Notes under the pieces: generated by a model
The model's input: the letters and a program-made list of their open reading frames with translations, nothing else
What the model was told of the DNA's origin: nothing
Databases searched by the model: none
In this document: piece after piece, positions 1-64,000 of the stretch
Layout: every line of letters starts with the position of its first letter
How positions within the stretch are numbered: the first letter of the stretch is position 1
Position numbers and translations under genes: made by a program
IMG/VR virus record: IMGVR_UViG_3300025117_000050
Span: 1 to 64,000 of that record
DNA: 64,000 nucleotides
From: a virus
Reading direction: 5' to 3' (one strand)

Positions 1-216
1 ATCCATAATTTGTTAAAAGAAAATAAAACCGTTGTAACATTAAAAATTGACATTGAAGATGTAAAGTATATTCAAAATTTATTATCAGAAAGGTTAAGAG
101 ATGTAGAAACAAGTATTGAATTAAGCAATGTTATAAAAATTAAAATTAAAGAATTAAATAACGAATGGAAAAGAATATGGAAATTGTTTAAGATTATTTA
201 ATTTTAATTAGAGAAA

Positions 217-657
217 TTGAAATTGGAGGATGATAATATGCAAGACAACATTGATTACATAAAAGTTAAAAGACTTCGGCAATATATTAAATTCCCTATC
301 AATTGGGACAACATTGAAATAACCTACAAAGACATAATAGAAGGAATTAAAAATAATATTCCAGAGCAGAAAGATATTTTTGCTACTTCTTGGACTGACG
401 TTAAGAAAGATGAAGCAGATAAAGAATGGCACATAGGAAGAATTTTATACTTTGTAAATAATCCTGATAAAATAGAACCTATTGACTTAGATAATCAATG
501 TATGTTTTCTAGTATACTGCCTATTCCAATTATTACAGATGGACACCATAGATATATTGCAACAGTTATTAGAAAAAATGAATTTATACCTGCTAATTAT
601 AGCGGTTTGGTTAGTTTACTAGAGTATTTAAAAGGTGAAAGTGATATTAAACCATAA
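217..657 (+). CDS. ParB/Srx-like domain protein
   Basis: PIIT-DGHHR-YIA motif. Confidence 0.55.
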   Translation: MKLEDDNMQDNIDYIKVKRLRQYIKFPINWDNIEITYKDIIEGIKNNIPEQKDIFATSWTDVKKDEADKEWHIGRILYFVNNPDKIEPIDLDNQCMFSSILPIPIITDGHHRYIATVIRKNEFIPANYSGLVSLLEYLKGESDIKP

Positions 658-941
658 AAGGAGAGATAAACTATGCTAAGAAATTTTAGAGATGGTGAAA
701 TTGGCTGTATAATAGTTTGTATCCCTGTTCATGGTCAATTTAAGGCAAAAAAGTGGTACATGGACATAATGAAGATGAATACAGTTATGGAAAAACTAAA
801 TTTCAAGCTGTGGAAGGATTAAAGGAAAAGATATTGAGTAAGTCAAGTTTTAAGCATTATGTATGGATGGTATTAGAGAATGGTGATTTGTAAAAATGTG
901 ATAAAAAATTTCTTTTGTGTTGAAATGAAGGGAGAATAAAC

Positions 942-1556
942 ATGACTGAGAAAACAGATATTATTAATGAATATATTAACTTTTCTGATTATATGTTAGC
1001 AGAGACTAAAACAAATAATATATCAATAGATGTAATTCTACAAATAAAATCTGAATGGAAAAGACTTTTTAAATTGCAGTTATCTGAATATGGATTTAAT
1101 AATATATCCATTCGCGAATTATTTATATGGGGTAATAATGGTCATAATTGGAATAAACTTCATACTAATGTTGAAGAAGAAAAGAAAAATGTAATTGAAT
1201 GGCTTGGTAAGATGGCAGGAGAAATATATTATTGTTGTGATAAAATGTCTCTTGATAGATTATTTAGATGTCATTGGTTATTCAATCATACTATAATTCA
1301 ATTTAAAAAAGAAAATGTACCTTTATATTGGTATAATGGTATTGTATTTGATGGATTCAATTGTTTTGACCCTGATAAAAATAATATTAATCAACAAAGA
1401 ATATTATGTGAAAATTGTGCTTCTAAATATAAAGGTGATGATTTAATATTTATTGAGGACAATTATTGGAAAAATAGTGACTGTAGTTTATGTGATGGAG
1501 AAGCAGAATATTTTATGAGGTTTGTAGATATATCATTAGTTAAAAAGATTAAATAA
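942..1556 (+). CDS. hypothetical phage protein with C-terminal CxxC pairs
   Basis: ORF with GGGAG SD; CENC and CSLC. Confidence 0.6.
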   Translation: MTEKTDIINEYINFSDYMLAETKTNNISIDVILQIKSEWKRLFKLQLSEYGFNNISIRELFIWGNNGHNWNKLHTNVEEEKKNVIEWLGKMAGEIYYCCDKMSLDRLFRCHWLFNHTIIQFKKENVPLYWYNGIVFDGFNCFDPDKNNINQQRILCENCASKYKGDDLIFIEDNYWKNSDCSLCDGEAEYFMRFVDISLVKKIK

Positions 1557-2113
1557 AAAGGAGATATAAGTATGAATATAAAAGATTGTATTACTTGTGA
1601 ATACGCTCAAAGAGACAAACATAATAGATTTGTTGATCCATGTTTGGGATATAGCAATTGTTCTTACTCTGAATTTAAAGGAGAAATTAAACCTACTCTT
1701 AGAGAATGTATTGATACATTTAATAAAAATATAGTTAACACTGATGAAAATTATCTTTATAAAAAGGGATTTAGAGATGCACTTAAATTTATTAAAAATT
1801 GGGATGATGCTGAGTAAATAGTGGTTGCATTTATATTTTGATTGTGTTATAATGGATTATAAAGTTAAATGAGGAGGATACATAAATGAATTTAAGCAAA
1901 ATAAAATTTAATTTAACTAATATACCAATTGCATTTTGTCCTAGTTGCGGTAAAAAATTAAAAATAATAGAAACAGATTATTTAGAATCTGAAACTATAT
2001 GTAATAATTGTAAATTAAAGTGGTTAATTATATGGGATATAGATGATAATGATAATTACGGAGTAAAAGGATTTCAATGTAATAATGAAGATCGTTAATT
2101 TCAATTATAATAT

Positions 2114-2277
2114 TGTATAGCAAACGGTAAACCAGTGGGGATTATTTGATTTAGTAAGAGTCAACAGACAGGTACTCTGTTCCCAGGGAATCCATGCGAT
2201 AGATGAGAGGTGACATGGTAGAACTAAATTAGACCGTACCGTGAGTTGCTGGACGTAATCGGGTATTTTGCTATACA
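2114..2277 (+). ncRNA. putative structured non-coding RNA (~165 nt), family and strand unassigned
   Basis: GC-rich intergenic island closed by an 11-bp stem TGTATAGCAAA/TTTGCTATACA, with several internal complementary segments. Confidence 0.55.
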
Positions 2278-2310
2278 TTAATAAATAAAGATGCTAAAAT
2301 GATGATCTTA

Positions 2311-2380
2311 CAAAGTGTTGATTTATAATGGTTTATTAAACTGGAAATCATCACCAAAGATCGGTTTTGTCATATAATTT
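2311..2380. repeat. copy of a dispersed ~68-bp intergenic element
   Basis: Aligns with 8589-8656, 16107-16175, 49753-49820 and, in part, 12763-12788. Confidence 0.55.
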
Positions 2381-3759
2381 GGAAATTCAATATAGGAGGT
2401 AATATTAATGAAAGCAGAATATTATTATAATGAATTAATGGATGAGAATCATAATAACGAAGGTTATGACGGATGGTATTGTAATGGTATGGTCACAATA
2501 CATAAGATTGGGAGCAATGATAAAGATGTGACATATACATTATATAGAAGTGGAAATATTATTGATAGTAATGGTAAACGTGATTATATAATTTCTGATT
2601 TAATCGGAGATTATGAACCGTATTCACCAGTACAAATTTTAAAGTGTGGATATTTATTATTTAATACCACTTCTTTTAATCAAGTAAAACACATTATAAG
2701 TAATTTACACGAGTATTTTGATTCTGAAGAATATGATTATAATCTCTTAGAAAAAGATAGGCATTTCATATGTGGTGGAAATAGTTGGGAGAATGGTTTA
2801 ACGGAAGGTTTTTCATACTATGCACCCAACGGTATAGAAGTGTCTATATGTTCAATTCCTAAATTATGCTATAAGAATTCCAGAAGAAGTAAATATGGGA
2901 AAAGATGTTTGCCATTCAATAAATCATATTCAAAAGTAAATTATGTATATGTATATTTTACAACTAATATTTTAGGACATTTGATAGATTCAGACTTAAA
3001 TTGTCTTGTAAATGAAGCGTTGACAGATTTAATTGATAATTTACCAGATTGTAAATATATTAATATGAAAATGTTTAAGTATATCTATAGTTAATATAAA
3101 TATTATGAGGGAGGAATTTATTATGATTATTATTGAAGTTACACATGATAGATATTTTGGAAAAGAATTTGGAGATACTGGTTTACAATGCATAAATATT
3201 CCTGCATATCTAGAAAACAATAAACTTATAATTGGTCATCATGGAGAAAGTGAATTATGTTTTCCATATTACATTCCTAATTATAATGCAGAAGATTTTG
3301 AATTTTTCTGTAATCATAAATACAGGAGGGCAAAAGAATCTAATCCTCATTACATTTATAAAGGAAATGTTTATGAATTAATGGGAGTTACTGATAATAA
3401 AAAAAATATATTATGTACATTCTTAACTCCATGTAGGAAAGGTACATTTCTTTGTAAATGTAAAGACTGTGGAGAAAATTTTGTTATTGACTGTTATGAA
3501 TCTCCTTATTATTATGTTAAGGAATTATCAATGCCAATTATAAGATGCAAAAGTTGTATATCAAAAAGAAAAAATAAAAGGAGGTGATTAAAATAGTATA
3601 ATTTACAAATTAACAATATTATATTGTAAAATTGTTAATTATATTGTTACTAATATTAGTAACAATATTTTTATTTTATTAAAAAGGAGGTAATTATTTT
3701 GAATAATATTTAGTCAATAAGATTATTAACATCAATATAAGAATAAAAATATAATATAA

Positions 3760-4323
3760 ATGAGGATGAATAATATTAGAAATGAATATGTAATAAATAA
3801 AAAATCAGCGTATATGAAACTTAAAAATAAGAAAGAAGAAATATATAAAGTATTTATTGATCATGAAGATATTGAAAAAATAAAACATTATAGATGGCAT
3901 CTTGAATATTATAAAACAGCAAAATGTTATTATGTTCGCACAACTATTCATCTTGGCATGATTGATGGTAAAAATAAATCTAAATGTATACTTCTTCATT
4001 CAATGATTATGGGCGTAGAAAAGAATACAATTATTGATCATAAAAATCATAATCCATTAGATAATAGAAAAAAGAATTTAAGAATTGTTGAAGCAAGTAA
4101 TAATTCTGCTAATAGAAAAGGTGCTAATTCAAATAATAAAACTGGTGTGAGAAATGTACATTTAATTAACAGGTATGGCGGTAAACAAATTTATATGGTA
4201 CAAATTATGAGAAAAGGAGAAAGATTTAGTTGGGAATTTGAATTAAATCAATTTGATGAAGCATGTATATTTGCTGAAGAAAAGAGAAAAGAATTATTTG
4301 GAAAATATGCAGGAAATGGTTAA
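3760..4323 (+). CDS. HNH homing endonuclease (HNH plus C-terminal AP2-like region)
   Basis: IIDHKNHNPLDNRKKNLR and NKTGVRNV motifs; paralog of 10196-10747. Confidence 0.85.
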   Translation: MRMNNIRNEYVINKKSAYMKLKNKKEEIYKVFIDHEDIEKIKHYRWHLEYYKTAKCYYVRTTIHLGMIDGKNKSKCILLHSMIMGVEKNTIIDHKNHNPLDNRKKNLRIVEASNNSANRKGANSNNKTGVRNVHLINRYGGKQIYMVQIMRKGERFSWEFELNQFDEACIFAEEKRKELFGKYAGNG

Positions 4324-4417
4324 TATACATATATTTGTAATTATATAAATATTTAAATAAAGAAATGATAAAATAATACATAAATACTATTTTATTACAT
4401 GATATAGAAATTAGAAC

Positions 4418-4452
4418 AATAGAGACTGAATAAAGTCTCTATTTTTTATTTA
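4418..4452 (+). terminator. intrinsic terminator
   Basis: AATAGAGACT-loop-AGTCTCTATT followed by a T-run. Confidence 0.6.
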
Positions 4453-5463
4453 AAATTTCTTGTATTCTTTGTTGAATCGTGCTATAATTAGAATTATAAA
4501 ATAAATAATCAAGGAGATAATCTAATGACTCGAACATACAATGCTTATGAGATTAAGAAAAAATGTGAAAAACTATATTCTGATATTATCTGTTTTAATA
4601 TTTACAATTTACCTACAAAAAATGCACAATGGAAACTATATAATGAAAACTTAATAAAATAGTAAACGAGGTAGCAGGCGAATATGATAGTTTGAATATA
4701 TACGATGAAATATTCACAATTGGAGATAAAATTAAGATACATTACCTGGATATAAAAATTGCAATTATAAAGTCAATAACTGTAAAATATAATACTTGCA
4801 CATGGATGCCTGAATTTATCGTTGAGTCAATGGATATTCACGATAATAGTGTTTATAAAACTTCTTATGATACTTGTATTCACTTGGCATGAGAGATTAA
4901 GAAATGTTTTTTAATTATCGTAATATTTACCTTGATTTATATAAGTTCTAATGATAAAATAAAAATAAATGGAGGAATAGAACATGAAAACTAACAACTT
5001 AGAGGTCTTAAATATTCAAGATTTAATGTTTGCGAAGGTATTTGGAATGTCACAGGAAGAAATTGAGGAAATGGATTTATTTCAGCAAAAAAGGAAAATG
5101 CAAAATATGTTTGATAGAATGATGATTGAATGGAGTCAAGGTAATAAACCAGAATTAACACTAGAAGATGCACAGGAATTAGATAAAAAATATCAAAATA
5201 TAGTAGCACAGCTTGAATGTGAACACAATCATGATTATATGGGAGATTCATTAGTAAGATTTGAAGCAATCCCAAAAGATGATTATTCAATAGGATTATA
5301 TTTAGGGTTGCCAAGTGTAGTAGATTGGGCAAGTAAGATGTTAGATTAAAATAAATGAAAATCAACTAATTATTTCATCAAATACCTATTGCTTTTTAAT
5401 TAAAAGTGTGGTATTATATTTAACAGAATAAAAAAATAAATAAGAAAAAGGAGTTGCTGTTAA

Positions 5464-6666
5464 ATGATTAGAACCCCATTATCTTTAAGTGTGAAGCAAG
5501 TATGTACCATGATTAAGAAAGGTAGTATGACTTTTGATAATCCGATTCAAAGACCTCCTGGGCAATGGAATCAACAGAAGAAAAGTGATTTAATTGAATC
5601 AATTTTCAGAAGATTTATTCCTGATTTCTTTGCAGTTAAAACTAGGGAAGAAAAAGGAAACGTCTATGACGTGATCGATGGTTTGCAGAGATTCACAACT
5701 ATTTGTTCCTATCTTAACGATGAGTGGGAATTGCTAGAGATTAAACCTGTAAAAATAGAAACTACTGGTGAAATACATAATATATCAGGTTTAAAATATT
5801 CTCAATTGCCGGAAGATATACAGGATGTAATAAAAAGCCATATGTTGACTATAAGAACAATAGAATTTGAAGAAGATGAAGACGAAGAAGAACTTGTTGA
5901 AGAAATATTTTATCATCTTAACAGTGGTGTTCCGATGGCAAAAGAGCATTTAGCTCTTATCTCAGCACCTAAGAACGTACAGGAATTTTGTCATAGAATT
6001 ATAGCAGAACATGATTTATTTGTAGGAATTGCCAAATATTCAGAATCAGCAGTTAAAAAATCAGATAAGCATATGACAATTTTACAGAGTGTCTTGTTAA
6101 TATCTGGTTTACCCTATGAAAGTTTTGCAGCAAAGCACATTGAAGAAGTATTTGCTAAAAATGAAATAACAGAAGAAGTTTTAAAGCAGACAGAAAAGGC
6201 ATTTACAGACATTGCAGATACCTTTCAATCGACACATAAATTTGTAGTTAAAATCAATATACCAATTATGACCTATATGTTTTCTAATACTACAGAGGAA
6301 AATAAAATTCCTGTAAGAGAGAAATTATTGAATTATGTTAATAAAGAAATGTTACCTGGAGATAAATATAAGGCTTATACAGGTGCAGGGAATGTTAAGA
6401 AGGATAAAGTTATTAAGCGTATTAAAGGTATGTTTGAGATATGCGGAGTAGTAGAAAGACCAATAGAAGTAGTAAAACAGACTTATGAAGAGATTAATGC
6501 AGTATTACAGGAGTTTAAAAGTGAATCTGAAACTGAGACTGAAGACGATTCTACTAACGATAATGCTAATGTCAATGTACAATCTGAACTTGAATCTGAC
6601 GAAATACCAGAATTAACATTAGAAGATATACCTGACATTGAATTGGATGGCAAAGAAGTTAGTTAA
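5464..6666 (+). CDS. DUF262 (GmrSD/ParB-like N-terminal) domain protein with acidic tail
   Basis: IQR..QW....S.LI.SI, VIDGLQR and IF..LNSG motifs. Confidence 0.8.
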   Translation: MIRTPLSLSVKQVCTMIKKGSMTFDNPIQRPPGQWNQQKKSDLIESIFRRFIPDFFAVKTREEKGNVYDVIDGLQRFTTICSYLNDEWELLEIKPVKIETTGEIHNISGLKYSQLPEDIQDVIKSHMLTIRTIEFEEDEDEEELVEEIFYHLNSGVPMAKEHLALISAPKNVQEFCHRIIAEHDLFVGIAKYSESAVKKSDKHMTILQSVLLISGLPYESFAAKHIEEVFAKNEITEEVLKQTEKAFTDIADTFQSTHKFVVKINIPIMTYMFSNTTEENKIPVREKLLNYVNKEMLPGDKYKAYTGAGNVKKDKVIKRIKGMFEICGVVERPIEVVKQTYEEINAVLQEFKSESETETEDDSTNDNANVNVQSELESDEIPELTLEDIPDIELDGKEVS

Positions 6667-7263
6667 TAGAGAGGGTTAAATTCCCTCCCTATTCTTCTAA
6701 AATTTAAGGAGATGATATAATGAGTAATAATAATAAAGATAGTATCTACCTAGAAAATGGTTATAAGAATAGAGATGATTATTTACAATCTTTATCTGAG
6801 GATTACGGAGTACCTTTAGAATTTGTTTATAACCTTGCCGATTTATTAGGTGAGAGCGAAGAATGGGATGGCTTAATTTCAGCTTTAGAAGATGCAGAAG
6901 GAATGATTTATGATGAATAAGGGAGAAATAAACCTTCCCTATTAAAATAAAGGAGGCATGACAAAATGGAATTCACTTTAAATAGAAATACCCTTCTCAA
7001 ACTGAGCAATGATGAGATATTAGAATTGCTTAACAGTATAACAAATTTTGATTTATACTCAATGTCACTTGATTGGAGAGAATCAGCAGAGTATATTTTG
7101 AAATGCAAAGGTGCTGAAGGTGATGTTTTAGTTTACTGGAGTTGACTATAACAAATTAATTTAACAAAATCATAAAATAATAGTTGCTATGTGCCTAACA
7201 TAGTGTTACAATGAATATATAAATAATAATATATACAATACATAACACAAGGAGAGATATAAA

Positions 7264-7674
7264 ATGTGTAGAGCAAAACGATACACTGAACAATTACTAG
7301 AAATATATGATAACATTAATCAAGATTTAGAGTATTTCAATCATCAAATTAAAGAATATCAATTCTTAGAACAAGATGTATTACATATGATAGAAAATGA
7401 AAAGTTTAACGCAGCAGAAGGTTGTTTACTTGCTAATATGATTAAAGATGCCAGGATTAAGCGGAGATATTATAAAGATGAATTGGAAACAATGATTAAT
7501 TTAAAGAAGACATTTATTGATAAGAATATTGAACACTTAAAGTATACATATGACAGTGTTAAAAGACAAGATGAAATATTGTTAGAATTAAAAAGGAATA
7601 GGGTTTATAGACCAAGGGTGTTAAAGAGTATGGAATTGAAGAAAGTTGTGCCGTTGAAGAGAAAGGTGATATAA
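7264..7674 (+). CDS. hypothetical coiled-coil phage protein
   Basis: ORF with SD and its own promoter. Confidence 0.55.
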   Translation: MCRAKRYTEQLLEIYDNINQDLEYFNHQIKEYQFLEQDVLHMIENEKFNAAEGCLLANMIKDARIKRRYYKDELETMINLKKTFIDKNIEHLKYTYDSVKRQDEILLELKRNRVYRPRVLKSMELKKVVPLKRKVI

Positions 7675-8988
7675 TTAAAAATAAAAGGAGAATATATAAT
7701 GAATGTTAGAATTAATGAATGGATAAAAGGAACTATTATAACAGAAGAAGAAAATCTAAATTTACCAGTTCCACGTTTGGAAATAAGATATTTCAATATT
7801 AATGAAGATGGTAATAACCTTACAGCAATTTATAGTTTGATATATAAACATTTTCTAGGTGATTTAGTAAATGTAATTATGGGACAAACAAATTGTAGGT
7901 ATCCAAAACCTAATCCAATAGCAGAAAATGGAATAATAAAAACTCCATTTAAGGATGGAGTACATATAGAAAATGATAAGAAACAATTAAATTTACCTGC
8001 TTATGCAATTTATAAAGATAAATATCAGATTATTTGAAACATGATCAATCGATAATTTTATAAAATTATAAAATAAAAGGAGATAAATACATATGAATAA
8101 TCAATTAGTACCTGCTATTGCTTCAGTTTCACGGAATAGAATTTTAACAGAAAAAGAATTAGAATCTTATAAAAAATGTTGTATTAAGTTACCTAAAAAG
8201 GATATAGTTAAAAAAATATTATCATTTATTGAAAATAACAATGTTACACAAGAAGACAAAAAGGTATTTAATAAAATACTTGGTGATACTAAAATATTAA
8301 ATAAACTTCAAATTTGTACTGATGGGTCTTATGTTAATGGAAGAATCTTTTTTAAAAATTTCTATAACAATAATACAACTAATATATGGGTGGATGGAAA
8401 GTATTGGAATCAACATTATAAAAAACATAAATCTAATTTGGATACAATGTCTAAACTTAATTATATGAAATATAATTTTGAAGTTATATTTTTACACTTA
8501 GTTAGTGATAGTAAAGCATGGGAAGATAAATTAGATAGTGAACAATGGGAAGATGAATATGATGATTGGTGTTAAAAATTAATGTTGGTAACCATTGAAT
8601 TTATTGGGTTTGTGAATAGATAAATTGTAACAAAATGGTTAATTGGTCACAATTTAATAATAAATGGAGGTAAATAAAATGAAATTAGAATTAAAAGTTT
8701 ATAGTGCATTGCCTTGTGAGACAGAACAATTTATAATTAATGGTGTAGATTCTGATAAAAATTGGTTCGTTGATAATTATGATGATGGTAGAGGTGAAGA
8801 AATTGAATATGGATGCAATAATAGGGTAACTAAATTATTAAGAATTTCAGAAGTAAGAAACAATCTTCCAGAATCATTAAAAGAATTATCTGTTGAAGAA
8901 ATAGAAGAAATTCAAAATAAACTTGAAGAAGAATTAGTTAGTGGTGGTTGTGGTTGGTGCGTATAATATAAATTAGGAGGCTACATAT

Positions 8989-9648
8989 ATGAATTCATTG
9001 CTAAGAAAAAGAAAATCTAATCCAGAATTAGACAATAAAATTGATAAAATTATTGAACAGGTCAAAAATAAACAAATACCTGAATTCTATCCTAATGAAA
9101 TGGTTAACAACTTTAATATGGATAGAATTAGTTTAAGAAGTGACTTTATTAAAACTATAGGGTTTACTCTCATATCTAATGATTGGATTAAACCATTATC
9201 TCAATGGATAGGTAATAGAAAATGTCTTGAAGTTATGACAGGAACAGGTTCATTGAGTTTTGCTTTACAACAGCAAGGGATAGATATAATTGCTACTGAT
9301 AACTTTTCTTGGGAAGGTAGTTCTAACTGGAATGATAATGAAAATTATTGGACAGAAATTGAACATATAGATGCAATAGGAGCAGTTAAAAAATATGGTA
9401 AAGATATTGATATTATTATAATGTCGTGGCCTTATATGGATGATACTGCACATAGAATTTTACAGAGTATGAGAGAAGTAAATCCAAATTGTATTATGAT
9501 ATTTATTGGAGAGGGTATGGGTGGATGTACAGCAGATGATGAATTTTTTGAAAGTATTCAAGAAATTGAGGATACAGAGTTTGAGCAAGCAGTAAGTAAT
9601 TTTAAACAATGGTGGGGTATACATGATTATCCGCAATTGGTTAAATAA
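8989..9648 (+). CDS. class I SAM-dependent methyltransferase-like protein
   Basis: CLEVMTGTG, IIATD, IIMSWP and IFIGEG..GCT motifs. Confidence 0.65.
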   Translation: MNSLLRKRKSNPELDNKIDKIIEQVKNKQIPEFYPNEMVNNFNMDRISLRSDFIKTIGFTLISNDWIKPLSQWIGNRKCLEVMTGTGSLSFALQQQGIDIIATDNFSWEGSSNWNDNENYWTEIEHIDAIGAVKKYGKDIDIIIMSWPYMDDTAHRILQSMREVNPNCIMIFIGEGMGGCTADDEFFESIQEIEDTEFEQAVSNFKQWWGIHDYPQLVK

Positions 9649-9682
9649 ATTATAATAAATATTAAAAAGGAGAATGAGAAAT

Positions 9683-10093
9683 ATGAGTTATAAAAAATGT
9701 TTGGAATTGGCAAATGCAAACATTTTAACCTTTGAGCATTTTGGTAGTTATCAAGGAGATTGGTGGGCTAAAGTAGAATACCAAAGTAAATTAGGTTGGA
9801 TTCATGGATGGTTTGGTAGTTGCTCTGGATGTGATGCTTTTTAAGCAGAATTTGGTTATGAATCACATGAGCATGAAGATGATGATTGTATAAGTTATTA
9901 TGATTTACCTGAAAAATTTAAAGAAGATTGTCCTAATTGTCAAGATTTAATGAAAAGAATGAAAGAAATTGGTGAGAAATATTTAGATGATTTATATACA
10001 CAAGAAGAAGCAGAAAATAGAGCAAGTGAAAATTTAGATTGGGATGGAAATGCTCAAGAGATGTTAGATTTTATTAGAAATAATAAGATTTAA
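9683..10093 (+). pseudogene. phage ORF interrupted by an in-frame TAA at 9842-9844
   Basis: SD and ATG at 9683; frame reads ...GSCSGCDAF*AEFGY... and continues to TAA at 10091. Confidence 0.65.
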
Positions 10094-10195
10094 AATATTA
10101 GAATACTATATATAGTATAAATAAGTATATAAAATAATTGGAATAAAAAATAAAAATCATAATATAAAAAGGAGGTGATAATTAAATGAAAGGAG

Positions 10196-10747
10196 GTGAT
10201 AAATATAAAAAATAATTATATTATAGAAGGAGATATTGTTAAAATTGTTTTAGATACAAAACATGGAAAATTTTATGCATTAATAGATTTAGAAGACTTT
10301 GATAAGGCTAACAATTGTGAAAATAAATGGTGTTTACGTTCATTAAAACATCAATACGCTCAACAAATGAAAGTAATAGGCAAGGAAGGGAATAGAAGTA
10401 AATATACTACTATTAAATTACATAATATTATAATAGATTGTCCAGAAGGGATGCGAGTAGATCATATTAATCATAATACATTAGATAATCGAAAACAAAA
10501 CTTAAGGATTATAGAACATAAAAATAATATTACACATCGAAAAGGTGCTAATTCTAATAGTAAAACTGGTGTTAGAAATGTTAATCTAGTAACTAGATAT
10601 AGTGGAGAACAAGAATATTGGGTACAATTAATGAAAGATGGTAAAAGATTTAAATGGGAATTTCCACTAGAACAATTTAATGAAGCATGTATTTTTGCAG
10701 AACAAAAACGTCAAGAAATATTTGGCAAATATGCAGGGAATGGTTAA
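10196..10747 (+). CDS. HNH homing endonuclease
   Basis: VDHINHNTLDNRKQNLR; C-terminus FGKYAGNG identical to 3760-4323. Confidence 0.85.
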   Translation: MINIKNNYIIEGDIVKIVLDTKHGKFYALIDLEDFDKANNCENKWCLRSLKHQYAQQMKVIGKEGNRSKYTTIKLHNIIIDCPEGMRVDHINHNTLDNRKQNLRIIEHKNNITHRKGANSNSKTGVRNVNLVTRYSGEQEYWVQLMKDGKRFKWEFPLEQFNEACIFAEQKRQEIFGKYAGNG

Positions 10748-10760
10748 TACATAGTGATAT

Positions 10761-10795
10761 AATGGTTTGCGGTAATCCTTATACCGCAAACCATT
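10761..10795. terminator. strong hairpin, probable terminator
   Basis: AATGGTTTGCGGTA / TACCGCAAACCATT perfect stem. Confidence 0.6.
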
Positions 10796-10988
10796 ATAAG
10801 GAGTAATTTAATATGAATAAATACATTGCCAATATCAAAGTAATACAATTAGAAGTAGAATCTAAATCAATAACTGAAACAGAAGAATATTTTAAAAATT
10901 ACATTAAATATTGGGGGTGTAGTGTGGCCTGGATGGAAAGGTGCTGTTATTGTTAATATTGAAAAATAAATTTATAAATTAAGAGGAG

Positions 10989-12011
10989 ATGCTTAATATG
11001 TTAGAAATTAAAAAATTGAATTCTATAATGTCACCATTCTTCGGAGATATTTGTGTTTACTTAGAGTTAAATGATTATGCAGATACAAGCACAATTAAAT
11101 GTAAAATAGCAAATCTAAATGAGGAAATAATTCCTGATAAATTTGCTTATGATGGTTCACCTTATTTTTCATATGATAAATTTGAAAAGTATTCTAATGG
11201 TAATCATTATGCTAGAGTATACGTAGAAGTAGAATATAAATCTAAAGAATTAGAATTATCTGAAAGTACATTTAATACAGCAAAAGGTATAAATGATTAT
11301 ATAGTAGATTTAAAAACATTACATCATATTATGGGTATTAGGCATGTTGCTAAACATAAGAAGGGTATAAAATTAAATGAATTTGTTTGGAGAGGTGTAT
11401 TAAGTTTTGATCAATTCGGACAGACAATGTATTTATATGATCAAAAATTTATAGATGATACACCAAATAATATTAAATATGGTACAGTTGATTATAATAC
11501 ATTTAGATTTTATTGTGAAGGATATTGTGGAACATTTAGAGTAATACCAGATCAAGATGAAATATGTCCTGAGTGTAATAAAGCATGGACAATAGATAAT
11601 ATAGTTGATTATGTGACTATTGAAAAAGGTAATTATAAGAGAATTGGTTATCATAAAGAATGTTTAAAATCTCATAATGACAGAGAGCAATTAAAAGAAT
11701 TTGAAAATATATTCTCAAAGGTATATAATTTAAGTGAATTGAAATTTACTGCAATTCCTAATGAATATTGCTCATGTGAAAAATGTGCTTCATGGTTTAT
11801 AGTTTCTACTCTAGATGGAGATATTAAAATTGGTTGGAGGAAAAGAGTTATTAGCATTGTGTGGCTAGATAATTATAAACGATTTAAAGAAACATTTGTG
11901 AATGAGGATACTACAAAAGGCGGAAATTTAGATGGTGTTAGATATATTCATGCTTGGAATGTGGATAAAGCAATTGAATATTTGAATAGAGCGAAGGATA
12001 GTATAGTTTAA
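10989..12011 (+). CDS. hypothetical phage protein (340 aa)
   Basis: Long ORF; IKIGWRKRVISI motif and CxxC pairs. Confidence 0.6.
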   Translation: MLNMLEIKKLNSIMSPFFGDICVYLELNDYADTSTIKCKIANLNEEIIPDKFAYDGSPYFSYDKFEKYSNGNHYARVYVEVEYKSKELELSESTFNTAKGINDYIVDLKTLHHIMGIRHVAKHKKGIKLNEFVWRGVLSFDQFGQTMYLYDQKFIDDTPNNIKYGTVDYNTFRFYCEGYCGTFRVIPDQDEICPECNKAWTIDNIVDYVTIEKGNYKRIGYHKECLKSHNDREQLKEFENIFSKVYNLSELKFTAIPNEYCSCEKCASWFIVSTLDGDIKIGWRKRVISIVWLDNYKRFKETFVNEDTTKGGNLDGVRYIHAWNVDKAIEYLNRAKDSIV

Positions 12012-12889
12012 AATAAAGGAGTATAGTGTATATATGAAATTAATTGATATTGCTAACAAAATAGATAAATCTGAAAGAAATGAATCTTATGTAAATACTG
12101 ACCAATTTTCTTCAGAATTTAATTATGAATTTGATTGGGTAAAACAAGATAGACTTAAAGCATATTGGATTGGTAATTGGTATTGTACAGATTCTTATGT
12201 AGGGTATAGGATGTATTTTCTTGATGATGAACCTGTAGCATTTTCCATACAAAAAGGAAGAAAATGGTCTGAAAAATTTAATTGGATTAGTAAAGAATTA
12301 GCATTAAAAGTTAGAGAATATTTAATTTCTATTATGCCTAAAAGAGAAGATGAATTAAATATAAAAATATGTGATATTAACGAAGATATAGGAGATAGTT
12401 ATAAAATTGAATTTAATTCACAAATATTAAATCCTGATAATGCAATGCTTTATGGTGAATCAATTAAAATTTTAGAAAGAATAAAAGAAACACCAGATTG
12501 GGGAATAGATAAAATGTTAAAGATTCGATTAAGCAATGGAAAAGAAGAAATTGTAGACATAAAAGAATTAGATTTTAAGTATCATTTAGTATGAAAGGAA
12601 AGTGAAAAAATATGATATCATGGTTATTAAAATTATTTAAAATAAAACATGATGCTAAATGTCTAAATTGTAATGGAAAAGGTTATGTAAAATTTCAGGA
12701 TGGGTAGAAAGCACTTGTGGTTGTTGTTATGGCGCAGGTAAAATAAATAAACGAAGATACAATAAACCCTTAGAATATAAGGGTTTATTTTTATAATAAT
12801 TAACAAAATATTAAAATAAATATATTGACATTCAATTTCCCTTATGTTATTATTATAGAAAGAAACAAATAACAAGGAGGTATTACATA

Positions 12890-13141
12890 ATGACACAAGA
12901 ACAACAACAACAAGAAACAATCCTAAGCAAAGTTAAGAAATTATTAGCACTTGCAGAGAATAATACTTCGGCAGACGAATCACAAAATTCTTTTCTTAAA
13001 GCACAAATGCTACTCTTAAAACATGGTTTAACTATGAATGACGTTGCTGAATCTAAAGAAGATTATAGGTACAGAGGTATGAGTGAATTTGAAATAAATA
13101 ATATTTTTAATAATGGTAAAAAGGTTGCTAGATTTTATTAG
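12890..13141 (+). CDS. DUF2786 domain protein (short)
   Basis: ILSKVKKLLALA....ES...LKAQMLL.KHGL. Confidence 0.7.
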   Translation: MTQEQQQQETILSKVKKLLALAENNTSADESQNSFLKAQMLLLKHGLTMNDVAESKEDYRYRGMSEFEINNIFNNGKKVARFY

Positions 13142-15051
13142 GGAGGAATTAACATGTTAAGGTATTTACATTTACAATTTATTAAATTAAAATCACTAAT
13201 AAATAAAGATGTAATAATATGTGCCGTAGATAAAAAGGATAGTATGACTTATATTATTAAAAATGGTAGTATTGTAGACACTATTCCGATAAGTAATGAT
13301 ATAATTAGAGGCAAGAGAAGTAAGATACCATTATTTTATGATTTTGAATTTGATAAAGAGAATCTAAATAAAGTAATTAAAGAATACATAATTTAATAAA
13401 AGGAGAGATTAAATATGGCAATGGTAGACTATGGAGCAGTTTTAAAGAAGAATGGAATAGTAATTCACAGAGATGATTTCTTTATGGATATGCAAAAAGC
13501 TGTTGGATTTACTATTGATTCATTAAAAGATAAAGATGGTTATAATTATCAAATTAATGGCAACTATTTTGTATACATTGGTGATGAAGAATTATTGATT
13601 TGTGTATACAAAACACAATTGTTAATTATCTCAAATAACAAAATTATACATCGTGTATATGGTGCTAATGTTGATTCTTATAGTATACATGATAAATTTA
13701 GATTAAAATTTGAAGTTAATGGAATTAAATTTGATATAAAAAGAATAAGTTATAGTAATATGTATTTGCTTAGATTCTGGTATAAAAGGAATCTTTATGA
13801 ATGTATTTATGGTTATGGTGTTGATAATAGTGTAAAGAATTGGTATTACAATAATAATAGAGAAAGAAGAATTGCTAAAGAATTTTTTAGAAATAAGTCT
13901 TGGAAAATATTAACATAAAAGATTAAATTACTTTTAACTTAAAAACATTATAAAGGAGAGATAATATTATGTATTTAAGTATAACCTTTACTGATTATAA
14001 TAAAATAACAATGAATATAATTAGATTTACTTGCAATGAAAATGAAATCTTAAATAGAAATAATATGTACAATTGTTTTATAGTTGGAGATAATTACATA
14101 AAATGAAAGGCAATATGTTTGATATAGAATATTATGTAAAAAATGTTAGGGTATTTACAGTATAGAGAGGATGAATTAACATAAATAATGCTCAGGAAAT
14201 ATTAAGAAAGATTGTTAATTTCATAGATGATTATTATAAAATAGCACCTATATTTTATAAAACATGGTTAGATAAATATGGGGTTAATAATCTTAATTTT
14301 ATAAACTATATAATTTTTGAAGAAGAAAATGAGTATATTGAAGAATATTTAAATTATTGTTTATATATGCTTGAAGAATGTGAAAAACAATATCCTAAAG
14401 GTAGTGAAATTATAGGATTTCAAATTGCTGATATTATGAGAATGATGGCAGAAAGTAAAGAATTAAATGAAATATAATATAGAGGAGGAATACATATGTT
14501 GGTAGATATTAACTTTAGACAATCTCTAATCAATGAGTATAGAAAGAAAATTGAAGAGCATTGTACACCTGAAAGATTTGAAGAAATTAAAAATAGCATA
14601 CCTAGAAATCTTGATGACATATTTCATAAAATAAATACAGGTATATATTATAGTGGATTAAATTTCGATCATAGAATTAAAATGCTTTCAAATGATAAAA
14701 TTAAAGATAAATATGAAAGTTTTACTTTTATGAAACGTATAAATGGAAAAGTAGATTGGAATTACATTCGTAAATGTATTAATGAAGGAAAAGAACATAA
14801 AGATAATTACGGTGTATGTGATAATTATCAACAAGTTTTAAATCACTATCCAGAATTAAATGATCCTAATAGAAAATTTATATTATCTTTATGTAAAATT
14901 AGTAAGAAAGAAGATGGTGGTTGGCGATGGCATAAGTGGGGTAAATATATAGGTATTCAAAAATCGCAATGTGAGTATATCGGTGATGAACCTGAGATTG
15001 AAGAAGTATATGTGTATCATATTTATGAAATGGAATAGGAGGAAGTACATA

Positions 15052-15450
15052 ATGCAATTAAAAGAAAAGTTTAAAGAATTATGGTTTTCTAAGGTTGAGG
15101 ATATAGCTAAAAAATGTTCTAATATTGAAGTATTTAATTTAATGAAACAAATTGAATATGGCAATATTTCAGATGAAGAAAAAGAAATGATAGCAAAACA
15201 ATTAGAGGAAATGAATATTCATGATATAAATGCAGTATGGTATATTGGTTTTATGATTAGTGATATTCAAAAATGTATATTTCAAGATAAAATAAATTTA
15301 AATTTGATTAATTCAGTATGTCAAATTAATGGTTGTTTAAATAGTGATAGTTATTGGAGCAACGTATGGGATGATAATATTAATTCAGAGGAAGCAAAAA
15401 ATCTTAAAGAATTGGGTATTTTGATGCAAGAATTAGTTAAATATTTATAA
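15052..15450 (+). CDS. hypothetical protein (start revised from ORF track 14971)
   Basis: AGGAGG SD precedes ATG at 15052. Confidence 0.6.
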   Translation: MQLKEKFKELWFSKVEDIAKKCSNIEVFNLMKQIEYGNISDEEKEMIAKQLEEMNIHDINAVWYIGFMISDIQKCIFQDKINLNLINSVCQINGCLNSDSYWSNVWDDNINSEEAKNLKELGILMQELVKYL

Positions 15451-17146
15451 GATAAATTTATTAATAAAGAAAAGTTTGGAGAGGAGAATTAATATGAATA
15501 AAGATTTAATTAATAAAGCAATTGATGTAATGGAAAGAGTTAAGATAGGGTCTTTAATTAGATTACATGGCATTCATGATTTTAGAGTAGTATATCAAGA
15601 ACCAAGTTATGAAGAAATATATGGTTGTTGTAAAATTCCCAGAGATCATGTAATTAGAATGGTTAACCAAACTATTCCTAATGCTTTAAACTGGACAAAA
15701 TCTAAATCAATAGATAGACTTAAAATAGAAATGGTGCAAAGTGCCGTAGCAGGTTTGTATAAAGATATTGAATTAATTGAAGAATAAAAGGAATAAGAAT
15801 GAAACAAAATTTAGATTAATATAATATATTCAGGGAGGATGAAATATGCTAAGTTTTAAAACAACTAATGAAACAGTTATAGATATGTATAAAGGCAAGA
15901 CATTCATTGAAACAAATATAAAATTATTCACAGAAATTAATGATGATTTGAAGAAGAAATTTTTTGGTAGGATAGATTTAATTGAAGATATTCTAAAAGC
16001 AATTAATATTAAAATGAAGAAATTGTTATGAATAATTTAGAAGATAATACGGATATTGCTGAAATATTATCTTGCATAAGAGGTAAATTGTAATTTCATA
16101 ATCTCACAAAGTATTGATTTTATTGGGTTTATAAAATTAAAAATCAATACAAATGAGAGTATTTATTCAAACTTTAAAGGAGGAAAATTAAAATGACAAA
16201 ATACGTGTTAAAAACAAATAGTAATTATTATGGAGATGGTTACATAAAAGAGTTTTATAATAATTATGGTGCACGTGATGATTTTCATGTAAGTAGTAAT
16301 ATTTTTGATGCAACTATCTATGATACAATTAGTAAAGCTAAAAATGGTATTAAATATTGCTTAAATATTATTGATGGTTATAATAATATGGATTCTGATT
16401 ATGTGAGAGATAATAAATTAGATTCAAAAAAGTTTCCTAAGATATGGTTAGATATATTTGAGGTGGAATTAACAGAAAAGAAAATTGATACTAAACAAAA
16501 GGAGGTTGGTTAAGGAAAAGAATGAGTTAAGGAAGGAATTTAAAAAGATGTTTGAACTGATAAAGGAGAGAAATACATAATGAGAGATAAAGAATTTTTC
16601 CATGATAGAAATAATGATATTTATTATTTAGTTAATTTTCAAGAAGAAAGATATATGAAAATAGCAGAAAAAGGAAGTCAATACTATGAATTATGCAGAC
16701 ATTTATATTGTAATAATTGGGAATATGCATATATCAGACATAAAATATTATCCACATTTAAGAAGGTAGATAAATTGATACAGATCGATGGGACAGAAGA
16801 TTAAGAAAATATAAAATAAAGGTGGTAATATGTATGAGATGTTATAATACTAATGGTCGTGGATATTTTGTAGTATTAAAAACTCCAAATGAGATAATTA
16901 ATTTGTTGAATAAATTGTGACATACATACACAATAGGGAAACATCATGTATTTTCAAAGGAAAATAATTATGTAATATTTATTAATAGTCATTCTCTTAA
17001 TCTAGCAGATCGAGTAGCAAATATATGGATTGAATCAATTTTAGGTAAATTTGAAATATTAGATACTTACAATGAATGTAAACTTAAAGATGTTGGTAAG
17101 TATTGGTGATATATAAATTGAAAAATAAAAAGGAGGATAAATTTTA

Positions 17147-17929
17147 TTGACAAGAGAAGAACGTAAACAATGGTATTATGAACAAACACATAAAATAATA
17201 GATAATATAATACATAAACAATGTACAGTTTGTAAAGAATGGTGTCCTGATACTGAAGAATATTTTTATTGGAGAAATAAAAATAAACCAGAAAAAGGCT
17301 TTCAATCAGAATGTAAAAAATGCTCATCAAATACTAATAATAATAGACAAAAGGCTAATTATGATAAATATAAAGAATATAGAGCAGAATGGATTGAAAA
17401 AAGTAATAATAAAGAAAATGTTAATAATACAGCAAGACAATGGAGGGAAGAAAATCAAGAGTGGAAACAAAAATATCAATTAAATTATTATAAAAACAAT
17501 CCAGATAAAATGAAAATATATAATCAAAATAAACAACAACATAAAAAACATAACATATCTAAAACAGAATGGGAAAATTGTAAACGATATTTTAATTACA
17601 AATGTGCTTATTGTGGTTTACCTATTGAAGAACATTATTTTACTAGAAATGGTATTATAAAACTCGGAGATTTTCACAAGGAGCATGTAGACCATAAAGG
17701 TAGTAATGATTTATCAAATTGTGTACCAAGTTGTGGAAGTTGTAATGATCATAAATGGAAATTTGATTTTGATTATTGGTATAATACAAATAACGAAAGA
17801 TATTCTCAAGAAAGATATGATAAAATAATTAAATGGTTGACAGATGATTATAAAGTATACATAGAACCACCTAAACCAAAAAGAACATATACTAGAAAAG
17901 AATTAAATAGATTAGAAAATAAATGTTGA
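17147..17929 (+). CDS. HNH endonuclease with N-terminal Zn-finger
   Basis: CAYCG...HKEHVD...NDLSNCVPSCGSCN. Confidence 0.85.
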   Translation: MTREERKQWYYEQTHKIIDNIIHKQCTVCKEWCPDTEEYFYWRNKNKPEKGFQSECKKCSSNTNNNRQKANYDKYKEYRAEWIEKSNNKENVNNTARQWREENQEWKQKYQLNYYKNNPDKMKIYNQNKQQHKKHNISKTEWENCKRYFNYKCAYCGLPIEEHYFTRNGIIKLGDFHKEHVDHKGSNDLSNCVPSCGSCNDHKWKFDFDYWYNTNNERYSQERYDKIIKWLTDDYKVYIEPPKPKRTYTRKELNRLENKC

Positions 17930-17955
17930 CAGAATGATAAAATAAATGTTATAAT
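17926..17955 (+). promoter_or_regulatory. sigma-A promoter containing the repeated 18-bp element
   Basis: TTGACA-18-TATAAT with extended TG; spacer contains AATGATAAAATAAATGTT. Confidence 0.75.
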
Positions 17956-18399
17956 ACTAATAGAGTTGAAAGGAGGTGATTATATGACATAATAAAACAT
18001 TAATAAAATAAGTATAATATTGATTGGAGGAAAAATGATTTATGAATACTGATAATATTATTGATAATGCAATTAAAACAAATGTTAGCTTTAAAAGAAA
18101 TCCATATTACATATATGATTTAGTGCAAGTAAATTGGATGTTAGAGCAAGGTTGCATACCCTTACAAGTAGGCAAAGGTGAAAAAAATGATGTATTTTTA
18201 AAATTTCCTAGAACACCTGAAGTAGAAGAAATAGTTTATAAATGGAAATTAAAAAATAAAAGATTAAGTAAATATAATTTGTAGTTAAGAGCTTAATTAT
18301 AAGCTCTTATAAATGTTTAATTAAATAATTGATAATTATTATGATGTTGATAATATGATAATTAAATTAATTCTGATAAAGATAAGGAGAATATAATAT

Positions 18400-19533
18400 T
18401 TGATGATAACGAATGAATTAGAAGTAGGTAAAAAATATAAAGATTTAAAAGTAATGTGTGAAGTATTAGATTTTGAGTATTTTGATAGTACAAACAGTAG
18501 AAAAGCAACTTTAAGAGAGATAGAATCTCATTATAAATTAGAAAAACAAGGTAGAGGATACATAGTATTAGAAAAATATGATACACCAATTATAATAAAA
18601 AATAACAATGATGGAAGGATTAATAATGGTGGAGGAATAAGAAATACTAAATATGATAAATTAATGGACGATTTAATAATTGATTGGTTACATAGAAAAA
18701 ATGAAGCAGAGTTTAATATTTCTTTTAATGAAATATTTACACAAGATAAAGAAAACAATAATAAAAATATACCTTTATTCTCAGATGAATATGCTAATTT
18801 AATGAATATTGGACACGAAGAATTTTCAAAGGAAATTGCTATTAGAAAAGATTTAGTAGATATGTTTAGAGAAAAAATGTATATGATATCAAGTAAATGT
18901 TTTGAAACTTCATTAGGAAGATTACAGAAGCAAAACATAATAATATGGAGTAAGGAAACTATGATTAAATATTATGGTGATATGACAGAAATTGCCGATG
19001 AAGATTTACTTGAAGAAATTAATCTGGCAGAACAAGAAACCTATGAAACAATGGAAATAACTTCATTTAAAAGAAGAAATCCAAATGTTAATAAGAAATT
19101 TAAAAGAGAAGTATGTAAAATATTATCACAACATAGAATTTCATCTTATTGGAAAGTATATAATATTGAAATATTAGAAGAAGATAAAATAATTTCAATA
19201 GAAAATGTAGATAAAATAAAAATTGAATTAGTTAATAGATTTGTAAATTCAATAAGAGATAGTTTATACAATAAAAAATATGATGAAATTGATGATACTC
19301 CAATTGCTATAGGCGAGAAAAGAGAAAGTGAAAAATATAATCCATTTATGAATAACACTGAAGATATGGTTAAATTATCAAATATATTATTTATAGATTA
19401 TGATAAAAGTAATATAGAAGTTATGGATGAAGAATGGGAGAAAGGTGAAGCAAAAAAAGAAAAAGAAAAAATGAAACAGAAAATAGAGGAAAAGAAAGTT
19501 AAGAGGAAGAAAAGAAAAATAATAACTAATTAA
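18400..19533 (+). CDS. putative replication/DNA-binding protein (377 aa)
   Basis: Long ORF followed by iteron-like repeats; function inferred from context only. Confidence 0.4.
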   Translation: MMITNELEVGKKYKDLKVMCEVLDFEYFDSTNSRKATLREIESHYKLEKQGRGYIVLEKYDTPIIIKNNNDGRINNGGGIRNTKYDKLMDDLIIDWLHRKNEAEFNISFNEIFTQDKENNNKNIPLFSDEYANLMNIGHEEFSKEIAIRKDLVDMFREKMYMISSKCFETSLGRLQKQNIIIWSKETMIKYYGDMTEIADEDLLEEINLAEQETYETMEITSFKRRNPNVNKKFKREVCKILSQHRISSYWKVYNIEILEEDKIISIENVDKIKIELVNRFVNSIRDSLYNKKYDEIDDTPIAIGEKRESEKYNPFMNNTEDMVKLSNILFIDYDKSNIEVMDEEWEKGEAKKEKEKMKQKIEEKKVKRKKRKIITN

Positions 19534-19564
19534 CAATACAATTTGCTGCTTACGCAGGATTATA

Positions 19565-19719
19565 TAAACCGACCATAAGTTAAAAGTAATAATGGTAAAT
19601 ATATAATATACATAAATTATAACGACCATAAATTATTAGTGTAATGTTATTATGTTTTATATTATTCTATTTATCTATGGTCGGTTTAGTATTATAACTA
19701 TTAATTATTGATCGGTTTG
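19565..19719. repeat. iteron-like repeat cluster (TAAACCGACCATA; 2 direct and 2 inverted copies)
   Basis: Copies at 19565, ~19619 (degenerate), 19676-19688 (perfect inverted) and ~19708 (degenerate inverted). Confidence 0.6.
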
Positions 19720-19884
19720 TCATTAATCAATAATACACAGCATAATATTATTTAATTTATTATCTATTAATAAATATAAATTATTATTTTGACGTAGCTT
19801 TAGCGAAGTCAAACAGATTGTATTATTAAAGAATAAACAAAATAATAAAATATATTTAATCCACACAGAAAAGAGTTGATTCAA

Positions 19885-20046
19885 ATGATATTTTCTCATG
19901 AATGGGACGAAGCGTTATTCAAAGACAGAGTAGTGCGTAAAAAGAAAGAAGATAAACGCAAAAAGTTATTAGCAATGATTAATGATAAAGCTACCACTGA
20001 GGGAGAAAAAAATAATGCCAGAAAGTTATTATTAAAGTTTGAATAG
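19885..20046 (+). CDS. small DUF2786-like protein (53 aa, not in ORF track)
   Basis: KRKKLLAMINDKATTEGEKNNARKLL. Confidence 0.45.
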   Translation: MIFSHEWDEALFKDRVVRKKKEDKRKKLLAMINDKATTEGEKNNARKLLLKFE

Positions 20047-20476
20047 GTATAATATTTCCATTAATATTAATATAATAGAAGGAGTGATTAAAATGGGTGC
20101 TATTATACTTGGCATTATTTTACTAGCAATATTCGGTGGTAAATAATAAAAAAGGAGCGTATAAACATGAACGCAATAAAATCATTTAACCTAACATTTG
20201 CATTATCAAATCTACCTAACAATGTAAAAGATATATTTATAGAAATTATTCGTAGTGCTATGACAGGTAAAGAATTAACCCAAAAAAATAAAGATATATT
20301 AGCGTATGCATGTTATCATAGCACATTGCCGATAGATGATGAAAAGGTGCTGAGTTGGAGTATTCCAAATGCGGAAGATTAATTAAATCAAATTAAATAA
20401 GTAGAAATAATCAAAAATTCATCTTGACTTTTTAACAGAATACAAATATAATAATAGGAAGGAAGTGAACAATAAA

Positions 20477-20635
20477 TTGCCACATAAAATCATAAGAAAA
20501 CTTGATGATTTAGGTAGAATTCACATTGCAAAAGAAATAAGAAAACAAGTAGGCATTGAAGAAGGTGACGCTATATTAATGGAAGTTAATGAAAATGGTC
20601 AAATTGTATTGACTAAGGTTATGGATAAAGAGTAA
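20477..20635 (+). CDS. AbrB/MazE/SpoVT-family DNA-binding protein (52 aa, TTG start, not in ORF track)
   Basis: MPHKIIRKLDDLGRIHIAKEIRKQVGIEEGDAILMEVNENGQIVLTKV matches the AbrB N-domain pattern RKxDxLGRIxIPKExR. Confidence 0.85.
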   Translation: MPHKIIRKLDDLGRIHIAKEIRKQVGIEEGDAILMEVNENGQIVLTKVMDKE

Positions 20636-22840
20636 AATATAAGATAGGAGGTATTAATTGTGTTAGCATTAGAAACACTATCTGCTAATGGTAAGGAATT
20701 AATACCTAAAGGGAAGAAATATGTTGTAGGTAAAGAGGATTGTGGTTACAGCACTAAATATTTTGTTATAGATAATTATGGAGATAGATTATATTTGACA
20801 AAGGAAGAATTATTGTATAAATTTAAGTTATCAAACAAGGAGGATTTGTAAGTTTAGTAAATTTGTATAATAAGGAGGAGAATTAACTATGAATACAGAA
20901 ATAGCAATTTTGTTAGAATGTTTAATAGATGAAATAAGAGCAAGTGGAGAGCCTTCAGAAAAAACAATAATAGTCTTAGCGAAGTATGAAGATAAGTATG
21001 ATTTTGTAAAAGAATATTTTAAGGAATTAGATGAAGAATAAATTAGGAGGAATATTAGATGAAATTATTTGAAAAACAGGAGAATATCAATAAAGATAAA
21101 GTTAATTTAAAAGATATTCTCAATAAACTAAAAGAATCAGGAGTAGATTTAAAACTTGTTGGTGAAGTAGCCAGAGCATTTAATTATTCATATATGTCTG
21201 GTTATGAAGATGGGGAAGCAATAATTAGATCCAAACCGTGATTAAGTTATAATTTTAAAATGAAATAGGAGGAATTAGATGTGATAAATTTTCGATATTT
21301 ATTATTTGCTTACAATACTTACTATCCTGTAGGTGGTTTCAATGATTTTATTTTTAAATTTTCAACTTTTGAAGAGTTTAAAGAAAAATTAGAAGAAATA
21401 AATATTGAAAAAATTGAATGTCAACATTTTCAAATACTTGATTTACTTAAATTAGAAAGTTTTAATGTTTTATATTTAGATGAACCAAGTGAAGTAAATA
21501 TTAAAAGTAAACTTAAACGAGCAGTAAGAGGGTATTTTCAATTTGATAAGACAAGATAATTAACCAAATTAATAACATGAGTAGAGAATCATCCATGAAT
21601 TATGCAAAACATCAAATAAATACTCAATTAAATGATTTTCTAGAAAAGTTTAATATCATAAGTAAACAAATATCAGATATTATTAATTCTAATATATCAC
21701 CTGTTAGTAAAGTTTCAACATTGTTAATATTACTTAAAAGCATAGATAATAGTTTAGATGTTGCTACATTGGTAAATCTTTGTTCAAACTACGAATTTAA
21801 TTATGAGTGTATATGGTGTAGTTGCAGGAATTATGGATATGATAGATCAATATGTTTTAATTATATCCCTGAAAATTTATTGGGAAGGATGATTAATAAT
21901 GAAAGTAAAATGTTTACATGATTTATTTATTAATAATTTAGTATTTTATAGATTACATGAATATGGCATTTATTCTGAGAAAGGTGATTTTATAACTATT
22001 TTAGATGAGTATAATAACAAATTCAAAATTTTGAAAACCGTAAAATGTACAATTTCTTATGATTATTATTTTGAGAAAGTTATTTAATATATGATGGAAG
22101 TGTAGTTTTAAAATGATGTTAAAGGAGTGTTAATCAATGATAAAAATCGGTAAAATTACTCAAGAACAACTAAACAAATTACAAAAATCAAGAAATCCTA
22201 AAACTATTTTTAAAGAATTAGTTGGATTAAATAAAACTGCTAAGTATGAAATAGGAGATACCTGTATTGACGCAGATAGAGTTAAGCCTATGGATATAAT
22301 TAAGAAATCATTTAATGGTCGTGATTTTTACTATATTATTGTGAAACAGTTTAATGAAGATTTGGTATTTGCTTATTCATTATATCCTGTCGGATAGTAA
22401 ATATGGGAGTTATTATTTACTCCTAATACATAATAATTAAAAATAAGAAGGAGAAAAAATAATGCAAATAGGTGATAAGGTTTGGATATTTGATGGCAAT
22501 AGACGCATATATGAAGATGATAAAGGGAATAAAACACAAAATCCTTGGTATAGAGGTCATTTTGTTGAGAAGTATATTATAGGAGAGACTAAGCAAAGTT
22601 GGATTGTTGGTTATAAAGGAAATGATATAGATAGTAAAACAAATTTTAAAGCTAATAAGAAAACTCTTATCTATTCAATTATAAATAATTATAGTCTTGA
22701 TAAAAAATTATATATTTCTGAAGAAGAAATTGAACGTAAATGTTGGGTGTATGAAAATCGTAGTAGAATTATAAGAAAAGTTGAACAATGTCATGATTAT
22801 GATAAATTAAGGAAAATTGAAGAAATATTATTATTTGAAT

Positions 22841-22882
22841 AAACCGACCGCACTCTCGCGACTTCAGTCGTGTGAGGTTCAC
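22841..22882 (+). mobile_element. IS200/IS605-family end remnant (subterminal hairpin)
   Basis: GC-rich CTCTCGCGAC-TTCA-GTCGTGTGAG hairpin followed by GTTCAC. Confidence 0.5.
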
Positions 22883-22898
22883 TAAAGGAGTATTTATT

Positions 22899-23423
22899 AT
22901 GAAAAATAAATTATATAATATTGGAGTGATTATTGGAGGATTTCAACCTTTTCATATTGGTCATGAGCAATTAGTAGATGTTGCTTTAGAATTATGTAAT
23001 AACATATATATTTACTTAGGAAAACGAAAAACTAATGAAGAAAATATGTTTTCATTTGAGACTAGAAAAAAATTAATAGAGAAAATTTATAAAAATTATT
23101 TAAATAGAATTAGATTTTTAGAAAATGAATATAAAAATAAAGATGAATGGAATAAATACATACTAAAATTGTTTCAGGGAACATTGCCAAATGGTAAGCC
23201 TGATATAATAATACATGGTGATGAAGATATCAGAAGATTATGGTTTAGTCAAAATGAAAGGAAATTCAATGAATTATTTATACCTAGAAATAAATTAATT
23301 GTTAGCGGAACAGCAATTAGAAATGCATTAATTGATAGTAATTTTGATTATTGTAGAAATGTAATGAATACATCAATTATAGATGAATTAGATAATTTAA
23401 GAAATGAATTAATAGGAGTATAA
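22899..23423 (+). CDS. cytidylyltransferase-like / NadM-type nucleotidyltransferase
   Basis: GGFQPFHIGH (HIGH motif) and VSGTAIRNAL; SD AAGGAG before ATG 22899. Confidence 0.8.
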   Translation: MKNKLYNIGVIIGGFQPFHIGHEQLVDVALELCNNIYIYLGKRKTNEENMFSFETRKKLIEKIYKNYLNRIRFLENEYKNKDEWNKYILKLFQGTLPNGKPDIIIHGDEDIRRLWFSQNERKFNELFIPRNKLIVSGTAIRNALIDSNFDYCRNVMNTSIIDELDNLRNELIGV

Positions 23424-23643
23424 GTATGTTAACAGAAAAAGAATTATTAAAATTAGCAGGTAAACTTGCTTTAGCATGTGAACAAATATTAATAAGCAAT
23501 CCAAAAACATTAAGTGAAAATATAAAGAAAATGGAAATAAAATTAAATGAATACAATTATGCAATAGAAGAAAATTTATTTGATGAAGAAATAAATGAGA
23601 CATTTAAGCAATCGTAGTAAATTAAGCAGAAAGGAATTCATTT

Positions 23644-24111
23644 ATGAAAAAGAAAATAATTATAGCAACATTTACATTATTATTTGTATTGCCGTTTTCA
23701 AGTGAATTATCTTATAGTCAGATGAATAATATTCAATCAGTTAATAAACCAATAAAATCAGTTAATATTCATAATCCTCCTGATATATCTTTAGAGTCAG
23801 AAAAGAAAAATAATGAATGCATAGAAATGTTTGCTACAAGTTATACAAAATCTGTAGAAGAGGGAACAAGCAAAGGAATAACTAAGAGTGGAGTACCAGT
23901 TAGTAGAGGAATAGTTTCAGTAGATCCTAAAATTATTCCTTTAGGAACTAAACTTTATGTTGAGGGTTATGGATATGCTACTGCTTTGGATATTGGTGGA
24001 GCAATAAAAGGTAATAAAATTGATTTATATATGAATAGTAAGAAAGAAGTATTTAAATGGGGAAGAAGAAATGTAAAGGTTTGGATTATTAAAGAAAAGG
24101 AGAATAAATGA
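23644..24111 (+). CDS. secreted 3D-domain cell-wall protein
   Basis: Signal peptide; ATSY, VDPKIIPLGTKLYVEGYG and DIGGAIKGNKIDLY. Confidence 0.9.
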   Translation: MKKKIIIATFTLLFVLPFSSELSYSQMNNIQSVNKPIKSVNIHNPPDISLESEKKNNECIEMFATSYTKSVEEGTSKGITKSGVPVSRGIVSVDPKIIPLGTKLYVEGYGYATALDIGGAIKGNKIDLYMNSKKEVFKWGRRNVKVWIIKEKENK

Positions 24112-24827
24112 AAAATATTTCAAAAGATTTAACTGGTATGAAGTTTAATAGATTAATTGTTATTAAAAGGGTAGATAATTATATTAGTCCACATGGCAAG
24201 AAACAATCTCAATGGTTATGCCAATGTGATTGTGAAGAACAAAATGAAATTATTGTTACTAGAAATAACTTACAATCTGGTAATACTAAATCATGTGGAT
24301 GTTTACAAAAAGAAAAAATAATTAAATTAAATAAATATAATATATACAACCTCACAGGTGAATTCGGGATAGGATATACAAATAATAATGAAGAATTTTA
24401 TTTCGATTTAGAAGATTATGATAAAATCAAGGATTATTGTTGGTGTAAAAGTAATAATGGATATATAATTACAAATGATTATAATAAGGAAAAACACATT
24501 ATTATATGGATGCACCGTTTAATTACAAATTGCCCTGATGATATGGAAGTTGACCATAAATTTCACGACCATTGGGATAATAGAAAAGAATTTTTAAGAA
24601 TAGTAACTAGAAGTCAAAATCAAATGAATATAGGTTTAAAATCACATAATACTTCTGGGATAACTGGTGTTAGCTGGATGGAAAAATATGGTAAATGGCA
24701 AGCATATATTAATATAAATGGAAAAAGAATTAATCTTGGTTATTATGATGATTTTCAAGATGCAGTAAGAGCAAGAAAAGAAGCAGAAGAAAAATATTTT
24801 GGTGAGTATAAATTTAAAGATAAGTAA
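24108..24827 (+). CDS. HNH-AP2 homing endonuclease
   Basis: WLCQCDC..SCGC, VDH...DNRK..LR, and AP2-like TSGITGVSW...W.AYI. Confidence 0.85.
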   Translation: MKNISKDLTGMKFNRLIVIKRVDNYISPHGKKQSQWLCQCDCEEQNEIIVTRNNLQSGNTKSCGCLQKEKIIKLNKYNIYNLTGEFGIGYTNNNEEFYFDLEDYDKIKDYCWCKSNNGYIITNDYNKEKHIIIWMHRLITNCPDDMEVDHKFHDHWDNRKEFLRIVTRSQNQMNIGLKSHNTSGITGVSWMEKYGKWQAYININGKRINLGYYDDFQDAVRARKEAEEKYFGEYKFKDK

Positions 24828-24840
24828 GAATAATTAATAA

Positions 24841-24885
24841 AATGATAAAATAAATGTTGACAAGTAGCTATACATAGTTTATTAT
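24841..24885 (+). promoter_or_regulatory. sigma-A promoter preceded by the 18-bp repeated element
   Basis: AATGATAAAATAAATGTT overlaps TTGACA (24857-24862). Confidence 0.65.
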
Positions 24886-24916
24886 ATTGTTAGGAAATAA
24901 ATAAATTTTAAAAGGA

Positions 24917-25228
24917 GTGGTTATAATGATCACAATTAATTATATGAAAACAGGTGGATTATTATATGCAGATGGGAAAGCAGAGGAATCAGCAAAACAT
25001 TTAAAAGAATATATAATTAAAAATGTTAATATTAATTTAAATGTATCTTCTGAAGTTTTTATTAATGCTGTAAGAGTTTTAATTAAAGAAAAATATTTTG
25101 ATATTAATGATATTCAAATTATGTTTAATGGTGAGATAATTCCATTTGACCAAGACGGAAGAAGTTATTATTGGCCTGAAGGATTTTGTGATACTACAGA
25201 TGATTTTTTAATGAGGTTGTTGGAATAA
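24917..25228 (+). CDS. DUF3696-like stand-alone protein
   Basis: SEVFINAVRVLIKE...DQDGR..WPEGFCD. Confidence 0.5.
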   Translation: MVIMITINYMKTGGLLYADGKAEESAKHLKEYIIKNVNINLNVSSEVFINAVRVLIKEKYFDINDIQIMFNGEIIPFDQDGRSYYWPEGFCDTTDDFLMRLLE

Positions 25229-25948
25229 GTATAATAATGTAAGTGAAGTAATTGATAGTGAATTTGAGAGGTGAAAAAATGAAACCTATATTTAGTAAAG
25301 AAGAAGGATATAGTGGAACAATTTATAAATATTATAACTGTGGTAAATGTAAATATTTATTAGCTAATAATAAAGAAAGTTTACCAAATTATTGTCCTAA
25401 TTGTGGTGAAAAAGTAGATAAAATTAATAATATTAAAAAAGGAGAATGAATAATTATGTCTAACAAAGAAATTTCATTAGCAACAGTAAGAAAAATTGCT
25501 AATGAGGAATTGAAGAATTATATAGGAAAGAAATTCACAGAAGAAAATATTAGAAGTATAATGCAAAGTCAATTAAACAAAACTGGAACAAGTATTATTT
25601 TTGAAGAATTAGGAATGAAAAAGGATAATTGGAGTAATAAATGGGAGATTAAAAATTTTAGTAAATTTAAAGATTTACATAGAGATTATAATAATCTTAT
25701 CAACGAAGTTGGGTACAAAGTATTTTTTGAAGTTATTAAAGATATTACACCTGAAAATGTTTTGGAATCTTTAACAAAAACAGATAAAAATATATTGAGA
25801 AAAGCGTATAAAGAAACATTGATTAAATCTTTTGAAGGAGAAATTAGAAAACTAGCAGATGAACATGGTAAACAATATGCACAGGAATTATTTGAGCAAT
25901 ATATGAGTGAAAGTGAAGAAGAAAAATAAAAAAGAATGATAGTAAATA

Positions 25949-26465
25949 TCATTCTTTATAAGACAAAAATTTAATATCATTAATAGGATAATAAATAAAT
26001 TCTGCTTTGCCTATAATATCATTAATAGAAACTGTTCTCCAAAATCTACTATCATAACTATTGTTTCTATTATCACCCATTAAAAAATAATTATTATCAG
26101 GTATTTTATAAGATTCAAAATTATTAATAGGTAATTCAGAGATATAAGGTTCATTTAATGGTTTATTATCTACATAGACAATACCATTATCAATACTTAT
26201 AGTTTCATTAGGTAATCCAATAACTCTTTTTACAAATGGACTTTTAGATTCTATTGGAGGATTGAATACTACAACGTCGCCTCTGTTAATATCAGTAAAA
26301 TTGTAAATAAATTTATTTGCAACAATGTGGTCATTGATTTTTAATGTAGGTATCATTGAACCACTAGGTATGTAATATGCTTCAGCAACATAGGTTCTGA
26401 ATGCAAAAAATATCACAAGAGTTATTAATAAAGTTTTAATCCATTCTAATATTGTTTTTTTTCAA
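25949..26465 (-). CDS. lepB: signal peptidase I (S26), N-terminus frameshifted in an A8 tract
   Basis: IPSGSMIPTL, FVKRVIGLP and MGDNRNNSYDSR motifs; SD and TTG at 26465 are one base out of frame. Confidence 0.9.
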
Positions 26466-27640
26466 TATTTGACCTCCTTAGTAATTGTTAAGTTGAATTA
26501 TATCATAAATTGGTAGCAATGAGTGGATTTTTATCATAATATAAAATACATATAATAGGAGGAATATATTATGTCATCAAAAATAGATTACGAAAGAGAG
26601 AAAATGATTAAAAGTATAATAGAAATTTTCAGTCAAGGTGAAATAACAATAAATCAAATGAAAGAAGAAATAAATAATGTATTAAGAAAAGCAGATATTG
26701 AATTAGATAATATGTTCGAGGAAGATAGAATAATTAGACTAGATAGTTTATTAAGAGAATTAAAAGACAAATATTTACAAATATCAAATGGTACACATAA
26801 TGTATTTGAAGTAGATCCAATATGTATTGATAATATAATTAATAATTATAAGGATGTATTAATTACTTCAGATTTATATATTAATGGATTTATTAGCATT
26901 GGAAATATATCTCAAACAATGCGAAATATTAAAGATATTTATTCTACTAATAATTGGCTTGGAGTATCATGGAATTATGAAAATTGTGAAAGAGGTAAAT
27001 TTTATATTAAATTAAAAGATGTTAATAAAATTAAAGTAAATATAAGTTGTGAAACAATTTTATCATTTGATTTTTATGTTAACGATAAGAATTATACAAT
27101 GTTAAGTTTTAGACAAATAGGCAAGTGAAAAGGAGAACAATTAAATGCAAAAACATTGTATTTACAAATTAAAAGATAGTAAATCGACAGGTTATATGGA
27201 AGAATCGCTTAGTGAATATGTTATAGTAGAAGAATTTGCAACAAATCCTTTAGATAGTGATAAAATTATGCAATGTGTTTATAAGCATATCATTCCTGAA
27301 ACTATGAAATATACTAGTATGATACTTGGATATTGTGTTTTACCATGCAATGTGTTTGAAAATTATTTTGAGTTATATATGGAAACTTTTGAAATTAATG
27401 AGAAACTTAGAGAGTTAGGAATAGAATAATAAAAACATTAAAATAAAAGGAGTAGATTAATTATGCGTATAGTCATTGACAACAAATTATATTTCAAATC
27501 AATTAATGTATCATCTAAAACATCTAAACTAACTAAATTTCGTGAGAAACTATTTAATGTAATATCAAAAGTTTGGCCTTGGGCGTTGACATTAGTAATG
27601 TTTCTTGGATTGGCAGTATTGGGTTTGAGGTGTTTTTAAT

Positions 27641-28048
27641 ATGTTCAAACAATTAACCAATAAACAATTTCAACAATACATACAACAATATTGGAATCAA
27701 GAAGATGTATTAGAATATAAAAATTCAAAACTAGGACAAGGCATAGGGTATTACAAAGATGATAAACTTTTAGGTTTTGCATGGTATAATACTAAAACCA
27801 GTAAGTATTGGAGATTAAAACATTTATATCCTGAAATATGGATGATTTATTTATTAGAAGTACATCCAGAATATAGACAAAAAGGAATAGGAAGTAGTAT
27901 ATTAACTGAGATATATAAAAGAATGTCAAAAGGCAAGACATTGATTGTAGGTAGTGAGAGAATAGAAAAGCATAGGGAGTTTTATTCAAAGAATGGATTT
28001 ATCGAAGATGTAAGTATGAAATGGTCTTTTATTAAAAGTAAATTATAG
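27641..28048 (+). CDS. GNAT-family acetyltransferase
   Basis: LEVHPEYRQKGIGS and FYSKNGF. Confidence 0.85.
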   Translation: MFKQLTNKQFQQYIQQYWNQEDVLEYKNSKLGQGIGYYKDDKLLGFAWYNTKTSKYWRLKHLYPEIWMIYLLEVHPEYRQKGIGSSILTEIYKRMSKGKTLIVGSERIEKHREFYSKNGFIEDVSMKWSFIKSKL

Positions 28049-28065
28049 AAAAGGAGAATTATACT

Positions 28066-28755
28066 ATGAATCCATGCATAAATTATCTTACTCATATGCC
28101 AACAGATATTATGAATACATATGGCATAACAAAAACATTATTAACTAGAAGAGAAACTATATATTTGAAACATATTATGAAAAATATCTTTATATATGGA
28201 AACGAAGAAGAATTAAATGAAAAACTTAAAATGATGCAATTTGATTCTTTATTTCAATATTTAGGTTTTCTCACAAATAAGTTAAGAGCAATTTATAAAA
28301 TACCTAGAGATTATACAACAAATGATGCAGATAATATTGTCAAACAATACAGAAATAGTTTCTTTAAATTACTTGAAGATTTATATAAAGATTTAAAACC
28401 TATTATTGTGCTTGATTTTGATAAAACGATAACTAATAAAAATTTTCATAGTTTATATAATTATATTATAAATGATTATTATGTGATTATTAATAGTGCC
28501 AATCCTCAAAAAGATGTGATTGAGAATTATTTAATTAAAAATAATCTTCCTTTTCCAAAATTAATTTATGCCAATAAAGGGAAACAACGTAAAATTGTTA
28601 AATTGAAAAATATTGTATTTAAAAATCAAAAAAGAGTAATAATTTACATTGATGATGAAGAAGAATATTTAGATTATGGAATGTTGTTGACGATGTATTG
28701 TTATAAATATACAAAAGATGGAAGAATATTAAATCATACAATATTTAAGAAATAG
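28066..28755 (+). CDS. HAD-superfamily hydrolase-like protein
   Basis: VLDFDKTI motif I, NSA motif II and YIDD motif IV. Confidence 0.65.
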   Translation: MNPCINYLTHMPTDIMNTYGITKTLLTRRETIYLKHIMKNIFIYGNEEELNEKLKMMQFDSLFQYLGFLTNKLRAIYKIPRDYTTNDADNIVKQYRNSFFKLLEDLYKDLKPIIVLDFDKTITNKNFHSLYNYIINDYYVIINSANPQKDVIENYLIKNNLPFPKLIYANKGKQRKIVKLKNIVFKNQKRVIIYIDDEEEYLDYGMLLTMYCYKYTKDGRILNHTIFKK

Positions 28756-30631
28756 AAAGTTGAATAAGTTTGCTTTATATTGTTAATTTTACATAAGGAG
28801 ATTGATATTATGCGTTGGAAACAAATTTTAATATGTATGTTGCTCAGTATGTTATTAGGATATTTAAATCAATATTTCAAATTAATCACAGTTGATTACA
28901 ATGTGAAATATATGATAGATTCAAGTTTAATATTTATGTGTATAATGTTTTTATTGTCAATGTTTGATTTTTATTATAGTAAATATTGGTATCCTAAGAA
29001 TGAATGGGAGGTGCTTAAACAGAAAAATAAAAAAGCAAAAGGAGATAAATAAATTATGATTATAAATACAATAAAAGACTTAAATGGTTGTGTAAGAGAT
29101 AATTATCCTTGTAAATATTTATCAGGTTATTTAAGTTTAGAACCTATAATGGTAAGATGTAATTTTAGAGGAAATGAATGTGGAAGAGGGTATTGTTGTT
29201 TTTATCGTTCTGGTAATAAGAATGTAGATGAAATTATTAGAGAAGAAAAAGGAGAATAGAATATGAAATCTACTGAAGAAAACTTTCCATATTGCTATAA
29301 TGGAACTAATTGTTGTATTATTGACTATGAAAAAGGTAAAGGTGACTTAGTAATTATCACAAATGATTATGGTGAAATAATGTATAGAGGTTATTGCCAA
29401 TTTGTTGATAAATTTCTTGATGATTTAAAGTCAGGTGTTTTTGCTTAAAATTATGTTTTATTTTAATATCAAATAAAAAAGGAGAGATTAAATATGGCAA
29501 TATGGATAGAAGGAAAGGCATTCATACCAGAAATAAGTGATGAAAAATTAAATAGTTTAATTGAAAAAATTGTTCCTGTAGTAAAAGAAAATGATAAATT
29601 GTATCAGATTGAAATTCCTAATTTGCGTAATATAGCATACACATGGGAACCAAAAATAATTAAAGAATGTGATAATTTAAAAGAGATTAAAAGAATAAAA
29701 ACTCATCATTATTGTGGATATTACGGTATGTTTAAACCAAGTATTGCAGAAGTATTATCTCAAATTCCAGAAGATTTGATTGATAAAGTAAATGCTTTTG
29801 AAATTATTAATGATGTTAATTCTGGGACTGATACAGAAATAAAAATATTTAGAGAAGGTAATGGTCATTTAGCAATTACTATATTGTATGAAAAATCATT
29901 ATAAAATATTAAAGGAGGAAAATAATAATGGGACATATGACTACATTAACATTTCTTAATGATGGATTTGACCAAATTGAGGAATATCCAGAACAGTTTA
30001 TTGAGGCAATTAAATTAGGTATGTACGGAATTGATAAACATAATAGAAATTCTAATAGAAAGTTTATAACTACTCATGGTATTGGATATCATGGAAATTT
30101 AGTAGAAGTTGCTAAATCTCATCATGCAGATGATTATAGATTGTATTTAGTTGGTAGAAATGCAATGACCACATTTGGGTATGCAAATGAGATTGATAAT
30201 ATTAAATATAGAAAAGAATTAGTAGAAATGGCAAAATGGATTATTAAAGATGAAGAAAAGAGGATTAAGGAATTAGAGGAAAAGATATTAAAAGGAGAAT
30301 AATTATGCAAACATTTTATGTAATATTATTAATTATATTATTTGGTATTATATCAGGATTATCAGGTGGTTGGATGCTTGGGTATGTTTTAGTTAAAGAA
30401 ATGAGAAGATTTGAAAAGAAATATAAACATTTATTTGTTGAAGGAGATAAATAAAATGAATAAATATAATTGCCCTCATTGTAATACAGAAATGATGCCA
30501 ATGACACAAGAAGAAAATTGTATACAAGAATATAAATATTCTACTTGTGGTTTTAGTGATTTATATGATAGTTTACCTGTCGAGGAATGGGAAGATGGTA
30601 TGGATAAATTTATGAAATGTTTAAAATTAAC

Positions 30632-30661
30632 TTGACAGAATGATAAAATAAATGTTACAAT
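30632..30661 (+). promoter_or_regulatory. sigma-A promoter, near-identical to 17926-17955
   Basis: TTGACAGAATGATAAAATAAATGTTA shared; -10 is TACAAT. Confidence 0.75.
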
Positions 30662-30765
30662 GTAAACATGAGAACGGGATTGAAACTTATGTAAAATATA
30701 TAAGGTAAAACATTAGAATACTACAATAATAATAAAAAAATAATATAAAAAAGGAGATCGTAAAC

Positions 30766-32826
30766 ATGAATATGAAAAATGATATGTCTTTTGGAGAATT
30801 TAAGGTTTTATTTCAGAAGAATTTTAAGGAGTTAGTAAAAGATGCTACACATTTGTTTGAAATTGAATTAGACAAAGATGTTATGTGGGAAGATAAATAT
30901 CTCAATAGTTTTTTACCAAAAGATAATCCAATTTATAGACAACGTAGAGAATATGATTGCTCATATTGTAGGAATTTTATAAGAAATATTGGTAATGTAG
31001 TTGTAATCAAAAATAATCAAATTAAGACCATTTGGGATTTTGAAACTGGTGATAAAATTTTTCAACCAGTAGTAAATGCTTTAGATGAATTTGTTAAATC
31101 TCATGTTGTTTCAGATGTTTGGATTAGTAAACTTAAAAAGATTGGAACAGATAAAAACTTTGAACAATTAGAAAATGGAAAAGTAACTGAATGGAAACAT
31201 TTTTATCTTGAATTACCGCAGAAATTTTATGATGTAACAAATAGATCGGAAGGTGAAATTAGAGGTAATTTTAGGAGTACAAGAGATGTATTCAAAGGCT
31301 CTTTAGATAAAATTACAGAAGATAGTTTGCTTACTGTATTAGAATTGATTTCTTCTAATTCATTATACAGAGGAAAGGAATGGGAGTCAGTATTAAATAA
31401 ATTTCTCAAGTATAAGAAAGAATATGATAAATTAGAAACAAATGAAGAAAAAGATAATTATACATGGGAACAATCTGTAAAAGTTGGAGATGTTGTTGGT
31501 AAAATCAAAAACCACTCAATGGGAACATTGCTTATTGATATTAGTGAAGGTATGAATTTAGATAAAGCAGTCAATAAATTTGAATTTATTGTTGGTGACG
31601 GTTATAAAAGGCCAAATCCTGTATATACAGAAAAAATGAGAAGAGATGCCAAAGAAAAAATTATTGAATTAGGATATATGGATTCATTAAGTAGAAGATT
31701 CGCAACACTTGAGGATATTACTATTAATAATATTTTATTTTCTAATAAAGATTCTGCTAAGAAAATGGGTGTAGATGTATTTGATGAAATGTTAAAAGAA
31801 ATTTCTATTAATCCTAAGAAATTCTCTAAAGTCGCAGAAGTTACAATTGATGATTTTATTGTAAATGTACTACCTACAGTAAGAGAAATTGAAGTATTTT
31901 TAGAGAATAAACATAATAGTAATATGGTATCATTAATTGCACCTGAGATTAAGGATAGTAAAACAATGTTTAAATGGGATAATGGATTTTCTTGGGCATA
32001 TAGTGGTAATATTACTGATTCTTCTATGAAAGAAAGAGTTAAATCTGCTGGTGGTAATGTTGATGGTATATTGAGATTTAGTATTCAATGGAATGATAAT
32101 AAATTTGACGGAAATGATTTAGATGCACATTGCTATGAACCAGATGGCAATGAAATTTATTACAGCAATAAAAAGAATTATCGTACTACTGGTGAATTAG
32201 ATATTGATATTATACATCCAGAAAAAGGTAAACCTGCTGTTGAAAATATAACTTGGACAGATAGAAATAAAATGCAAGAAGGTACTTATAGATTTTTTGT
32301 TCATAATTTTTTTCATAGAGGTGGGAAGGAAGGATTTAGTGCAGAAGTAGAAATTGATGGACAAATTTTTACTTTTGAATACAATAAAGAATTAAGACAA
32401 AGTGAAAAAGTACAAGTAGCAGAAGTTACATTTAGTAAAGTTAATGGATTTAGTATTAAAGAAAAATTACCTTCTAATGTATCTAGTAAAGAAGTATGGG
32501 GATTGAAAACTAATCAATTTGTGCCTGTGAGTGTTGTGATGTTATCCCCGAATTACTGGAATTTGCATCAAGGTTGTGGGAATTTACACTATATGTTCAT
32601 GTTAAAGAATTGCACTAATTTAGAATCACCTTCGGCTTTTTACAATGAGTTTTTGAATCAAGAATTAAATCAACATAGAAAGGTAATGGAAGCCCTTGGT
32701 TCTAAAATGGCAGTAAAAGATAGTGAAAAACAGCTTAGTGGACTAGGGTTTTCTTCAACTAAAAGAAATGAATTATTAGTGAAAGTTAAATCTCAGACAG
32801 AGAGAATGTTAAAAATTAAATTTTAA
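30766..32826 (+). CDS. large phage protein (686 aa) with a YfaP/DUF2135-like region
   Basis: N-terminal DCSYCRNF; DLDAHC.EP.GNEIY..GELDID..VENITW. Confidence 0.55.
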   Translation: MNMKNDMSFGEFKVLFQKNFKELVKDATHLFEIELDKDVMWEDKYLNSFLPKDNPIYRQRREYDCSYCRNFIRNIGNVVVIKNNQIKTIWDFETGDKIFQPVVNALDEFVKSHVVSDVWISKLKKIGTDKNFEQLENGKVTEWKHFYLELPQKFYDVTNRSEGEIRGNFRSTRDVFKGSLDKITEDSLLTVLELISSNSLYRGKEWESVLNKFLKYKKEYDKLETNEEKDNYTWEQSVKVGDVVGKIKNHSMGTLLIDISEGMNLDKAVNKFEFIVGDGYKRPNPVYTEKMRRDAKEKIIELGYMDSLSRRFATLEDITINNILFSNKDSAKKMGVDVFDEMLKEISINPKKFSKVAEVTIDDFIVNVLPTVREIEVFLENKHNSNMVSLIAPEIKDSKTMFKWDNGFSWAYSGNITDSSMKERVKSAGGNVDGILRFSIQWNDNKFDGNDLDAHCYEPDGNEIYYSNKKNYRTTGELDIDIIHPEKGKPAVENITWTDRNKMQEGTYRFFVHNFFHRGGKEGFSAEVEIDGQIFTFEYNKELRQSEKVQVAEVTFSKVNGFSIKEKLPSNVSSKEVWGLKTNQFVPVSVVMLSPNYWNLHQGCGNLHYMFMLKNCTNLESPSAFYNEFLNQELNQHRKVMEALGSKMAVKDSEKQLSGLGFSSTKRNELLVKVKSQTERMLKIKF

Positions 32827-32862
32827 ATAAAATATAAAAATAAAAAGGAGAAGTGATTTATT

Positions 32863-33255
32863 ATGACAATGCAAAACGTAAATATGTTTGAGGTAGCAAC
32901 TAGAAATCAGTTTAGGTTTGCTTTTAAGGGTATGCTTAATGTTGAGGATTTGTGGCAATTATCACCTAGAGATTTAGATGCTATCTTCAAATCTCTTAAT
33001 TCTGAATTAAAGAAAGTAAAAGAAGAAAGCCTACTTGAAATAAAATCAGCAGAAGATCAGATTCTTGATGTAAAGATTAATATTGTAAAACATATTTTTA
33101 ATGTTAAACAAGAAGAAGAGAACCAAAGATTGAAAGCAAAAGAAAATAAAGAGAAGAAGCAGAAATTGATGGAAATTTTAGCGAATAAGGAAGATCAAGA
33201 TTTACTAGATAAATCAGCAGAAGACATTCAAAAAATGATTGATGAATTGAATTAA
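32863..33255 (+). CDS. phage coiled-coil protein
   Basis: ORF co-transcribed with the 686-aa gene; G.L.VEDLW.L motif. Confidence 0.6.
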   Translation: MTMQNVNMFEVATRNQFRFAFKGMLNVEDLWQLSPRDLDAIFKSLNSELKKVKEESLLEIKSAEDQILDVKINIVKHIFNVKQEEENQRLKAKENKEKKQKLMEILANKEDQDLLDKSAEDIQKMIDELN

Positions 33256-33263
33256 GTTTTAAA

Positions 33264-33296
33264 TTTAGGGAGTGATTGTTTTAATTGCTCCCTAAA
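33264..33296. terminator. hairpin terminator
   Basis: TTTAGGGAG...CTCCCTAAA. Confidence 0.55.
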
Positions 33297-36293
33297 AATA
33301 CATAAATAAATTATAAATAAAATACACAATAAAAGGAGAATTAACTATATGAATTTAACAAAAGAAGATAAATTATTAATATTAAAGGCATTTGAAGTCA
33401 AAGACTATGAATGTGGTTTAGAAGAAAGAGAAAAGAAAATAATGTTGGATATTGCTAAAGAATTAAATATAAAAAGATGCGGATACAATGAAGATACACA
33501 GTACGTAGAATGTCCTGTTGAAGATTTTGATTGTGAAAAATGCAAATATTATGTGGAATATTTTATATCTACAGATAGAGAAATATAAATAATGAGATGA
33601 ATTTATTATGAAAACTAATATTATGAAAGTTAATTATATGCATACTGATAAATCTCCTGACTGATATATTTGGAATGCATTTTGTGATGAGTGTGGTAAA
33701 CAATTTAGAAATCATAAAATTTATAGTAGCAGTAAACCAGACAAAAGTGAAAAGGATTATTGTTTAGATTGTATGAGGGAAATGATTGATAATAAAATTA
33801 ATAATAAAGGAGCAGAAAATACATATGAAAAATATTGATAAAATAAGATTGAAACTACAAGAAGATTTAGATGATAAAATTAAACATATATTAGAAAATG
33901 AATGTCCGTTTCATTATGATTTAAAAGGTTTTGAAGATGATAATGATGAAAGATGTTATGAAAATAATAAAGATAAAGAAAGTTGTAAAAAATGTTGGGA
34001 TTTAGAAGACATAGAAGAATAAAAAAATGTAAGTCGTTAGCAAACAAATCTTTGCTCGTGATTCCAGTAGTAAATATTAGGAGAAATATATGCAGACTAA
34101 AAAACTCAATTCATTAATTAAAAGATTAGATTACAAAAATTTAAGTAAGAAAAAGAAAAGAAAATGTTTGCAAGAGATTAATATAATAGAACAAAAAGAA
34201 TCTAACAAAGAAAGAAAATTAAAAATGGAAAATAAAAATCTATGGGACATTGAAGATATTATAAAACAATTAGCATTAGATGAATATGATAAAATAGGTT
34301 TATTTGAAACAAGTAAATATCTAAAAATATCTCAAGATAAAGTATTAGAATGTTTTATTTATTTATCAGAAAGAGATTATCCTAAACTTAATATTAAAAT
34401 TTTAATTACTTGTCCAATACATAGAGAAGTATTATATTCTTATGATTTAAACAAAGGATTAAATCAAATACAGCCTCAATACTATTGTCATTATTGCGAA
34501 GATATTATAGATGTAAATGCTGAATATGTATATCTACAATTTTTAATTGATAAAAATTATTTAAAATTTGCTAAAGAATGTAGAAGAAAAAGGAAATTAG
34601 AAAAGGCAAAAGAGTTAGCAAAATATATTAATCGGAAAACTGAAGAAGCAGGATTAACTTATGAAGAGATTCAAGAAGATGTGTATAGAGCATGGTTAGA
34701 GATTAGAAAAGAAAAAGAAGAAAATAAATAATTAATAGGAGGATGAAATTATATGAAAAAGTTTTATTTAGATGATGGTTGTTTCTATTGTAATAAAGAA
34801 GTTGATAGTACACTACATGAAACACATACCGAAGTAAGAACTTTAACAAAGTATGATGTAGAATTTGGGAGAATACAAAAACCTAGTATTATAAATAGAC
34901 TTAAGGATAATTATCTTTATTTAGTTTGTTCTTGTGGAGAAATTGAGGACATTTCAGGTGAATTTATGATTAAAGATGATCATATTATGAAAAGAAAAAG
35001 AAGGTGAATAATTTATGAAATCTATTACATTTATTAGTGCAGTATTTGACTATGATAATAAACATAATATGGAATGTTTAGGCATATTAGATGAAAATAA
35101 TGATGAAATTATAGGAACAATTTATTTTGATAATAATTTTGGAAATGAAGAATTTCTTAAAAATTATGCAATTGTTAAAATAGAAAGAAAAGATAAAGGA
35201 GAGAAATAAATTGATTTCTATTGATAAAACAAGGCAACTCAAAGAATTAGGATTAGTATGGAATCCTCAATGTGGTGATTGGTATAAAATAGATTATTGG
35301 CCTACACCTATTTTATTAACTATAGATATATCAAGATTAGATGATAAAGAAATTGAATGTGTAATAGAAAATGTTAAGAATAATACTTGGTTGCCTAGAT
35401 TAGATCAAATGTTAGATGAAATTAAAAAATATAATTGGACTTATGCATTATATAGTGAAAATAAAATAGAAATTGAAATTGAAACACGTATCGAGTATGT
35501 ATCAATAATTGATAGGCATAGAAATTTTAAAGGCAATATAATAGAGAATGTAATTGCAGATGCTTTGATTTATATATTAGGAAAAGAGAAGGAGAAAATA
35601 TGATTATACGTGAATTAGACGAACAAGAATGTATTAATGATTTTGGATATAAATATATTATGCTAGATGAATTAATTAAAGATAATATTTTATATATGTA
35701 TGATTTAATTGATAAATGTGATGAGTGTGGTCTTTGTTGGATGAATGAAGAAGAAATTGATTGGTATATAGAAAAGACAAGAAAATTTTAAATTATAACT
35801 AAAGTTTAGTTTGGTGATAATATTAAGGAGATTTTTATTATGAGAGACAAAATAAGATTTCATTTTAGTTCAGGTTGTTATTTTGATAATTTTATGAAAG
35901 ATTTTATAGAAAAAATAAAAAATAGTATTAATAAAAAAGATATATTATTTGAGTATAAAAATATTTTAGTATATAAATCAAGCAATACAGAGGTATCTAT
36001 TTCTAATACAGGTTTTGATGTATATTTTTTGGAAATTGAAGAAATAAATATTCAAGAAAATACTAATATATTACTGCAAGAACATAAAAAATTAAAAGAC
36101 TTATATGAACATTATCCAAAAATATATGAATTTACAATATTCACAAATCAAAATTATTGTGACAAGATAAGAAAACAATTAATAAAATTAAAAGCTGATT
36201 TTACTGAAAATAATTTTAAATCTTTTGATGAAATGACATATACTTTTCACGTATATACTAAAATAAAATTTTTTGAGTAAGGAGGAAAATATT

Positions 36294-36707
36294 ATGGAAA
36301 ATGAAAATGAAATTATCCAATATTTTATAGTTAATTCAGAAATTAAAATATCAGCACCTAAGTTATCAGTACAGATAGGACATGTAGCAACTATAATTAC
36401 ACATGATATTATAAAAAGAATGTATCAACCAATAAGTGAAAATGAAGAATATATTAATCCTAATATATTGATTAATATTAATGATTGGTTAGAATGGTAT
36501 AACGATGGCAAAAATCAAAAGAAGATTATACTTAGAGGTAAAGAGAAACAATTATTAAAATTGATTGATCAGGGATTTTATTATATTAGAGATAATGGGT
36601 GTAATGAGTTAGAAAAAGGGACACTTACAACGGTAGGTCTGCCACCTATGAAAAGAAGCGAAGCACAAAAATATATAAAAAAATTACAATTATATAAAGG
36701 AGATTAA
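36294..36707 (+). CDS. peptidyl-tRNA hydrolase PTH2 family
   Basis: KLSVQIGH, KKIILRG and IRDNG.NEL..GTLT.VGLPP; SD AAGGAGG before ATG 36294. Confidence 0.85.
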   Translation: MENENEIIQYFIVNSEIKISAPKLSVQIGHVATIITHDIIKRMYQPISENEEYINPNILININDWLEWYNDGKNQKKIILRGKEKQLLKLIDQGFYYIRDNGCNELEKGTLTTVGLPPMKRSEAQKYIKKLQLYKGD

Positions 36708-38951
36708 ATATATGTTAGTTGAATTCAAAGCATGTAAAGATTGCTTATGTATATCTTGTTATTGTGTATATGATTGTCCAAAAGTAAAAGGATTAGCATG
36801 TGTAGAATGTAGTGGCAATCCACCAAAATTAGCAGAAGAATGTAAATATTATGAGGAAGGTTCATAAGTATAAATTAAATATAATCAGAAGGAGAAAATA
36901 AAATATAAATTGAGATATATTAAATTAAAATGTGAACAATATGATTGCAAAGCAGAATTTTTAATAGAATTAAATGATTGGTATAATAAAGAATATGAAG
37001 AAATAGTTCAAGATTTTTATATCTGTCCTATTTGTAATTCTTTAGTTCATTCAAATAAAGAAGATTGTATTATTGAAATTAAATCATTATAAAACAGAAT
37101 CTATTTAAAAAAATATAAATTAGCCGAAAGGAGTAATTATATATGGATAGACTGACAAAAAGAACACCAAAAGGAATTGCATACATGGCTATCGCAGACA
37201 CATTACCTAAAATAGAGCAAGAAATAGAAGGTTCAAAACCGATACTTGAAGAATTGTATGCAATGTTTCAAAAATTAGCAGATTATGAGGATAGAGACAC
37301 TTCACAAAAACCAAGAGAGCATTATAATTGGGGTGATTTCTCAGATAAAGAAGAATATTCACATTGGTTTTGTGGTAAATGTGGTTGGGAATTGGATGAA
37401 GATAAAAACTTCTGTAGTGAATGTGGACAAAGGATTGATTGGAGTTATACAAATAAAATTTAACAAAAAGTTCATTTGGTTTTAATTTTAAATAAAAAGG
37501 AGAGAAATAATATGGCGGATAAATCAATTTTCAAATGTCCTAAATGTGGTAAAAAATTTATTAGAGATTTGCATTATAATACAATAGTTGGTATGCAAAA
37601 TCTTATAAGTATTTCTTCTGATGGAGATGGAATTGAAGATATGTGTATGTGTTGTGGTTATATCGTTGTAAACAAAGATGTGGAGGATAAATAATAAATG
37701 AAAATGAATCCATTTAAGTTATATATGATTATGATAGGTTGTTTTATGATGGGTGTTTCCACTGGTATATCAATAGGAATAATTATCAAATAGGACTTTC
37801 ATCACGATTTTAGAAAGGAGTAAATTTTATGAATAATAATATTACTAAAGATATTAAATATCTAATTTTTAAACTTAATTGCGCAGAAGAAGACCAAAAC
37901 TGGAGTTTGGTTATAGATGTAAGGGTGGAATTGGAAATGTTGATTGATAAAATTAATAAAGGAGAAGGAGAATAATAATGTTAAAAATTAAATATTATTG
38001 TGGACTAAGTTTAGATTTAAATCAAGAAAAAGAATGTGAGAGTCAAGGGATAATAGAATTGGATGACGATGATATTGAAGAGTATCATGAAGGATTTTAT
38101 AGTATGGTATGTCCTTCATGTAAAAGAGAATTATATCAGTCAGAGGATCATTTTGAATTTATTGATGGAATGGAAGGAGAATAACCATGACAACTAAATT
38201 GTTATTAGAATTTACATTTGTAATATTCTTATTGCAAGTATATAAAACTAAATCATACTTCACACCATTAAAAATTAAGCAAGAAAAATTTGATAGTAAT
38301 AGAGAAAATGTAGAAAAGTTTATAAATAAGAAAATATTAAATAAGATATTTATAATATTATCAATGTTATATGGCTCAATATATTTTACCTTCTACATAA
38401 TTGGAATAGAATTATTTAAAGAGACAAATTTAGTAGTATTTCCTATATTGATGATTGGATTGTTAACATATGATATTGTTAAAACTTTGTTAGAATTTAA
38501 AAGTGGTATGTTGTGGAATAGTATAATAGATAAATTAGAACATCCAATGACTACAGCATACTTGTTATATTTTGTTTATTATGTTTTGAGATAGGATTAT
38601 AATTAGAAAAAGGAGATAAAAATATGAAACGATTTAAATGCAAAGTAGAAAGAGTAAATGAATACATAATTGAGTTTGATGAAAATATATTAAATGAGGA
38701 ATGGATGGAATACTTTAGAAGTGTATTTTTTAATTATCATGAATTGGATGAACATGCTGAACATATAGCACAAATGAGAGCGAGATTTAAAAAAAGTTTT
38801 ATTGAAGGTTATGGTGTGCCGTTGATTGATGGTAAAGTATCATATTTTGCTAATGAAAAGAGTGTTAATAAAGCAATTAATATTATTATTGTAAGTGAAG
38901 ATGAAGATTATGAAGTAGATGTAGAAGAGATTATTTAAAGGAGATTAAATT

Positions 38952-39464
38952 ATGAACTTATTATTCAGTTCAGATATGCACTATTATCATAAAAATCTAT
39001 CAATACACAGAGGATTTAATTCAATAGAAGAGATGAACGAGTTGATGATTGATAATCACAATGAAAAAGTTACTAAGAATGATCATATTTATATTCTAGG
39101 TGATTTTTCATTTGGTACAGTTGAACAAACATTAAAAATATTAGATAGGTTAAATGGAAATAAATATTTAATTATTGGAAATCACGATGAAAAAATGTTA
39201 AAGAGCAGAGAAGTGGTTAGTAAATTTGCATGGGTTAAAGATTATTATAAGTTAAAACATAATGGATTGAAAATTATATTATCACATTATCCATTTTATA
39301 GATGGGATTGTAGTCATTATGAATCGTTGATGTTTTATGGGCATATTCATGATCAAAAATTAGATATTGAGATTAAGAATTCTTATAATGTAGGTGTTGA
39401 TGTTAATGATTATGAACCTGTGAGTTTGGAGGAGATATTAGGGAAGATTGATTATAAAAAATAA
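38952..39464 (+). CDS. calcineurin-like metallophosphoesterase
   Basis: SDMH, LGDF, GNHD, SHYP and GHIH motifs. Confidence 0.9.
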   Translation: MNLLFSSDMHYYHKNLSIHRGFNSIEEMNELMIDNHNEKVTKNDHIYILGDFSFGTVEQTLKILDRLNGNKYLIIGNHDEKMLKSREVVSKFAWVKDYYKLKHNGLKIILSHYPFYRWDCSHYESLMFYGHIHDQKLDIEIKNSYNVGVDVNDYEPVSLEEILGKIDYKK

Positions 39465-39587
39465 TTACAAAAATTAACATAATATTAATATAAAAAATGA
39501 TTGCATAGGACGAACTCTGGTTATAATATATATTATAAAGCACTATAGAAGTGTTACAAAAGTGTAAAATAATATATATTATAAGGA

Positions 39588-40037
39588 GTGATTTTAATGA
39601 TTATTAAAACTCAAACTGCTAATGCTGTTAATGCTCAATGTTATAGGAAAGAGGAAGAGGTTGATTGGAGGTCGTGGTGTCCTAAACGTGGAGAGATTTA
39701 TTTGTGTCAGTTAGGAAATGAAGGTTTATTATATTCAGAAATTAAGGGTTATCGTCCAGTTTTAATAGCATCAAATGATATAGCGAACAGGCATAGCCCA
39801 GTAGTTACTATAATTCCATTAACTTCCAGTCAAATAAAAAATAACTTACCTGTTCATGTTAAAGTAGGGGTAGAAGAAGGGTTGCGAAATTTGAGTTTAA
39901 TTTGTTGCGAGCAGACTAAAACTGTGTCAAAAAATAGAATGTTTATAAACGGTAGTTTAGTTAAAATATGCAAATTAAGTAATGAATTAATGTGTAAAGT
40001 GGACAACGCATTAAAAATACAATTCGGATTAGTTTAA
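39588..40037 (+). CDS. mazF: MazF/PemK (NdoA-like) endoribonuclease, orphan
   Basis: KRGEIY..L..SE..GYRPVLI.SND..N..SP.V..IPLTS...LP.HV...EQ..TVSK.R...KVDNALKIQFGL; catalytic Arg and Thr present. Confidence 0.92.
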   Translation: MILMIIKTQTANAVNAQCYRKEEEVDWRSWCPKRGEIYLCQLGNEGLLYSEIKGYRPVLIASNDIANRHSPVVTIIPLTSSQIKNNLPVHVKVGVEEGLRNLSLICCEQTKTVSKNRMFINGSLVKICKLSNELMCKVDNALKIQFGLV

Positions 40038-40184
40038 TTAAAATAGTGTGGTTAGAATGTTAATATAATTATACATATTAATAAAAGGATGTGATGTTAT
40101 TTGATTGTGTGAAAATTTATAAAGTATTGTGTTTTTAGTTTATTGGTTTGGATTGAAATAATAAAATATTAAAGGAGGATAAAT

Positions 40185-41543
40185 TTGTTAGTTAAAAATC
40201 AAAAAGTTAAAGTTAAATGGAATGGAGCACATAGAAAATATTATGAAGAAAAAGGTTATCCATTTACTAATTATGGTGATGAATTAGAGATAGACATAAA
40301 AGATTTAGCACCAAAAAGTCAAAAATATGTTTTAGTTAGTTGTGATTATTGCGGTATACCATTTATGAGGAGGTATTGTAATTACAATACAAGAAAAGAA
40401 AAATACGGTAAAGATGATAAAGATTGTTGTGATGATTGCAGAGTACATAAAAGAGAAGAAACATGTTTAGATAAATATGGTTTTAAAAATGCTGTTCAAG
40501 TAGAAGAAATACAAAATAAAATAAAAGAAACTATTAAGGAAAAATATGGAGTAGAATATATATCTCAAGTAGAAGAAATTAAAAATAAAAAGAAACAAAC
40601 TTGTTTAGATAGATATGGAGTAGAATATACCTTGCAAGTTCCAGAGATTAGAGAAATGATTATAGAAACTAATATAAATAAATATGGAGTTGAAAATCCA
40701 TTTCAAAATGAAGAAATTAAAGAAAAAATCAGACAAGTCAATATGGATAAATATGGTGTAGAATATCCAATGCAATTACCTGAAATAAGAGAAAAAAGTC
40801 AAGAAACAACTTTTAAAAATCTTGGTGTTAAATATGCTATGCAATCTTATAAAACACAAGAAAAAAATAAACAATCTATTCAAGATAAATACGGATATAC
40901 AAATATTTTTCAGATACCAGAGATAAAAGAAAAAATAAAGAAAATTAATATTAAAAAATATGGAGCGGAAAATCCTTTAAATAATAAAGAAATTAGAGAA
41001 AAAGCTAATAAAACTATAAAAGATAAATATGGTGTTGATAATGTTTCACAGAATCCAGAAATACAAGCAAAAATTAGACGTTCATTTTATAAAAATGGTA
41101 CTACTCCTACTTCAATTCAACAAAGATATATTTGTTTTTTAGTAAACGGTAAATTAAATTTTCCTATTGGAAGAACAAATGCAGATATATTGATAAATAA
41201 TAATATAATTATTGAATATGATGGTGGTGGACATAATCTAAGTGTAAAAATAGGAAATATAACGCAAGATCAATTTAATAGAAAAGAAATTAAAAAATAT
41301 TATTTTTTAAAAAGTAAAGGATATAAGATTATTAGAATTGTATCTGCTAAAGATAATTTACCTAAAGAAGAGAAAAGATTAATTGATGCTATAAATATAG
41401 CAATTGATTATTTAAATCAAAATCATTCTTGGTTTGAAATAAATATTGATGATGGAAAATTAAGATGTATTTGTTATGAAAAAGATTATAATTTTGGAGA
41501 ATTAAGAAGAGGAACAAAAGAAAATTTAGCTATAAATACATAA
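40185..41543 (+). CDS. putative homing endonuclease: Zn-ribbon, ~23-aa KYGV repeats and a PD-(D/E)xK/DUF559-like C-terminus
   Basis: About nine KYGVE.P.Q..EI..K repeats; ADILI...IEYDGGGH. Confidence 0.7.
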   Translation: MLVKNQKVKVKWNGAHRKYYEEKGYPFTNYGDELEIDIKDLAPKSQKYVLVSCDYCGIPFMRRYCNYNTRKEKYGKDDKDCCDDCRVHKREETCLDKYGFKNAVQVEEIQNKIKETIKEKYGVEYISQVEEIKNKKKQTCLDRYGVEYTLQVPEIREMIIETNINKYGVENPFQNEEIKEKIRQVNMDKYGVEYPMQLPEIREKSQETTFKNLGVKYAMQSYKTQEKNKQSIQDKYGYTNIFQIPEIKEKIKKINIKKYGAENPLNNKEIREKANKTIKDKYGVDNVSQNPEIQAKIRRSFYKNGTTPTSIQQRYICFLVNGKLNFPIGRTNADILINNNIIIEYDGGGHNLSVKIGNITQDQFNRKEIKKYYFLKSKGYKIIRIVSAKDNLPKEEKRLIDAINIAIDYLNQNHSWFEINIDDGKLRCICYEKDYNFGELRRGTKENLAINT

Positions 41544-41582
41544 ATATTATATATTAAAAATAAAAGGAGGATTATATATTTA

Positions 41583-42176
41583 TTGATTGAATTTATTATA
41601 GGAGCATTTTTATATGCTAAATTTAAAAAAGGTTATAAGTTAAAATACATATTTAAATACCCATACATATTTGCGATAATACCACCTTTATTATGTGTTT
41701 TACTATACATATATTTAGAATATTGTGTTTTTAATCAGCAATATTGGTTTTTCCCTTATCAACATATAATAAAGACTACAACGCTTATAAGTTATGTTCC
41801 GTTGATTTATATATATAATTTATATTATAATGATATATATGAAAATGATACATTAAAATCATTTTTAACATCTCCTGCTAGTAAAACTACATTTTGTTTA
41901 GGATTAGGCTCATTTTTAAACTATATGGCAATTATCTCTAACAATATGAAAATGCCAGTATTTCCCAGTAATTGTTATTGGACTGGTTATATTAAACCTG
42001 AATTCATTAATGATGGTTTACATGTGCTAGGTGATGCTTATACTAAAGCAATCCCCTTATGCGATTGGATCGATTTTGGAATATATGTAGCTAGTCCAGG
42101 TGATATATTAATAAGATCATTTGCATTTTTAATTATTTATCATTCTATAAAAAATTCTAATAAAATGATAAAATAA
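41583..42176 (+). CDS. DUF5317-family membrane protein
   Basis: G.FLN...I.SN..KMPV...H.....TK...L.D.I.....SPGDILI. Confidence 0.75.
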   Translation: MIEFIIGAFLYAKFKKGYKLKYIFKYPYIFAIIPPLLCVLLYIYLEYCVFNQQYWFFPYQHIIKTTTLISYVPLIYIYNLYYNDIYENDTLKSFLTSPASKTTFCLGLGSFLNYMAIISNNMKMPVFPSNCYWTGYIKPEFINDGLHVLGDAYTKAIPLCDWIDFGIYVASPGDILIRSFAFLIIYHSIKNSNKMIK

Positions 42177-42208
42177 TTGTTGACACATAATTAACTCTGT
42201 GGTAATAT
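42164..42208 (+). promoter_or_regulatory. sigma-A promoter of the receptor-agrD operon, with the 18-bp element
   Basis: AATGATAAAATAATTGTT, then TTGACA(42180)-17-TAATAT(42203). Confidence 0.7.
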
Positions 42209-42244
42209 ATAAATAGAAAAAGTTGCTAAGGAGTTGATAGAGAA

Positions 42245-43039
42245 ATGATACATGATATTACAAATGCTTTGTTAAATTTTTTACTTGTAAGTGTTTTGGA
42301 GGAGTTTGTATGGTTGTTAATAACCATAATATTATTAAAAAGATTTGATTTGCTTGATAGATATAGATGGAAAGAGAGTATGCGAGAATTTTTAATACCT
42401 ATCTTACCAACTGCACTTTATATCAATTTATCTAGATATGTTTTACATATGCCTAGAATAATAATATTATTTGGATGTATATTTATATTTTATGGTTTGA
42501 CATTATATATAATAAAGAAAAATTCATTTATAGATGAAAAATTACCATATTTAAAAATATTAATGTTTGTATTTATAGGTATTCTTATTATAGGAATAAC
42601 AGAATTGATTTATATGCCAATAATTTTATATATTATACAACAACCAGTAACAATAATGAATCAAAATATTTTAATGAATTTTGCATTTTCAATACCATCT
42701 AGAATATTTCAAATATTATTAATTCTTGCATTAATTTATAAATATAATGAAATTAAATTATTCAGCAATATAATAAAAGATAAAGTATTATTAATTATTA
42801 CAGTGTTGTTTTTAAGTATTATATTGCTAATAGTATTTATTACAACAAAAATTATTCATAGTTATTGTTTAATTTTAAACTTTTCTTTATATTCACAAAT
42901 ATTAATTGGAATTAGCATAACAACAATTATAACATTAATAATATTTTTTTATCTTATTCCAATTAATTATTTAATAAATAAAATGTTTTTACTTAACAAA
43001 TCACATCAAAATATGTTTGATGATGATTATATAGATTAA
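42245..43039 (+). CDS. polytopic membrane protein, putative AIP receptor (AgrC-sensor-like, no kinase domain)
   Basis: About 7 hydrophobic segments, only a ~20-aa C-terminal tail, no H-box or GHKL motifs; directly upstream of agrD. Confidence 0.6.
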   Translation: MIHDITNALLNFLLVSVLEEFVWLLITIILLKRFDLLDRYRWKESMREFLIPILPTALYINLSRYVLHMPRIIILFGCIFIFYGLTLYIIKKNSFIDEKLPYLKILMFVFIGILIIGITELIYMPIILYIIQQPVTIMNQNILMNFAFSIPSRIFQILLILALIYKYNEIKLFSNIIKDKVLLIITVLFLSIILLIVFITTKIIHSYCLILNFSLYSQILIGISITTIITLIIFFYLIPINYLINKMFLLNKSHQNMFDDDYID

Positions 43040-43060
43040 AATAGAAAGGAGGGAAATTTC

Positions 43061-43180
43061 ATGAAAAAGTTTGCAATTATTACTTCTTTAATTGGTATTA
43101 TCGGCATTATCTGTGCAAATTGTATTAATTCTGCTTGGACATTTAACCAACCGAAAGCACCATCTATGTTAGTTAAGTAA
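43061..43180 (+). CDS. agrD: AgrD-type cyclic lactone autoinducer peptide precursor (39 aa, not in ORF track)
   Basis: SD AAGGAGG; MKKFAIITSLIGIIGIICANCINSAWTFNQPKAPSMLVK = hydrophobic leader, S-A-W-T-F core, NQPKAP follower typical of clostridial AgrD. Confidence 0.88.
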   Translation: MKKFAIITSLIGIIGIICANCINSAWTFNQPKAPSMLVK

Positions 43181-43197
43181 TTTATAACTACATAGAA

Positions 43198-43237
43198 TAT
43201 TTATAGTAGAGGATGATTGTTTTCTCTACTATAAATA
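43198..43237. terminator. hairpin terminator after agrD
   Basis: TATTTATAGTAGAG / CTCTACTATAAATA. Confidence 0.7.
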
Positions 43238-43257
43238 CAAAAAATAAATATAAATAC

Positions 43258-43286
43258 TTGTATTCTGGAGGATAGTATGGTAAAAT
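43258..43286 (+). promoter_or_regulatory. sigma-A promoter for the HTH-mazF / ORF / agrB unit
   Basis: TTGTAT-17-TAAAAT with extended TG. Confidence 0.6.
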
Positions 43287-43332
43287 AATAGATGTAATAT
43301 ATATAAAATATTAAATTGAGGAGTGATTAATA

Positions 43333-44229
43333 ATGTCAATATTATTTGGTAAGAAGAATGTATTAAAACCTACTTCTACAAATTCTATTTCTGAAATAAC
43401 AAAGAAAGAGTTAGCTTACAATATAAGAGTTGCCGTAGGTCATCGAAGTATTACTCAAGTCTGTAATATATTAAAAATGGTCGATCCAAAACCATTAGTT
43501 GACTTAATAAAAATGAATTATAATGAATTACCTGATAGACAATTACTTAGAAAAATTGCATCTGCAAGCGAAGGTAGGGTTTCTTATCAAAACCTTTATT
43601 CTGTCTGCGGTTATTCCGAATTTGATTCTGAAGAAGATCGTAGTTGGGCAAAGTGGGTTCCTGAACGTGGTAGTTGTTATATGATTGATTTAGGATGGAA
43701 TATGGATAGTGAGCAAAATTCTGTGCGTCCGGCAATAGTGATGCAAAACAACAAAGGCAATCAATACTCAGGAACAACCGTTATTATCCCTATATCTTCT
43801 CGTTCTAAAAAATTTTCTTCACAGATTCATGTATTATTAGAAAAAGAATTAGGATTTTTACGGGAATGTCAATGTTTTCCAGAACAAATTCGCTGTGTTT
43901 CAAAAAGGAGGTTCTTCTATAATTCTGTACCTTATAAAATCACTACTTTACCAGAACATAAATTATTAGAAATCAAAAACGCACTTGAGTTTGAACTAGG
44001 TTTTGAGCCTTTATATTTTGACGAAGAAAAAATATTTAAATTAATTTCTCATATTCGTTCTTTAGAAAATAATATTAAAATCAAAAAATCACATAATCTA
44101 ATTGATATATTAAATCAAAAAATGGATGATCTAAAAGAATACTGTTCAAAATATCATAAGAATCACAAGATTATCTTACAAGAATACGATAGAATCAACA
44201 ATTGCGGTTACAATGCAGTATCCATATAA
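43333..44229 (+). CDS. XRE-like HTH-MazF/PemK fusion with C-terminal helical extension
   Basis: N-terminal ELA..IR.AVG.RSI......P....LRKIA.AS...VSY..L...CGY; middle ERGSCY.IDL....SEQ..VRPAIV.QN..GN.YS....IPISS..IHV...EQIR.VSK.R. Confidence 0.85.
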   Translation: MSILFGKKNVLKPTSTNSISEITKKELAYNIRVAVGHRSITQVCNILKMVDPKPLVDLIKMNYNELPDRQLLRKIASASEGRVSYQNLYSVCGYSEFDSEEDRSWAKWVPERGSCYMIDLGWNMDSEQNSVRPAIVMQNNKGNQYSGTTVIIPISSRSKKFSSQIHVLLEKELGFLRECQCFPEQIRCVSKRRFFYNSVPYKITTLPEHKLLEIKNALEFELGFEPLYFDEEKIFKLISHIRSLENNIKIKKSHNLIDILNQKMDDLKEYCSKYHKNHKIILQEYDRINNCGYNAVSI

Positions 44230-44291
44230 AACAACAAATCCAACCAAAATAAACAAATAAAACTAAAACAAAAAAAAGGAGATCAATTAAA

Positions 44292-44633
44292 ATGATAATC
44301 TTTGATGAAAAACAATTAAAATACTTATTTAATAAATACAAAATAAGATATAAAATATTTGAAGAAACAAATATTCTACTTATAGATAGTGGTCTTGATG
44401 AGTGGTTAATCAAGTATCAACATGGAAGAGATCAACCATATTGCCTTATGCACAAAAATAAATTAAAACAAACTAAAAGGTTCCATGTGCAGAGATGGTT
44501 GTCAAATTTTTATCAATCACTTGATAGTCTATTGTCACATAAAAATATTTTTGTAGATCATTCAAGTTCAAAAAATACATATAAAAAATATAGAAATAAT
44601 AAAATAAATAATAAAAGGAGAAAAAGTTGTTAA
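44292..44633 (+). CDS. hypothetical protein overlapping the agrB start
   Basis: SD AAGGAG; overlaps the agrB start by 7 nt. Confidence 0.6.
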   Translation: MIIFDEKQLKYLFNKYKIRYKIFEETNILLIDSGLDEWLIKYQHGRDQPYCLMHKNKLKQTKRFHVQRWLSNFYQSLDSLLSHKNIFVDHSSSKNTYKKYRNNKINNKRRKSC

Positions 44634-45421
44634 AATATATAAAAAACTACATAATAACATTTCGTTATATCAAACTATTCTCATATTGGAATGCAAGATA
44701 TTTGCATAACAAACTAAAAGAAGAAAGAATTAGAGAATCACAAAACTTACATAATCCACATAAAGAAAAACATAAATATTATTATATATTGCAAATGATA
44801 ATTAAAAAATTATTTCAAATAATTAATAAAATAATTTCTTTAACTCCATTAGGAAGAAAACTATCATCGTACATAACTGAAAAATATTCACAATATAAAC
44901 AGAAAGAGAAAAAACCTAAAAAAATATACAACAGATACACCTACTATTATGGTCTTCAAATAATCATCGGAGGCATAAATAAATTCCTTCTACTAATCAT
45001 ACCAGGCTTACTATTTAACATCTTGCCGCAACTATTACTAACCACGTTATCATTTGTATCACTAAGAATATGGACTGGTGGTCTGCACTACAATTCTTAT
45101 ACCAAATGCAGCTACATATCACTATTATCCTTCACACTCACAGCACTACTATCAAAATACATCATATTAAATCAATTTATCACTATGTCAATATTTCTAT
45201 CTGTATTTATATTAATTTTAATCTATGCCCCTGTAGAACATCCAAACAGACCAATAAAAGAAAAAGAAAAAATTAAATACAAATTAATCGCATTATTTGT
45301 ATTAAGCACCTTAACTATTATCTATATGTTTACAAATAATGTTATTATCTGTAATTCTATTATATATGGGATATTATTAGCAGGTATAATTATGTTACCA
45401 ATTATAAATAAACTAAGATAA
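44627..45421 (+). CDS. agrB: AgrB accessory gene regulator B (peptide-processing membrane protease)
   Basis: LRIWTGGLH...YTKC (catalytic His/Cys) and IYAPVEHPNRP motifs. Confidence 0.93.
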   Translation: MLKYIKNYIITFRYIKLFSYWNARYLHNKLKEERIRESQNLHNPHKEKHKYYYILQMIIKKLFQIINKIISLTPLGRKLSSYITEKYSQYKQKEKKPKKIYNRYTYYYGLQIIIGGINKFLLLIIPGLLFNILPQLLLTTLSFVSLRIWTGGLHYNSYTKCSYISLLSFTLTALLSKYIILNQFITMSIFLSVFILILIYAPVEHPNRPIKEKEKIKYKLIALFVLSTLTIIYMFTNNVIICNSIIYGILLAGIIMLPIINKLR

Positions 45422-45552
45422 TTATTAACATAATTTCGTAAATGGTCGATAAATGTCGGTAGGTGCGTATTGTTAATATGCTAAATATTATATAGAATAA
45501 TAGTATTAAAACATATTAATCACAAATTAAATTAAAATATGAATTTAGGCTA

Positions 45553-45606
45553 TTGTTTTTTTATTATTAAGGTATTATAATAGAACAAATATACAAACAA
45601 ATGTTC
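45553..45606 (+). promoter_or_regulatory. sigma-A promoter with a downstream LexA-box-like site
   Basis: TTGTTT-17-TATAAT(45576); AAAC-AAAT-GTTC at 45595-45606. Confidence 0.45.
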
Positions 45607-45861
45607 TACAAACAAATAGAGGAGGAGATTGTTACGAATAAAACAGTTTACACAATAAAAGATGAAAATGACAAATATGTACATGGTAATAGTATTAAAA
45701 AAATTAATGAAAAGTATTATTATTCCCCATATTCATGTTTAGAAGATGGTTGTATTGCTTATACTAATAAAATAAGAGTAGAGGAAGCATTGACTACTCT
45801 TAAATTACATAATCAACTAGGTGGGCTAGGTCACAAATTTATTATTACGCTTGTTTCATAA
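45601..45861 (+). CDS. small hypothetical protein; true start probably just after the GAGGAGG at ~45619-45625
   Basis: ORF track plus internal SD. Confidence 0.5.
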   Translation: MFYKQIEEEIVTNKTVYTIKDENDKYVHGNSIKKINEKYYYSPYSCLEDGCIAYTNKIRVEEALTTLKLHNQLGGLGHKFIITLVS

Positions 45862-45883
45862 TCAATAAATAATAATTTTTCTA

Positions 45884-45912
45884 TTGACATAGCATACTAA
45901 TACATATATAAT
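45884..45912 (+). promoter_or_regulatory. consensus sigma-A promoter of the repressor operon
   Basis: TTGACA-17-TATAAT. Confidence 0.85.
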
Positions 45913-45959
45913 AATCATTAATGAGATATTATATATAAATAAAAAAGAGGTGAGTAACT

Positions 45960-47336
45960 ATGCTTAATATTAAAAATGCTATGTTGATAAAAGAATTAAA
46001 ACCACTAATAATTAAATATGGAAACAATTCAAAAATTTATAATCTTGTTCACGAATCCTTTATTAAAAAGGGTTTAACGGGTAGTAATGCAAAAAATCTA
46101 TTTACAGGTAAACTACCATTAGAATCTTTAGATATCACTTGTCAAAAAGAATTATATTTATTATTTTCTTTTACTGATAGCATGAGAAAAGCATTAAATT
46201 CATTTGATGAAATGTCTAAAGATACTTTTGGTTCAGAAGAAGAGTACTCAAAATTAAAACTAGAAAATTATTTTACTCCTATGGAAATTGAAGAGTTTAC
46301 GGATTTCGTGATAGAGAAAGAAGAAATAAGTAGATATCCTTACAGATTAAAAAACATGTTAAAAGTTGGGGAAAATCACTATATAGGCATTATATCTGCT
46401 AGAGAATTATCTTGGATAGATGCCTCCAATGACATTGTTTATGATTTCGCTGTACAGCGTGATCCCAAAATTGATATATTTGGCATGAAACGTATTAATA
46501 CTGATTTAAAGAAAATAGATGAAATGACAGAGAAGTTACTTTCTGGCAATTACTTTTCAGATGAAATTAAGTTAAATGTTAAGAATGATGGTGAAGATCA
46601 TATCGAATTCGATTCAAAAGACGGAATTTATGGTGATCTTATTATTCATTCAGGAACAATAACTTGTTTTGACGGTTATCACAGAAAAGCAGCCAATTCA
46701 AAAGTTATGAATATTAATAATGAATTGCAATTTAATTGGAAACTAGGTGTTACTAACTATCCAGAACCTAAAGCAAAAAAATTCATGATTCAAATTAACA
46801 AACAAAAACCTATTAAGATTGAACACATCAGAAATATTGATGAAACAAGAAATGAAAATGTAATTGTCAATAATATTATCAATAATTCTAATTCCGAACT
46901 TGCTGATAAGATTAAAGATTCTGATGCAGAATTAAAACATGGTGGATTAACTAAAAAATCTATATTATCTTTAGCAATAGAAGAACAATATAAGGAATTT
47001 TTAGTTACTAAAATCAATAATATTGAAATATCTAATTGGATAGTAGAATTCACAAATCATTTAATGGGATTATATACTAACGAATTTTTATTTAATGTAG
47101 ACAAAACTAAAAAAATAAGTTATATTAATCATAAGAATATGTTTATGGGATATATCGCACTTTCAAGAAAATTGTATAAGCAAGATGATTGGAAAAATAA
47201 AACTAAAAAAATAATGGAAAGCGTTGATTTTAGCATTGATAATGATATTTGGAAAAGTATTAAAATCAATGAAGATAATTTAAATAAAACATCAAAGAAT
47301 GAATTATATAATATATTTATTAAAAAGCAGGTGTAA
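45960..47336 (+). CDS. YopQ/SroE-like DndB/ParB-fold protein
   Basis: 458 aa; VQR and CFDGYHR (DGQHR-type) motifs, FMIQINKQKP; adjacent to a YopR-like gene as in SPbeta. Confidence 0.7.
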   Translation: MLNIKNAMLIKELKPLIIKYGNNSKIYNLVHESFIKKGLTGSNAKNLFTGKLPLESLDITCQKELYLLFSFTDSMRKALNSFDEMSKDTFGSEEEYSKLKLENYFTPMEIEEFTDFVIEKEEISRYPYRLKNMLKVGENHYIGIISARELSWIDASNDIVYDFAVQRDPKIDIFGMKRINTDLKKIDEMTEKLLSGNYFSDEIKLNVKNDGEDHIEFDSKDGIYGDLIIHSGTITCFDGYHRKAANSKVMNINNELQFNWKLGVTNYPEPKAKKFMIQINKQKPIKIEHIRNIDETRNENVIVNNIINNSNSELADKIKDSDAELKHGGLTKKSILSLAIEEQYKEFLVTKINNIEISNWIVEFTNHLMGLYTNEFLFNVDKTKKISYINHKNMFMGYIALSRKLYKQDDWKNKTKKIMESVDFSIDNDIWKSIKINEDNLNKTSKNELYNIFIKKQV

Positions 47337-47341
47337 AATAA

Positions 47342-48412
47342 ATGGTAAAACATAGAAACGGGAGAAAAAATTTAGCAGAAAGAGTGTTTAAGCATGATAG
47401 AGATGTTAAAGAAGAATTCTTAAAATCATTGAAACCCTCAACTGCTAATACTGTAAGAAGTATACTTTTTAAGGTAGATGAATATGAAGAATTAATTGGG
47501 AAAAGTATATATGATTTTAATTTAGATGATCGTGATGATTTTATTATATCTATGTTCCCTAATAAAAGTAAAGGTGTTATTAATACAACTAGATCATATC
47601 TGGTAGGATATATTAATTATTGTATTGACAATAACCTTGTTAGACATATGGAAAATAGATTTAGTTTAATCTCTAAAGATGATATAGATAATTATGTCAA
47701 TGATATGGCTATGCAAATGAAGTACCTGTCGAAGGAAGAAATTAAAGAAGCACAAAGTAAATTGGTTAATAATTGTGATAAATTAATTTTGCAATTAGTT
47801 CCTTTATCAGCCAGAGGTCGCACCGAAAAGGATAATACTAATGAAGAATTAATAAATTTAAGAGTGCAAGATGCTGTAGAATCTTACGAAAAAGGCAATC
47901 TAAAACTTTGGAATAATGATGGAGATTTTAGGTATATAAAAATTGATGATGAAACAATAGAATTATTAAAGAAAACTATAAATGATGATAAATATATCAT
48001 TAATAATGGAAGTGAATATAGTCGTAAAAGACATGATAAAAAACTTGGCAGAGGCATGGGAGAAAAAAGTTTCCCTTTAAATGATACTGGCTATGTTTTT
48101 AGAACTGCTGGCAAGAATAAAAGGGGTAAAGTTAAATCCAATTATTTTAATTCTAAAATTAATATAATAAAAGATTGGGTGGAGAATCCATTTATTAACA
48201 TAACTAATTTACACGCATCAGGTATGATTGATTATGTCATCCAATTAGAAAATGAAAAAGGAGAAGAATTAGATAATAACGACTATATAGATGTTTGTGA
48301 AAAATATTTATTTGGTAAACCTAGAATTTTGCCCAATGGTGAAAATGATTGGAGTATGTCAATATCAAAATTAAAGACAATGGTAAAAGATTATATTAAT
48401 ATTAAATCATAA
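47342..48412 (+). CDS. MrpR/YopR (SroF)-like tyrosine-recombinase-fold master repressor
   Basis: E..IGKSIYDF core-binding N-domain; DKLIL.L....EELINL and NL.ASGMI motifs; canonical HxxR not evident. Confidence 0.72.
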   Translation: MVKHRNGRKNLAERVFKHDRDVKEEFLKSLKPSTANTVRSILFKVDEYEELIGKSIYDFNLDDRDDFIISMFPNKSKGVINTTRSYLVGYINYCIDNNLVRHMENRFSLISKDDIDNYVNDMAMQMKYLSKEEIKEAQSKLVNNCDKLILQLVPLSARGRTEKDNTNEELINLRVQDAVESYEKGNLKLWNNDGDFRYIKIDDETIELLKKTINDDKYIINNGSEYSRKRHDKKLGRGMGEKSFPLNDTGYVFRTAGKNKRGKVKSNYFNSKINIIKDWVENPFINITNLHASGMIDYVIQLENEKGEELDNNDYIDVCEKYLFGKPRILPNGENDWSMSISKLKTMVKDYINIKS

Positions 48413-48424
48413 GGATGTGAAAAA

Positions 48425-49279
48425 ATGGCGAAAAATAGTATTAACTTATCTGACTATGAAGATATAGAAGTTTATAATATGGTTAGGTTTGGAATTATAG
48501 GTAGATTTCCTAATAATTTTTGGGGTGGATTAGATACTTATAAAACTGCAAAAGACCTGACTAGATATATGTTTGAAAATATTCTTGAATGGAGTATAGA
48601 AGATATTAAGCATAAGGTAACAGCAGATATTTTTTATGAAAATAAACTTGGTAATATGCTAAAAACACTTTTTGATAATAATTTATTAGATGCATTGCTT
48701 AACGCATACCCAGAATTAGCAGATTGGGTAGAAGAAAAAAAGAATAAAATTATTATCGAAAAAGAACCAAGAGAAAAATATACAGATGAAGAGTTAATAG
48801 AAAATTTACAGCAAAAATATAAGGAATTAAATAGAACACCTTATATAAGAGAAATGTCTGAACCAGAAGGAAATGTTTATATATCAAGATTTGGTAGTTG
48901 GAGTAATGCTTTAATTCTTGCTGAGTTAATTGAGGACATATGTGTAGATGTAGATAATTCAGAAGAAGCAATTAATAAAGCGCAAAGGGAAATTAAAGAT
49001 TTTGCGTATAAAGTAGAAAGATTACCAACTAAAAAAGAAGTAGATAATTTATTTTCTCCTGGAGAATTAATATCATATTTCGGTTCTTTAAAAGGACTTT
49101 ATGATTATTTAAGTGAAGGTTATACAGAAGAAGAATTAATAAATATATTAATTGATAAAAGAAATAAATTAGGGAGAAATCCAATAAATAAGGATATAAA
49201 ATTCCCAAGACCAATTATCTTTATTGATAAATTCAATAGTTGGGAGAATGCCTTAAAAGAAGCAAGATTAGATGAATAA
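48425..49279 (+). CDS. DUF4046-like domain plus homing-endonuclease-associated repeats (putative DNA-binding protein)
   Basis: RFPNNFW..RYMFE.ILEW..NAYP; repeats YT.EELI..L......L.R.P....F.SW.NAL..A. Confidence 0.65.
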   Translation: MAKNSINLSDYEDIEVYNMVRFGIIGRFPNNFWGGLDTYKTAKDLTRYMFENILEWSIEDIKHKVTADIFYENKLGNMLKTLFDNNLLDALLNAYPELADWVEEKKNKIIIEKEPREKYTDEELIENLQQKYKELNRTPYIREMSEPEGNVYISRFGSWSNALILAELIEDICVDVDNSEEAINKAQREIKDFAYKVERLPTKKEVDNLFSPGELISYFGSLKGLYDYLSEGYTEEELINILIDKRNKLGRNPINKDIKFPRPIIFIDKFNSWENALKEARLDE

Positions 49280-49300
49280 TTTAATCTTGCTTCTTTTATT
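49258..49300. terminator. terminator closing the repressor operon (possibly bidirectional)
   Basis: AGAAGCAAGATTA / TAATCTTGCTTCT followed by a T-run. Confidence 0.7.
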
Positions 49301-49533
49301 TATGTCAAACCCTTAATCCATTTTTCAGCAGCTAAACAGCATCCTTCAAAACTATTGAATTTAATATCTTCATTCAAAGAAATATAAATAATATCGTTAT
49401 CACGATCTATCTGAAAGTGATAGTAATATGTATCAGGCATATAATAAATATACGCTTTACATCCTTTTGCTCATCTTGCTATGCTGACCCACGTAGGGTA
49501 TACTTTACGCTTTAATATTCTTTTAAATTTCAT
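49300..49533 (-). pseudogene. minus-strand ORF with an in-frame TGA at codon 21
   Basis: SD AAGGAAG; MKFKRILKRKVYPTWVSIAR*AKGCKAY...KWIKGLT. Confidence 0.5.
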
Positions 49534-50405
49534 TATGTCACTTCCTTGATGATAAATTGGTTAAGCTATAAATGTTGTTTTTTGTCGATATTTATAAGAA
49601 TTTGCTGAATATTAATTAATATTATATCATTAAGTTAATATTTTGGGAATATTATAAGAGATATTGTAGTTTTGATGGTAATATATGATAATATATAGAA
49701 AAATATGGTAATAATCAATAAAAATACTAAAAATCTTGTTTTTCTATATTCAGAAACCCTTGTTTTATAAGGGTTTGTGGGATCGGATTTCGTGATAAAA
49801 TAACTCTTTTGTGTTGAGTTAAATATTTGAAAAATAATTGAAATATTTCTTGCATTTATTTTTACATTGTGTTATTATATGTGTAAGGTAAAAGTAAGTA
49901 AATAAAATATTAAAGAGAAGGAGAGATAATTTAATGAGTAGCATACATGACAAACCAGAATTATTAATTCCACCAAAAGGTGTTTGTATGAACCCACCGA
50001 GATTACATAATTTTAATTGTGAAGGGTGTAAGTATTTTGAGGGATGCACTAATGAAAAGAAAGGTAATTATAAGAAGACTAAATAGAAATAAATTGAATT
50101 ATTCAAAAAACAGTAGTATAATATAAGTAAACATTATTCAATAAAGGATGTTGCAAATGACTACAAACAACAATGAATCCAATATATATATTATTTGCTC
50201 AGGAGATAATTCAGGGAACATAGAAACATTCGATTATAGGTGTCCCAAGGAAGGGATTAATAAAGGTGATTGCAGACTAAATGGTAAAACATGTGAATAT
50301 TTTATAGGTATTAAAAATGATAAGTTAAATTTTGATATTATGAATATTAAGGGTTATTGTGAGTTTATATTGAATATAAAAAGTAAGTTTAGGTGATATA
50401 ATATA

Positions 50406-51017
50406 ATGAAACCTATAAACAAAGAATTAATCATCAAAGTATGTGAGCATATAATAGAACACAATCTTTCTTATAGAAAAATAGCTGATATATTCGGAAT
50501 CAATTTCAAAACTGTTTACAATTATACACAAATGATTGAAAGTATTGATTCCGAATTACATATAAAAGTCCAAAAATGTTTAAAAGAGAGAAAGGAAAAA
50601 CATCATAAACATTTATTGAAAAACTTAAACAATATCTATAAAGAAATTTGTGAATATTTTATTTGTGGAAGTACCATGAAACAGACTGGAATACATTTTA
50701 ATTCCAGTAATCGCTCTATACACTATTTATTCCATAATTATGTTAAATATAATGATCCTGAATTATATGTTATGATTTTAGAAATGATAGAATTAAATAA
50801 ACTTAAATCAATTAAGACACGTTCTGGAATAAGAAAGATGAAAAACATTGAAGAAAGATTAAATCTTTGTAAGACTATTATTAGTGACAAATTAACTTTG
50901 AAAGCAACAAGTGAAATATTTGATTTAGATGTAAAGACGATAAAAAGTTATATTAATAGTATAAGAGATGTGGATTATGGATTGCATGATGAAGTTTATA
51001 AACATTTGTGGAGATAA
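50406..51017 (+). CDS. protein with three tandem SpoIIID-like HTH units
   Basis: Units resembling I..I..SYRKIA..FG....TV......I..ID.EL...V. Confidence 0.65.
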   Translation: MKPINKELIIKVCEHIIEHNLSYRKIADIFGINFKTVYNYTQMIESIDSELHIKVQKCLKERKEKHHKHLLKNLNNIYKEICEYFICGSTMKQTGIHFNSSNRSIHYLFHNYVKYNDPELYVMILEMIELNKLKSIKTRSGIRKMKNIEERLNLCKTIISDKLTLKATSEIFDLDVKTIKSYINSIRDVDYGLHDEVYKHLWR

Positions 51018-52910
51018 GGAGGAATGAATATGTGGAATCAAAGCATTAAAACTGATTTTGAAATTAAAGGATTTAAATTAATTGGTAAAATTCATCAAGT
51101 AGAATATCTAGCAAAAATCAATGAAGATAGAGAATTAATATATGTGACTATGTACAATGACAAATCAACAGGTAATCCAAGAAGTTTAAGTGTGGATGAA
51201 ATTGAATTATTTTATAATGCATTGAAAATGTTAAAGGAGATTAAATAATGAAAATATTAAAAGTAATTGTAGATGAAGAATTGCCTAAATCGTGTAAAGA
51301 ATGTGGATTTAGGCATAATTGGGAAACAAAATGTTATTGTCATATAAAATCATATACTACTAGTAAAAGGAATCATTTCATAGGTAAATATGATGATATT
51401 AAAGGTAGACATAAAAATTGTCCGTTAGTATATAATGGTTAATATTTAAAGGAGAAATAAATATGAAAAACATTCAATTAGATATGATTGTTGAAACTAA
51501 ATTATCAGTTATTGAATTTAATAAAAAATTTATTGAATGGGTAGAATTTAATAATTGGACTTGTGGTGGGATAATGATTGAAGTAGATGATGATGGTAAT
51601 AAAATTAAGAAAAGTAGTCTAAAACAAACAATTATAAATCAATAGTATAAACTAGAAAACGCAAAACATTTAAAAGATGTGCTAATTATTTTACCTGAAG
51701 TAGAAGATAATTTGGATAAAAATTTATTTGATAATGAAGATGATTGAAATTTAATAGATTATTTATTATGTTTTAAGTGAAAGGATAAAACAATGAATAT
51801 AAAATTACCCATAGAGAAACAACAAAAATTTCAAATAGGTGATATATGTAAAATTGTTGAAAAGGGAATTTTTGAAGTTATAGTACAGTATCCTCCTTCA
51901 GAATTAGAAGATTATAAAAAAGACAGAGAATGTATTATTCTTCATACCTATTCACAAGTTTATTGGGGAAGTAATTTTAGTAATTATAGTGTATATTTGC
52001 TTCCAAGAAATAAAAATGAATATGCTGGAAATTTAGCATGGATAGAAGAAAATCAATTGAGATTCATAAGAAAATCAACAGAAAAAGAAATTACAATAGT
52101 GATTCAAGAAGATAATAAGATGCTATCTTATAAAAATTGTCCTTATACATCAATTTTTAATGAAACAAAACATGATTAAACTTATATTTTATGTCGATCT
52201 TGAAAGGATATTAAAATTATGAAACAAATTGATCAAGAAATAATAAATGATATACAATATTTATTAAATATGTATGAAGCATATATTGATGATATAGTTG
52301 GCGAAGCATGGGAAGATGAAAGGTTTATAAAACTTACTACTAAATATAGATTTACAAAAGAAAATTTACATAAAGGATTAGAAGATTTACATTGTTAATA
52401 ATAAATATATAGAGGAGGAAAAGTTTATGTTTGATTGGTAAGAAGAATATGACAAAATGTATGAGGTAAGTGGCAACATGTGGAGTAACGAGCAATGTCT
52501 ACAATTACAACATTCTCTTCTTGAGTATCAAGAATTAGGATGTCCTAATGGAGAGAATATTGGTGGTTGGATTACATGGAAAGTAAATAATAAAAATATA
52601 TAAATTAAGAGGTATAATATTATGTCAAAACAAACTGATAGAGATGTAAGGATGGTTGGTTTAGTTATTGAGCAACAATTAAAAGAAAAGAACGAAATAT
52701 TAAATATTTTAAAAGAGTTATATTATTGTTCTTCTAATCCTTGGACTGATGAACAAACACAAAGAAAATTAATTGCTCAGGTTAATGCAGAGGAAATTTT
52801 GAAAAAATATAATATGATCAATTAAAAATTTTACAATGAGGATATCATCATGCAAAAATTAAGAAACAATCGTAAACAAAAAGGTTTATAATATATATTG
52901 TGGTGAAAAG

Positions 52911-53216
52911 ATGGATAGAGAAGGAATCCATTGTACGTCTTGCAATAAACAATATAATATATGGGAAAATGAATACAGAACAATTCTAATTGAAAATTCT
53001 TTATGTCCTCAATGTGGTGAGCAATTAGATCGTGAAGGTTTATTTTGCTCAGAATGTTGTAAAAATTCTAGATTTAAGGCAAGGATTAGAAATGCAGAGA
53101 GAAGAGCGTTAGGTTTATGCGTTCAATGTGGAGAGAAAGCAGAAGAAGATAGGTCATACTGTCGTAGATGTTTGGATGCGAGAATGGATAGGTATAGGAA
53201 GAAGAAAGGAGGATAA
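52911..53216 (+). CDS. multi-Zn-finger protein (5' end apparently disrupted)
   Basis: Repeated GLC..CG/C..C units; upstream KGL*..YCGEK fragment. Confidence 0.55.
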   Translation: MDREGIHCTSCNKQYNIWENEYRTILIENSLCPQCGEQLDREGLFCSECCKNSRFKARIRNAERRALGLCVQCGEKAEEDRSYCRRCLDARMDRYRKKKGG

Positions 53217-56200
53217 ATATGATTTTGATTGTAAAAAATTATTTACATACTAACAAAACAGAACCAGTTAGATTGTGTTTTACAGAAATTGAAGCACATC
53301 AATGGATAAAAGAAAATGAACCAGAAATAGGTATTGTGTATAGGTATATAAATTATTAGATGATCAAAATAGTATTTATATTGAAATTTAACAAATATAT
53401 AAAGGAGAGAATATTATGATAAGATTAAGAGATATTTATTTAAATGAAGGAGAATTATTAGTCGTTTATTTAAAATGTTTTGATGGTACATTTGAGAGAG
53501 TAGAAATAAGTGTTGATAAAGATTGCAATAAAGAAATTAAACATGGTATAAGTGTTACTGGAAGATGTATTTTAGGATTAAATAATAATTATAAAAAGGA
53601 GAATAATCTATGAAAAATAAATGCGAATGTTGCGATAAACTTGTAGAGCAAGAATGGGAATTATTTCAAAGTGGAAATTGTAAAATTTGTGGTGATTGTG
53701 CTATTAAAGAAATTATGATAGTTCATGGTGTTTCTGAAAATGAAGCATATCATATTCTTGAGAGAATTCAATTTGGAAATGGATATGGGTATTAAGGAGG
53801 TTAATAGGCATGGAAGATATGATTAAACAAACTAATTCTATTAATAAATGTATTTGTCCGTATTGTAATGTAATGTTTTATGTTTACCCACCACCAGCAC
53901 ATGGTCAGGATAAAATTATAGTATGTTCTTCATGTAAAAAAAGAAATTAAAGTTACAGCTACAATTGAATTTACGTGCTATACTATTAAAGACCAATCAA
54001 AATCTACAACTCCTGTGATGAAAGAAAATAAATGTAATGATTATGACTATGAAAGAGAAATGTATTTAGCAGGACATAGGGATGCTTATAGGAATTTTGC
54101 AAGAAAAATATTTTAAGGAGAAAATTATTATGGAGATAAATGAAATAGAAAAACATTTAATTACTATATATGGAGAGAATGTATTTGAAGAAATGTTTAA
54201 TGAAGTTAAGTATTTAAAGAAATATTCAAATATTACTTTTGACCAAAAATATATAAAACTAAGTTTATCTTTTTGTGCTATAAAAGCAGAGCAAATAATT
54301 AATGGTGAAAAGAAAAAATGTAGTTTACGGTCATTGGTTAGTGAAAGTTTTGGAGAGGCAGAAATATATAGGAGTAATGTTTGTGGTGGTGTATTGTAAT
54401 TTATAAACGAAGATATGTTTTAAGGAGGATTTTAATATGAATGCAATTAAAGCAAGAATATTATTAGAACAAATAAAACCAACTCATCTAAATAATAAAA
54501 ATATGACAGAAACAATTAACCTAGCAATTCAAGCATTAAATAAACAAATACCAACAAGTCCAAAAATACAATCTTATTGCCCTGCGCTATGTCCTTCGTG
54601 TGGTAATGAATTGAGTGAAGATTTAGATGATGGGTATTATAAACATTATTATGGTTTAAGTATTTGCGAGTGTGGACAAAAATTGAAATGGAGTGATTAA
54701 TTAATTTAGGAGGAAATTTATATGACTGATGAATTATATGATGATTTAAAATTATTCGTATTAGTTAGAGATTATCTTAAAAAAGATAGTCAAAAATGTA
54801 TTAGAAATATTGGTGCATGTAACGAATGTGGTTTATGTTGGATGAGTGAAGATGAAATATTTTATCTTTTAGGGTATTTTAATGCTTGACAAATTAACAA
54901 AATATAAATATAATAATAAACAAAAGAAGGAGTAAATAAATATGAACAAACAAATTAGATTCTTAAAATGTAGTAATTGTGGATATGAAGATAGTTCTAT
55001 TCTTACAATGTCTTTACCTATCGGGAATGGCATATTAAAATGTCATAATTGCAAAGAAGAAGTTAAATTTAATGAATTTTATTGTGAACAAGGCAAAGGA
55101 ATGACATTTAAAGAATATGCTGAATTACTTAAATACATAGTAGATAATCATGGGTGGAGAAATTTTCTTAAAGAAGGTTCAAAACATATCAAATATATGA
55201 GAAATTCATTTGATACTAGGACGAATTTAATATTTTCTATTCAATTAGATAATGAGGATTTTACAATTGTAAATCAGAATAGACATAGAAATTTAAAAGA
55301 ATGGATTTATGAGTATTTGAAAAGTTAATAGAATAATAAATATAAAGGAGATTCAATGGATAATATAATCAATAATTTTATTTGTAGTAAGTGTAATGGA
55401 ACATCTGTATTTATTAAAAAGACTAATACACAAACAGGTTTGTATTGTTCTAAATGTGGTAAGTGGATTAAATGGTTAGGAAAAGAAGAAATTAGGTTAT
55501 ATGAAAGACAATTGGAAATAGACAAAATGAAGTCTGAAGTAGTTATGGAAGTAGAAGAACCTGAAATATAAATTAGTTTATCGCAATTTAGTAATGAAGA
55601 ATTGATTGATGAAATTAGAAAAAGAATGAATTAAAATATTAAAAAAATAAAGGAGAAAAATACATATGAACGACAATGATAATATTACTAGTATTTTTAG
55701 AGGAACAGTAGCAAGAAAAATATTTAGAGTTGTAAATAGATATTCACAATATAATATATACCATGATAAACCATACATACAAGGATATAAAGAGTTTATT
55801 AAACATGATATATTTTATAAGTGTGAAATAGAAAGACCACCGTTTGAAGCAGGTGAAAAGGTTTATATAAATGATCTTGATTTAACAGTTACAATTAAAG
55901 AAGCAATTAGAAGTACAAATGGAGAATATGTTTATAATACAGATTATTATTATGATATTATTGAAGATGAAAAAACTAAAGAATCTAAAATAGAAGCAGA
56001 AAAAATGTTAAAAGAAGAATTAATTAAATATAATGAATGTTTATCACAGCAATTAAAGCGAAATAAAAAGTGGTATCAGTTTTGGAAATAAATAGGAGGT
56101 ATACATATGACTAGAGAAGAAACAATTAATAAAATAAATGAAGTAAAAGCAATGAATTTACCACATATGAGTTATGCAAAACTAAAAGAATATTATGGTA

Positions 56201-57623
56201 AAATATCAGGATTCAAAGAAACAGAAGAAAATATTATAATAATGGATGAATATTTAAATAATTATCTCGATCCTAAAAATAAAGCATTTGAAAATGGATG
56301 TTGGTTTTGTGGTAATAAAGATGTATATTTATCTTGGGGAATAATTCATGGTGTCGCACATTCCAATTGTTGTGGATTATCATATAAGTGTTATCATTAT
56401 TCAGATGATATTTGTGAAGATAAAAAGTTGTTTAATGGTAGAATAGATATAATTCTTCAATATCATCCTGATGGGTTTGAGATTGATGAAGAATGATGAA
56501 GAATAATGAATAATATGGAAAGGAAGAATATTATTATGCTCAAACAATTAGTAGAAAACATTAAAAATGCCAAAACAAATGAAGATATTAAGAAAGTATT
56601 GTGTGAAATGTATGTGGTAATACTATTGGATTCAAAAGTTAGAAAAGAATTTGATGAGTATATTAATAAAAATACATATTAAGATTAAAGGAGTGGCAGT
56701 CTTATTTATACATAAGAATATTTTTAAAGGAAAAGTATTAAGAAAAATATATTCTATAAGAAAAAATACATGCACTGAAAAAATTACACAAGAAGAATTT
56801 GTAGAATATAAAATATTAAATGAACGTGAAGAAGATAAAATCTATAGAATTGGAGAAAAAATTTATATCAACAAATTAGATGTAAATATTACAATTGAAG
56901 ATACAATTAAAAATACAAATAATGAATATATTTATTATACTAATTACATAAGTATAATCGAAGATGAAAAAAGTAAATTATCAGAACAAGAAACAAATAA
57001 AATAATAAAAGAATATTTAGATATGGTTAAAAAGAAAGATAAAGAAAGAGAAGAAAGAATTAAACAATCAATGATTGAACCTATTAAAGAAGTAATGACA
57101 AACGGATATTATTATATTGCTAGAGGTTATTTTAGTTACTGTGGAATACAAAAACCATATCTAACGCAAAGTATAATTGAAGCATATGATTTTAGTTGTC
57201 GTCATGATTATATTGATCATAGAAATTTATCTATAGACATTAGGTTTATGTTAGAAAAATATAGTATTCCAGATAAATTTGAATATAAAAAAATATACGA
57301 AAATGTATTTAATGAATTATGCGAAAAAGAAGGAAAATATATTGGAGAAAATGGATTACATGATTTTTATCCATATTATAAGAAAGATAATAAAGTGTAT
57401 ACATATAAAGATTTAAATAAAACAAGAAATACAATATTACGCGCAACTGCAATTATAGAAGGGCAAGGATTTATGATTAAACATGGTTCCAAAGTAATAA
57501 GAAAAATAACAAAAAACAATTGTAATAATATAAATATGTATGCATTTAATTACTTAATTAAAATTTGTGATTATAATTTTTAAAAAATATTATATTATAT
57601 ATTATTGAAAAGGAGAATATATT

Positions 57624-57786
57624 ATGAAAATTTTAATTGGTTATTGTAAATAATGTGGTTCACCTGTTTATAATACTGACGAATTAATTCCTGATTACAA
57701 AAATGTATTTGAATGTTCTAATTGTAGTCAACCACATGCAAAAGATGAATTGTGGGATGAAGTGCCATATTATATTGAGAAATAAT
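57624..57786 (+). pseudogene. small Zn-ribbon ORF with an in-frame TAA at 57651
   Basis: SD AAGGAG; MKILIGYCK*CGSPVY...FECSNCSQPH. Confidence 0.55.
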
Positions 57787-60220
57787 TTAATGAATTGTCA
57801 CTTCTGTAATAATATTAGAAAGGAGGTTAGTAATCTGAAAGGAAAAATTAAATTAAAACTACATGATAGAGATTATACTAAATGGTTAGAAATATATCTT
57901 AAAATGGAAGATGAATGGTTTTATTGGCATTCTGGTACTATTGTTAGTCATTGGGATAAGACAGAGGAAGAATTCTATGATGCAGTAATTAAATATCTAT
58001 CAGATGTTAATAATATAAAAATGTCTGGAGAAGAATTAATGAGAGAGGTTATTGAAAATAAAATGAAAAATGCAAAAAATAATAATAAAGATAAAATAGT
58101 AAAAGATATGTTAAAGAAACTTAAAGAACCAATTGAGATTGAAGTGAAAATGTAATAGTATAAAAAATAAATATAATAAAGGAGACATGTATTATGAATT
58201 TAAATCACAAGGGTAGAAAAGTAAGGATTATCAACACTAAAGGTTTCATCAGAGATGATTATAAATATTTAGAAAAGTATATTGATCAAACAGGAATCAT
58301 CAGATATGATTATGGGAAAGGTAGTGAACATAGATTATCAATTAAATTTGATGATGAAATATTAGATAATATAAATGATAATAATGGAAGATTATGTTTT
58401 AGGATTGATAGTGTTGAGTTTATTGATGATACATATGTGAAACCTTTAGAAAATGATAGTAAATTAAATATAAATCATGCTAAATTAGGTGATATTGTAG
58501 AATTATCAAATGGTTTAAAAATGGAAATATGTGAAGATGAAAAATATCCACAATGCTATAGGACAGTGGATATATCTACAAAAGAAAATGTAACAACAAT
58601 AATATCAAAACATAGTTTGAAAACATATTGTATAGGTAATAAAGTTTGGGGGATATGGTTCAGATAAATTTAAAATAGTAAATATTAAACGTGAAGAACA
58701 AAAAGTTAAAAACAAAGATATTAAAGAAAAGAAAAATAAATTAGAATCAAAAACAAAACAAAAACCAACAAATAAAGTATATACATATGAAATGATGCCA
58801 CATAAAATCAATTGGAAAATAACGCATAATGGTGAAATCATAAATCAAACGATTGATTCAGGCAATGAATCATATAAATTAATTATCAATGGAAATACTA
58901 CTATTGTTATTTTAGATGATGGATGCAAGGGTGTGGCAAAATGTTTACCTAGTAATGAGTATGATTTGGATAAAGGTGTAGATATCGCTTATACAAAAGC
59001 AATTATTAAGAGTAATCAGAAAAAGTTAAAAGGATTAGTTAGATAAAATAATTAATTAAAATAAAATTATGAAAAATTTAGGTAAAGAAGCGAAAGATAA
59101 AATTACAGGATTTGAAGGTATCATTATTGGTAAGATTAATTATTTATTCGGTTGTGCTCAATATGGAATTGCACCAAAAAGCAAAGATGGAAAAATAAAT
59201 GATACTAATTGGTTTGACGAAGGAAGAATTGAAATTATCGGGAATGGTATTGTTCCTGAAGAAGTTAAGGTAGAAAAGAATGGTGGAGTGAATAGGGATT
59301 GTCCTAGATAGGTACTTGACAGAATATAAATATAATCGTATAATATAATCAGTTATTAAATAATAAAACTTACGAAAGGAGGAAAATACATATGATTGAT
59401 ATAGAACATAAAAACGAACCTAAAGTTAAAATTGATTTTGCTTACACTGACGAATTCGACAATAATAGTAGACTTATCAAAACACTTATGAAAGTAGATT
59501 CAAACATTCAAACTCAATTAGAATTATTAATAGAAGAATTTAAATGTTTTTTAATGGGTGTTGGATTTTCGCCTGAAACAGTTGATGCTATACAGATTGT
59601 AGAGAATTAGATTAAATATTAGAAAGGATAAATATGAATAAAATTATATTTGAAAATGGTAGTGAAGTAAAAATAGTTGAATCTGCATCTACTTTTAGAA
59701 GTAAGAGAAGTGAATTGATTAGTTTTTATTGTACAGAATGTAGAGATATGCATATAGATGTTCCTATATCAGAAATGTTGCATATTAAAGATGATATTTT
59801 TATATGTAAAACAAGTTTTGAAAATAATTTATATCAATATTTTACTGAAGAATCATATTTATATTTACCACCGAAAGAAAATTAAGTTGTTATCAATCTT
59901 ATCTTTGGTTTTAATTTAATAAACAAAAAAAGGAGAAAATGAATATGTATAAAATTAAAATAGAAAATAATAATAATTCTAAAAAAATAGAAATACCAGA
60001 AACACCATTCTTTCTATCTCATTGTGATGGTAAAAGTTATTATATTGTTTCAAAAAATTCAGATAAAGATAGATATTTATTAACTGCTGTTGACAATGGA
60101 ATTACATATGATAATAATTATGTAGGAAAACAAGTTTATAATAATTTAAATAATGGCACTTGGATATTGCATGAATCTAAAATTGTAATAATTTAATAAA
60201 CAAAAAAAGAGATTGAAAAT

Positions 60221-60976
60221 ATGTACGATTATTATGAAGAACCACCTTATTATGAACCAACTTTAGCGGATGAAATTTTAATAGAATATCAACAAAAAAT
60301 GAAAGATGCTTTGTTAGATAGTGTTAAGTCACAAATTGAGAATATCAAGGATGAAAATGTAAGATTAAAAGAAGAAAATGGAAACTATAAACAACGTGAA
60401 AGAGATATTATAAATAAAGAAAATGATTTAAAATACAAAGAAGAAAATCTTAAAAGAGAAGTTACTAATGAATTTTATCAAAGTAATATTGGTGATACTT
60501 TAAAGCAATATGTAGAAGAGTGTGAAGTATGGTTTGCTGATATAAATCGTTATCAAAATGAAAAATGTAATTTATGTAACGAAGAAAGAAAATTAGTTGC
60601 AAATTTTCCAAATGGTGAAATTATTAAAACTGCATGTGCTTGTGCAAAAATGTTAAGTAAATATGTTCCTGCTATAAGCACAACTACAATGATTAAATTT
60701 AGTAAACGAGATAGTAGGTATTCTTCAGAAAGAATATTTTATTTTAGTAGAAGTTATTCTCCTAATAATGATAGAAATAGTTATGATTATGATTATCAAG
60801 AATTTAAAATATATCATGTTGTTAATGAATTTAATGAAAGTATTATTGAATTGCATAAAAATAAATCATATGGCGAGAGACTAGGATTTAAAAGCAAAGA
60901 AGAATGTCAGAAGTATTGTGACTGGCTGAATAAAAAAGATGATAATTGCGAAGAAATTGAATTAGATGATGAATAA
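60221..60976 (+). CDS. hypothetical phage protein, coiled coil plus CxxC
   Basis: ORF; C-terminal F.SKEECQKYCDWLN. Confidence 0.6.
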   Translation: MYDYYEEPPYYEPTLADEILIEYQQKMKDALLDSVKSQIENIKDENVRLKEENGNYKQRERDIINKENDLKYKEENLKREVTNEFYQSNIGDTLKQYVEECEVWFADINRYQNEKCNLCNEERKLVANFPNGEIIKTACACAKMLSKYVPAISTTTMIKFSKRDSRYSSERIFYFSRSYSPNNDRNSYDYDYQEFKIYHVVNEFNESIIELHKNKSYGERLGFKSKEECQKYCDWLNKKDDNCEEIELDDE

Positions 60977-63469
60977 AAGGAGCATAAATACATGATCGTT
61001 AAAATAGGAAACACTTATTACAATTCCACAGAACAATTAATATTACTAATACTTAGCAAAGAAGAAAAATCTCATATTGCTAATATGGAAGAAAATAAAA
61101 AGAAATATTTATCTTTTCCTAGTGATTATAATATAAATAATGCTAAGATGATTTTAGAAAATGTACCTGAGTGGATACTTAAGTGTATTGATTGTTAGAA
61201 TATAAAAATAAATAAGGTATAAAATAAATAGTAAAGGAGAATATATTATGTCAGAATATATAGATAAAGTAGTAAAAGTAATAAATACAGATGGATTTCA
61301 ATTTCAAGACAGTAATGAATTAGAAATGTACATAGGTAAAATAGGAATAATTAAAATTGATCATAATTATGGATTTAGAAATAGATTTATTGTAGAATTT
61401 TATGATAAAAATGTAAATGATATTGATAATCAAAAAGGTAAAATATGTTTTGCTATAGATAATTTAGAGTTTATAGGTAAAAATGAAGAAAAAGATAAAG
61501 AAGATGTAAATGATAATACTTTACCAGATGATAATATAAATAAAAATAATTTGCAAGACATAATTAAACAAATGCTAAATGTAATAGGTGACTACGAAGG
61601 AAGTAAAATATCAATGGGTATTTGGCCTCCAAATGAAATATATTTTTTAGTTTATGAAACTGAAGCATTAATTGAAATAGATAAAAAAGAAAAATGTGCT
61701 TATTTAAATACTGATACAATGACACATCATTTGACTAGTAGTATGTTAGATGAATTGAATCAGATTGTTAAAATAATTGATGATAATATTGATGTTATTT
61801 TAGAGTGTGTAAAATAGTAATACATTATAACGTATTATTATTAAATAAAATATAAAAAAGAAAAGGAGAAATGAAAACATGAACGAATTATTAACTAGTT
61901 TATTGGAGAATCCAGAGGCATTAAAAGAAATGATTAAAGAACAAGTAGGTCAGTACAAACCATTAGTTTATATGATTGGGACAGAATTATTAGAAGTTTA
62001 TAAAGACTTCGCAAATAATACTGAATATTTTATTGTCAAAGCAAAAGTAAGAAAGAATCAATTTGATGCATATGTTGAAGTAGGATTTACAAAAGAACAA
62101 GCAATGATGTTTTTACTTGCTGATATGGATAGTATGAAAAAATCAATTAGTAATGTTACAAACAGTGTAGGGAATAAGAGTAAAAAAGAAAAATAAAATG
62201 ATACATATTATATGTTGTGGTTGATGTCTATTATAACCACAACATATAGTTAAATGTTTGAATAAAATGAATGTTTTGAGATGAAACTAAAAAGGAGTAG
62301 AAATAATATGTCATTAAAACACTACAAATATAATAATAACCAATGTATTATTAATAATCATTCAGAATCATAAAATTATTAAAATGGTTTTTACATCATG
62401 GAGCAGAAAATTATTGTGGTGGAGATATTCCAATGTTTAATAATTTATATGATATGTTAGATGAATTAGATGTAATATATAAGAATTTTAATTATGAAAG
62501 TGACAATGAAGATGATTCTTATCTAATAAATGATGTTTCTGAATTAGAAGAATTCTTATTAAATAATATTAATGAAAATACATTAATTCCATCAGAAGAT
62601 GAATATCCTATATTAGTATCATGGTATAGAGTGGAAAGTTTTGATAGACATGGAGATGTTAGTATTAAATTAATGAATTTTACTTCTATGAAGGAAATTA
62701 AAAGTGTGAATGATTTTATTGATGAATATAAAAAATAAATAGAATGGAGAAATAATATAAAACATGAATAAAAACTTTATAATCGAATGTATTGATATCG
62801 TAGAACAAATAAAATTAAATTCAATAGTAGCAATAACTAAGGATAACGAAGAATTAAAATATCAACTTAAATATGATGAAGAATTTAAAGATTTAAATTT
62901 AGAATGTTTAGACAAAGAAAATGAAATATGGGATTTTGGTGATACGATAGAAAATGTTAAAGAAGGGTTAGTATGTGATGCTGTTAGATATAAATATCAG
63001 AAAATAAGATTAATAAAGGAGGATTAATATTATGATTGATAAATCATGTTATACTTGTAAAAGTGCTAATTTATCAAAGGACAAATTTCCTTGCAATAAA
63101 TGTCATAATCAGAATAATTGGAGTTATAGATTCGATGTTCAATTATTATGTTTAGTCGGAGTAGGTATAATAGTTGCTGGATTTATATTGTTATAGTAAT
63201 AATAAAATAAGTTAATAAGGAGGAATAATACATAATATGAAAGTTAAAATTTTAAAAATTAAGAATAGTATTTCTAAAAGAAAAATTGGAGAAATAATTG
63301 AAGCAAAGAGACTTTATGAATTAACCAATGAAGAATTAGAAGAATCTATAGGTTATATTCCTAATGATGAATCGTTATGGGAGAAGAATGATATATTTAT
63401 CCATGAAGAAGGAAATTATTATGTATATATGCTTGAAAATGAAATAGAGATTATTGGAGAATAATTTTA

Positions 63470-63517
63470 TTACTACATATAGTTATTATTATATTATTAA
63501 ATAACTATATGTAGTAA
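63470..63517. repeat. 18-bp perfect inverted repeat (hairpin/terminator)
   Basis: TTACTACATATAGTTATT / AATAACTATATGTAGTAA. Confidence 0.7.
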
Positions 63518-63537
63518 AATATTCACATAGAAAAGAG

Positions 63538-64000
63538 ATGATTATTATAGGTAGTACAATTTATAGTGACCAAAAACTCATGTATTTTCCTACACAAGAA
63601 TATGAGACACATAGATTATTAGCATTATTAGGAGATATTCAATTAGACTATATGCAAGAAAGATATTTGAAAGAATATGTATTTAGTAAAGAAGAATATA
63701 ATGAATTATTTATACAAAGTGCTAATAGTAGTGTCCCAATGAAATTTGTTCTATACGATAAATGGTTAAAAGAAAACAAATACGATTATATTAAATCATA
63801 TTTTACTATTAAATTTGGCAGTAAGGGAAATAATACTAATAGCAATGATAATTTTCCTATTACAATTTGTGATCCATTTTCTGGAGAAGGAAATTTCTTA
63901 GATGTATTCAAGTCATTCATCCCTAAAAATGATTATGGCAGTGATATACTATTAATTGGAAATGAATTAGAGGAAAATCGTTTTAATTTTATAAAAGAAA
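63538..64000 (+). CDS. 5' part of a DUF6094-like SAM-dependent methyltransferase (runs off the window)
   Basis: Open frame with YFPT, ICDPFSGEG and LIGNELEENR. Confidence 0.65.
   Translation, partial: MIIIGSTIYSDQKLMYFPTQEYETHRLLALLGDIQLDYMQERYLKEYVFSKEEYNELFIQSANSSVPMKFVLYDKWLKENKYDYIKSYFTIKFGSKGNNTNSNDNFPITICDPFSGEGNFLDVFKSFIPKNDYGSDILLIGNELEENRFNFIKE

Follow-up and report, generated by a model that had tools for sequence, protein, structure and literature searches.

The question raised by this locus is whether short words resembling the target of MazF endoribonucleases, lying between the Shine-Dalgarno (SD) sequence and the start codon in some of the phage genes, occur there by chance or mark those genes for inactivation. 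An earlier note had listed TACAT at 15 positions, 13 of them in the spacer or at the start codon, compared to a rough estimate of 1–2 expected over ~140 genes. All 15 positions do hold TACAT, and an ATG is present at every start assigned to them. Genes were called by us on the basis of SD sequences, with start choice independent of the motif, giving 126 genes in the window (the whole 64-kb stretch of DNA analysed), and their initiation regions were compared to a position-specific column shuffle (2,000 shuffles). Among these 126 genes TACAT falls within positions −13 to +3 in 13, compared to 2.44 expected (sd 1.46, shuffle maximum 8), while the control words TAGAT, TTCAT and AACAT, proposed for comparison in the same note, show no enrichment at starts. 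What is enriched is a longer word, the hexamer TACATA, which is sharper than the pentamer and is found in 12 of the 126 genes compared to 0.78 expected (shuffle maximum 6). This hexamer corresponds to U/ACAUA, the strict motif of Bacillus EndoA/MazF. Over the full record (96.7 kb, 158 genes, ~49% complete) the counts are 15 genes for TACAT (2.9 expected) and 14 for TACATA (0.99 expected), and include two sites past the window end, at 73879 and 76708.

The sites in the window all lie on the + strand. TACATA is located in the SD-ATG spacer of ORF 1886-2098 (site 1879..1884; 70 aa, zinc-ribbon-like), ORF 8989-9648 (site 8982..8987; 219 aa, phrog_19090) and ORF 12890-13141 (site 12884..12889; 83 aa, DUF2786). 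The form TACATAATG occurs at ORF 15052-15450 (site 15046..15051; 132 aa) and ORF 16580-16804 (site 16574..16579; 74 aa), and TACATAATATG occurs at ORF 63237-63464 (site 63229..63234; 75 aa), the orthologue of which in the related phage G001 has TACATATG, with the motif retained and the offset shifted. In TACATATG the hexamer abuts the ATG. This form is found at 8088..8093 (ORF 8093-8575, 160 aa; the orthologue in the related phage G013 also carries TACATA, at another offset), 14491..14496 (ORF 14496-15038, 180 aa, phrog_18298; the G001 orthologue keeps the motif with a different SD), 33820..33825 (ORF 33825-34022, 65 aa; the sole such site within the conserved 20-39.5 kb core), 55661..55666 (ORF 55666-56091, 141 aa, phrog_19492), 56102..56107 (ORF 56107-56496, 129 aa) and 59387..59392 (ORF 59392-59610, 72 aa), the last being retained in the orthologue of a further relative, G010. 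Two sites that had been noted just 5' of the SD are present as TACATA at 7239..7244 (ORF 7264-7674) and 26547..26552 (ORF 26571-27128), and a third, abutting the SD as TACATAAGGAG at 28790..28795 (ORF 28810-29052), had been missed. Upstream of the SD the hexamer shows no clear enrichment, and a cut at 7239 would leave the SD joined to ORF 7264-7674.

The record carries the YopQ/YopR (MrpR)-type repression module of SPbeta-like temperate phages, including an MrpR N-terminal domain (MrpR_N_CB, E 4.2e-13) and a YopQ-like protein that matches phi3T, SPbeta, Geobacillus virus E3 and Psychrobacillus phage Perkons at 25-27% identity (27% for phi3T). Window positions 30000-36000 had no megablast match among GenBank phages, and the YopQ-like protein had none among genome contigs; the conserved 686-aa protein, searched against genome contigs, was found in prophages in many phyla. 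TACATA is the top 6-mer in positions −10 to +3 in each of five related metagenomic phages, namely this record (G000) and G001, G010, G012 and G013, the latter four displaying 16, 11, 17 and 12 occurrences compared to 1.73, 1.44, 1.41 and 1.53 expected, respectively. Pooled over 1,259 unique initiation regions from the five phages, the hexamer occurs 70 times compared to 6.8 expected; 5-10% of genes in this phage and its relatives carry UACAUA between SD and start, approximately ten times the chance level.

The signal is specific to this word. In the pooled set 16 of the 18 single-base variants occur at 0-1.4 times expectation, the other two being rare words at 3-4 times expectation (CACATA, 3 compared to 0.9 expected; TACACA, 5 compared to 1.3). 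TACATG, TACATT and TACATC are not enriched in the pooled set (TACATG, 7 compared to 11.9 expected). The TACATG that overlaps the ATG of ORF 60992-61198 (60989..60993, +) is thus a pentamer only and falls in an unenriched class, leaving 12 of the 13 spacer or start sites first listed as being of the enriched kind. The assignment of UACAU to MazF holds as far as the motif matches EndoA/MazF, but needs narrowing, as in-vivo mapping of B. subtilis EndoA/MazF found UACAU to be cut only if A comes next (PMC11780869; bioRxiv 10.64898/2026.08.06.743204), and a strict U/ACAUA motif has been described for the MazFs of B. subtilis, L. monocytogenes and S. aureus (bioRxiv 10.64898/2026.08.06.743204). The requirement for A at the sixth base in our counts reproduces this rule. 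Next to starts TATGTA, its reverse complement, shows no enrichment; the signal is confined to one strand, as expected for a signal read in RNA.

It is also confined in position. In this record and G001 together the bin −10 to −1 contains 30 copies of TACATA, compared to 1-10 (typically ~5) in other 10-nt bins between −100 and +100. Offsets −8 to −5 are each 8-20 times enriched, compared to 1.0-2.6 times for other non-coding sequence. We considered a special anchoring at offset −5, which holds 33 of the 70 pooled sites, and dropped it, as the null model accounts for this predominance: at −5 the A of the ATG supplies the sixth base. Structure prediction gives the sites a predicted unpaired probability of 0.60, compared to 0.50 at the same positions in other genes (p = 0.01).

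Two candidate enzymes are encoded in the window, as had been claimed: mazF1 (39597..40037, +; 146 aa, PemK_toxin E 4.8e-23) and mazF2 (43333..44229, +; 298 aa), the latter with a PemK domain that spans residues 111-219 and is extended on both its N- and its C-terminal side. Their PemK_toxin (PF02452) scores of 81.9 and 63 bits are both above the curated cut-off of 23.1 bits. The best solved matches of both are B. subtilis EndoA, S. aureus MazF and B. anthracis PemK, the UACAU-cutting EndoA and SaMazF being their nearest solved relatives; alignment to the EndoA/SaMazF chains (PDB 4MDX, 4MZM) gave E values of 5e-16 and 1.5e-14, at an identity, judged from the alignments, of only about 35-40%. 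Both catalytic residues, Arg25 and Thr48 in B. subtilis numbering, are present in MazF1, and MazF2 has the Arg but Ser in place of the Thr, which retains the hydroxyl; the Arg is invariant in nine aligned phage MazF domains. The side chains with which SaMazF reads the bases of UACAU are S18, Q20, T47, K52, L55, H58, F68, S72, E77 and Q78 (PMC4041440). MazF1 keeps eight of these ten (the exceptions being Gln to Ile and Phe to Leu), and MazF2, leaving out the F68 position, keeps S, Q, K, H, E and Q and has T to S, L to S and S to C. MazF1 has an N-terminal extension of 28 aa and MazF2 is fused to further domains; a recognisable MazE was not found adjoining either gene. By sequence, both appear to be EndoA-clade MazF domains.

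We consider it probable, on the evidence of word and position, that MazF cuts at the spacer TACATA words and thereby uncouples the SD from the ORF. The words would act as U/ACAUA targets of a MazF/EndoA-type endoribonuclease, which may be the host chromosomal MazF, the two phage homologues, or both. Cleavage 3' of the first U would strip the SD off the cistron and leave a 5'-OH stub (ACAUA...AUG); the cut cistron would no longer be initiated, while its neighbours in a polycistronic RNA would remain uncut at their own initiation regions. Some 5-10% of the phage genes, mostly small and of unknown function, could in this way be silenced together by MazF activity. By analogy with phi3T, where MazF governs lysis-lysogeny (PMC10769878) and its activity favours lysogeny, the silencing may feed into that decision. 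The ORFs of this record are enriched for the motif (70 compared to 41.7 expected), as are SPbeta and phi3T ORFs for UACAU (bioRxiv 10.1101/2023.04.27.537455). We infer from the sequence the cleavage itself, the enzyme responsible, the off-switch outcome and the timing of its action. Points against this explanation include the substitutions at base-contact and catalytic positions of the two phage MazFs; in S. aureus, moreover, a single gene was found to be cut near its start codon (PMC7913683), and there is already about one TACATA per kb in ORFs, so that many transcripts would be cut anyway.

A different reading, which we regard as rather unlikely, is that the MazF sites are real and their position is meaningless. 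Selection would then be for at least one U/ACAUA per cistron, leading to ordinary mRNA decay with no translational switch, and the A/T-rich SD-AUG spacer would be the cheapest place for it because one change gives TACATATG with no codon constraint. In favour of this reading, genes with a spacer site contain only one internal TACATA where 3.1 are expected, compared to 69 where 38.6 are expected in all other ORFs; the predominance of offset −5 under the null and the high turnover of sites between orthologues also fit it. However, intergenic DNA outside −16 to 0, at 1.0-2.6 times expectation, falls well short of the ~10-fold concentration in the spacer, and the profile is one sharp peak with no general rise in non-coding sequence.

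If instead the cut generated leaderless mRNAs, these could still be translated, or be translated better, when MazF is active. For the commonest form, UACAUAUG, cleavage and then the 2+2-nt 5' trimming described for B. subtilis would produce an RNA that begins exactly at the AUG. The 33 of 70 pooled sites at offset −5 are in line with this, as are the 5' ends reported 2 and 4 nt 3' of the EndoA cleavage site if U or C follows the motif (PMC11780869), and the leaderless-mRNA model of E. coli offers a precedent (PMC5001579). We nevertheless think it improbable, as the ratio at −5 (8-fold) is no higher than at −6, −7 and −8 (12-20-fold), where trimming would not expose the AUG.

Equally improbable in our view is a spacer UACAUA that serves as a binding site, at which an RNA-binding repressor occludes the initiation region in the manner of T4 RegA. 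The candidate would be the HTH-MazF fusion protein, if the change of its catalytic Thr to Ser impairs cleavage. MazF2 does combine this substitution with extra domains, a protein bound at the motif would stand in the way of the 30S subunit, and sequence statistics alone would look the same for binding as for cutting. On the other hand, the invariant catalytic Arg and the retained Thr/Ser hydroxyl count against it, and the signal is present in SPbeta and phi3T, which have no phage MazF; searches of the 96.7-kb, ~49%-complete record with the REGB_T4 (PF10715) and RegA (PF01818) families also gave no match at E <= 1.

That the words are unrelated to MazF is very improbable. They would then reflect a start context preferred by the host, an artefact of composition, or a short junction sequence that recombination has spread at gene boundaries. 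G000/G001 homology does stop exactly after the ATG that ends TACATAATG at 15052, with differing ORFs downstream as if the initiation region stayed and the ORF was swapped. Against this reading, three relatives with the same GC content lack the motif, as do Eubacterium segne host genes (a stand-in, not this phage's own host), the hexamer recurs in Bacillus, Geobacillus and Psychrobacillus phages and in two metagenomic clades, the two enriched one-base variants rest on 3-5 sites and the other 16 are unenriched, site flanks share nothing past the hexamer, and the top non-SD hexamer would coincide with the known MazF motif by chance in roughly 1 in 4,096 cases.

The link between the signal and phage-borne mazF is imperfect, and the MazF-positive and MazF-negative genomes compared represent few independent lineages. 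In favour of the cleavage reading, the signal recurs in independent lineages: Geobacillus virus E3, with two PemK domains, has 7 sites compared to 0.65 expected, and Psychrobacillus phage Perkons, with one, has 4 compared to 0.54. The AT-rich relatives G009, G002 and G003, which lack a phage mazF, show no signal (1, 0 and 1 sites compared to 0.66, 0.16 and 0.65 expected). In SPbeta (3 compared to 0.35) and phi3T (4 compared to 0.36), neither of which encodes a phage MazF, the spacer signal is weak; phi3T has sites at its yonT-like gene (55920), at phi3T_70 (58231) and at its dUTPase gene (117388). The SPbeta-like prophage of E. segne encodes two MazF-like genes, yet has 1-2 sites in 181 genes; since this prophage is also without the signal, the E. 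segne contig, the host genes of which lack the motif, is uninformative as a host control. Nor was enrichment found in three small MazF-encoding phages (two from Lachnospiraceae, one from Clostridium) or in the 102-kb MazF-carrying record MT835478 (1 compared to 0.21 expected). A mazF located no more than 10 kb from the gene for the 686-aa protein was rejected as a predictor of spacer sites (2.5% with and 2.1% without, in 58 full-length loci of a family with roughly 260 members in IMG/VR). Also rejected was the idea that the repressor operon and the mazF genes avoid TACAT. They do so in G000 (0 compared to 5.1 expected) and G001 (2 compared to 7.8), but not in G010, G012 or G013, so that this is no general feature.

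Several known systems resemble the proposed one. Phage T4 has RegB, an endoribonuclease that cleaves the GGAG within Shine-Dalgarno sequences on early mRNAs. The likeness lies in a sequence-specific cut in the initiation regions of some phage genes and in post-transcriptional shut-off, which here is proposed from sequence; the protein families are unrelated, however, the target here would be a spacer hexamer rather than the SD itself, and the RNase would be of the toxin-antitoxin type and also present in the host. Closer at hand, UACAU enrichment in the ORFs of SPbeta and phi3T had already been published, as the earlier note recognised, together with MazF control of arbitrium lysis-lysogeny (bioRxiv 10.1101/2023.04.27.537455; PMC10769878). 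These phages share their family, the RNase motif and ORF-level enrichment with the phage studied here. The published analysis was based on per-ORF counts and is silent on position, whereas the strongest concentration here, ~10-fold, lies in the 8-10 nt between SD and AUG; furthermore, SPbeta and phi3T have the host enzyme only, whereas the phages with the strongest signal have their own mazF genes, adjoining an AgrB-family gene.

The newness of targeting to initiation regions was overstated, as a precedent exists in the E. coli leaderless-mRNA or 'MazF regulon' model, in which MazF sites lie just 5' of the AUG in a defined subset of mRNAs (PMC5001579), although that model is contested (PMC7913683). 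It relies on the 3-nt word ACA, which carries little statistical weight, and on activation via specialised ribosomes, whereas the present pattern involves a strict 6-nt motif concentrated 10-fold in phage genomes, with offset data that do not favour a precise leaderless design. T4 RegB, too, is a precedent for cleavage within initiation regions.

The interplay of MazF with SPbeta-family phages is under active study, and a 10-fold, hexamer-exact concentration points to a short list of candidate target cistrons, those in tractable systems including a yonT-like gene and the dUTPase gene in SPbeta and phi3T and seven genes in Geobacillus virus E3. The pattern suggests that an RNase of the toxin-antitoxin kind may regulate translation gene by gene instead of shredding mRNA globally, and the motif offers a simple sequence signature with which to predict MazF-sensitive genes in uncultured phages. 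We also put forward, as a possibility that we hold with some doubt, that spacer U/ACAUA is a movable 'MazF tag' by which SPbeta-like phages enrol cistrons, for the most part small and fast-evolving genes without known function, into a regulon silenced post-transcriptionally by phage-carried MazF under an Agr-type quorum signal; this would be a RegB-like switch in which a toxin-antitoxin RNase serves as the nuclease and which is tied to the choice between lysis and lysogeny.

The turnover of the sites themselves is high. Only two of the 15 genes of this record with TACAT in the initiation region have an orthologue in G001. Across six genomes, 19 orthologue clusters contain a TACATA site, and approximately six of these clusters retain it in two or more members; the four G009 orthologues of site-bearing genes all lack TACATA. 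Taken together, this points to continuing selection rather than inheritance. By eye, gene size and upstream intergenic distance showed no pattern among site-bearing genes. Genes without an orthologue make up 13 of the 15 site-bearing genes compared to 107 of 158 overall, a trend only, taken from counts.

Genes were called with a simple SD-scoring rule on which the motif had no influence (158 genes in the record, 126 in the window), and counts were compared with a null in which each alignment column was shuffled among genes, so that base composition at each position near the start codon was preserved. The earlier note had claimed that TACAT lies between the Shine-Dalgarno sequence (SD) and the start codon in at least 13 genes; TACAT is present at every coordinate it listed, with ATG where it was placed, and the enrichment survives the null, with 15 observed versus 2.9 expected in the whole record (z 7.5) and 13 versus 2.44 in the window, where the maximum of 2,000 shuffles was 8. 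The control words proposed with that claim, unlike TACAT, were not enriched. The base following a spacer TACAT is almost without exception A, and the motif that is really enriched is the hexamer TACATA, found 14 times in the record compared to 0.99 expected and 12 times in the window compared to 0.78 (maximum of 2,000 shuffles, 6).

TACATA is the top-ranked 6-mer at -10 to +3, above the SD words there, in the record (G000) and in four related metagenomic phages (G001, G010, G012 and G013); in the same ranking its reverse complement shows no enrichment at initiation regions. Pooling the 1,259 unique initiation regions of these five phages gives 70 copies versus 6.8 expected (10-fold, z ~25). 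Among the 18 single-base variants, 16 lie at 0–1.4 times expectation and the remaining two reach 3–4 times on very few sites (CACATA 3 versus 0.9, TACACA 5 versus 1.3); changing the sixth base gives TACATG 7 versus 11.9, TACATT 3 versus 3.4 and TACATC 1 versus 0.5. The SD core lies at a variable distance (0–9 nt) from the site, and the sequence flanking the sites has nothing in common beyond the hexamer. The predominance of TACATATG among the forms is due solely to ATG providing the sixth base.

We consider it rather likely that the spacer hexamer is a target (U/ACAUA) of a MazF-type RNase, whose cut between SD and AUG silences a single cistron. Such a cut would deprive the cistron of its ribosome-binding site, and silencing would proceed cistron by cistron. 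The most probable of the rivals, though itself unlikely, is neutral as to position and supposes one MazF site per cistron. Within the ORFs of G000 there are 70 TACATA versus 41.7 expected under codon permutation, while the 14 genes with a spacer site contain one internal copy versus 3.1 expected, a hint that each cistron carries one site. Between -100 and +100, a profile of 441 genes from G000 and G001 places 30 TACATA in the -10 to -1 bin and 1–10 (typically ~5) in the other 10-nt bins, and non-coding sequence beyond the initiation window holds only 1.0–2.6 times the expected number. Predicted base-pairing is slightly lower at spacer sites than at corresponding positions of other genes.

The yopQ-like, mrpR-like and HNH-repeat genes (45960–49279) contain no TACAT (3.3 expected), or none versus 5.1 (P = 0.003) with the two mazF genes included; the equivalent set in G001 has 2 versus 7.8, and this depletion of repressor operon and mazF genes is confined to G000 and G001, being absent from G010, G012 and G013. 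The DUF5317 gene (41583–42176) has the highest site load of all genes in the record, with six TACAT in 594 nt versus 1.8 expected, a number reached by none of 300 codon permutations. Some intergenic TACATA (e.g. 24871, 45901) lie within promoter-like spacers, flanked by TTGACA and a TATAAT-like box, one case being 5' of the yopQ-like gene; these may be upstream of the transcription start and hence missing from the RNA.

An improbable alternative is that the hexamer is a binding site that is not cleaved. In-vivo end mapping of Bacillus subtilis EndoA, a MazF, showed cutting at U/ACAUA only if A follows UACAU (PMC11780869), a rule that our sequence-only variant scan of initiation regions reproduces. 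According to a 2026 preprint, the B. subtilis and Listeria monocytogenes enzymes share this strict hexamer, and Staphylococcus aureus MazF prefers it (bioRxiv 10.64898/2026.08.06.743204). The solved structures aligning best to phage MazF1 (39597–40037) and MazF2 (43333–44229) are B. subtilis EndoA, S. aureus MazF and B. anthracis PemK (E 5e-16 and 1.5e-14). Of the ten side chains listed as reading UACAU (PMC4041440), MazF1 has eight (Gln to Ile, Phe to Leu), alongside the catalytic Arg and Thr, and MazF2 keeps the Arg, has Ser for the catalytic Thr and is changed at two other contact positions. Since these residues are largely kept but partly changed, UACAU specificity of the two proteins is plausible but unproven. 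Host MazF is just as good a candidate for the enzyme, and each of the five prophage-carrying host genomes that were checked encodes it.

Explanations without MazF are a further, improbable rival. Spacer TACATA is frequent where two phage PemK/MazF genes occur (G000; G001, 16 versus 1.73 expected; G012, 17 versus 1.41; G013, 12 versus 1.53; Geobacillus virus E3, 7 versus 0.65) or one (G010, 11 versus 1.44; Psychrobacillus phage Perkons, 4 versus 0.54). The AT-rich relatives G009 (1 versus 0.66), G002 (0 versus 0.16) and G003 (1 versus 0.65) have none of these genes. SPbeta also has none, with 3 sites versus 0.35, and phi3T, with no phage MazF among the MazF-homologue matches in GenBank phages, has 4 versus 0.36; their sites are common to both, one in phi3T not being at an annotated start. 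Across 80 IMG/VR family loci (1,823 unique initiation regions) there are 42 sites versus 6.2 expected. The site rate in family loci is not predicted by a mazF within 10 kb of the conserved 686-aa gene. A Eubacterium segne SPbeta-like prophage has two MazF-like genes yet only 1–2 sites in 181 genes, and there is no enrichment in three small MazF-encoding phages (two Lachnospiraceae, one Clostridium) or in the MazF-carrying 102-kb record MT835478 (1 versus 0.21). Given these exceptions and the family loci, the association with phage-borne mazF is suggestive, not established. Geobacillus virus E3 (NC_029073.1), a cultured SPbeta-like phage with two PemK-like domains at 29723–31113, would offer a tractable system in which to test cutting in the spacer.

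T4 RegB, which cuts within the SD, is a conceptual precedent, although its family is unrelated to MazF and G000 has no RegB homologue; the contested leaderless-mRNA model of E. coli MazF is a second. Enrichment of UACAU in SPbeta and phi3T has been published at the level of ORFs (bioRxiv 10.1101/2023.04.27.537455), while our literature search found no account of UACAUA concentrated in SD-AUG spacers. Generation of leaderless mRNA by the cut is disfavoured both by the offsets, as each position from -8 to -5 is 8–20 times above expectation, and by PMC7913683.

G000 and G001 have ~50 orthologues in common (~64% identity), but just 2/15 G000 genes with TACAT in the initiation region have a G001 orthologue, so that enrichment in G001 is based on different genes. 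Across six genomes, 19 orthologue clusters include a TACATA site; more than one member keeps it in ~6, sometimes at a shifted offset, and in the others it occurs in one member only. All four G009 orthologues lack it. Window 14900–15140 matches G001 4775–5015 at ~88% identity through ...GGAGGAA(G/T)TACATAATG and then not at all, a different ORF coming next; homology thus stops exactly after TACATAATG and the mosaic junction falls exactly at start codon 15052, where the initiation region was retained while one ORF was swapped for another.

The 96.7-kb record, whose first 64 kb make up the window, has an estimated completeness of ~49% (CheckV) and a GC content of 25%, with all gene calls but one on the + strand. 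It belongs to a temperate, SPbeta-like phage: a protein with an MrpR N-terminal domain (E 4e-13) adjoins a YopQ-like protein matching those of phi3T, SPbeta, Geobacillus virus E3 and Psychrobacillus phage Perkons (25–27% identity). Directly upstream of these two genes, in the region 39597–49279, are the two mazF genes, an AgrB-family gene (44627–45421), the DUF5317 gene and one DUF7487 gene. Neither mazF has a recognisable MazE-like antitoxin as its neighbour. At this position in phi3T, 5' of yopQ/yopR, lie aimR-aimP-aimX, whereas the present phages have their own MazFs there. MazF activity favours lysogeny in phi3T, where AimX and YosL act as phage antitoxins that release the lytic programme (PMC10769878).

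The 686-aa protein (30766–32826) has no Pfam match, but its conservation is unusually strong for a phage protein of unknown function, with 57–78% identity over ~260 IMG/VR phage contigs and 44–68% in regions resembling prophages from a very wide range of bacteria, among them Siminovitchia, Paenibacillaceae, Oceanobacillus, Lachnospiraceae, and Treponema and Sericytochromatia MAGs. A 400-aa protein (5464–6666) with a GmrSD domain at its N-terminus (E 2e-15) may represent a phage-borne restriction or defence gene.

Follow-up and report, generated by a model that had tools for sequence, protein, structure and literature searches.

An Agr-type peptide cassette with a MazF fusion upstream of the YopQ-MrpR repressors: a candidate communication switch in SPbeta-like Clostridium phages

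Gene content of the locus

The window analyzed here is a stretch of 64,000 nucleotides (positions 1 to 64,000 of virus record IMGVR_UViG_3300025117_000050) from a 96.7-kb contig. An earlier note on this DNA had named mazF, endonuclease, DUF5317, membrane protein, agrD, HTH-mazF, small ORF, and agrB genes between 39588 and 49279, and each was recovered in its place:

39588–40037, plus strand: MazF1, a stand-alone PemK/MazF protein (Pfam PF02452, 4.9e-23; PHROG MazF-like)
40185–41543, plus strand: homing endonuclease DUF7487 (Pfam DUF7487, 9.8e-54; PHROG 12131, 8e-78)
41583–42176, plus strand: DUF5317 membrane protein (Pfam PF17248, 9e-13)
42180–42208, plus strand: promoter-like site before the TM-agrD unit, TTGACA-17-TAATAT with TG (consensus match only)
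42245–43039, plus strand: polytopic membrane (TM) protein with about 6–7 TM segments and an acidic C-terminal tail (hydropathy)
43061–43180, plus strand: AgrD propeptide, 39 aa, with a strong RBS (orthologs pass TIGR04223)
43189–43236, plus strand: TACATA 12 nt past the agrD stop, then a 16-bp stem-loop
43333–44229, plus strand: XMazF2, a three-domain HTH-MazF-helical-tail fusion (PemK domain at residues 111–219, Pfam, 3.4e-17)
44292–44633, plus strand: orf113, small and basic, His residues invariant (kept in 8/9 cassette loci)
44627–45421, plus strand: AgrB peptidase/cyclase (Pfam PF04647, 9e-37)
45601–45861, plus strand: orf86, a small conserved family just 5' of the yopQ promoter (9 loci)
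45884–45912, plus strand: sigma-A promoter of the yopQ-mrpR operon, perfect consensus TTGACA-17-TATAAT
45960–47336, plus strand: YopQ/SroE homolog (PHROG 5732, 1.8e-62; tblastn)
47342–48412, plus strand: MrpR/YopR/SroF homolog (Pfam MrpR_N_CB, 4.2e-13; tblastn to yopR, 1e-9)
48425–49279, plus strand: HNH_repeat/DUF4046 protein, homing-endonuclease-associated, co-transcribed with the repressors
49254–49298, plus strand: strong intrinsic terminator at the end of the repressor operon
45901–49458, plus strand: TACAT-free stretch, the longest of the whole contig

The small ORF described previously, orf113, overlaps the start of agrB; a second conserved small ORF, orf86, occupies the gap between agrB and yopQ and had been missed. 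Homology identifies the first gene of the downstream operon as YopQ/SroE, the second repressor of SPbeta-like phages, with tblastn matches to SPbeta yopQ (1e-14) and Geobacillus virus E3 (2e-25), and its neighbor as MrpR/YopR/SroF, the integrase-fold master repressor; together with the MrpR_N_CB domain, these matches bear out the earlier assignment of 45960–48412. The operon's promoter carries a conserved A[AT]TACATA[TA] box, and an equivalent promoter and box occur in all six relatives examined. RecJ/YorK-like, PolIII-alpha/YorL-like, helicase, and primase genes give the phage an SPbeta-like backbone; the closest relative (G001) encodes a large serine recombinase, consistent with temperate growth.

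The DUF7487 homing endonuclease gene, which contains 69-nt internal repeats, is a selfish insertion outside the circuit, and the HNH_repeat/DUF4046 protein is probably a selfish passenger outside the switch. MazF1, which carries about 30 extra N-terminal residues, and the homing endonuclease are accessory: among nine cassette loci, both are confined to the window and to L005, the locus nearest to it.

Peptide, effector, and membrane protein

His154 and Cys161 are invariant in AgrB, which in this phage has a long N-terminal extension; this catalytic pair has the spacing of S. aureus H77/C84. No tblastn match to this AgrB was found in 50,697 GenBank phage records. The window AgrD itself received no TIGR04223 score, so its identity is drawn from homology and position; orthologs in L004, L008, and L010 exceed the AgrD cut-off of that model. 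An [NH][QE]P[KR]xP motif and a Ser at −5 relative to it are invariant in 9/9 loci, and the predicted ring of the window peptide, S-A-W-T-F, would form a five-residue Ser-lactone before an NQPKAP tail. The presence of AgrB with a Ser-type AgrD thus predicts a five-residue lactone peptide, in support of the lactone signal proposed in the earlier note. Ser-lactone AIPs occur in the Staphylococcus intermedius group. The rings differ among loci (SAWTF, SAAWL, SFMGL, SRFFF, SHTLF, SFMWL, SLMWL, and SHLLF) and the leader, Ser −5, and tail are conserved, a pherotype-like pattern. A strong stem-loop follows agrD in all eight loci folded, five of which also carry the TACATA motif.

XMazF2 comprises a five-helix N-terminal domain (residues 21–92), a MazF core (105–222), and a three-helix tail (231–296), with an AF2 model pLDDT of 83; its family includes 66 clusters, 62 of them at 270–300 aa. 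The core has its closest PDB matches in the MazF enzymes of S. aureus and B. subtilis, which are specific for UACAU(A) (3e-29). Compared with 4HKE, 1NE8, and 4MDX, it reaches a TM-score of 0.9 at 32–36% identity and keeps the catalytic Arg and Thr/Ser; Arg132 is invariant and residue 155 is Ser or Thr. The N-terminal domain resembles XRE HTH domains through fold matches with weak E-values (0.08–0.8), and the "HTH" label given to this gene stands at the level of fold. This three-part architecture was absent among deposited phage genomes, and no MazE adjoining XMazF2 or other antitoxin was found. XMazF2 lies between agrD and agrB in 9/9 cassette loci. We regard it as a core member of the cassette and as its candidate effector; the two MazF effectors proposed originally are an overstatement, MazF1 being accessory.

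The TM protein has no kinase domain and could be placed in no family of Pfam, NCBIfam, or PHROG; of 208 relatives in a profile search, the 150 listed (56–326 aa) include none of kinase length. It always adjoins agrD, and it occurs in only 4/291 Clostridiaceae genomes, apparently within the same kind of element as the phage cassette. It is a candidate receptor of the peptide but could equally serve in peptide maturation or export; with no detectable kinship to AgrC or any other known sensor, a receptor role is a guess. Five phage contigs, one rated 100% complete, yielded no AgrC-type kinase/ATPase, LytTR regulator, or AimR, in keeping with the earlier report that neither AgrA nor a complete AgrC is visible in the window. 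A Clostridium MAG that includes a cassette-bearing contig, our candidate host, has its own MazF gene and two further AgrB loci; no AgrC-type kinase was found in it, the sole PF14501 match being a HAMP-HisKA kinase. Because MazF and AgrB genes are thus also present in the putative host, the circuit is not necessarily the self-contained one that had been proposed.

Conservation and mosaic structure

The order TM-AgrD-XMazF2-(orf113)-AgrB-(orf86)-YopQ-MrpR recurs in eight other contigs (L004–L010 and L013) at 27–81% protein identity; these represent seven further phage lineages, as two contigs belong to one phage. A short contig, L014, holds a partial copy. The order persists despite insertions of TnpB (L006), of homing endonucleases, and of an HNH gene (L007), and its recurrence in diverged relatives places the arrangement far beyond chance; the linkage noted in the window is a conserved one. 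A PemK gene lies 0.3–3.5 kb upstream of YopQ-MrpR in 12/14 lineages that have this YopQ family. In L023, L031, and L036, MazF is found upstream of YopQ-MrpR and Agr is missing.

No other cassette member diverges as much as the TM protein (mean pairwise identity 37%). It co-varies with AgrD (rho 0.41) and is co-inherited with DUF5317 (rho 0.83), which is present in most cassette loci; XMazF2 co-varies with AgrB (rho 0.60). The TM/AgrD, XMazF2/AgrB, and YopQ/MrpR allele blocks assort independently, with between-block rho near 0, so that the cassette is a mosaic in which peptide and effector lack tight co-evolution.

Depletion of MazF sites in the repressor operon

The strict MazF site is U^ACAUA (10.64898/2026.08.06.743204). 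Across YopQ and MrpR of 12 MazF-linked phages, UACAU is about threefold depleted and UACAUA does not occur. The first set of seven phages, which was examined after the pattern had already been noticed in this window, contained 7 TACAT vs 19–22 expected under synonymous shuffles, with 0/500 shuffles so low; TACAT ranked 2 of 1024 pentamers by z and had the lowest observed/expected ratio of all, and TACATA was found 0 times vs 4.5 expected (P=0.0025). A replication set of five further loci gave 6 TACAT vs 11.7 expected and 0 TACATA vs 3.0. These results rest on pooling, because the expected counts per single phage are small (1–3).

No depletion is seen in the remainder of the contig (TACAT 141 vs 118 expected), in two MazF-less relatives (8 vs 4.8 expected), or in SPbeta yopQ/R, and the DUF5317 gene is enriched (19 vs 8–11 expected). 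In the window, the TACAT-free gap matches the predicted yopQ-mrpR transcript from promoter to terminator. The restriction of the depletion to MazF-linked phages, which is a new observation here, supports a connection of MazF with the repressor operon. The pattern mirrors that of phi3T, whose sro operon is spared by host MazF. A MazF of the host, such as the candidate host MAG encodes, could equally be what the depletion serves.

Comparison with known systems

The arrangement resembles the arbitrium loci of SPbeta and phi3T in that secreted-peptide genes are co-oriented with and directly upstream of YopQ(SroE)-YopR(SroF/MrpR), aimR-aimP-aimX of SPbeta sitting upstream of yopM-R in the position of the Agr cassette. 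Both have an SPbeta-like backbone and a peptide that differs between related phages, and in phi3T a MazF RNase, from which the sro operon escapes, is part of the decision, as is proposed here. However, AgrD would be processed by AgrB into a cyclic lactone, whereas AimP is linear and depends on host proteases for maturation and on Opp for import; MazF is phage-encoded and HTH-fused here rather than part of host MazEF; YopM-P genes are lacking between the cassette and yopQ; and SPbeta yopQ/R shows none of the UACAU depletion. Searches of these phages found no homologs of AimR (the TPR/RRNPP receptor), AimX, or YosL. The proposal that Agr replaces arbitrium holds as positional analogy, not as descent.

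As in AgrBDCA of staphylococci and clostridia, AgrB has the His/Cys pair, and AgrD combines a leader and a conserved tail with a ring position of five residues. The phage system differs in lacking the AgrC histidine kinase and AgrA LytTR regulator, in its order (TM-agrD-mazF-orf113-agrB), in its short, basic AgrD tail, and in a companion membrane protein with no detectable relation to known sensors. Compared with chromosomal MazEF of Bacillota (EndoA/YdcDE, type II TA), XMazF2 shares the core fold and catalytic residues, but it has no adjoining MazE, carries an additional XRE-like N-domain and three-helix C-domain, and is embedded in a peptide-signaling cassette. Agr genes are known from other temperate Bacillota phages: phiCDHM1 and Paenibacillus phages have agrB/agrD without agrA, and a role in the phage life cycle is suspected but unproven (PMC3901668). 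Unlike the present SPbeta-like phages, phiCDHM1 is described as a phiCD119-like myovirus; it encodes an AgrC kinase, its agr genes closely copy a host agr3 locus, and the description mentions no linkage to MazF or MrpR (PMC3901668).

Alternative explanations

That unrelated accessory genes came together by accident in a gene-dense early region, without any functional tie among Agr, MazF, and the repressors, is highly improbable. Selfish elements abound in this region (homing endonucleases at 40185 and 48425, TnpB in L006, an HNH gene in L007), and SPbeta-like early regions are mosaics of small ORFs, but the order is kept in eight lineages at 30–50% identity despite such insertions, MazF is tied to YopQ-MrpR in most lineages with this YopQ family, and site depletion tracks MazF presence; synteny nearly refutes chance. 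It is unlikely, to a far smaller degree, that the phage manipulates host quorum sensing, with a Ser-lactone AIP activating or blocking host Agr receptors, as has been proposed for phiCDHM1, and thereby altering host physiology (for example growth, sporulation, or toxins); in that case the MazF fusion would be a separate gene for stabilization or regulation that happens to share the early region. The agr genes without agrA in phiCDHM1 and Paenibacillus phages (agrB/agrD/agrC; PMC3901668), the lack of a kinase or regulator in these phages, and the additional host AgrB loci are consistent with this, and a Ser-for-Cys ring could make a cross-inhibitor. Yet the fixed position of XMazF2 between agrD and agrB and its co-variation with AgrB indicate that it belongs to the Agr unit, a phage-specific TM protein always accompanies agrD, and the candidate host MAG yielded no AgrC-type kinase.

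Somewhat less unlikely is that these genes form a lysogenic-conversion or defense cassette, comparable to prophage morons such as rexAB beside lambda cI, and take no part in the phage's own decision. The MazF fusion would then be an abortive-infection or superinfection-exclusion toxin, possibly Agr-switched at high cell density, that shields the lysogen population from other phages. PHROGs class phage MazF as "moron, auxiliary metabolic gene and host takeover"; B. subtilis MazEF is called an anti-phage defense in papers on arbitrium (10.1101/2023.04.27.537455; Cui et al., 2022); many unrelated GenBank phages carry stand-alone MazF genes; MazF1, next to a homing endonuclease, is an accessory copy; and cassette and repressor-pair alleles assort independently. 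However, defense morons are usually present in some close relatives and absent from others, whereas here order and position are fixed in eight diverged lineages and it is the alleles that vary. Neither an antitoxin nor another trigger of the kind typical for abortive-infection TA was found, and site depletion specific to the repressor operon suggests a coupling with repressor expression that a pure defense toxin would not need.

Proposed circuit

We tentatively favor the interpretation that a temperate Clostridium phage of the SPbeta type has its decision locus here, in which an Agr peptide and a phage MazF may be wired to the SroE/SroF repressors. The MazF-only loci, where MazF works beside the repressor without Agr, count against it, as do the independent assortment of the allele blocks and the failure to find an antitoxin that could protect the phage from its own RNase in lytic growth. 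The peptide would accumulate as infections or lysogens grow dense and be perceived by the TM protein or a host sensor, and perception would raise the activity or level of the HTH-MazF fusion; both the link from peptide to MazF and the receptor role are inferred. The fusion would cut UACAU(A)-bearing phage and host messages and spare yopQ-mrpR, so that the repressor would win and lysogeny be chosen or maintained. The UACAUA after agrD (5/8 loci) would give feedback on signal production. With the cassette directly before repressor genes whose message is purged of MazF cut sites, the locus is a strong candidate for a communication switch of phages that would be the second kind after arbitrium. 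If this is correct, its logic would be that of arbitrium and host MazF in phi3T, built from different parts.

Gene content and conservation of the cassette

Family searches recovered every gene that the earlier note had named in this region. Together with two predicted transcription signals, they are arranged as follows.

39588-40037, MazF1, a stand-alone accessory MazF (family search)
between MazF1 and the DUF5317 gene, a DUF7487 homing endonuclease (family search)
41583-42176, DUF5317 gene (family search)
42245-43039, polytopic membrane protein belonging to no family (TM protein)
43061-43180, AgrD ORF of 39 aa, assigned by homology (49% to the related locus L004) and position
43333-44229, XMazF2, a putative HTH-MazF fusion of 298 aa with a helical tail, PemK domain at residues 111-219 (family search)
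44292-44633, orf113, a 113-aa ORF between XMazF2 and AgrB
44627-45421, AgrB (PF04647, 9.1e-37)
45884-45912, perfect TTGACA-17-TATAAT promoter 5' of yopQ
45960-47336, YopQ/SroE homolog, 3' of AgrB
47342-48412, MrpR/YopR/SroF homolog, followed by an HNH_repeat protein
49254-49298, terminator with a 20-bp stem at the 3' end of yopQ-mrpR-HNH

A scan with an alignment of metagenomic AgrB homologs returned seven IMG/VR contigs of 42-152 kb, representing six phages (L008 and L009 are the same), and one with an XMazF2 alignment returned two Clostridium MAG contigs. All retrieved contigs share the order (DUF5317)-TM-AgrD-XMazF2-(orf113)-AgrB-(orf86)-YopQ-MrpR at protein identities to the window of 27-81%; in L014, a short contig whose assembly ends within XMazF2, the first four genes only are visible. 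The earlier note had named loss of this linkage in relatives as grounds for abandoning its reading; the order is kept in the relatives, and it outlasts a TnpB insertion (L006) and an HNH gene (L007). MazF1 and the DUF7487 endonuclease are restricted to the window and L005. IMG/VR scans that used single-protein patterns for YopQ and AgrB returned nothing, and alignment-based scans gave the matches; among GenBank phages, neither the region (megablast) nor AgrB (tblastn) had a match.

Pairwise identity matrices resolve three co-inherited blocks: DUF5317-TM(-AgrD), XMazF2-AgrB (rho 0.60), and YopQ-MrpR (rho 0.89). No correlation was found between these blocks. The flanks of the window and L005 match at 65-82% identity, as compared with just 29-55% for the TM protein, AgrD, XMazF2, orf113, and AgrB. 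The parts of the cassette have thus been reshuffled by recombination, yet their order and company are always kept.

The TnpB of L006 (8174-9253) is of IS605 type (OrfB_IS605 with a Cas12f-like TNB domain) and lies between XMazF2 and orf113, leaving the order intact. A further small ORF, orf86, defines a family of 80-130 aa with the motif YVIKD..GNF...Y..YTG; it matched no known family, always lies just 5' of the yopQ promoter, including at loci with MazF only, and is a candidate small regulator or antirepressor. Its members are located at:

window, 45601-45861
L004, 3632-3952
L006, 10902-11210
L010, 10820-11137
L023, 3063-3374
L027, 5623-6021
L031, 7624-7908

Source contig and candidate host

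The window covers the first 64 kb of an IMG/VR viral contig. This 96.7-kb contig is rated 49% complete (CheckV), has a GC content of ~25%, and carries nearly all genes on the + strand. Beyond the window it encodes a helicase, RNA ligase, NAD ligase, DnaB, primase, RecJ/YorK-like exonuclease, and PolIII-alpha/YorL-like polymerase, which constitute an SPbeta-like phage replication block. The contig of the closest relative encodes a large serine recombinase, and a 149-kb contig from a Clostridium sp. MAG carries a related cassette. Sequencing runs with matching DNA derive from groundwater, soil, and sediment metagenomes; no RNA dataset with matching sequence was found among the runs listed.

Several neighboring genes were also observed. 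Genes for a PTH2-type peptidyl-tRNA hydrolase and a calcineurin-like phosphoesterase (36273-36707 and 38952-39464) lie just 5' of the cassette. A SpoIIID-like HTH protein of 203 aa (50406-51017) shows 91% identity in the window and L004, unusual conservation for this region; the repressor genes of the same pair are just 33-36% identical. A 781-aa ORF in L003 (1126-3471; contig 83126-85471) with DnaB-like helicase and terminase-large-subunit/ATPase PHROG matches may be a DnaB with an intein, or a fused ATPase.

AgrB, the AgrD peptide, and the membrane protein

The catalytic pair of AgrB, His154 and Cys161, seven residues apart, is unchanged in 19 homologs. In every cassette, an ORF of 36-48 aa preceded by a strong RBS separates the TM gene from XMazF2, and three orthologs score 21-34 bits against the AgrD family model TIGR04223, above its curated cut-off of 19. 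Both the leader and the C-terminal tail, [NH][QE]P[KR]xP, are conserved; exactly five residues ahead of the tail, all nine sequences (9/9) have a Ser. The five-residue segments themselves vary (SAWTF, SAAWL, SFMGL, SRFFF, SHTLF, SFMWL, SLMWL, SHLLF). Four lineages have no nearby Cys; from Agr chemistry, a Ser-lactone ring is therefore the sole possible Agr-type product, and the peptide is presumed to be produced, in lactone form. In arbitrium the corresponding signal is the linear AimP peptide, whereas here it is a peptide of the AgrD family.

Neither an AgrC-type ATPase (PF14501) nor an AgrA LytTR regulator (PF04397) was detected in the window's contig and four phage relatives, including contigs rated 100% and 82% complete. 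A search of the same five contigs with SPbeta AimR also gave no match, though as a single-sequence search this is a weak test.

The TM protein matches no Pfam, NCBIfam, or PHROG family, and in the Atlas it has no named relatives, with structural TM-scores that stay below 0.4. A profile search of 1.84 billion representatives identified 208 relatives; none of the 150 listed is of kinase length (56-326 aa, mostly 240-326), and no convincing Pfam family emerged for the 24 that were scanned. Only four of 291 Clostridiaceae genomes carry it. Alignment (hhalign) with the sole PF14501-positive kinase of the candidate host MAG, which is a HAMP-HisKA kinase rather than AgrC, gave no match. A CPBP/PrsW protease assignment was dropped, as the protein has no conserved His or EExxxR motif. 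The TM protein is the most divergent member of the cassette (mean pairwise identity 37%) and co-varies with DUF5317 (rho 0.83) and AgrD (rho 0.41); this pattern fits a specificity determinant. The TM protein is a candidate receptor. A predicted complex of the TM protein and XMazF2 scored 0.52 and one control 0.43, a result that speaks neither for nor against binding.

The putative HTH-MazF fusion

The family of XMazF2 comprises 66 clusters, most of which (62) are 270-300 aa in length. Its core is nearest the MazF of S. aureus and B. subtilis (PDB, 3e-29; TM-score ~0.9) and has the features of MazF/PemK (PF02452), with the catalytic Arg132 invariant and Ser or Thr at the catalytic position equivalent to Thr52. 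In the AlphaFold model (pLDDT 83), five helices form the N-domain, the MazF barrel follows, and the C-terminal part consists of three long helices. The N-domain has no Pfam or PDB sequence match; folded alone (AF2, pLDDT 78), it returns Foldseek matches at weak E values of 0.08-0.8, the top ones nearly all XRE HTH proteins (DdrO, ClgR, SinR, lambda cI, HigA). The C-terminal tail has no PDB sequence match and is unlike SPbeta YosL, of which no homolog was found in a single-sequence, hence weak, search. The three-domain architecture was observed in no deposited phage genome; tblastn hits among GenBank phages were to stand-alone MazF domains only. At Pfam E<=0.01, none of the neighboring genes falls in a MazE family; neutralization of the toxin could come from orf113 or from the domains fused to the MazF core.

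The repressor operon and its depletion of MazF sites

As in sro-type operons, SroE/YopQ adjoins SroF/YopR(MrpR), and a common promoter and terminator are predicted, such that yopQ-mrpR-HNH is predicted to form one transcript. SroA-D (YopM-P) do not precede yopQ in the same operon, a result based on the YopP-like integrase, which is absent from the window. A search for MrpR operator-like repeats across 38-52 kb yielded nothing convincing.

A lack of UACAU in the repressor operon, claimed earlier, is borne out as a depletion by a synonymous-shuffle control. The longest TACAT-free stretch in the whole 96.7-kb contig (45901-49458) corresponds to the predicted yopQ-mrpR transcript. In YopQ and MrpR of seven phages, TACAT occurs seven times, as compared with an expectation of 19-22 from shuffling or resampling of synonymous codons, and none of 500 shuffles was as low; TACAT ranks second of 1024 pentamers by depletion z-score, and its observed/expected ratio is the lowest of all pentamers expected at least 10 times. 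The strict MazF site of Bacillota is U^ACAUA (10.64898/2026.08.06.743204). It is absent from the same genes of the seven phages, against 4.5 expected (P=0.0025), and control motifs are undepleted; counts per phage are small, the candidate host also encodes MazF, and UACAU(A) is a presumed site for the phage MazF. The depletion was replicated at five further MazF-linked loci (TACAT, 6 vs 11.7, P=0.02; TACATA, 0 vs 3.0, P=0.04). It is absent at two YopQ-MrpR loci with no nearby MazF (8 vs 4.8 expected) and in SPbeta yopQ/R. The rest of the window's contig is, if anything, enriched (141 vs 118 expected).

Two companion claims, of UACAU avoidance in the mazF genes and of a UACAU surplus in AgrB, did not hold up; both are accounted for by length and amino-acid composition. 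Besides the YopQ/MrpR depletion, the only bias to survive the synonymous shuffle is an enrichment in the DUF5317 genes, with 19 TACAT in five phages against 8-11 expected from the amino-acid sequences.

Non-coding sites

A strong stem-loop directly follows agrD in all eight loci folded (8/8); the sequences differ, z ranges from -2.1 to -5.1, and there is no U-tract. In five of the eight, TACATA occurs 10-13 nt past the agrD stop and ahead of the stem, within a conserved ACUACAUA(G) motif, at:

window, 43189-43236
L004, from 1205
L005, from 8462
L006, from 6798
L008, from 8652

This site could be a MazF cut that uncouples the agrD mRNA from a stabilizing hairpin, or a protein-binding site. Promoter-like sites are present 5' of XMazF2, although such sites are common by chance in AT-rich DNA (120 found vs 110 expected). 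A near-consensus sigma-A promoter 5' of yopQ is retained in 7/7 phages (window, L004-L010), and in these seven an A[AT]TACATA[TA] box overlies its spacer, -10, or start site. Such boxes could be RNA sites for MazF, DNA operators, or both; the one at the yopQ promoter may serve as an operator bound by MrpR or by the XMazF2 HTH.

Loci with MazF and repressors in the absence of Agr

A YopQ-profile scan returned 14 loci, reflecting 13 phage lineages, or 14 with the window. In L023, L031, and L036, the Agr genes are absent and a PemK gene lies 0.3-2.4 kb 5' of YopQ-MrpR; in L031 and L036 it adjoins a YopP-like integrase, and the MazFs of these two loci have the tail in common with XMazF2, not the HTH. 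Among the YopQ-profile loci, MazF within 8 kb is missing only in L033 and the identical pair L034/L035. Since Agr-less loci keep MazF, the association of MazF with the repressors is broader than that of Agr. In L027 (1150-5404), the cassette is rearranged as AgrB-DUF5317-TM-XMazF-TM2, where TM2 is a second TM paralog, and a 597-aa homing endonuclease separates it from YopQ-MrpR.

Two small ORFs in the Agr-less loci were also observed. Directly 3' of MazF in L031, and followed by a SAM methyltransferase, is a 199-aa protein (5606-6205) with a weak TPR match (E 7e-4), a possible hint that this lineage uses a different sensor of RRNPP-like type. Directly 5' of MazF in L036 is a 98-aa ORF (6522-6818) with a very acidic C-terminus, possibly a MazE-like antitoxin.

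Discussion

In SPbeta, the gene order is aimR-aimP-(aimX)-yopM-N-O-P-Q-R. The positional analogy with arbitrium drawn in the earlier note is borne out by comparison of the SPbeta and window maps, in both of which the signaling genes lie 5' of, and co-oriented with, the sro/yop repressors. The cassette is akin to phage peptide communication coupled to MazF and SroE/SroF. It may be a peptide-signaling input to an SPbeta-type lysis-lysogeny switch, with the HTH-MazF as effector and the cut-site-free repressor operon as protected output, a reading to which we give somewhat less than an even chance. This reading builds on gene identities, synteny, the lack of a kinase and a regulator, the pattern of the peptides, and a cut-site depletion that tracks MazF; to these it adds that the TM protein would sense the peptide and that sensing would alter MazF activity, the direction of this effect being likewise presumed.

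A chance juxtaposition of these genes is practically excluded; a cassette that is reshuffled but always found together, in order, argues for selection on the ensemble. The blocks are uncorrelated, so that signal and effector are not in tight co-evolution. An alternative reading is a quorum-regulated defense or conversion cassette next to the repressor; we regard such a role as unlikely, and the depletion of MazF sites in the repressor genes speaks against it. Manipulation of host Agr signaling by the phage, as suggested for phiCDHM1 (PMC3901668), appears rather improbable. The candidate host MAG does contain two further AgrB loci and a canonical 120-aa MazF (C64 7761-8321, C9 3060-3640, C67 46797-47117); no AgrC-type kinase was detected in its assembled part, this being the MAG that holds the cassette-bearing 149-kb contig.

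The input to a lysis-lysogeny switch can be extended to a second phage-to-phage language with a mechanism of its own, in which a phage-made cyclic Ser-lactone would act through a kinase-free new membrane-protein family on an HTH-MazF that spares the repressor operon and so sets lysis or lysogeny. Taken jointly, these steps make a doubtful proposition; under it, ring variation would create private phage "dialects," and the HTH-MazF would be a phage-encoded RNase reshaping the transcriptome. Literature searches turned up phage agr genes only for phiCDHM1 and Paenibacillus phages, a part for MazF in phage decisions only where arbitrium phages draw on it as a host factor, and no paper on the cassette itself. 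There is a substantial chance that the cassette is mechanistically new.

To our knowledge, arbitrium is the sole proven phage-encoded peptide language for lysis-lysogeny, and is confined to RRNPP-type receptors and phages of the Bacillus group. If the proposed reading is true, anaerobic Clostridium phages would have reassembled, from Agr components, the logic of secreted peptide, MazF RNase, and protected SroE/SroF message, with a kinase-free route from cyclic peptide to RNase. For three orphan families, those of the TM protein, DUF5317, and the HTH-MazF fusion, it sets out a hypothesis open to direct testing, and other phages can be searched for its sequence signature, a repressor operon free of cut sites. 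These data suggest that the MazF-repressor coupling of phi3T, which employs a host toxin, is a general, evolvable design.

Follow-up and report, generated by a model that had tools for sequence, protein, structure and literature searches.

The window analyzed here is a stretch of 64,000 nt, positions 1-64,000 of IMGVR_UViG_3300025117_000050, and the module of interest within it is at 41583-45421 (Table 1). The nearest Atlas clusters to the DUF5317 protein are themselves DUF5317 and mostly viral, and its predicted structure, with a pLDDT of 43, is too poor for use. The 264-aa membrane protein encoded next, called the receptor in a first-pass annotation, has no match to any Pfam or PHROG family. 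The AgrD-like propeptide has orthologs at 9 further loci that share a conserved NQPK(A/S)PSML tail. AgrB is read from a TTG start codon, which is plausible because the resulting N-terminus is conserved among orthologs. The "HTH" nominated for the N-terminal portion of the MazF fusion protein is not detected by Pfam. Downstream of the module, the 458-aa protein aligns to phi3T yopQ with 27% identity (E = 1e-21) and the gene following it has the MrpR N-terminal domain PF22822, so that adjacent homologs of yopQ and yopR, also named sroE and sroF, follow the agr/MazF module in the gene order of phi3T, the module taking the place that arbitrium has there.

Table 1. Features of the agr/MazF module and its surroundings, in window coordinates.
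Feature	Coordinates	Strand	Basis or remark
mazF1, stand-alone MazF/PemK toxin gene	39588..40037	+	PF02452, E 4.9e-23, profile positions 1-109 of 109
DUF5317 membrane-protein gene	41583..42176	+	Pfam PF17248, E 9.2e-13, above curated cut-off
264-aa multi-pass membrane protein gene ("receptor")	42245..43039	+	
AgrD-like propeptide gene, 39 aa	43061..43180	+	ORF; no TACAT
UACAUA in spacer between agrD stop and hairpin	43189..43194	+	Best-conserved site of the module
16-bp stem-loop 3' of agrD	43198..43237	+	Followed by an A-rich tail without U tract
298-aa fusion protein gene, MazF/PemK domain at residues 111-219	43333..44229	+	PF02452, E 3.4e-17, profile positions 1-106 of 109
orf113, function not assigned	44292..44633	+	Contains the TACAT at 44576, earlier listed as upstream of agrB
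agrB	44627..45421	+	Pfam PF04647, E 9.1e-37, profile positions 3-182 of 185
Sigma-70-type promoter of repressor operon	45884..45912	+	Perfect TTGACA-17-TATAAT
Repressor operon: YopQ-like 458-aa gene, MrpR/YopR-like gene, 284-aa gene	45960..49279	+	No sense-strand TACAT

Among solved structures, mazF1 comes closest to B. subtilis EndoA and to S. aureus MazF (E of about 1e-16), and the fusion protein to S. aureus MazF (E = 1.5e-14). The motif cut by both of these enzymes is U^ACAUA (bioRxiv 10.64898/2026.08.06.743204), and a C. difficile MazF is among the listed UACAU cutters (PMC8634880). Identity to EndoA is only about 35-40% for the two phage domains. In alignments to EndoA and S. aureus MazF, with EndoA numbering, both retain catalytic Arg25; catalytic Thr48 is present in mazF1, and the fusion protein has Ser there, the catalytic roles being those given in PMC8634880, citing Simanshu 2013. 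Glu20 and Pro26 among the RNA-contacting residues of the beta1-beta2 loop are retained, as are Asn36 and Arg85. At the position of Gly18, in the same loop, mazF1 has Tyr and the fusion protein Asp, and the mazF1 loop is longer by a 2-residue insertion. Gly18 contacts RNA in EndoA, the G18A change abolished activity in the MazF of Ca. Desulforudis audaxviator, and a related MazF that shares the conserved residues cleaves UACAAA and not UACAUA (PMC8634880).

The first-pass annotation had proposed that the signaling genes are loaded with UACAU while the MazF fusion gene is clear of it, and all 15 of the plus-strand TACAT coordinates it listed are correct, including 44576 and 43189. The question is then how many sites each protein would be expected to carry. 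We used three nulls that hold the protein sequence fixed, in which codons were drawn independently from genome usage, drawn with codon pairs taken into account, or shuffled among synonymous positions within the gene, and we applied them also to an ortholog set from about 10 related phage contigs (8-10 orthologs each for agrB, the 264-aa membrane gene and the MazF fusion). Overall the motif is unremarkable, with 309 TACAT on both strands of the window against 301 +/- 18 in shuffles, and a genome-wide total of 156 against 155.8 expected. TACAT is carried by 75 of the 147 phage genes, so the mere presence of sites is no special property.

In agrB there are sites at 44648, 44748, 44870, 45113 and 45158, four of the five being TACATA and four of the five reading TAC-ATx. 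The nulls expect 4.3-5.0 (p of about 0.45-0.6), within-gene shuffling gives 5.5, and the family total is 23 against 22-27 expected. Several of the sites had been said to depend on a rare TAC Tyr codon; in fact the Tyr codon before ATA is TAC in 37% of cases genome-wide, versus about 10% in other contexts, and 37% of all agrB Tyr codons are TAC in a gene with C-rich codons throughout. By reading frame, agrB matches run at 17/36, 4/17 and 2/33 versus genome rates of 20%, 48% and 29%, that is, frame-0 sites are gained and frame-1 and frame-2 sites are lost. The 264-aa membrane gene has 2 sites (42249 and 42444, one of them UACAUA) where 2.0-2.4 are expected in the window, and its ten orthologs have 17 against 17-22; the site at codons 2-3 is shared by the window with lineages L002 and L008 only. 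The MazF fusion gene does have zero sites on the plus strand, as had been noted, but 0.8 are expected in the window, and its 10 orthologs have 11 against 10-12, hence the motif is not avoided there. We attribute the counts of these three genes to proteins rich in Tyr-Ile, Leu/Ile/Val-His and x-Thr-Phe/Leu/Tyr, together with the TAC-ATA preference and the C-rich codons of agrB. Because the agrB and membrane gene counts are as predicted from amino acid sequence and codon usage, the idea of loaded signaling genes fails for these two and appears largely compositional, an outcome that the first-pass annotation had itself named as counting against it. By these counts, agrB, the 264-aa membrane gene and the MazF fusion gene are not site-loaded by selection. 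The neighboring orf113 family is similar, with 10 sites against 8-9 expected.

Among these genes an excess is seen in DUF5317 alone. It has plus-strand sites at 41646, 41664, 41706, 41849, 41888 and 42019, three of which are TACATA, at codons 22, 28 and 42, each read as TAC-ATA. In the window, the 6 sites compare with 2.1-2.9 expected (2.8 by within-gene shuffling), with p = 0.006 for independent codons and 0.031-0.034 for the codon-pair-aware null. The gene ranks 2 of 147-155 and significance is lost after correction over about 150 genes, so the excess alone is not significant genome-wide. Orthologs bring the family total to 44 against 17-24 expected, and in a scan of all k-mers TACATA, at 18 against 5.7, ranks 1 of 205 hexamers. 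When each aligned position is counted once over five lineages, TACAT stands at 15 against 9.6 (p = 0.01) and TACATA at 12 against 5.2 (p < 0.001), while distinct TACAT positions with nine orthologs taken as independent give 16 against 14 (p = 0.24). The excess is confined mainly to three related clades, and the distant lineages L011, L012 and L016 have 4, 0 and 1 sites. Site positions turn over between clades and are spread along the gene; one loop carries AAATACATAA, read in two different frames in two clades. The reverse complement of the motif is not enriched in DUF5317, making the signal strand-specific. UACAU(A) thus looks to have been concentrated in DUF5317 by motif-specific selection, as judged from these comparisons.

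Two signals are stronger than the DUF5317 excess. One is the noncoding UACAUA after agrD. The agrD gene family itself has 0 TACAT against 1.9-2.2 expected, and UACAUA occurs 5-13 nt past the stop codon in 9 of 11 lineages, being missing from L003 and L012. Even the distant L011/L015 and L016, whose flanks have diverged, retain it, and across deep lineages the hexamer core alone is common. For most lineages the spacer in which it lies is predicted to be unpaired, L001 and L006 showing weak local pairings of 4 bp. The hairpin that follows has a fold energy between -18.7 and -23.3 kcal/mol, with z between -5.4 and -6.8, and an equivalent of 13-18 bp is found in 11 of 11 lineages with at least 4 different stem sequences. 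The site looks to be maintained by motif-specific selection.

The other is the repressor operon, where the longest TACAT-free stretch in the 96.7-kb genome runs from 45901 to 49458. Taking one gene per lineage, TACAT occurs 2 times against 16.5 expected, the lowest of 502 pentamers, with p = 0.0002 by within-gene shuffle, and the avoidance is found in all three frames (1/29, 0/7 and 1/28). The 458-aa gene product has just 34-59% amino acid identity among five lineages, with synonymous sites near saturation, so that the zero counts in this gene are close to independent. From such figures, the near-complete avoidance of UACAU in this operon likewise looks to be the work of motif-specific selection. 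The TACATA at 45901 is in the promoter spacer and is not transcribed. TACATA is found at or beside the -10 box in 7 of 7 lineages examined, and in L011 it forms the palindrome ATGTA-T-TACAT.

With moderate confidence, we take the agrB, 264-aa membrane gene and MazF fusion counts to be a by-product of composition, and the motif to be selected elsewhere, most likely through an EndoA-type MazF cutting U^ACAU(A). The premise of a UACAU-specific RNase gains support from the operon depletion, the TACATA enrichment in DUF5317 and the agrD 3' site, and such a MazF-type RNase probably shapes the module, with targets that differ from those originally proposed. Either phage MazF domain is a candidate for the agent, and so is the MazF encoded by the Clostridium host. 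If this RNase became active, the repressor-operon mRNA would stay intact, the DUF5317 mRNA would receive several cuts, the receptor-agrD mRNA would be stripped of its protective 3' hairpin, and the agrB mRNA would be cut no more than about half of the phage genes. More tentatively, and with rather less confidence than the preceding, where UACAU(A) sites are placed may set the outcome of MazF activity in this group of SPbeta-like Clostridium phages, such that active MazF favors repression, and hence lysogeny, and silences peptide signaling. If true, this would be a concrete mechanism for MazF-promoted lysogeny in arbitrium-like systems.

A skeptical view is that nothing is selected, the counts all following from amino acid composition, from how codons and codon pairs are used, from the common ancestry of the orthologs, and from chance when so many genes are compared. 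We consider this unlikely, while granting that the in-window DUF5317 excess reaches only p = 0.006-0.03 at rank 2 of about 150 genes, that the 16 distinct positions against 14 are compatible with it, that three of the six sites fall in an N-terminal stretch with about 93% nucleotide identity between clades, and that other k-mers reach z = 5-8 in other gene families through conserved rare codons, family-to-family variation having been gauged on 12 gene families only. What it handles poorly is that, in a scan of all k-mers, a motif specified beforehand comes out as the extreme of about 500 pentamers and about 200 hexamers in two gene sets and in opposite directions; that the operon avoidance holds in all frames over lineages so diverged; and that the noncoding site after agrD is conserved though its flanks differ. 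A somewhat smaller chance is assigned to TACATA being selected for another role, as a DNA operator or promoter element used by the MrpR-like repressor or by the fusion protein, as a site for a different RNase or for an RNA-binding protein, or as a translational pause in DUF5317. The -10 box location, untranscribed or at the extreme 5' end, and the L011 palindrome would suit an operator; three of the DUF5317 sites are spaced repeats within the first 130 nt; and the phage MazF domains are without the Gly18 equivalent. Against that, the signal is strand-specific, the DUF5317 sites are spread out and turn over, avoidance over 3.3 kb of coding sequence is poorly explained by an operator, the agrD 3' site shares only its hexamer core across deep lineages, and the motif is the known cut site of the closest characterized enzymes.

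The original proposal, that agrB, the receptor gene and DUF5317 are all loaded by selection and the MazF fusion cleared, with MazF ending signaling after the choice of lysogeny, is the least probable. It can point to the UACAUA hexamers in agrB (4), the receptor gene (1) and DUF5317 (3), to the TACATA that 6 of 8 lineages have 23-51 nt ahead of the start codon of agrB, with TACATA on both sides of the ribosome-binding site in most lineages, to the conserved agrD 3' site, and to the MazF-lysogeny link in phi3T, where host MazF activity drives lysogeny (PMC10769878). It is opposed by ortholog counts at expectation for agrB, the receptor gene and the fusion, by the ordinary codon explanation of the agrB TAC codons, by half of the genes in the genome carrying TACAT, and by the putative nature of the signaling role of DUF5317. 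Site density in orthologs, offered as a check on the proposal, significantly exceeds expectation for DUF5317 over five lineages and not over nine orthologs taken as independent, and is at expectation for agrB and the receptor gene. The mazF1 gene has no TACAT, and 5 orthologs have 1 against 3.5-3.9 expected (p = 0.05-0.08).

The closest known systems include the arbitrium-MazF axis of phi3T and SPbeta (PMC10769878; bioRxiv 10.1101/2023.04.27.537455). The present phage is SPbeta-like, with its peptide-signaling module directly upstream of yopQ/yopR-type repressor genes, and an EndoA-type MazF is probably involved here as it is there. That work likewise tallied UACAU gene by gene, with phage transcripts proving site-rich; in the text consulted, it reports neither operon avoidance nor a conserved site 3' of a signal gene. 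The signal here is Agr-type, with agrB, agrD and a kinase-less membrane protein, instead of AimR/AimP, and the MazF domains are phage-encoded instead of host-encoded. Phage phiCDHM1 of C. difficile (PMC3901668) is alike in being a clostridial-host phage with agrB and agrD. Searches with the DUF5317 and 458-aa proteins (tblastn) and with the 41583-45421 DNA (blastn) against GenBank phages matched no C. difficile phage. The genes reported for phiCDHM1 are agrB, agrD and agrC, the last encoding a histidine kinase; it is not known to carry a MazF or to have been analyzed for RNase sites.

The MazF regulons of B. subtilis, L. monocytogenes and S. aureus have the same motif, U^ACAUA, and share the idea that having or lacking a site decides which transcripts are hit, with rRNA genes avoiding the site in MazF-encoding species (bioRxiv 10.64898/2026.08.06.743204; PMC7470975). 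Transcriptomics and reporter assays defined those regulons, whereas the pattern described here comes from sequence statistics, and in the repressor operon of this phage group avoidance covers the pentamer as well as the hexamer. The sro genes, which form the phi3T repressor operon, have 0 TACATA where 2.5 are expected (p = 0.05) and show no depletion of TACAT, so that avoidance there is marginal and limited to the hexamer, whereas in the phage group described here it extends to the pentamer.

Sequence comparison confirms the phage as SPbeta-like. The order of its repressor genes is the one found 3' of the arbitrium module in phi3T, the first gene product of the repressor operon has 27% identity to phi3T yopQ, and the second gene has the MrpR/YopR N-terminal domain. 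The genome is 96.7 kb at 25% G+C, the window being its first 64 kb, and the + strand carries nearly all genes. The third gene of the operon (48425-49279) encodes a DUF4046 domain and 3 HNH repeats of the homing-endonuclease-associated kind (PF18780); of the loci fetched for comparison, most of which stop short of that position, L004 alone has a homolog. The first-pass annotation had given the 298-aa MazF fusion an N-terminal HTH, for which Pfam offers no match over the N-terminal 110 residues at E up to 1. The AlphaFold model of the DUF5317 protein has a pLDDT of 43, too low for use.

Features of the signal module and repressor operon
Feature	Coordinates	Strand	Basis
Stand-alone MazF/PemK toxin (mazF1)	39588-40037	+	Pfam
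DUF7487 gene	40185-41543		Pfam
DUF5317 membrane-protein gene	41583-42176	+	Pfam
264-aa multi-pass membrane protein ("receptor"), without family match	42245-43039	+	Family searches
AgrD-like ORF, 39 aa	43061-43180	+	ORF call
298-aa protein, MazF/PemK domain in middle (MazF fusion)	43333-44229	+	Pfam
orf113	44292-44633	+	ORF call
agrB	44627-45421	+	Pfam
Repressor-operon promoter, perfect TTGACA-17-TATAAT	45884-45912	+	
Terminator closing the three-gene repressor operon	49254-49298		

The cassette of DUF5317, membrane gene, agrD, MazF fusion, orf113, agrB, yopQ-like, and MrpR-like genes is kept in about 10 contigs. Its orthologs come from about 10 metagenomic or viral contigs plus one Clostridium MAG fragment, the latter the single hit of a scan of genome contigs. 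Neither the module DNA nor the DUF5317 protein matches any GenBank phage, and a single-sequence query with agrB against viral contigs found nothing. The module is mosaic across the orthologous loci L001-L016. The window MazF fusion has 81-85% identity to L005, L006, and L008; for the window yopQ-like gene, identity is 81% with L001 and L006 and falls to 34-37% with L002, L003, L005, and L011; and the gene between mazF1 and DUF5317 varies by lineage, being either DUF7487 or an unrelated gene of ~650 aa. The L001 DUF5317 ortholog (start 6001) has the conserved N-terminus without ATG, GTG, or TTG, its frame beginning CTG ATT immediately 3' of the TGA of the preceding gene, so that translation may start at a rare codon or be coupled to that gene.

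The first-pass annotation held that the signal genes are loaded with UACAU, implying possible MazF negative feedback once lysogeny is chosen. Every TACAT position it gave is present, and the MazF fusion gene is empty as it stated. The whole window, both strands taken, has 309 TACAT versus 301 +/- 18 in shuffles, which is no over-representation. For single genes, the null models fix the amino-acid sequence and resample synonymous codons by genome codon usage, by within-gene shuffle, or by a codon-pair-aware model; this last is sampled by forward-backward recursion, a forward-only Markov chain being blind to the next amino acid and underestimating TAC-ATA. The codon-pair model expects a genome-wide TACAT total of 155.8, and 156 are observed. 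The within-gene shuffle expects 5.5 in agrB and 2.8 in DUF5317; the window ranges tabulated are those of the genome-usage and codon-pair models.

Observed and expected TACAT counts by gene, in the window and summed over orthologs
Gene	Scope	Observed	Expected	P
agrB	window	5	4.3-5.0	0.45-0.6
Membrane "receptor"	window	2	2.0-2.4	not significant
MazF fusion	window	0	0.8	not significant
DUF5317	window	6	2.1-2.9	0.006 to 0.031-0.034
agrB	orthologs	23	22-27	
Membrane gene	orthologs	17	17-22	
MazF fusion	orthologs	11	10-12	
DUF5317	orthologs	44	17-24	
yopQ-like	orthologs	1	9.7-11.4	
MrpR-like	orthologs	2	7.2-8.9	

The observation was accurate, but the counts in agrB and in the receptor gene, like the zero of the fusion gene in the window, are all as composition predicts, in the window and in the orthologs, and the headline of loaded signal genes is mostly compositional. 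A scan in which every pentamer and hexamer is scored alike, with one gene per deep lineage, likewise finds TACAT unremarkable in agrB, the membrane gene, and both MazF genes. A tendency of toxin genes to be kept free of their own target motif is rejected for the fusion gene, with 11 observed versus 12 expected, and the avoidance by mazF1 is weak (1 versus 3.6 expected). The sites have the form TAC-ATx in 4 of 5 cases in agrB and 3 of 6 in DUF5317, and dependence on the rare TAC codon had been offered as an argument for the agrB sites. That argument fails because TAC is preferred before ATA genome-wide, making up 27/73 (37%) of Tyr codons there versus ~10% in other contexts, so that TATATA is avoided, and because agrB codon usage is generally C-rich, atypically so for a 25% G+C phage, in the window and in its orthologs. 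In agrB, Tyr codons are 37% TAC, versus 12% across the genome, and His codons are 32% CAC. Counted by frame over the agrB family, 17/36 Tyr-Ile contexts have a site versus a genome rate of 20%, a gain, whereas the other two frames have sites in 4/17 and 2/33 contexts versus 48% and 29%, a loss; the per-frame counts show local C-richness, an explanation the first-pass annotation had itself named as one that would refute its claim. The window agrB has a 90-nt insertion at about codons 32-61 that is absent from L001. The caution is that at 25% G+C, counts of AT-rich pentamers in Tyr/Ile-rich membrane genes seem striking and are mostly expected.

DUF5317 is the gene for which the claim of loading partly stands. 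The excess is seen over the orthologs, but in the window DUF5317 ranks 2 of the ~150 genes in the genome, which is the level that chance would give the best gene among that many. In the k-mer scan, TACATA is at the top of 205 hexamers for enrichment in DUF5317 (18 versus 5.7), and the top 4 pentamers include the mutually overlapping ACATA, ATACA, and TACAT. The sites at codons 22, 28, and 42 lie within a 5' stretch ~93% identical between clades. Sites also turn over, with 16 aligned positions having a site in at least 1 ortholog, and in a variable loop AAATACATAA is retained by 2 clades, each in another reading frame. Counting distinct aligned positions in 5 lineages gives TACAT 15 versus 9.6 (p 0.01) and TACATA 12 versus 5.2 (p<0.001); taking 9 orthologs as independent, which is over-conservative, gives 16 versus 14 and 12 versus 8.4 (p 0.03). 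The distant lineages L011, L012, and L016 have 4, 0, and 1 sites. The excess is probably real, though confined to part of the phage group.

The repressor operon departs from expectation in the other direction. Its sense strand has zero TACAT in the window, and the longest + strand TACAT-free stretch of the genome is exactly 45901-49458. With one gene per deep lineage, TACAT is the lowest of 502 pentamers in the operon (2 versus 16.5). The deficit is kept under a shuffle preserving the codon counts of each gene (p 0.0002) and is seen in all 3 frames (1/29, 0/7, and 1/28), and the yopQ-like protein has only 34-59% identity among the 5 lineages. The repressor promoter itself has a TACATA at its -10 box or next to it in 7/7 lineages examined, L002, L003, L005, and L011 among them. 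The window type has it upstream of the -10 box (45901), 4 other lineages have it 2-4 nt downstream, at about the transcription start, and in L011 it is part of a palindrome, ATGTA-T-TACAT. This promoter TACATA could be an operator.

The best-conserved UACAUA of the module is the non-coding site at 43189, barely mentioned in the first-pass annotation. An unpaired spacer holds it, with the agrD stop on the 5' side and a 16-bp hairpin (43198-43237) on the 3' side. RNAalifold gives no consensus structure for the region after agrD because the stems are out of register between groups, so the sequences were folded singly. All 11 lineages have a strong hairpin 3' of agrD (-18 to -26 kcal/mol, z -3.8 to -7.8), with at least 4 different stem sequences, then an A-rich tail, and UACAUA is found 5-13 nt past the agrD stop in 9 of the 11. 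The arrangement is seen at window 43189-43237, L001 at 7638, L015 at 1504, and L016 at 1670; the 9 lineages with UACAUA include L011/L015 and L016, which have just the hexamer in common with the window. A promoter-like element, conserved in the 2 lineages compared (window and L001), lies 3' of the hairpin and 5' of the MazF fusion gene, so the receptor-agrD transcript probably stops at the hairpin, which cleavage at 43189 would then take off. TACATA also flanks the agrB ribosome-binding site on both sides in most lineages.

What remains is that DUF5317 is enriched, one agrD 3' UACAUA is conserved, and the repressor operon avoids the motif. These 3 patterns make action of a MazF-type RNase on phage transcripts the best reading, and one we hold with slightly better than even confidence. 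The repressor operon mRNA would be spared by the RNase, and any feedback on signalling would pass through the agrD 3' site and not through agrB. The negative feedback first proposed is improbable, its agrB, receptor, and fusion gene counts being those expected. Pure composition and shared descent fit the 3 DUF5317 sites in the near-identical 5' stretch and the TACAT count of the 9-ortholog test, but the operon deficit survives the codon-count shuffle, is seen in all frames, and recurs at the low identity of the yopQ-like proteins, and we think this explanation unlikely. A role of TACATA apart from MazF, possibly at the DNA level as its place at the -10 box would allow, we rate as quite unlikely.

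As to which RNase would act, both phage MazF domains have B. subtilis EndoA and S. aureus MazF as nearest relatives (E 1e-14 to 1e-16), and they retain Arg25, Glu20, Pro26, Asn36, and Arg85, with Gly18 replaced and, in the fusion protein, Thr48 changed to Ser. EndoA, S. aureus MazF, and Listeria MazF cut U^ACAUA (bioRxiv 10.64898/2026.08.06.743204), and C. difficile MazF appears among UACAU cutters (PMC8634880). Since UACAAA is the target of a related MazF that shares these conserved residues (PMC8634880), a phage MazF specificity for UACAU(A) is only a reasonable guess, and the host's own MazF is an equally good candidate. If functional, the pattern names testable candidate RNAs behind MazF-favoured lysogeny: a repressor operon without cut sites, a site-rich membrane-protein gene, and a lone conserved site whose cutting would free the signal-peptide mRNA from its 3' hairpin. 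It would also offer a computation-only route to a guess at which motif an uncharacterised phage MazF toxin cuts.

Lysogeny of phi3T is driven by host MazF activity (PMC10769878). In the 19-kb phi3T locus (63703-82761), yopP, yopQ, and yopR have 7 TACAT, 0/7 of them TACATA, versus 21/30 elsewhere in the locus. A codon-aware test on these repressor (sro) genes is marginal, with TACATA 0 versus 2.5 expected (p 0.05).

Follow-up and report, generated by a model that had tools for sequence, protein, structure and literature searches.

Organization of the locus

The analyzed window of 64,000 nucleotides represents positions 1 to 64,000 of the IMG/VR virus record IMGVR_UViG_3300025117_000050 (96.7 kb), which originates from a large, low-GC phage. 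A gene encoding a MazF-family protein with an additional N-terminal domain and a C-terminal tail (in the following, the XRE-MazF gene; ATG start preceded by GGAGTG) was identified in a cassette featuring the order DUF5317 gene, membrane protein gene, agrD, XRE-MazF gene, (small ORF), agrB, yopQ-like gene, and mrpR-like gene (Table 1). This order was kept in 13 contigs down to approximately 30% identity, two of the loci having been seeded from agrB alone, and the XRE-MazF gene was located between agrD and agrB in all 13 related phage contigs carrying agr genes. The placement between these two genes given in the earlier note holds insofar as both flank the gene; before agrB, a basic ORF of 113 aa intervenes.

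Table 1. Features of the XRE-MazF cassette and the adjacent repressor module; positions refer to the window.
Feature	Position	Strand	Basis
Short phage MazF, 149 aa, no adjacent antitoxin	39588..40037	+	Pfam PemK, E 4.9e-23
DUF5317 membrane protein	41583..42176	+	Pfam, E 9.2e-13; conserved in cassette
Multi-pass membrane protein, 264 aa, conserved acidic C-terminal end	42245..43039	+	Conserved in 13 loci
agrD-like propeptide, 39 aa	43061..43180	+	13 related loci
TACATA (UACAUA), 9 nt past agrD stop codon	43189..43194	+	Sole invariant block 3' of agrD, 10-locus alignment
16-bp hairpin after agrD, no U-tract	43198..43237	+	RNAfold per locus; inverted repeat
Promoter-like TTGTAT, 17 nt, TAAAAT plus TG extension, upstream of XRE-MazF gene	43258..43286	+	Read by eye, inferred
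XRE-MazF-tail protein	43333..44229	+	ORF, 298 aa; 66 homologs; AF2 model
Predicted five-helix XRE/Cro-C1-type domain, residues 19-95	43387..43617	+	VIA fold matches, profile search
Acidic linker with Trp, D-x-E-E-D-R-S-W, residues 96-110	43618..43662	+	Alignment; E101, W105 invariant
MazF/PemK endoribonuclease core, residues 111-224	43663..44004	+	Pfam, Foldseek, VIA, alignment; R132/S155 at catalytic Arg/Thr positions
Three-helix tail, residues 225-298	44005..44226	+	Alignment, AF2; K263, Y270, C271 invariant
113-aa basic ORF	44292..44633	+	7-nt overlap with agrB start; neighbors agrB in 6 loci
agrB	44627..45421	+	Pfam AgrB, E 9.1e-37
Promoter-like site, perfect TTGACA-17-TATAAT, ahead of yopQ-like gene	45884..45912	+	Promoter scan
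yopQ (sroE)-like gene, UACAU-free	45960..47336	+	tblastn, phi3T annotation, motif counts
mrpR (yopR/sroF)-like repressor gene, UACAU-free	47342..48412	+	Pfam MrpR_N_CB, E 4.2e-13; motif counts

The 113-aa ORF yielded no match to Pfam, NCBIfam, or PHROG families. It was considered as a possible antitoxin gene and rejected, because it overlaps the start of agrB and accompanies agrB rather than the XRE-MazF gene, as seen in locus L002, where it stays with agrB at a distance of approximately 2 kb from the XRE-MazF gene.

In the spacer following agrD, the hairpin was found at the same place in each locus, the stem sequences differing and the pairing being kept as deduced by RNAfold. A terminator scan of positions 39300-46100 identified no intrinsic terminator, and the hairpin was likewise not called. 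The inspection of 11 upstream regions of XRE-MazF genes by eye revealed a TTGnnn element followed by TGnTAAnAT-like boxes at the same place in all of them; the corresponding promoter-like site of the window was not among the promoter-scan sites listed.

A megablast search of 50,697 phage records with the cassette as query revealed no match, and a tblastn search with the XRE-MazF protein against the same records returned matches to the MazF core only (coverage ≤47%), with the full architecture in none of them. No description of an XRE-MazF fusion was found in the literature searched.

Domain architecture of the XRE-MazF protein

The protein consists of an XRE-type domain, a MazF/PemK core, and a three-helix tail, and this composition is conserved in its relatives, all 66 homologs (41-99% identity) featuring the same three-part architecture. 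In the AF2 model (pLDDT 81.7), five helices (residues 21-92) are followed by a beta core (114-222) and three further helices (231-295). The anatomy proposed in the earlier note, namely an XRE-like N-terminal domain, a PemK core that retains the Arg but has Ser instead of Thr, and a C-terminal helical extension of approximately 75 aa, agrees with the Pfam, AF2, and fold-matching results; the HTH-like nature of the N-terminal domain is borne out by its five-helix, lambda-repressor-like fold and by transitive homology to HTH_3 proteins.

The core was assigned to the family PemK_toxin (PF02452) over residues 111-219 (E 3.4e-17; 63 bits vs. a cut-off of 23.1). Foldseek aligned it to the MazF structures 4mdx_A/1ne8 with TM values by target of 0.91-0.92 and 32-33% identity, and VIA to the MazF structure 4mzm_A (Z 19.0, rmsd 2.0, 114 residues aligned), representing the SH3-like beta-barrel of MazF/Kid/CcdB. 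R132 aligns to R24 and S155 to T47 of S. aureus MazF (R25/T48 in B. subtilis), and in an alignment of 33 relatives R132 was invariant, position 155 being occupied by Ser or Thr. Since the Ser at position 155 retains the hydroxyl group, the catalytic Arg/Thr pair can be regarded as preserved. The motifs SEQ, VRP, QN-x-GN, and EQIR are common to the core and S. aureus MazF; in many family members, EMPLT replaces EQIR at a loop likely to contact RNA. Taken as a whole, the core resembles MazF/EndoA of B. subtilis and MazF of S. aureus (PF02452; 4MDX, 1NE8, 4MZM) in its fold (Z 19, TM ~0.9), in the catalytic Arg plus hydroxyl residue, and in the SEQ, VRP, and EQIR motifs, at an identity of about 32-36%. 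Unlike these enzymes, the phage-borne protein features approximately 110 extra N-terminal residues (XRE domain and acidic linker), approximately 75 extra C-terminal residues, and the Ser for the catalytic Thr, and its gene is set among agr genes without an adjacent mazE.

For the N-terminal domain, a comparison of residues 18-100 with Pfam as a single sequence (E up to 1) yielded no family. Among the 50 fold matches listed by VIA for the predicted domain, approximately 35 were XRE, Cro, C1, or controller domains covering residues 19-95, with 2ofy_B (Z 9.2, rmsd 2.4, 75 residues aligned), C.AhdI (Z 8.1), CapH-NTD (Z 8.0), SinR (Z 7.9), and ImmR (Z 7.9) among them. A profile built from 11 N-terminal domains retrieved 666 proteins at E ≤ 1e-3; in a sample of 60 of these, Pfam assigned HTH_3 (35), HTH_26 (11), HTH_19 (11), and HTH_31 (6). 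A profile search of PDB sequences gave no match below E 0.8. Judged from the modelled fold and from transitive homology, the domain is therefore classified as XRE-type. An acidic stretch with Trp comparable to the linker was also observed ahead of the short phage MazF and of forms without the N-terminal domain.

The tail, when folded alone, best matched the RNA-binding domain of influenza NS1 (Z 8.1, rmsd 3.5), a generic match whose score lies within the chance range for helical bundles, so that it is kept as a mere lead. No informative match for the tail was obtained in the Atlas.

XRE-type antitoxins are known from HigA, MqsA, and HipB, and toxin and antitoxin are united in a single chain in CapRel and EzeT. 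The XRE-MazF protein is similar to these systems in that an XRE fold is located beside or fused to a toxin domain, and HigA structures were indeed among its N-terminal fold matches (Z 6.6-6.7); compared to CapRel and EzeT, neutralization in cis is putative only. It could accordingly be asked whether the gene represents a self-contained toxin module, i.e., a single-chain toxin-antitoxin, abortive-infection, or superinfection-exclusion moron, in which the XRE domain and acidic linker, or the tail, silence the core in cis until triggered, and whose position among the agr genes reflects co-transcription only. The order of DNA-binding domain, acidic Trp linker, and MazF mirrors a head-to-tail fusion of antitoxin and toxin, PHROGs classes MazF-like phage proteins as morons, and no MazE-type antitoxin gene adjoins the XRE-MazF gene, its neighbors being agrD and the basic 113-aa ORF. 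The only match to PF04014 (AbrB/MazE-type) in the record was a tail-less ORF of 56 aa (20465-20635) approximately 23 kb away. We nevertheless consider this explanation unlikely: it would be unusual for a free-riding moron to stay flanked by agrD and agrB in each of the 13 contigs with agr genes, down to approximately 30% identity, and the XRE domain is missing exactly in the one agr-less relative, L008, which encodes MazF and tail directly upstream of yopQ-mrpR. The distribution of UACAUA described below, both within the repressor operon and 3' of agrD, likewise points to regulation instead.

Agr genes without a kinase or response regulator

The agrD-like ORF encodes a Ser located five residues before N-Q-P-K-x-P, and the same Ser spacing was found in 13 of 13 loci. 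Neither an AgrC kinase (PF14501) nor a LytTR regulator (PF04397) exceeded the cut-off in the record and five relatives, two of which are 100% complete; the host may supply AgrC and AgrA. To our knowledge, the phages so far found to carry Agr genes lack a regulator.

The C. difficile phage phiCDHM1 carries agrB and agrD, and an agrC kinase has been reported for it (PMC3901668). Like phiCDHM1, the phage studied here has agrB and agrD and lacks agrA. Unlike phiCDHM1, no kinase was found in the record or the five relatives searched, and the cassette instead features a fusion protein with a MazF core, along with two membrane proteins that belong to no characterized family, beside an SPbeta-type repressor module.

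For the second of these, encoded at 42245-43039, searches against Pfam, NCBIfam, and PHROG gave no match, its nearest Atlas cluster was mostly viral and unnamed, and no kinase-fused relatives were found among longer proteins; the designation as AgrC-like is for these reasons unsupported. In the overall interpretation of the earlier note, the anatomy and position of the XRE-MazF protein stand, and so does the remark that the gene lies where a response regulator might be expected, which fits the lack of LytTR and AgrC-type proteins. The label of a receptor for the 264-aa membrane protein found no support, neither kinase-fused relatives nor a named family having been detected.

The phage being devoid of AgrA, the XRE-MazF protein might act as its stand-in, i.e., chiefly as a DNA-binding transcription factor at the spacer between agrD and its own gene or at the yopQ promoter, with the MazF fold and tail serving only as a dimerization or ligand-sensing scaffold. 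Members of the XRE/Cro-C1 superfamily are mostly repressors, and AT-rich palindromes are present in the gene's own putative promoter region. This explanation appears distinctly improbable, given that the predicted recognition helix shows little conservation and contains Asp and Pro residues, that no conserved operator was seen across the 11 upstream regions, that the RNase residues are conserved, and that an XRE-less form persists beside yopQ.

An SPbeta-type repressor module downstream of the cassette

Homologs of yopQ and yopR/mrpR were found adjacent to each other on one strand, representing a lysogeny module of the SPbeta type. In a tblastn search, the yopQ-like gene matched only SPbeta-like phages (phi3T and SPbeta), Geobacillus E3, and Perkons, with 24-27% identity over 77%. 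The annotated order in phi3T is aimR-aimP-aimX-92-93-94-yopP-yopQ-yopR. The agr cassette occupies the position that arbitrium (aimR-aimP-aimX) has in phi3T, directly upstream of yopQ-yopR. No TPR protein was found among the cassette genes scanned, and the likeness to arbitrium is one of genomic position only.

In phi3T, arbitrium acts via the host MazF, and AimX and YosL are MazF inhibitors (PMC10769878). The locus thus resembles the arbitrium-MazF circuit of phi3T (aimR-aimP-aimX, phi3T_93, YosL) in that yopQ-yopR is immediately preceded by a peptide module of the same orientation, and a tie between MazF activity and the lysis-lysogeny outcome, as in phi3T, is proposed here as well. The two systems differ in their signal genes, which are aimP/aimR in phi3T and agrB/agrD here (for a cyclic peptide produced at the membrane), and in the origin of MazF, which is host-encoded in the phi3T circuit and phage-encoded in the present case, where no AimX-like inhibitor was identified.

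Since inhibitors of MazF are encoded at the corresponding place in phi3T (PMC10769878), the XRE-MazF protein could, as AimX and YosL do, be an antitoxin-like modulator acting on the short phage MazF (39588-40037) or the host MazF through mixed dimers, the acidic linker, or the tail. The short MazF, which has no antitoxin gene, was found upstream of the cassette in loci L005, L007, L009, L010, and L011, and both paralogs occur together in the cassette of at least six contigs. Moreover, a natural protein of 404 aa (P0010) joins a truncated MazF of the short type to an XRE-MazF-type protein. We regard such a role as quite unlikely, because an inert decoy would not need the catalytic residues, which are conserved, and because several contigs carry the XRE-MazF gene with no short MazF detected within the flanks fetched.

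Distribution of the MazF recognition motif

U^ACAUA has been described as the strict cut site of MazF from B. subtilis, L. monocytogenes, and S. aureus (bioRxiv 10.64898/2026.08.06.743204). To evaluate this motif, counts for yopQ and mrpR from 14 contigs were compared with those expected from synonymous-codon shuffles. TACATA was absent from these genes (8.2 occurrences expected; minimum of 2 over 300 shuffles) and TACAT was found 14 times instead of the expected 38.0 (sd 5.2), no other among the 621 pentamers being as strongly depleted as UACAU (z -4.9); since the loci are related by descent, these counts are not fully independent. Genome-wide, TACAT was not depleted (148 seen vs. 127 expected), nor was UACAU depleted in the other cassette genes. 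Within the 96.7-kb record, TACAT is missing over the greatest length at 45901-49458, a region that spans the yopQ-mrpR operon, and the same applies to the complete 167-kb genome of a relative (G003).

The opposite trend was observed beside agrD, where TACATA follows the stop codon in 10 of 13 loci. Across the spacers between agrD and the XRE-MazF gene of 13 loci, 17 TACATA motifs were counted vs. 1.7 expected. Neither the spacer TACATA nor the avoidance of the pentamer was found in the L006/G004 lineage. What is new here is that UACAUA is purged from the yopQ/mrpR repressor operon and fixed beside agrD.

Three further ideas regarding the motif were rejected. Self-protection of the mazF genes by UACAU avoidance was not apparent, with 14 occurrences in the XRE-MazF orthologs (12.7 expected) and 3 in the short MazF (3.1 expected). 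An enrichment of UACAU in the signal genes was confined to DUF5317 (27 vs. 18.4), the membrane protein and agrB being as expected. Finally, UACAU avoidance is not a general SPbeta trait: phi3T yopQ (5 vs. 2.2) and yopR (1 vs. 0.9) are not depleted, unlike those of the phage lineage studied here.

The motif reported for MazF of B. subtilis and S. aureus is thus the one that is non-randomly spread in the phage cassette. Together with the intact active site, this distribution lends indirect support to the role of an RNase, one of three proposed in the earlier note beside those of a DNA-binding regulator and a heterodimer partner, and by analogy with these enzymes we infer UACAUA as the predicted cut site of the XRE-MazF protein. 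Alternatively, the motif pattern could stem from the short phage MazF or from the host enzyme, and not from the XRE-MazF protein.

Proposed role in phage communication

In the reading that we prefer, and to which we give slightly less than an even chance, the XRE-MazF protein is an active RNase of the MazF family that forms a fixed part of a phage peptide-signaling cassette, spares the repressor mRNA, and feeds back on the signal genes. An XRE-type domain at the N-terminus and a tail of three helices at the C-terminus would have been added to a MazF-family endoribonuclease, whose gene would have a promoter of its own and open a transcription unit ending at agrB. Acting by itself or jointly with the short phage MazF, the host MazF, or both, the enzyme would cut RNA at UACAUA. 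The repressor operon being devoid of this motif, its mRNA would survive cleavage, by which lysogeny would be favored. The conserved site between the agrD stop codon and the 3' hairpin, along with the sites in the XRE-MazF leader, would allow cleavage to feed back on the production of the signal. Control may lie with the XRE domain and the tail, which could bind an operator, oligomerize, or dock to a partner and in this way let the peptide signal or the host state set the RNase activity. Against this reading count the replacement of EQIR by EMPLT in many family members, the unremarkable number of UACAU in the XRE-MazF orthologs, the lack of both motif trends in the L006/G004 lineage, the hairpin being devoid of a U-tract, and the weak conservation of the predicted recognition helix.

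A more far-reaching version, which we consider possible but doubtful, casts the protein as the effector, inside the cell, of an Agr-type system for phage communication that operates without a kinase. How active or abundant a UACAUA-specific phage RNase is would depend on the level of the cyclic peptide, as sensed by membrane proteins of the cassette or by host AgrCA, and the lysis-lysogeny decision would be written as a cut-site code, with the repressor operon free of sites and the signal genes and other transcripts being cleavable. If true, this would be an arbitrium analogue with different signaling components and an output at the RNA level.

Arbitrium, along with a few phages carrying quorum-sensing genes or eavesdropping on them, provides the known cases of communication among phages. 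The present locus adds a lineage of 140-170-kb phages of low-GC Bacillota with their own HTH-fused MazF in an Agr-type cassette at the arbitrium position, and the spread of UACAUA suggests that RNA cleavage joins peptide signaling to the choice between lysis and lysogeny. Were this so, two forms of MazF-coupled peptide signaling, each relying on its own signal genes, would have emerged, and the cleavage of mRNA at a specific sequence would represent a programmable layer of the lysis-lysogeny switch. A genome scan covering one genome per species returned a single match, a 176-kb contig of a Bacillota MAG carrying the same cassette.

Domain Architecture of the XRE–MazF Protein

The protein encoded between agrD and agrB is tentatively interpreted as an active MazF-type RNase within a phage decision module, with all evidence being computational. 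The IMG/VR record (96.7 kb, approximately 25% G+C, completeness rating of 49%), of which the window represents the first 64 kb, carries almost every gene on the plus strand; features of the locus are compiled in the table below.

Features of the viral record considered in this analysis (window coordinates)
Feature	Position	Strand	Remarks
AbrB/MazE-type ORF	20465-20635		56 aa; PF04014, 36.9 bits; without acidic tail; nearest MazF gene ~19 kb away
Short MazF	39588-40037
DUF5317 gene	41583-42176		six TACAT
Membrane protein	42245-43039		264 aa
agrD	43061-43180
XRE–MazF gene	43333-44229	+	298 aa; GGAGTG ribosome-binding site 8 nt 5' of ATG
Small ORF	44292-44633		113 aa; overlaps agrB start
agrB	44627-45421
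Promoter-like site	45884-45912		perfect TTGACA-17-TATAAT; precedes yopQ-like, mrpR-like, and HNH-repeat/DUF4046 genes
Longest TACAT-free stretch of the record	45901-49458		coincides with repressor operon; includes yopQ-like, mrpR-like, and HNH-repeat/DUF4046 genes
yopQ-like gene	45960-47336		458 aa
mrpR-like gene	47342-48412		MrpR N-terminal domain (E 4.2e-13)
SpoIIID-type HTH gene	50406-51017		203 aa; E 3.9e-12; a short way 3' of repressor operon

A search among 5.8 billion proteins yielded 66 relatives of the XRE–MazF protein (41–99% identity), nearly all of them being 285–300 aa long and aligned over the full length, indicating that the three-part architecture is a family trait rather than a one-off fusion. 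The complete architecture was absent from cultured or deposited phages (tblastn, 50,697 phage records). In the AF2 model (pLDDT 81.7), five helices (residues 21–92) are followed by a beta core (114–222) and three long helices (231–295). The earlier note had described an XRE-like domain, a PemK domain, and a helical tail, which was borne out by fold, Pfam, AF2 model, and profile homology. One homolog, P0010 (404 aa, on 19 contigs), naturally joins a truncated short-type MazF to a full protein of this family and looks as if DUF5317, membrane protein, and agrD were deleted between both MazF paralogs.

The PemK/MazF domain (residues 111–219; Pfam, E 3.4e-17) resembles the solved MazF structures 4mdx_A and 1ne8 (Foldseek, TM by target 0.91–0.92, identity 32–33%) and 4mzm_A (VIA, Z 19.0, rmsd 2.0, 114 aligned). 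In the HMMER alignment, R132 and S155 line up with R24 and T47 of S. aureus MazF, respectively, corresponding to R25 and T48 in B. subtilis, and the retained Arg and the Thr-to-Ser exchange were thus correctly recognized beforehand. R132 does not vary across 33 relatives, which have either Ser or Thr at position 155; the motifs SEQ, VRP, QN-x-GN, and EQIR also occur in S. aureus MazF. Judged from these residues, the active site looks intact. Many family members feature EMPLT in place of the EQIR of this copy, so that cut specificities may differ.

The N-terminal domain had no Pfam match up to E 1 and no match in a PDB sequence search. When the model was compared with 48,161 PDB representatives, XRE, Cro, C1, and controller domains ranked after the MazF entries and covered residues 19–95, including 2ofy_B (Z 9.2, rmsd 2.4, 75 aligned), C.AhdI (Z 8.1), the CapH N-domain (8.0), SinR (7.9), ImmR (7.9), P22 c2 (7.3), and HigA (6.6). 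Furthermore, searching 1.84 billion representatives with a profile of 11 N-domains gave 666 matching proteins (E ≤ 1e-3); 60 of these were sampled and included 35 with HTH_3, 11 with HTH_26, 11 with HTH_19, 6 with HTH_31, and 6 with Peptidase_S24 (Pfam). The domain is a divergent XRE-type HTH, as indicated by two independent routes, and the HTH nature proposed in the earlier note is supported by fold and HTH_3-type profile matches alike. The predicted recognition helix is variable among relatives and includes Asp and Pro, and no conserved operator was seen in 11 regions upstream of the gene. That this HTH protein with its MazF core acts purely as a transcription factor is considered very unlikely.

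The acidic linker joining the XRE domain to the core is strongly conserved (E101 and W105 invariant), and a comparable acidic-Trp stretch lies ahead of the short phage MazF and of family members without the XRE domain. Within the tail, K263, Y270, and C271 are invariant; folded alone, it forms a three-helix unit (pLDDT 81.3). Its best match, the influenza NS1 RNA-binding domain (Z 8.1, rmsd 3.5), was dismissed as too weak for a helical bundle, and the Atlas provided no informative match.

Gene Order and Signalling Components of the agr Cassette

Mapping of the window proteins by tblastn on loci fetched via the XRE–MazF family and, separately, via agrB revealed a single gene order in 13 contigs (12 IMG/VR contigs of up to 167 kb and one 176-kb Bacillota MAG contig): DUF5317, 264-aa membrane protein, agrD, XRE–MazF gene, (113-aa ORF), agrB, (small ORF), yopQ-like, and mrpR-like. 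The position of the XRE–MazF gene is unchanged down to ~30% protein identity, and at least six contigs carry the short MazF paralog upstream of the cassette. agrD was present in 13/13 contigs, with Ser located five residues ahead of a conserved [N/H/S]-[Q/E]-P motif. The residue at this position is Ser, not Cys, in all agrD-like propeptides (this record and 13 related loci), the spacing predicting a five-residue lactone ring of a sequence varying between phages (here, S-A-W-T-F).

The 113-aa ORF was ruled out as an antitoxin candidate: in the related locus L002, it remains with agrB, 2 kb from the XRE–MazF gene, and is therefore regarded as an agrB companion. A self-contained toxin module, for which the intact-looking MazF core would provide the toxin, is unlikely. 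For the AbrB/MazE-type ORF, a role as transition-state-type regulator or as detached antitoxin is conceivable.

The relative L008 lacks agr genes; its MazF-plus-tail protein has no XRE domain and is encoded immediately upstream of yopQ-mrpR, following a yopP-like integrase gene. The MazF-plus-tail core therefore accompanies the lysogeny module, and the XRE domain accompanies the agr genes. This region (6489-10977) comprises the yopP-like integrase, a 98-aa ORF, an 88-aa ORF, MazF plus tail, yopQ-like, and mrpR-like genes; the 98-aa ORF, featuring a strongly acidic Tyr-rich C-terminal tail, is a candidate MazF partner.

Neither a LytTR domain nor an AgrC-type HATPase_c_5 was found over the cut-off in this record and five relatives, of which two have a completeness rating of 100%. 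The 264-aa membrane protein is multi-pass, with a conserved acidic C-terminal end and invariant E19, D38, Y65, and K104. It had no family match; the Atlas cluster closest to it has no name and consists mostly of viral proteins, a search among longer proteins did not yield any relative fused to a kinase, and the analysis could not demonstrate kinship with AgrC or with CPBP proteases. Its role as receptor is a guess.

Relation to the Arbitrium Locus of phi3T

Among 50,697 phage records, the yopQ-like protein matched only SPbeta-like phages (phi3T, SPbeta, and relatives), Geobacillus virus E3, and Psychrobacillus phage Perkons, its phi3T counterpart being yopQ. The annotated order in phi3T, on one strand, is aimR, aimP, aimX, phi3T_92-94, yopP, yopQ, and yopR; relative to phi3T, the agr cassette occupies the arbitrium position. 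In phi3T, host MazF is bound and inactivated by AimX and YosL, phi3T_93 binds MazE, and lysogeny is promoted by MazF activity (PMC10769878). That the XRE–MazF protein, with its own active site looking intact, serves as a modulator of another MazF is quite unlikely.

Phage agr genes are already known from phiCDHM1 (PMC3901668), and MazF, XRE domains, and the arbitrium–MazF link are likewise each known singly. The literature search found no paper on an XRE–MazF fusion or on an agr cassette at the SPbeta repressor locus; the cut-site statistics, spacer anatomy, and transitive HTH_3 homology are new from this analysis.

Distribution of UACAUA Sites

U^ACAUA has been reported as the strict cut site for MazF of B. 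subtilis, L. monocytogenes, and S. aureus (bioRxiv 10.64898/2026.08.06.743204). Expectations were obtained from synonymous-codon shuffles that left the encoded proteins and their respective codon usage unchanged. In the 28 yopQ-like and mrpR-like genes of 14 contigs, which are related, so that counts are not independent events, TACAT occurred 14 times vs 38.0 expected (sd 5.2; minimum 25 in 200 shuffles), being the most depleted of 621 pentamers with an expectation ≥12 (z −4.9, ratio 0.37), and TACATA 0 times vs 8.2 (minimum 2 in 300 shuffles). GATC-containing words formed the next most depleted group (GGATC, 2 vs 12.5; GATCT, 5 vs 19.3), which probably reflects restriction-site avoidance.

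Such depletion was not detected for TACAT in ORFs of the whole record (148 seen vs 127 expected) or, across loci, in the XRE–MazF gene (14 vs 12.7), short MazF (3 vs 3.1), membrane protein (28 vs 26.9), and agrB (27 vs 32.1), and DUF5317 genes were even rich in it (27 vs 18.4, sd 2.9; 11 loci), indicating that avoidance is local to yopQ/mrpR. In the complete 167-kb relative G003, the longest stretch free of TACAT (60488-63265) likewise spans yopQ-mrpR. The phi3T genes yopQ and yopR show no TACAT avoidance. Outside the repressor operon, TACATA was commoner than shuffles predict in the coding regions of three genome records (69 vs 45 in G000, 127 vs 71 in G003, and 81 vs 51 in G004), which might stem from codon-junction bias or reflect selection for transcripts that can be cleaved.

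The spacer between agrD and the XRE–MazF gene contained 17 TACATA vs 1.7 expected (13 related loci, not independent). In 10 loci, one TACATA lies 4–12 nt past the first base of the agrD stop codon, representing the sole invariant block in the alignment of these regions, and is immediately followed by a hairpin of which the stem sequence varies by locus while pairing is kept. This hairpin has no U-tract, and the terminator scan made no call. Downstream of the hairpin, a TTGnnn box and a TGnTAAnAT-like box were recognized by eye 70–100 nt 5' of the XRE–MazF start codon in 11/11 upstream regions inspected; the gene probably heads its own unit running into agrB. The lineage of L006 (genome record G004) is the only one without the spacer site and likewise the only one without pentamer avoidance in yopQ-mrpR.

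If the XRE–MazF protein is an active RNase of the decision module, the repressor mRNA would be immune to UACAUA cleavage, and the agrD message could be separated from its 3' hairpin by cutting; UACAUA is also carried by several leaders of the XRE–MazF gene itself. MazF activity would then favor lysogeny, a direction borrowed from phi3T. The reader of these sites may be the XRE–MazF protein, its short paralog, or host MazF. The cultured phage Perkons (MT325768.1, 137 kb), which might be a tractable relative, encodes a PemK/MazF gene (15268-15597) and a yopQ-like gene (27149-28192) ~12 kb apart.

Follow-up and report, generated by a model that had tools for sequence, protein, structure and literature searches.

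yopQ/yopR-like genes devoid of UACAUA in an uncultured groundwater phage clade and in cultured SPbeta-like phages

The operon and its neighborhood

The locus lies in a window of 64,000 nucleotides (the whole stretch analyzed, positions 1 to 64,000 of the IMG/VR record IMGVR_UViG_3300025117_000050), which is part of a contig of 96.7 kb. Three genes follow a consensus promoter on the + strand, and two genes with homology to the MazF toxin lie upstream (Table 1). The first gene of the operon matches yopQ of SPbeta (tblastn E 1e-14 to 5e-19), phi3T_96 (1e-21), and Geobacillus E3 (2e-25), and belongs to phrog_5732 (E 2e-62). It lies directly upstream of a yopR-like gene on the same strand and ends 6 nt before its start. 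The yopR-like protein carries the Pfam domain MrpR_N_CB (E 4e-13), its cluster and 17 homologues have precomputed matches to PF22822 and PF22823, and its gene aligns with yopR of SPbeta (tblastn E 1e-9 to 4e-14). The DUF4046 gene closes the operon in eight relatives as well, and the nine genes of this family contain no TACATA. The matches support the assignment of the three genes to a predicted yopQ/yopR (SroE/SroF, MrpR-type) repressor module of an SPbeta-like temperate phage. When the proteins of SPbeta and phi3T were searched with tblastn against the whole contig, which may be incomplete, only yopQ and yopR were recovered at E values up to 0.01; no homologues of AimR, AimX, YopM/N/O, or YopP/SroD were found there. 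Upstream of the operon there is a module containing AgrB. According to public runs, DNA of this phage is present in metagenomes of groundwater, soil, and sediment, and no RNA runs with its sequence are listed among them.

Table 1. Features of the repressor locus and the neighboring mazF homologues (window coordinates)
Feature	Position	Strand	Description or evidence
Promoter	45884-45912	+	TTGACA (45884), 17-nt spacer, TATAAT (45912); 12/12 consensus match
TACAT-free sense stretch	45902-49457	+	Between the sites at 45901 and 49458
yopQ/SroE-like gene, first of the operon	45960-47336	+	458 aa; tblastn, PHROG
yopR/SroF/MrpR-like putative master-repressor gene	47342-48412	+	356 aa, tyrosine-recombinase-like; Pfam, tblastn, phrog_5830
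Third gene of the operon	48425-49279	+	284 aa; DUF4046 and HNH_repeat domains
Terminator-like hairpin	49254-49298	+	20-bp stem; overlaps the operon's stop codon, T-rich tail after
Orphan MazF/PemK homologue	39588-40037	+	149 aa; Pfam PemK_toxin, E 5e-23
MazF fusion	43333-44229	+	298 aa; N-terminal helical domain, MazF domain (residues ~110-225), helical tail

The two upstream proteins share the PemK/MazF fold, keep the catalytic Arg and Thr/Ser, and are both predicted to be endoribonucleases. The nearest solved structures to the orphan protein are Bacillus EndoA and Staphylococcus aureus MazF (E ~6e-16), and it keeps the equivalents of Arg25 and Thr48 of EndoA. The fusion protein matches PemK_toxin (E 3e-17) and MazF structures in the PDB (E 1.5e-14). 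In its AlphaFold model (pLDDT 79), the MazF domain has a TM score of 0.87-0.93 to the enzymes of S. aureus and B. subtilis. All of 11 homologues of the fusion share the catalytic Arg, and in place of the Thr the copy in the window has Ser (catalytic roles of the residues as in PMC8634880). For the N-terminal domain of the fusion, Pfam gives no match at E values up to 5, and a Foldseek search with the model, whose matches are dominated by the MazF domain, did not recognize it either. Among the open reading frames neighboring the mazF genes, where small ones are covered incompletely, there is no MazE-type Pfam domain; weak PHROG matches to a family labeled "antitoxin mazE-like" fall on the fusion itself (E 5e-7, residues 94-275) and on the orphan protein (E 1.5e-4). 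Every relative has one or two MazF homologues near the operon, at least one of them within 8 kb upstream, so that such genes are found in 13 of 13 loci.

Depletion of the motif in the window and across the family

A computed scan found no TACAT on the + strand of the operon, as a previous sequence-only reading had stated, and no site had been missed. At 3557 nt, the gap exceeds any other in the window or elsewhere in the contig, which has 213 TACAT sites and a runner-up gap of 2156 nt. The only nearby site is part of a TACATA at 45901-45906, which indeed lies in the promoter spacer upstream of the predicted transcription start; the two closest relatives, L003 and L004, likewise have TACATA within this spacer. 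Since this site precedes the predicted start and the hairpin stands at the other end, the predicted transcript would be free of TACAT, and the motif is absent from the sense strand from the predicted start to the terminator.

The significance of this absence depends on the null model. The density of the contig gives an expectation of 7.3-7.6 sites for the operon. This figure falls to 3.1-4.1 once the proteins are held fixed (P ~0.014-0.02): within-gene shuffling of synonymous codons, the check that the sequence-only reading had proposed, gives 3.1-3.3 sites and a joint P(0) of 0.014, and contig-wide codon usage gives 4.1. A third-order Markov model gives 2.2. The yopQ-like gene has none against 1.4-2.1 expected and the yopR-like gene none against 1.1-1.2. 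A post hoc test on the longest gap gives P = 0.07. Among the 310 5-mers that can be tested in the operon, none is more depleted than TACAT in an unbiased scan. Tyr-Ile pairs are all written with TAT, five out of five in the yopR-like gene, as had been noticed before, and 10 out of 10 in the operon, compared with the use of TAC in 38 of 152 elsewhere in the contig. For the hexamer, the TACATA-free run that starts after the promoter site extends to 50003 and is exceeded by one other in the contig. Hence, the depletion in the window alone is modest, with marginal P values of 0.014-0.07, and because P with fixed proteins is only ~0.014-0.02 it gives no independent support to the repressor assignment, contrary to what had been proposed. 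The window's two mazF genes also lack TACAT, as previously stated, and with 0.2-0.5 sites expected in the orphan gene and 0.8-0.9 in the fusion (about 1.2 together) this zero is uninformative; it is not conserved, since most mazF genes of the relatives carry one TACATA (12 observed, 3.1 expected).

A much larger sample was provided by 12 related phage contigs, gathered by an alignment-based search (a scan of viral contigs with a single protein recovered no relatives), which together with the window make 13 loci. Nucleotide identity among the loci is 64-83%, except for L010 and L011, which are 97% identical and were counted once, leaving 12 non-duplicate operons; these are not fully independent, as six loci are 71-83% identical. 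No TACATA occurs in the yopQ/yopR (sroE/sroF) homologues of any of the 12 related contigs or of five cultured SPbeta-like phages. In the 12 non-duplicate operons there is none against ~52 expected by density (p 1e-25), which places TACATA first among 1788 hexamers ranked by depletion. Simulations give an expectation of 14.5, and the lowest count in 400 of them is 6. The absence, marginal in the window, is thus decisively beyond chance across the family.

The pooled data also change the identity of the avoided unit. The site absence first described for UACAU is real, but the unit is the hexamer UACAUA and not the pentamer: the relatives' operons hold 21 TACAT, none of them followed by A, compared with 309 of 521 outside (Fisher 1e-8), and sroE/sroF of phi3T hold six TACAT and no TACATA. 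The pentamer itself is less strongly depleted, with 21 against 46.5 by codon shuffling (z -4.7), a 2.2-fold deficit, or against 62 by the codon usage of the flanks (z -6.4), and in the contrast between operon and flanks TACAT ranks first and ACATA second of 813 5-mers. Hexamers differing by one letter are near expectation in the operons (TACAAA 34 versus 38, TACAGA 18 versus 16, GACATA 15 versus 14), as is the reverse complement TATGTA (24 versus 28), and there are 29 ACATA not preceded by T against no TACATA. Tyr-Ile is never encoded as TAC-ATA in the operons (0 of 105) compared with 85 of 311 pairs in the flanks (Fisher 9e-13), where independent codon use predicts ~7%. These results support an avoidance that is conserved, strand-specific, and exact to the motif across the whole family. 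Low counts of ACA and TACA in the window's operon had raised the possibility of an ACA-type specificity, like that of Escherichia coli; we rejected it, as the pooled data point only to the full hexamer. Part of the depletion may have other causes, because the operons also show a broader shift in codon usage relative to the flanks (ATA 0.30 versus 0.43, ACA 0.34 versus 0.48, TAC 0.11 versus 0.17).

Outside the operon the bias is inverted. Genes in the flanks are enriched about twofold in TACATA (176 versus 92 expected, z +11). The contig has 116 TACATA on the sense strand and 65 on the other, although its composition favors the reverse. The hexamer is three times denser in noncoding DNA and is found 5-10 nt before the start codon in 13 of 158 genes of the contig; the enrichment persists inside coding sequence in all three reading frames, and the motif is not embedded in any wider sequence context. 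The evidence from synonymous codons shows selection in both directions, with the operon purged and the rest enriched. Two other TACATA-free stretches, 28790-33299 and 34418-38394, were considered as further immune units and discarded, as the codon null predicts less than one site in them.

Possible causes of the pattern

We think that the best explanation, to which we give a probability of roughly 0.7, is that selection purged the repressor operon of UACAUA so that a UACAUA-specific MazF spares its mRNA and tilts the phage toward lysogeny. The sense strand of the operon would have been cleared of the strict site of the EndoA/MazF-type enzymes of Bacillota, and most other phage genes would have been enriched in it, both inside the coding sequence and between the ribosome-binding site and the start codon. 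Once active, such a MazF would cleave the majority of phage mRNAs and leave the mRNA of the repressor operon intact for continued translation, which could tilt the infection toward lysogeny or keep the phage lysogenic. The selective agent would be a MazF, either the phage's own or that of the host, and the pattern would ultimately affect the decision between lysis and lysogeny. Which site the phage MazFs recognize does not follow from their sequences, as at a comparable level of identity the sites of homologues may differ by one letter and a related MazF cuts UACAAA instead (PMC8634880); the genomic footprint is an indirect basis for suggesting that they cut UACAUA.

The alternatives must be weighed against the same data. 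A stretch of 3.3 kb free of a 5-mer could fall by chance on the repressor operon of an AT-rich genome of 97 kb: random placement of 213 sites leaves a gap of at least 3557 nt in 7% of trials, and the 3.1-4.1 sites expected with fixed proteins and the second rank of the TACATA-free run would make this plausible for a single genome. Its probability becomes negligible when all 12 relatives and the five cultured phages are considered, since loci sharing 64-83% of their nucleotides, apart from the one pair counted once, are not near-identical copies, and since a motif that was named in advance also came first in unbiased k-mer scans. Differences in codon or amino acid usage, for example if lysogeny genes are adapted to the host or the operon is of different origin, would require no RNase. 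Such differences exist, both in the scarcer use of ATA, ACA, and TAC codons, with the low ACA and TACA of the window's operon, and in the rarity of [Leu/Ile/Val]-His-[A..] peptide contexts (7 versus 106 in the flanks). Yet the 2.2-fold deficit remains after shuffling each gene's own codons, other hexamers made of the same codons are not equally depleted, the one-letter variants and the ACATA lacking a preceding T persist in the operons, and the flanks are biased in the opposite direction for the same hexamer. We therefore regard usage differences as an improbable cause of the pattern.

A signal in the DNA, with TACATA acting as part of a promoter, as an operator of the repressor, or as a restriction target, would fit its presence in the promoter spacer of the window, L003, and L004 and its higher density in noncoding DNA, and MrpR of SPbeta does bind a repeated promoter element (PMC10516654). 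However, that operator is a 15-bp element at about ten promoters (PMC10516654), nothing beyond six letters is conserved around TACATA, the coding enrichment involves all three frames, and both the depletion and the enrichment concern the sense strand, which makes such a signal very improbable. Selection on RNA by another agent, either a different endoribonuclease or an RNA-binding protein reading UACAUA, would leave the same footprint. The only metagenome-assembled genome holding a relative, that of L003, has no chromosomal MazF above the Pfam cutoff besides the phage's own (one match is below threshold, and the completeness of this genome is not established), which would weakly favor such an agent. 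Still, we find it unlikely, given that experiments define exactly UACAUA as the site cut by the MazF of B. subtilis, Listeria monocytogenes, and S. aureus (PMC11780869; bioRxiv 10.64898/2026.08.06.743204), that EndoA-type genes accompany the operon in all 13 loci, and that the same operon is reported to be spared by MazF in phi3T (bioRxiv 10.1101/2025.11.27.690993).

A narrower version of the MazF explanation is possible, and we offer it tentatively: the UACAUA-specific MazF or MazFs of the clade could themselves be a built-in effector of the lysis-lysogeny decision. The genome would then have been shaped into a MazF-sensitive compartment, where selection placed sites in coding sequences as well as between the start codon and its ribosome-binding site, and an immune cassette, the repressor operon, with sites just outside both of its ends. 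Such a switch would require neither arbitrium nor a toxin-antitoxin system of the host, and would probably be driven by the neighboring Agr-like peptide module.

Relation to known systems and implications

Motif-free RNAs that escape a toxin RNase are known from other systems, such as ACA-less mRNAs in E. coli and the UACAU-rich or UACAU-poor transcripts of S. aureus and Clostridioides difficile. As in those cases, immunity or sensitivity would be set here by the absence or excess of a motif on the sense strand; what differs is that one mobile genome appears to be split into an immune repressor operon and a sensitized remainder. The principle of a repressor operon without MazF sites is already published for phi3T: MazF sites are enriched in phi3T and SPbeta transcripts (bioRxiv 10.1101/2023.04.27.537455), and most phi3T mRNAs are reported to be degraded by MazF with the exception of the operon containing sroF (bioRxiv 10.1101/2025.11.27.690993). 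The MazF of B. subtilis has U^ACAUA as its only cleavage site (PMC11780869; bioRxiv 10.64898/2026.08.06.743204), and another motif-free RNA, the 16S rRNA of MazF-encoding Bacillota, lacks UACAUA (bioRxiv 10.64898/2026.08.06.743204).

The clade described here resembles phi3T and SPbeta (sroA-F/yopM-R, AimX, YosL, and host MazEF) in having the homologous yopQ/SroE and yopR/SroF genes in the same order and strand, free of UACAUA and surrounded by genes rich in it. The absence of TACATA from sroE and sroF holds in five of five cultured phages: SPbeta, phi3T, Geobacillus E3, Psychrobacillus Perkons, and Mammaliicoccus phi6255. The likeness to the phi3T/SPbeta repressor that had been suggested thus stands for the hexamer and not for the pentamer, which phi3T retains. 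Across sroDEF of these phages there is one TACATA against 20 expected by density, and contexts able to encode it are used in 1 of 38 cases compared with 57 of 164 in the flanks. The contig differs from these phages in lacking detectable AimR, AimX, YopM/N/O, and YopP/SroD, with the AgrB-containing module upstream instead, and the clade has MazF homologues of its own, including a fusion protein, with no recognizable MazE adjoining. The phage DNA has 25% G+C, and the host would be some groundwater member of the Bacillota. The EndoA/MazF enzymes of Bacillota are the best PDB matches of the two window proteins (33-36% identity, with a TM score of ~0.9 for the MazF domain of the fusion), which share with them the PemK fold and the catalytic Arg and Thr/Ser, and the hexamer avoided in the operon is exactly the one that these enzymes cut. 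Unlike them, the window copies are borne by a phage, have no recognizable antitoxin gene adjoining, and in one case have extra N- and C-terminal domains.

What is new here is the generality of the pattern, the evidence that selection acted both against and for the hexamer, and a clade encoding its own MazF homologues beside the operon. The hexamer footprint could provide a cheap sequence test for phage genes meant to survive MazF and a computational read-out of RNase specificity in organisms that cannot be grown. It also makes a direct test possible, in which synonymous UACAUA sites are set against lysogeny. If our interpretation is true, the MazF logic of phi3T, where lytic messages are cut and the repressor operon is spared, would not be peculiar to the arbitrium phages of B. 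subtilis. It would be a general and strongly selected design of SPbeta-like phages, from those of Bacillus, Geobacillus, Psychrobacillus, and Mammaliicoccus to an uncultured clade of groundwater.

The TACAT gap of the repressor operon

The window covers 64 kb from the start of the contig, i.e., the whole 96.7-kb virus record (25% G+C), which carries nearly all its genes on the + strand. The public runs containing DNA of the window are metagenomes of groundwater, soil, and sediment, with no RNA runs among them. The repressor operon has the yopQ-yopR adjacency and the gene order of SPbeta and phi3T, and we found no homologues of AimR, AimX, YopM/N/O, YopP, or SroA-D in the contig. An AgrB gene lies upstream; an Agr-like module and the MazF genes are placed where SPbeta has arbitrium. 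The genes preceding the operon (41583-45861) are motif-rich, with 6 TACAT in the DUF5317 gene (2.1-2.8 expected; 27 vs 17.7 family-wide) and 5 in agrB.

Features of the window, the contig, and the related loci (L003-L014)
Feature	Position	Strand	Remark
Operon promoter	45884-45912	+	TTGACA/TATAAT, perfect, 17-nt spacer
yopQ-like gene	45960-47336	+	Matches yopQ and phi3T_96
yopR-like gene	47342-48412	+	MrpR N-terminal domain; matches SPbeta yopR
Third operon gene	48425-49279	+	DUF4046 and HNH_repeat (domain search)
Hairpin closing the operon	49254-49298	+	20-bp
Short mazF gene	39588-40037
Fusion mazF gene	43333-44229
DUF7487-type genes directly upstream of yopQ-like gene	L010:6218-7783, L014:6670-8463, L006:2493-4271
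DUF7487-type genes elsewhere	Window 40185-41543, L004:2643-4226, L008:2210-3763, L012:14361-15857
Relatives' fusion mazF genes with a TACATA	L005:6173-6994, L006:498-1298, L010:3700-4470, L012:6049-6840, L014:4223-5023, L003:6490-7380		One each
TACATA downstream of operon	L003:12835, L004:11988, L005:12777, L007:12741, L008:12759, L009:7750, L012:12735, L013:12737, L014:12724
Gene starts preceded by TACATA, window	1886, 8093, 8989, 12890, 14496, 16580, 55666, 56107, 58792, 59392, 63237
Gene starts preceded by TACATA, rest of contig	73885, 76713
Coordinates given for G001 (MAG bin holding L003)	C7:106904-107224, C6:542810-543079

The sequence-only reading held that the operon and both mazF genes lack TACAT (UACAU in RNA), in support of a MazF-immune lysogeny programme. 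For the operon, the computed scan agrees: the + strand is free of TACAT between 45901 and 49458, and no other gap in the window or the contig reaches these 3557 nt (the runner-up has 2156 nt). The one nearby site, a TACATA at 45901, does lie in the promoter spacer, and with the hairpin at its end the operon is predicted to give a site-free transcript. TACAT has a + strand density of 2.2 per kb in the contig, which gives 7.3-7.6 expected sites in the operon; the only empty stretches are those overlapping it. With the proteins fixed, shuffling codons within each gene lowers the expectation to 3.1-3.3 (joint P = 0.014), and contig codon usage gives 4.1; a post-hoc longest-gap test gives P = 0.07. 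Tyr-Ile occurs 10 times in the operon, always with TAT, as had been noticed for the yopR-like gene; in the rest of the contig, TAC is used in 38 of 152 cases. An unbiased scan places TACAT as the most depleted of 310 5-mers in this operon, and ACA, TACA, and TACATA top the 3-, 4-, and 6-mer lists. Taken by itself, the window makes the absence of sites only suggestive.

The avoided hexamer in related phages

The alignment of 15 repressor homologues provided 12 related loci: 11 lie on viral contigs (19-181 kb, 25-31% G+C) and one in a Bacillota MAG. L010 and L011 (97% identical) entered the counts as one; nucleotide identity among the others is 64-83%. All 12 carry the yopQ-like and yopR-like pair, most of them along with the DUF4046 gene and two small genes, and no locus lacks a MazF homologue in the 8 kb upstream. 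The pooled operons contain 21 TACAT. Codon shuffling predicts 46.5 (z -4.7), the codon usage of the flanks 62 (z -6.4), and density about 89 (p 5e-21); flank genes show an excess (359 vs 294). In the operon-vs-flank contrast of 813 5-mers, TACAT (-7.4) and ACATA (-7.3) are the strongest, the third reaching -5.3. That third is TACGT, itself low in the pooled operons (3 vs 16.4 by codon shuffling; 44 vs 57.8 in flanks).

The avoided unit is the hexamer TACATA. An A follows 309 of the 521 TACAT outside the operons and not one of the 21 inside. TACATA is absent from the 12 non-duplicate operons (45.5 kb), where 52 are expected (p 1e-25), which makes it the most depleted of 1788 hexamers; it occurs 279 times in the flanks (199.6 kb). 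Hexamers one letter away and the reverse complement are at or near expected counts in the operons; no context is conserved beyond the six letters, and sites use all three reading frames. At the codon level, Tyr-Ile is never written TAC-ATA in the operons (0/105, vs 85/311 in flanks, where the rate is about four times that predicted from independent codon use), the x-Thr-Tyr context gives 0/39 vs 31/117, and the His-centred peptide context is rare in the operons to begin with (7 vs 106). Therefore, TACATA is selected against in the operon and selected for elsewhere, on the sense strand only.

Cultured phages avoid the hexamer as well. TACATA is absent from sroE and sroF of SPbeta, phi3T, Geobacillus E3, Psychrobacillus Perkons, and Mammaliicoccus phi6255, and sroDEF of these five has one (20 expected by density) while tolerating 22 TACAT, one of them followed by A; codable contexts are used in 1/38 cases vs 57/164 in flanks. 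Hence, the claim that the phi3T/SPbeta repressor lacks MazF sites is true of TACATA and false of TACAT in phi3T, which has five in sroE and one in sroF.

Some genes encode a protein with the same N-terminal part as the DUF7487 protein. At three loci such a gene immediately precedes the yopQ-like gene and lacks TACATA; at four others it is placed elsewhere and has 2-3. The absence of sites thus appears to go with operon membership rather than gene family.

MazF homologues and sites outside the operon

Of solved structures, B. subtilis EndoA and S. aureus MazF come closest to both MazF homologues of the window. Both homologues keep the catalytic Arg; the fusion has Ser in place of the catalytic Thr, which the other copy retains. 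The fusion model has a pLDDT of 79, its MazF domain superposing on the EndoA and S. aureus MazF structures (TM ~0.9). Neither gene contains TACAT, as first reported, but this says nothing because only ~1.2 sites are expected for both together, and immunity of the mazF genes is not supported: the relatives' copies carry TACATA above expectation, both short (6 vs 1.3) and fusion (6 vs 1.8). The fusion-gene site falls on a common Thr/Ala-Thr-Tyr-Pro peptide of the N-terminal domain in L005, L006, L010, L012, and L014, and on a nearby Thr-Tyr pair in L003; this single site may be a self-targeting feedback. The window's fusion gene and its closest relative lack it. In the 1.9-Mb bin G001, only the phage-borne fusion MazF is above the Pfam cut-off, besides one sub-threshold PemK-like match, and the host of L003 may lack a canonical MazF, judging from the bin as recovered.

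A TACATA lies 15-46 nt past the last operon stop codon in 9 of 12 relatives, apparently directly 3' of a stem-loop (aligned sequences judged by eye, not folded); a cut there would give the operon mRNA a hairpin end. The window has no such site, its first downstream TACATA being at 50004. In 13 of 158 contig genes, TACATA starts 5-10 nt ahead of the start codon, with a GGAGG-type ribosome-binding site before it and the ATG after it; at this position it is the second commonest hexamer, although C makes up only 8.6% of the genome. Cleavage at such a site would part ribosome-binding site from start codon.

Origin of the footprint

U^ACAUA is the sole cut site of B. subtilis MazF, and in reporter assays the enzymes of Listeria and S. 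aureus cut mainly at UACAUA (PMC11780869; bioRxiv 10.64898/2026.08.06.743204). MazF-site enrichment was reported for phi3T and SPbeta transcripts (bioRxiv 10.1101/2023.04.27.537455), and a 2025 preprint, citing earlier work, states that phi3T mRNAs are mostly degraded by MazF, the sroF-containing operon excepted (bioRxiv 10.1101/2025.11.27.690993). The genomic footprint exactly matches a UACAUA-cutting MazF, and MazF genes adjoin the operon in every relative. We infer a MazF mechanism from this match. A related MazF cuts UACAAA (PMC8634880), so specificity is not readable from sequence, and the agent could be the MazF of the phage or that of the host.

Chance as the source of the gap is excluded at the family level. 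General codon usage contributes, the operons being poorer in ATA, ACA, and TAC codons, but cannot explain the whole, since the deficit is exact to the letter and the flanks show the opposite sign. A DNA-level signal is unlikely, because the effect is confined to one strand, has no wider context, and is also seen within coding sequence. MrpR is known to bind a 15-bp operator present at about ten promoters (PMC10516654). An RNA-level factor other than MazF could also leave such a footprint.

The sparing of the repressor operon from MazF is already published for phi3T and SPbeta. To this our analysis adds a hexamer-exact selection signal acting in two directions, its conservation across distant SPbeta-like phages, and a clade that lacks arbitrium and has its own MazF homologues beside the operon.
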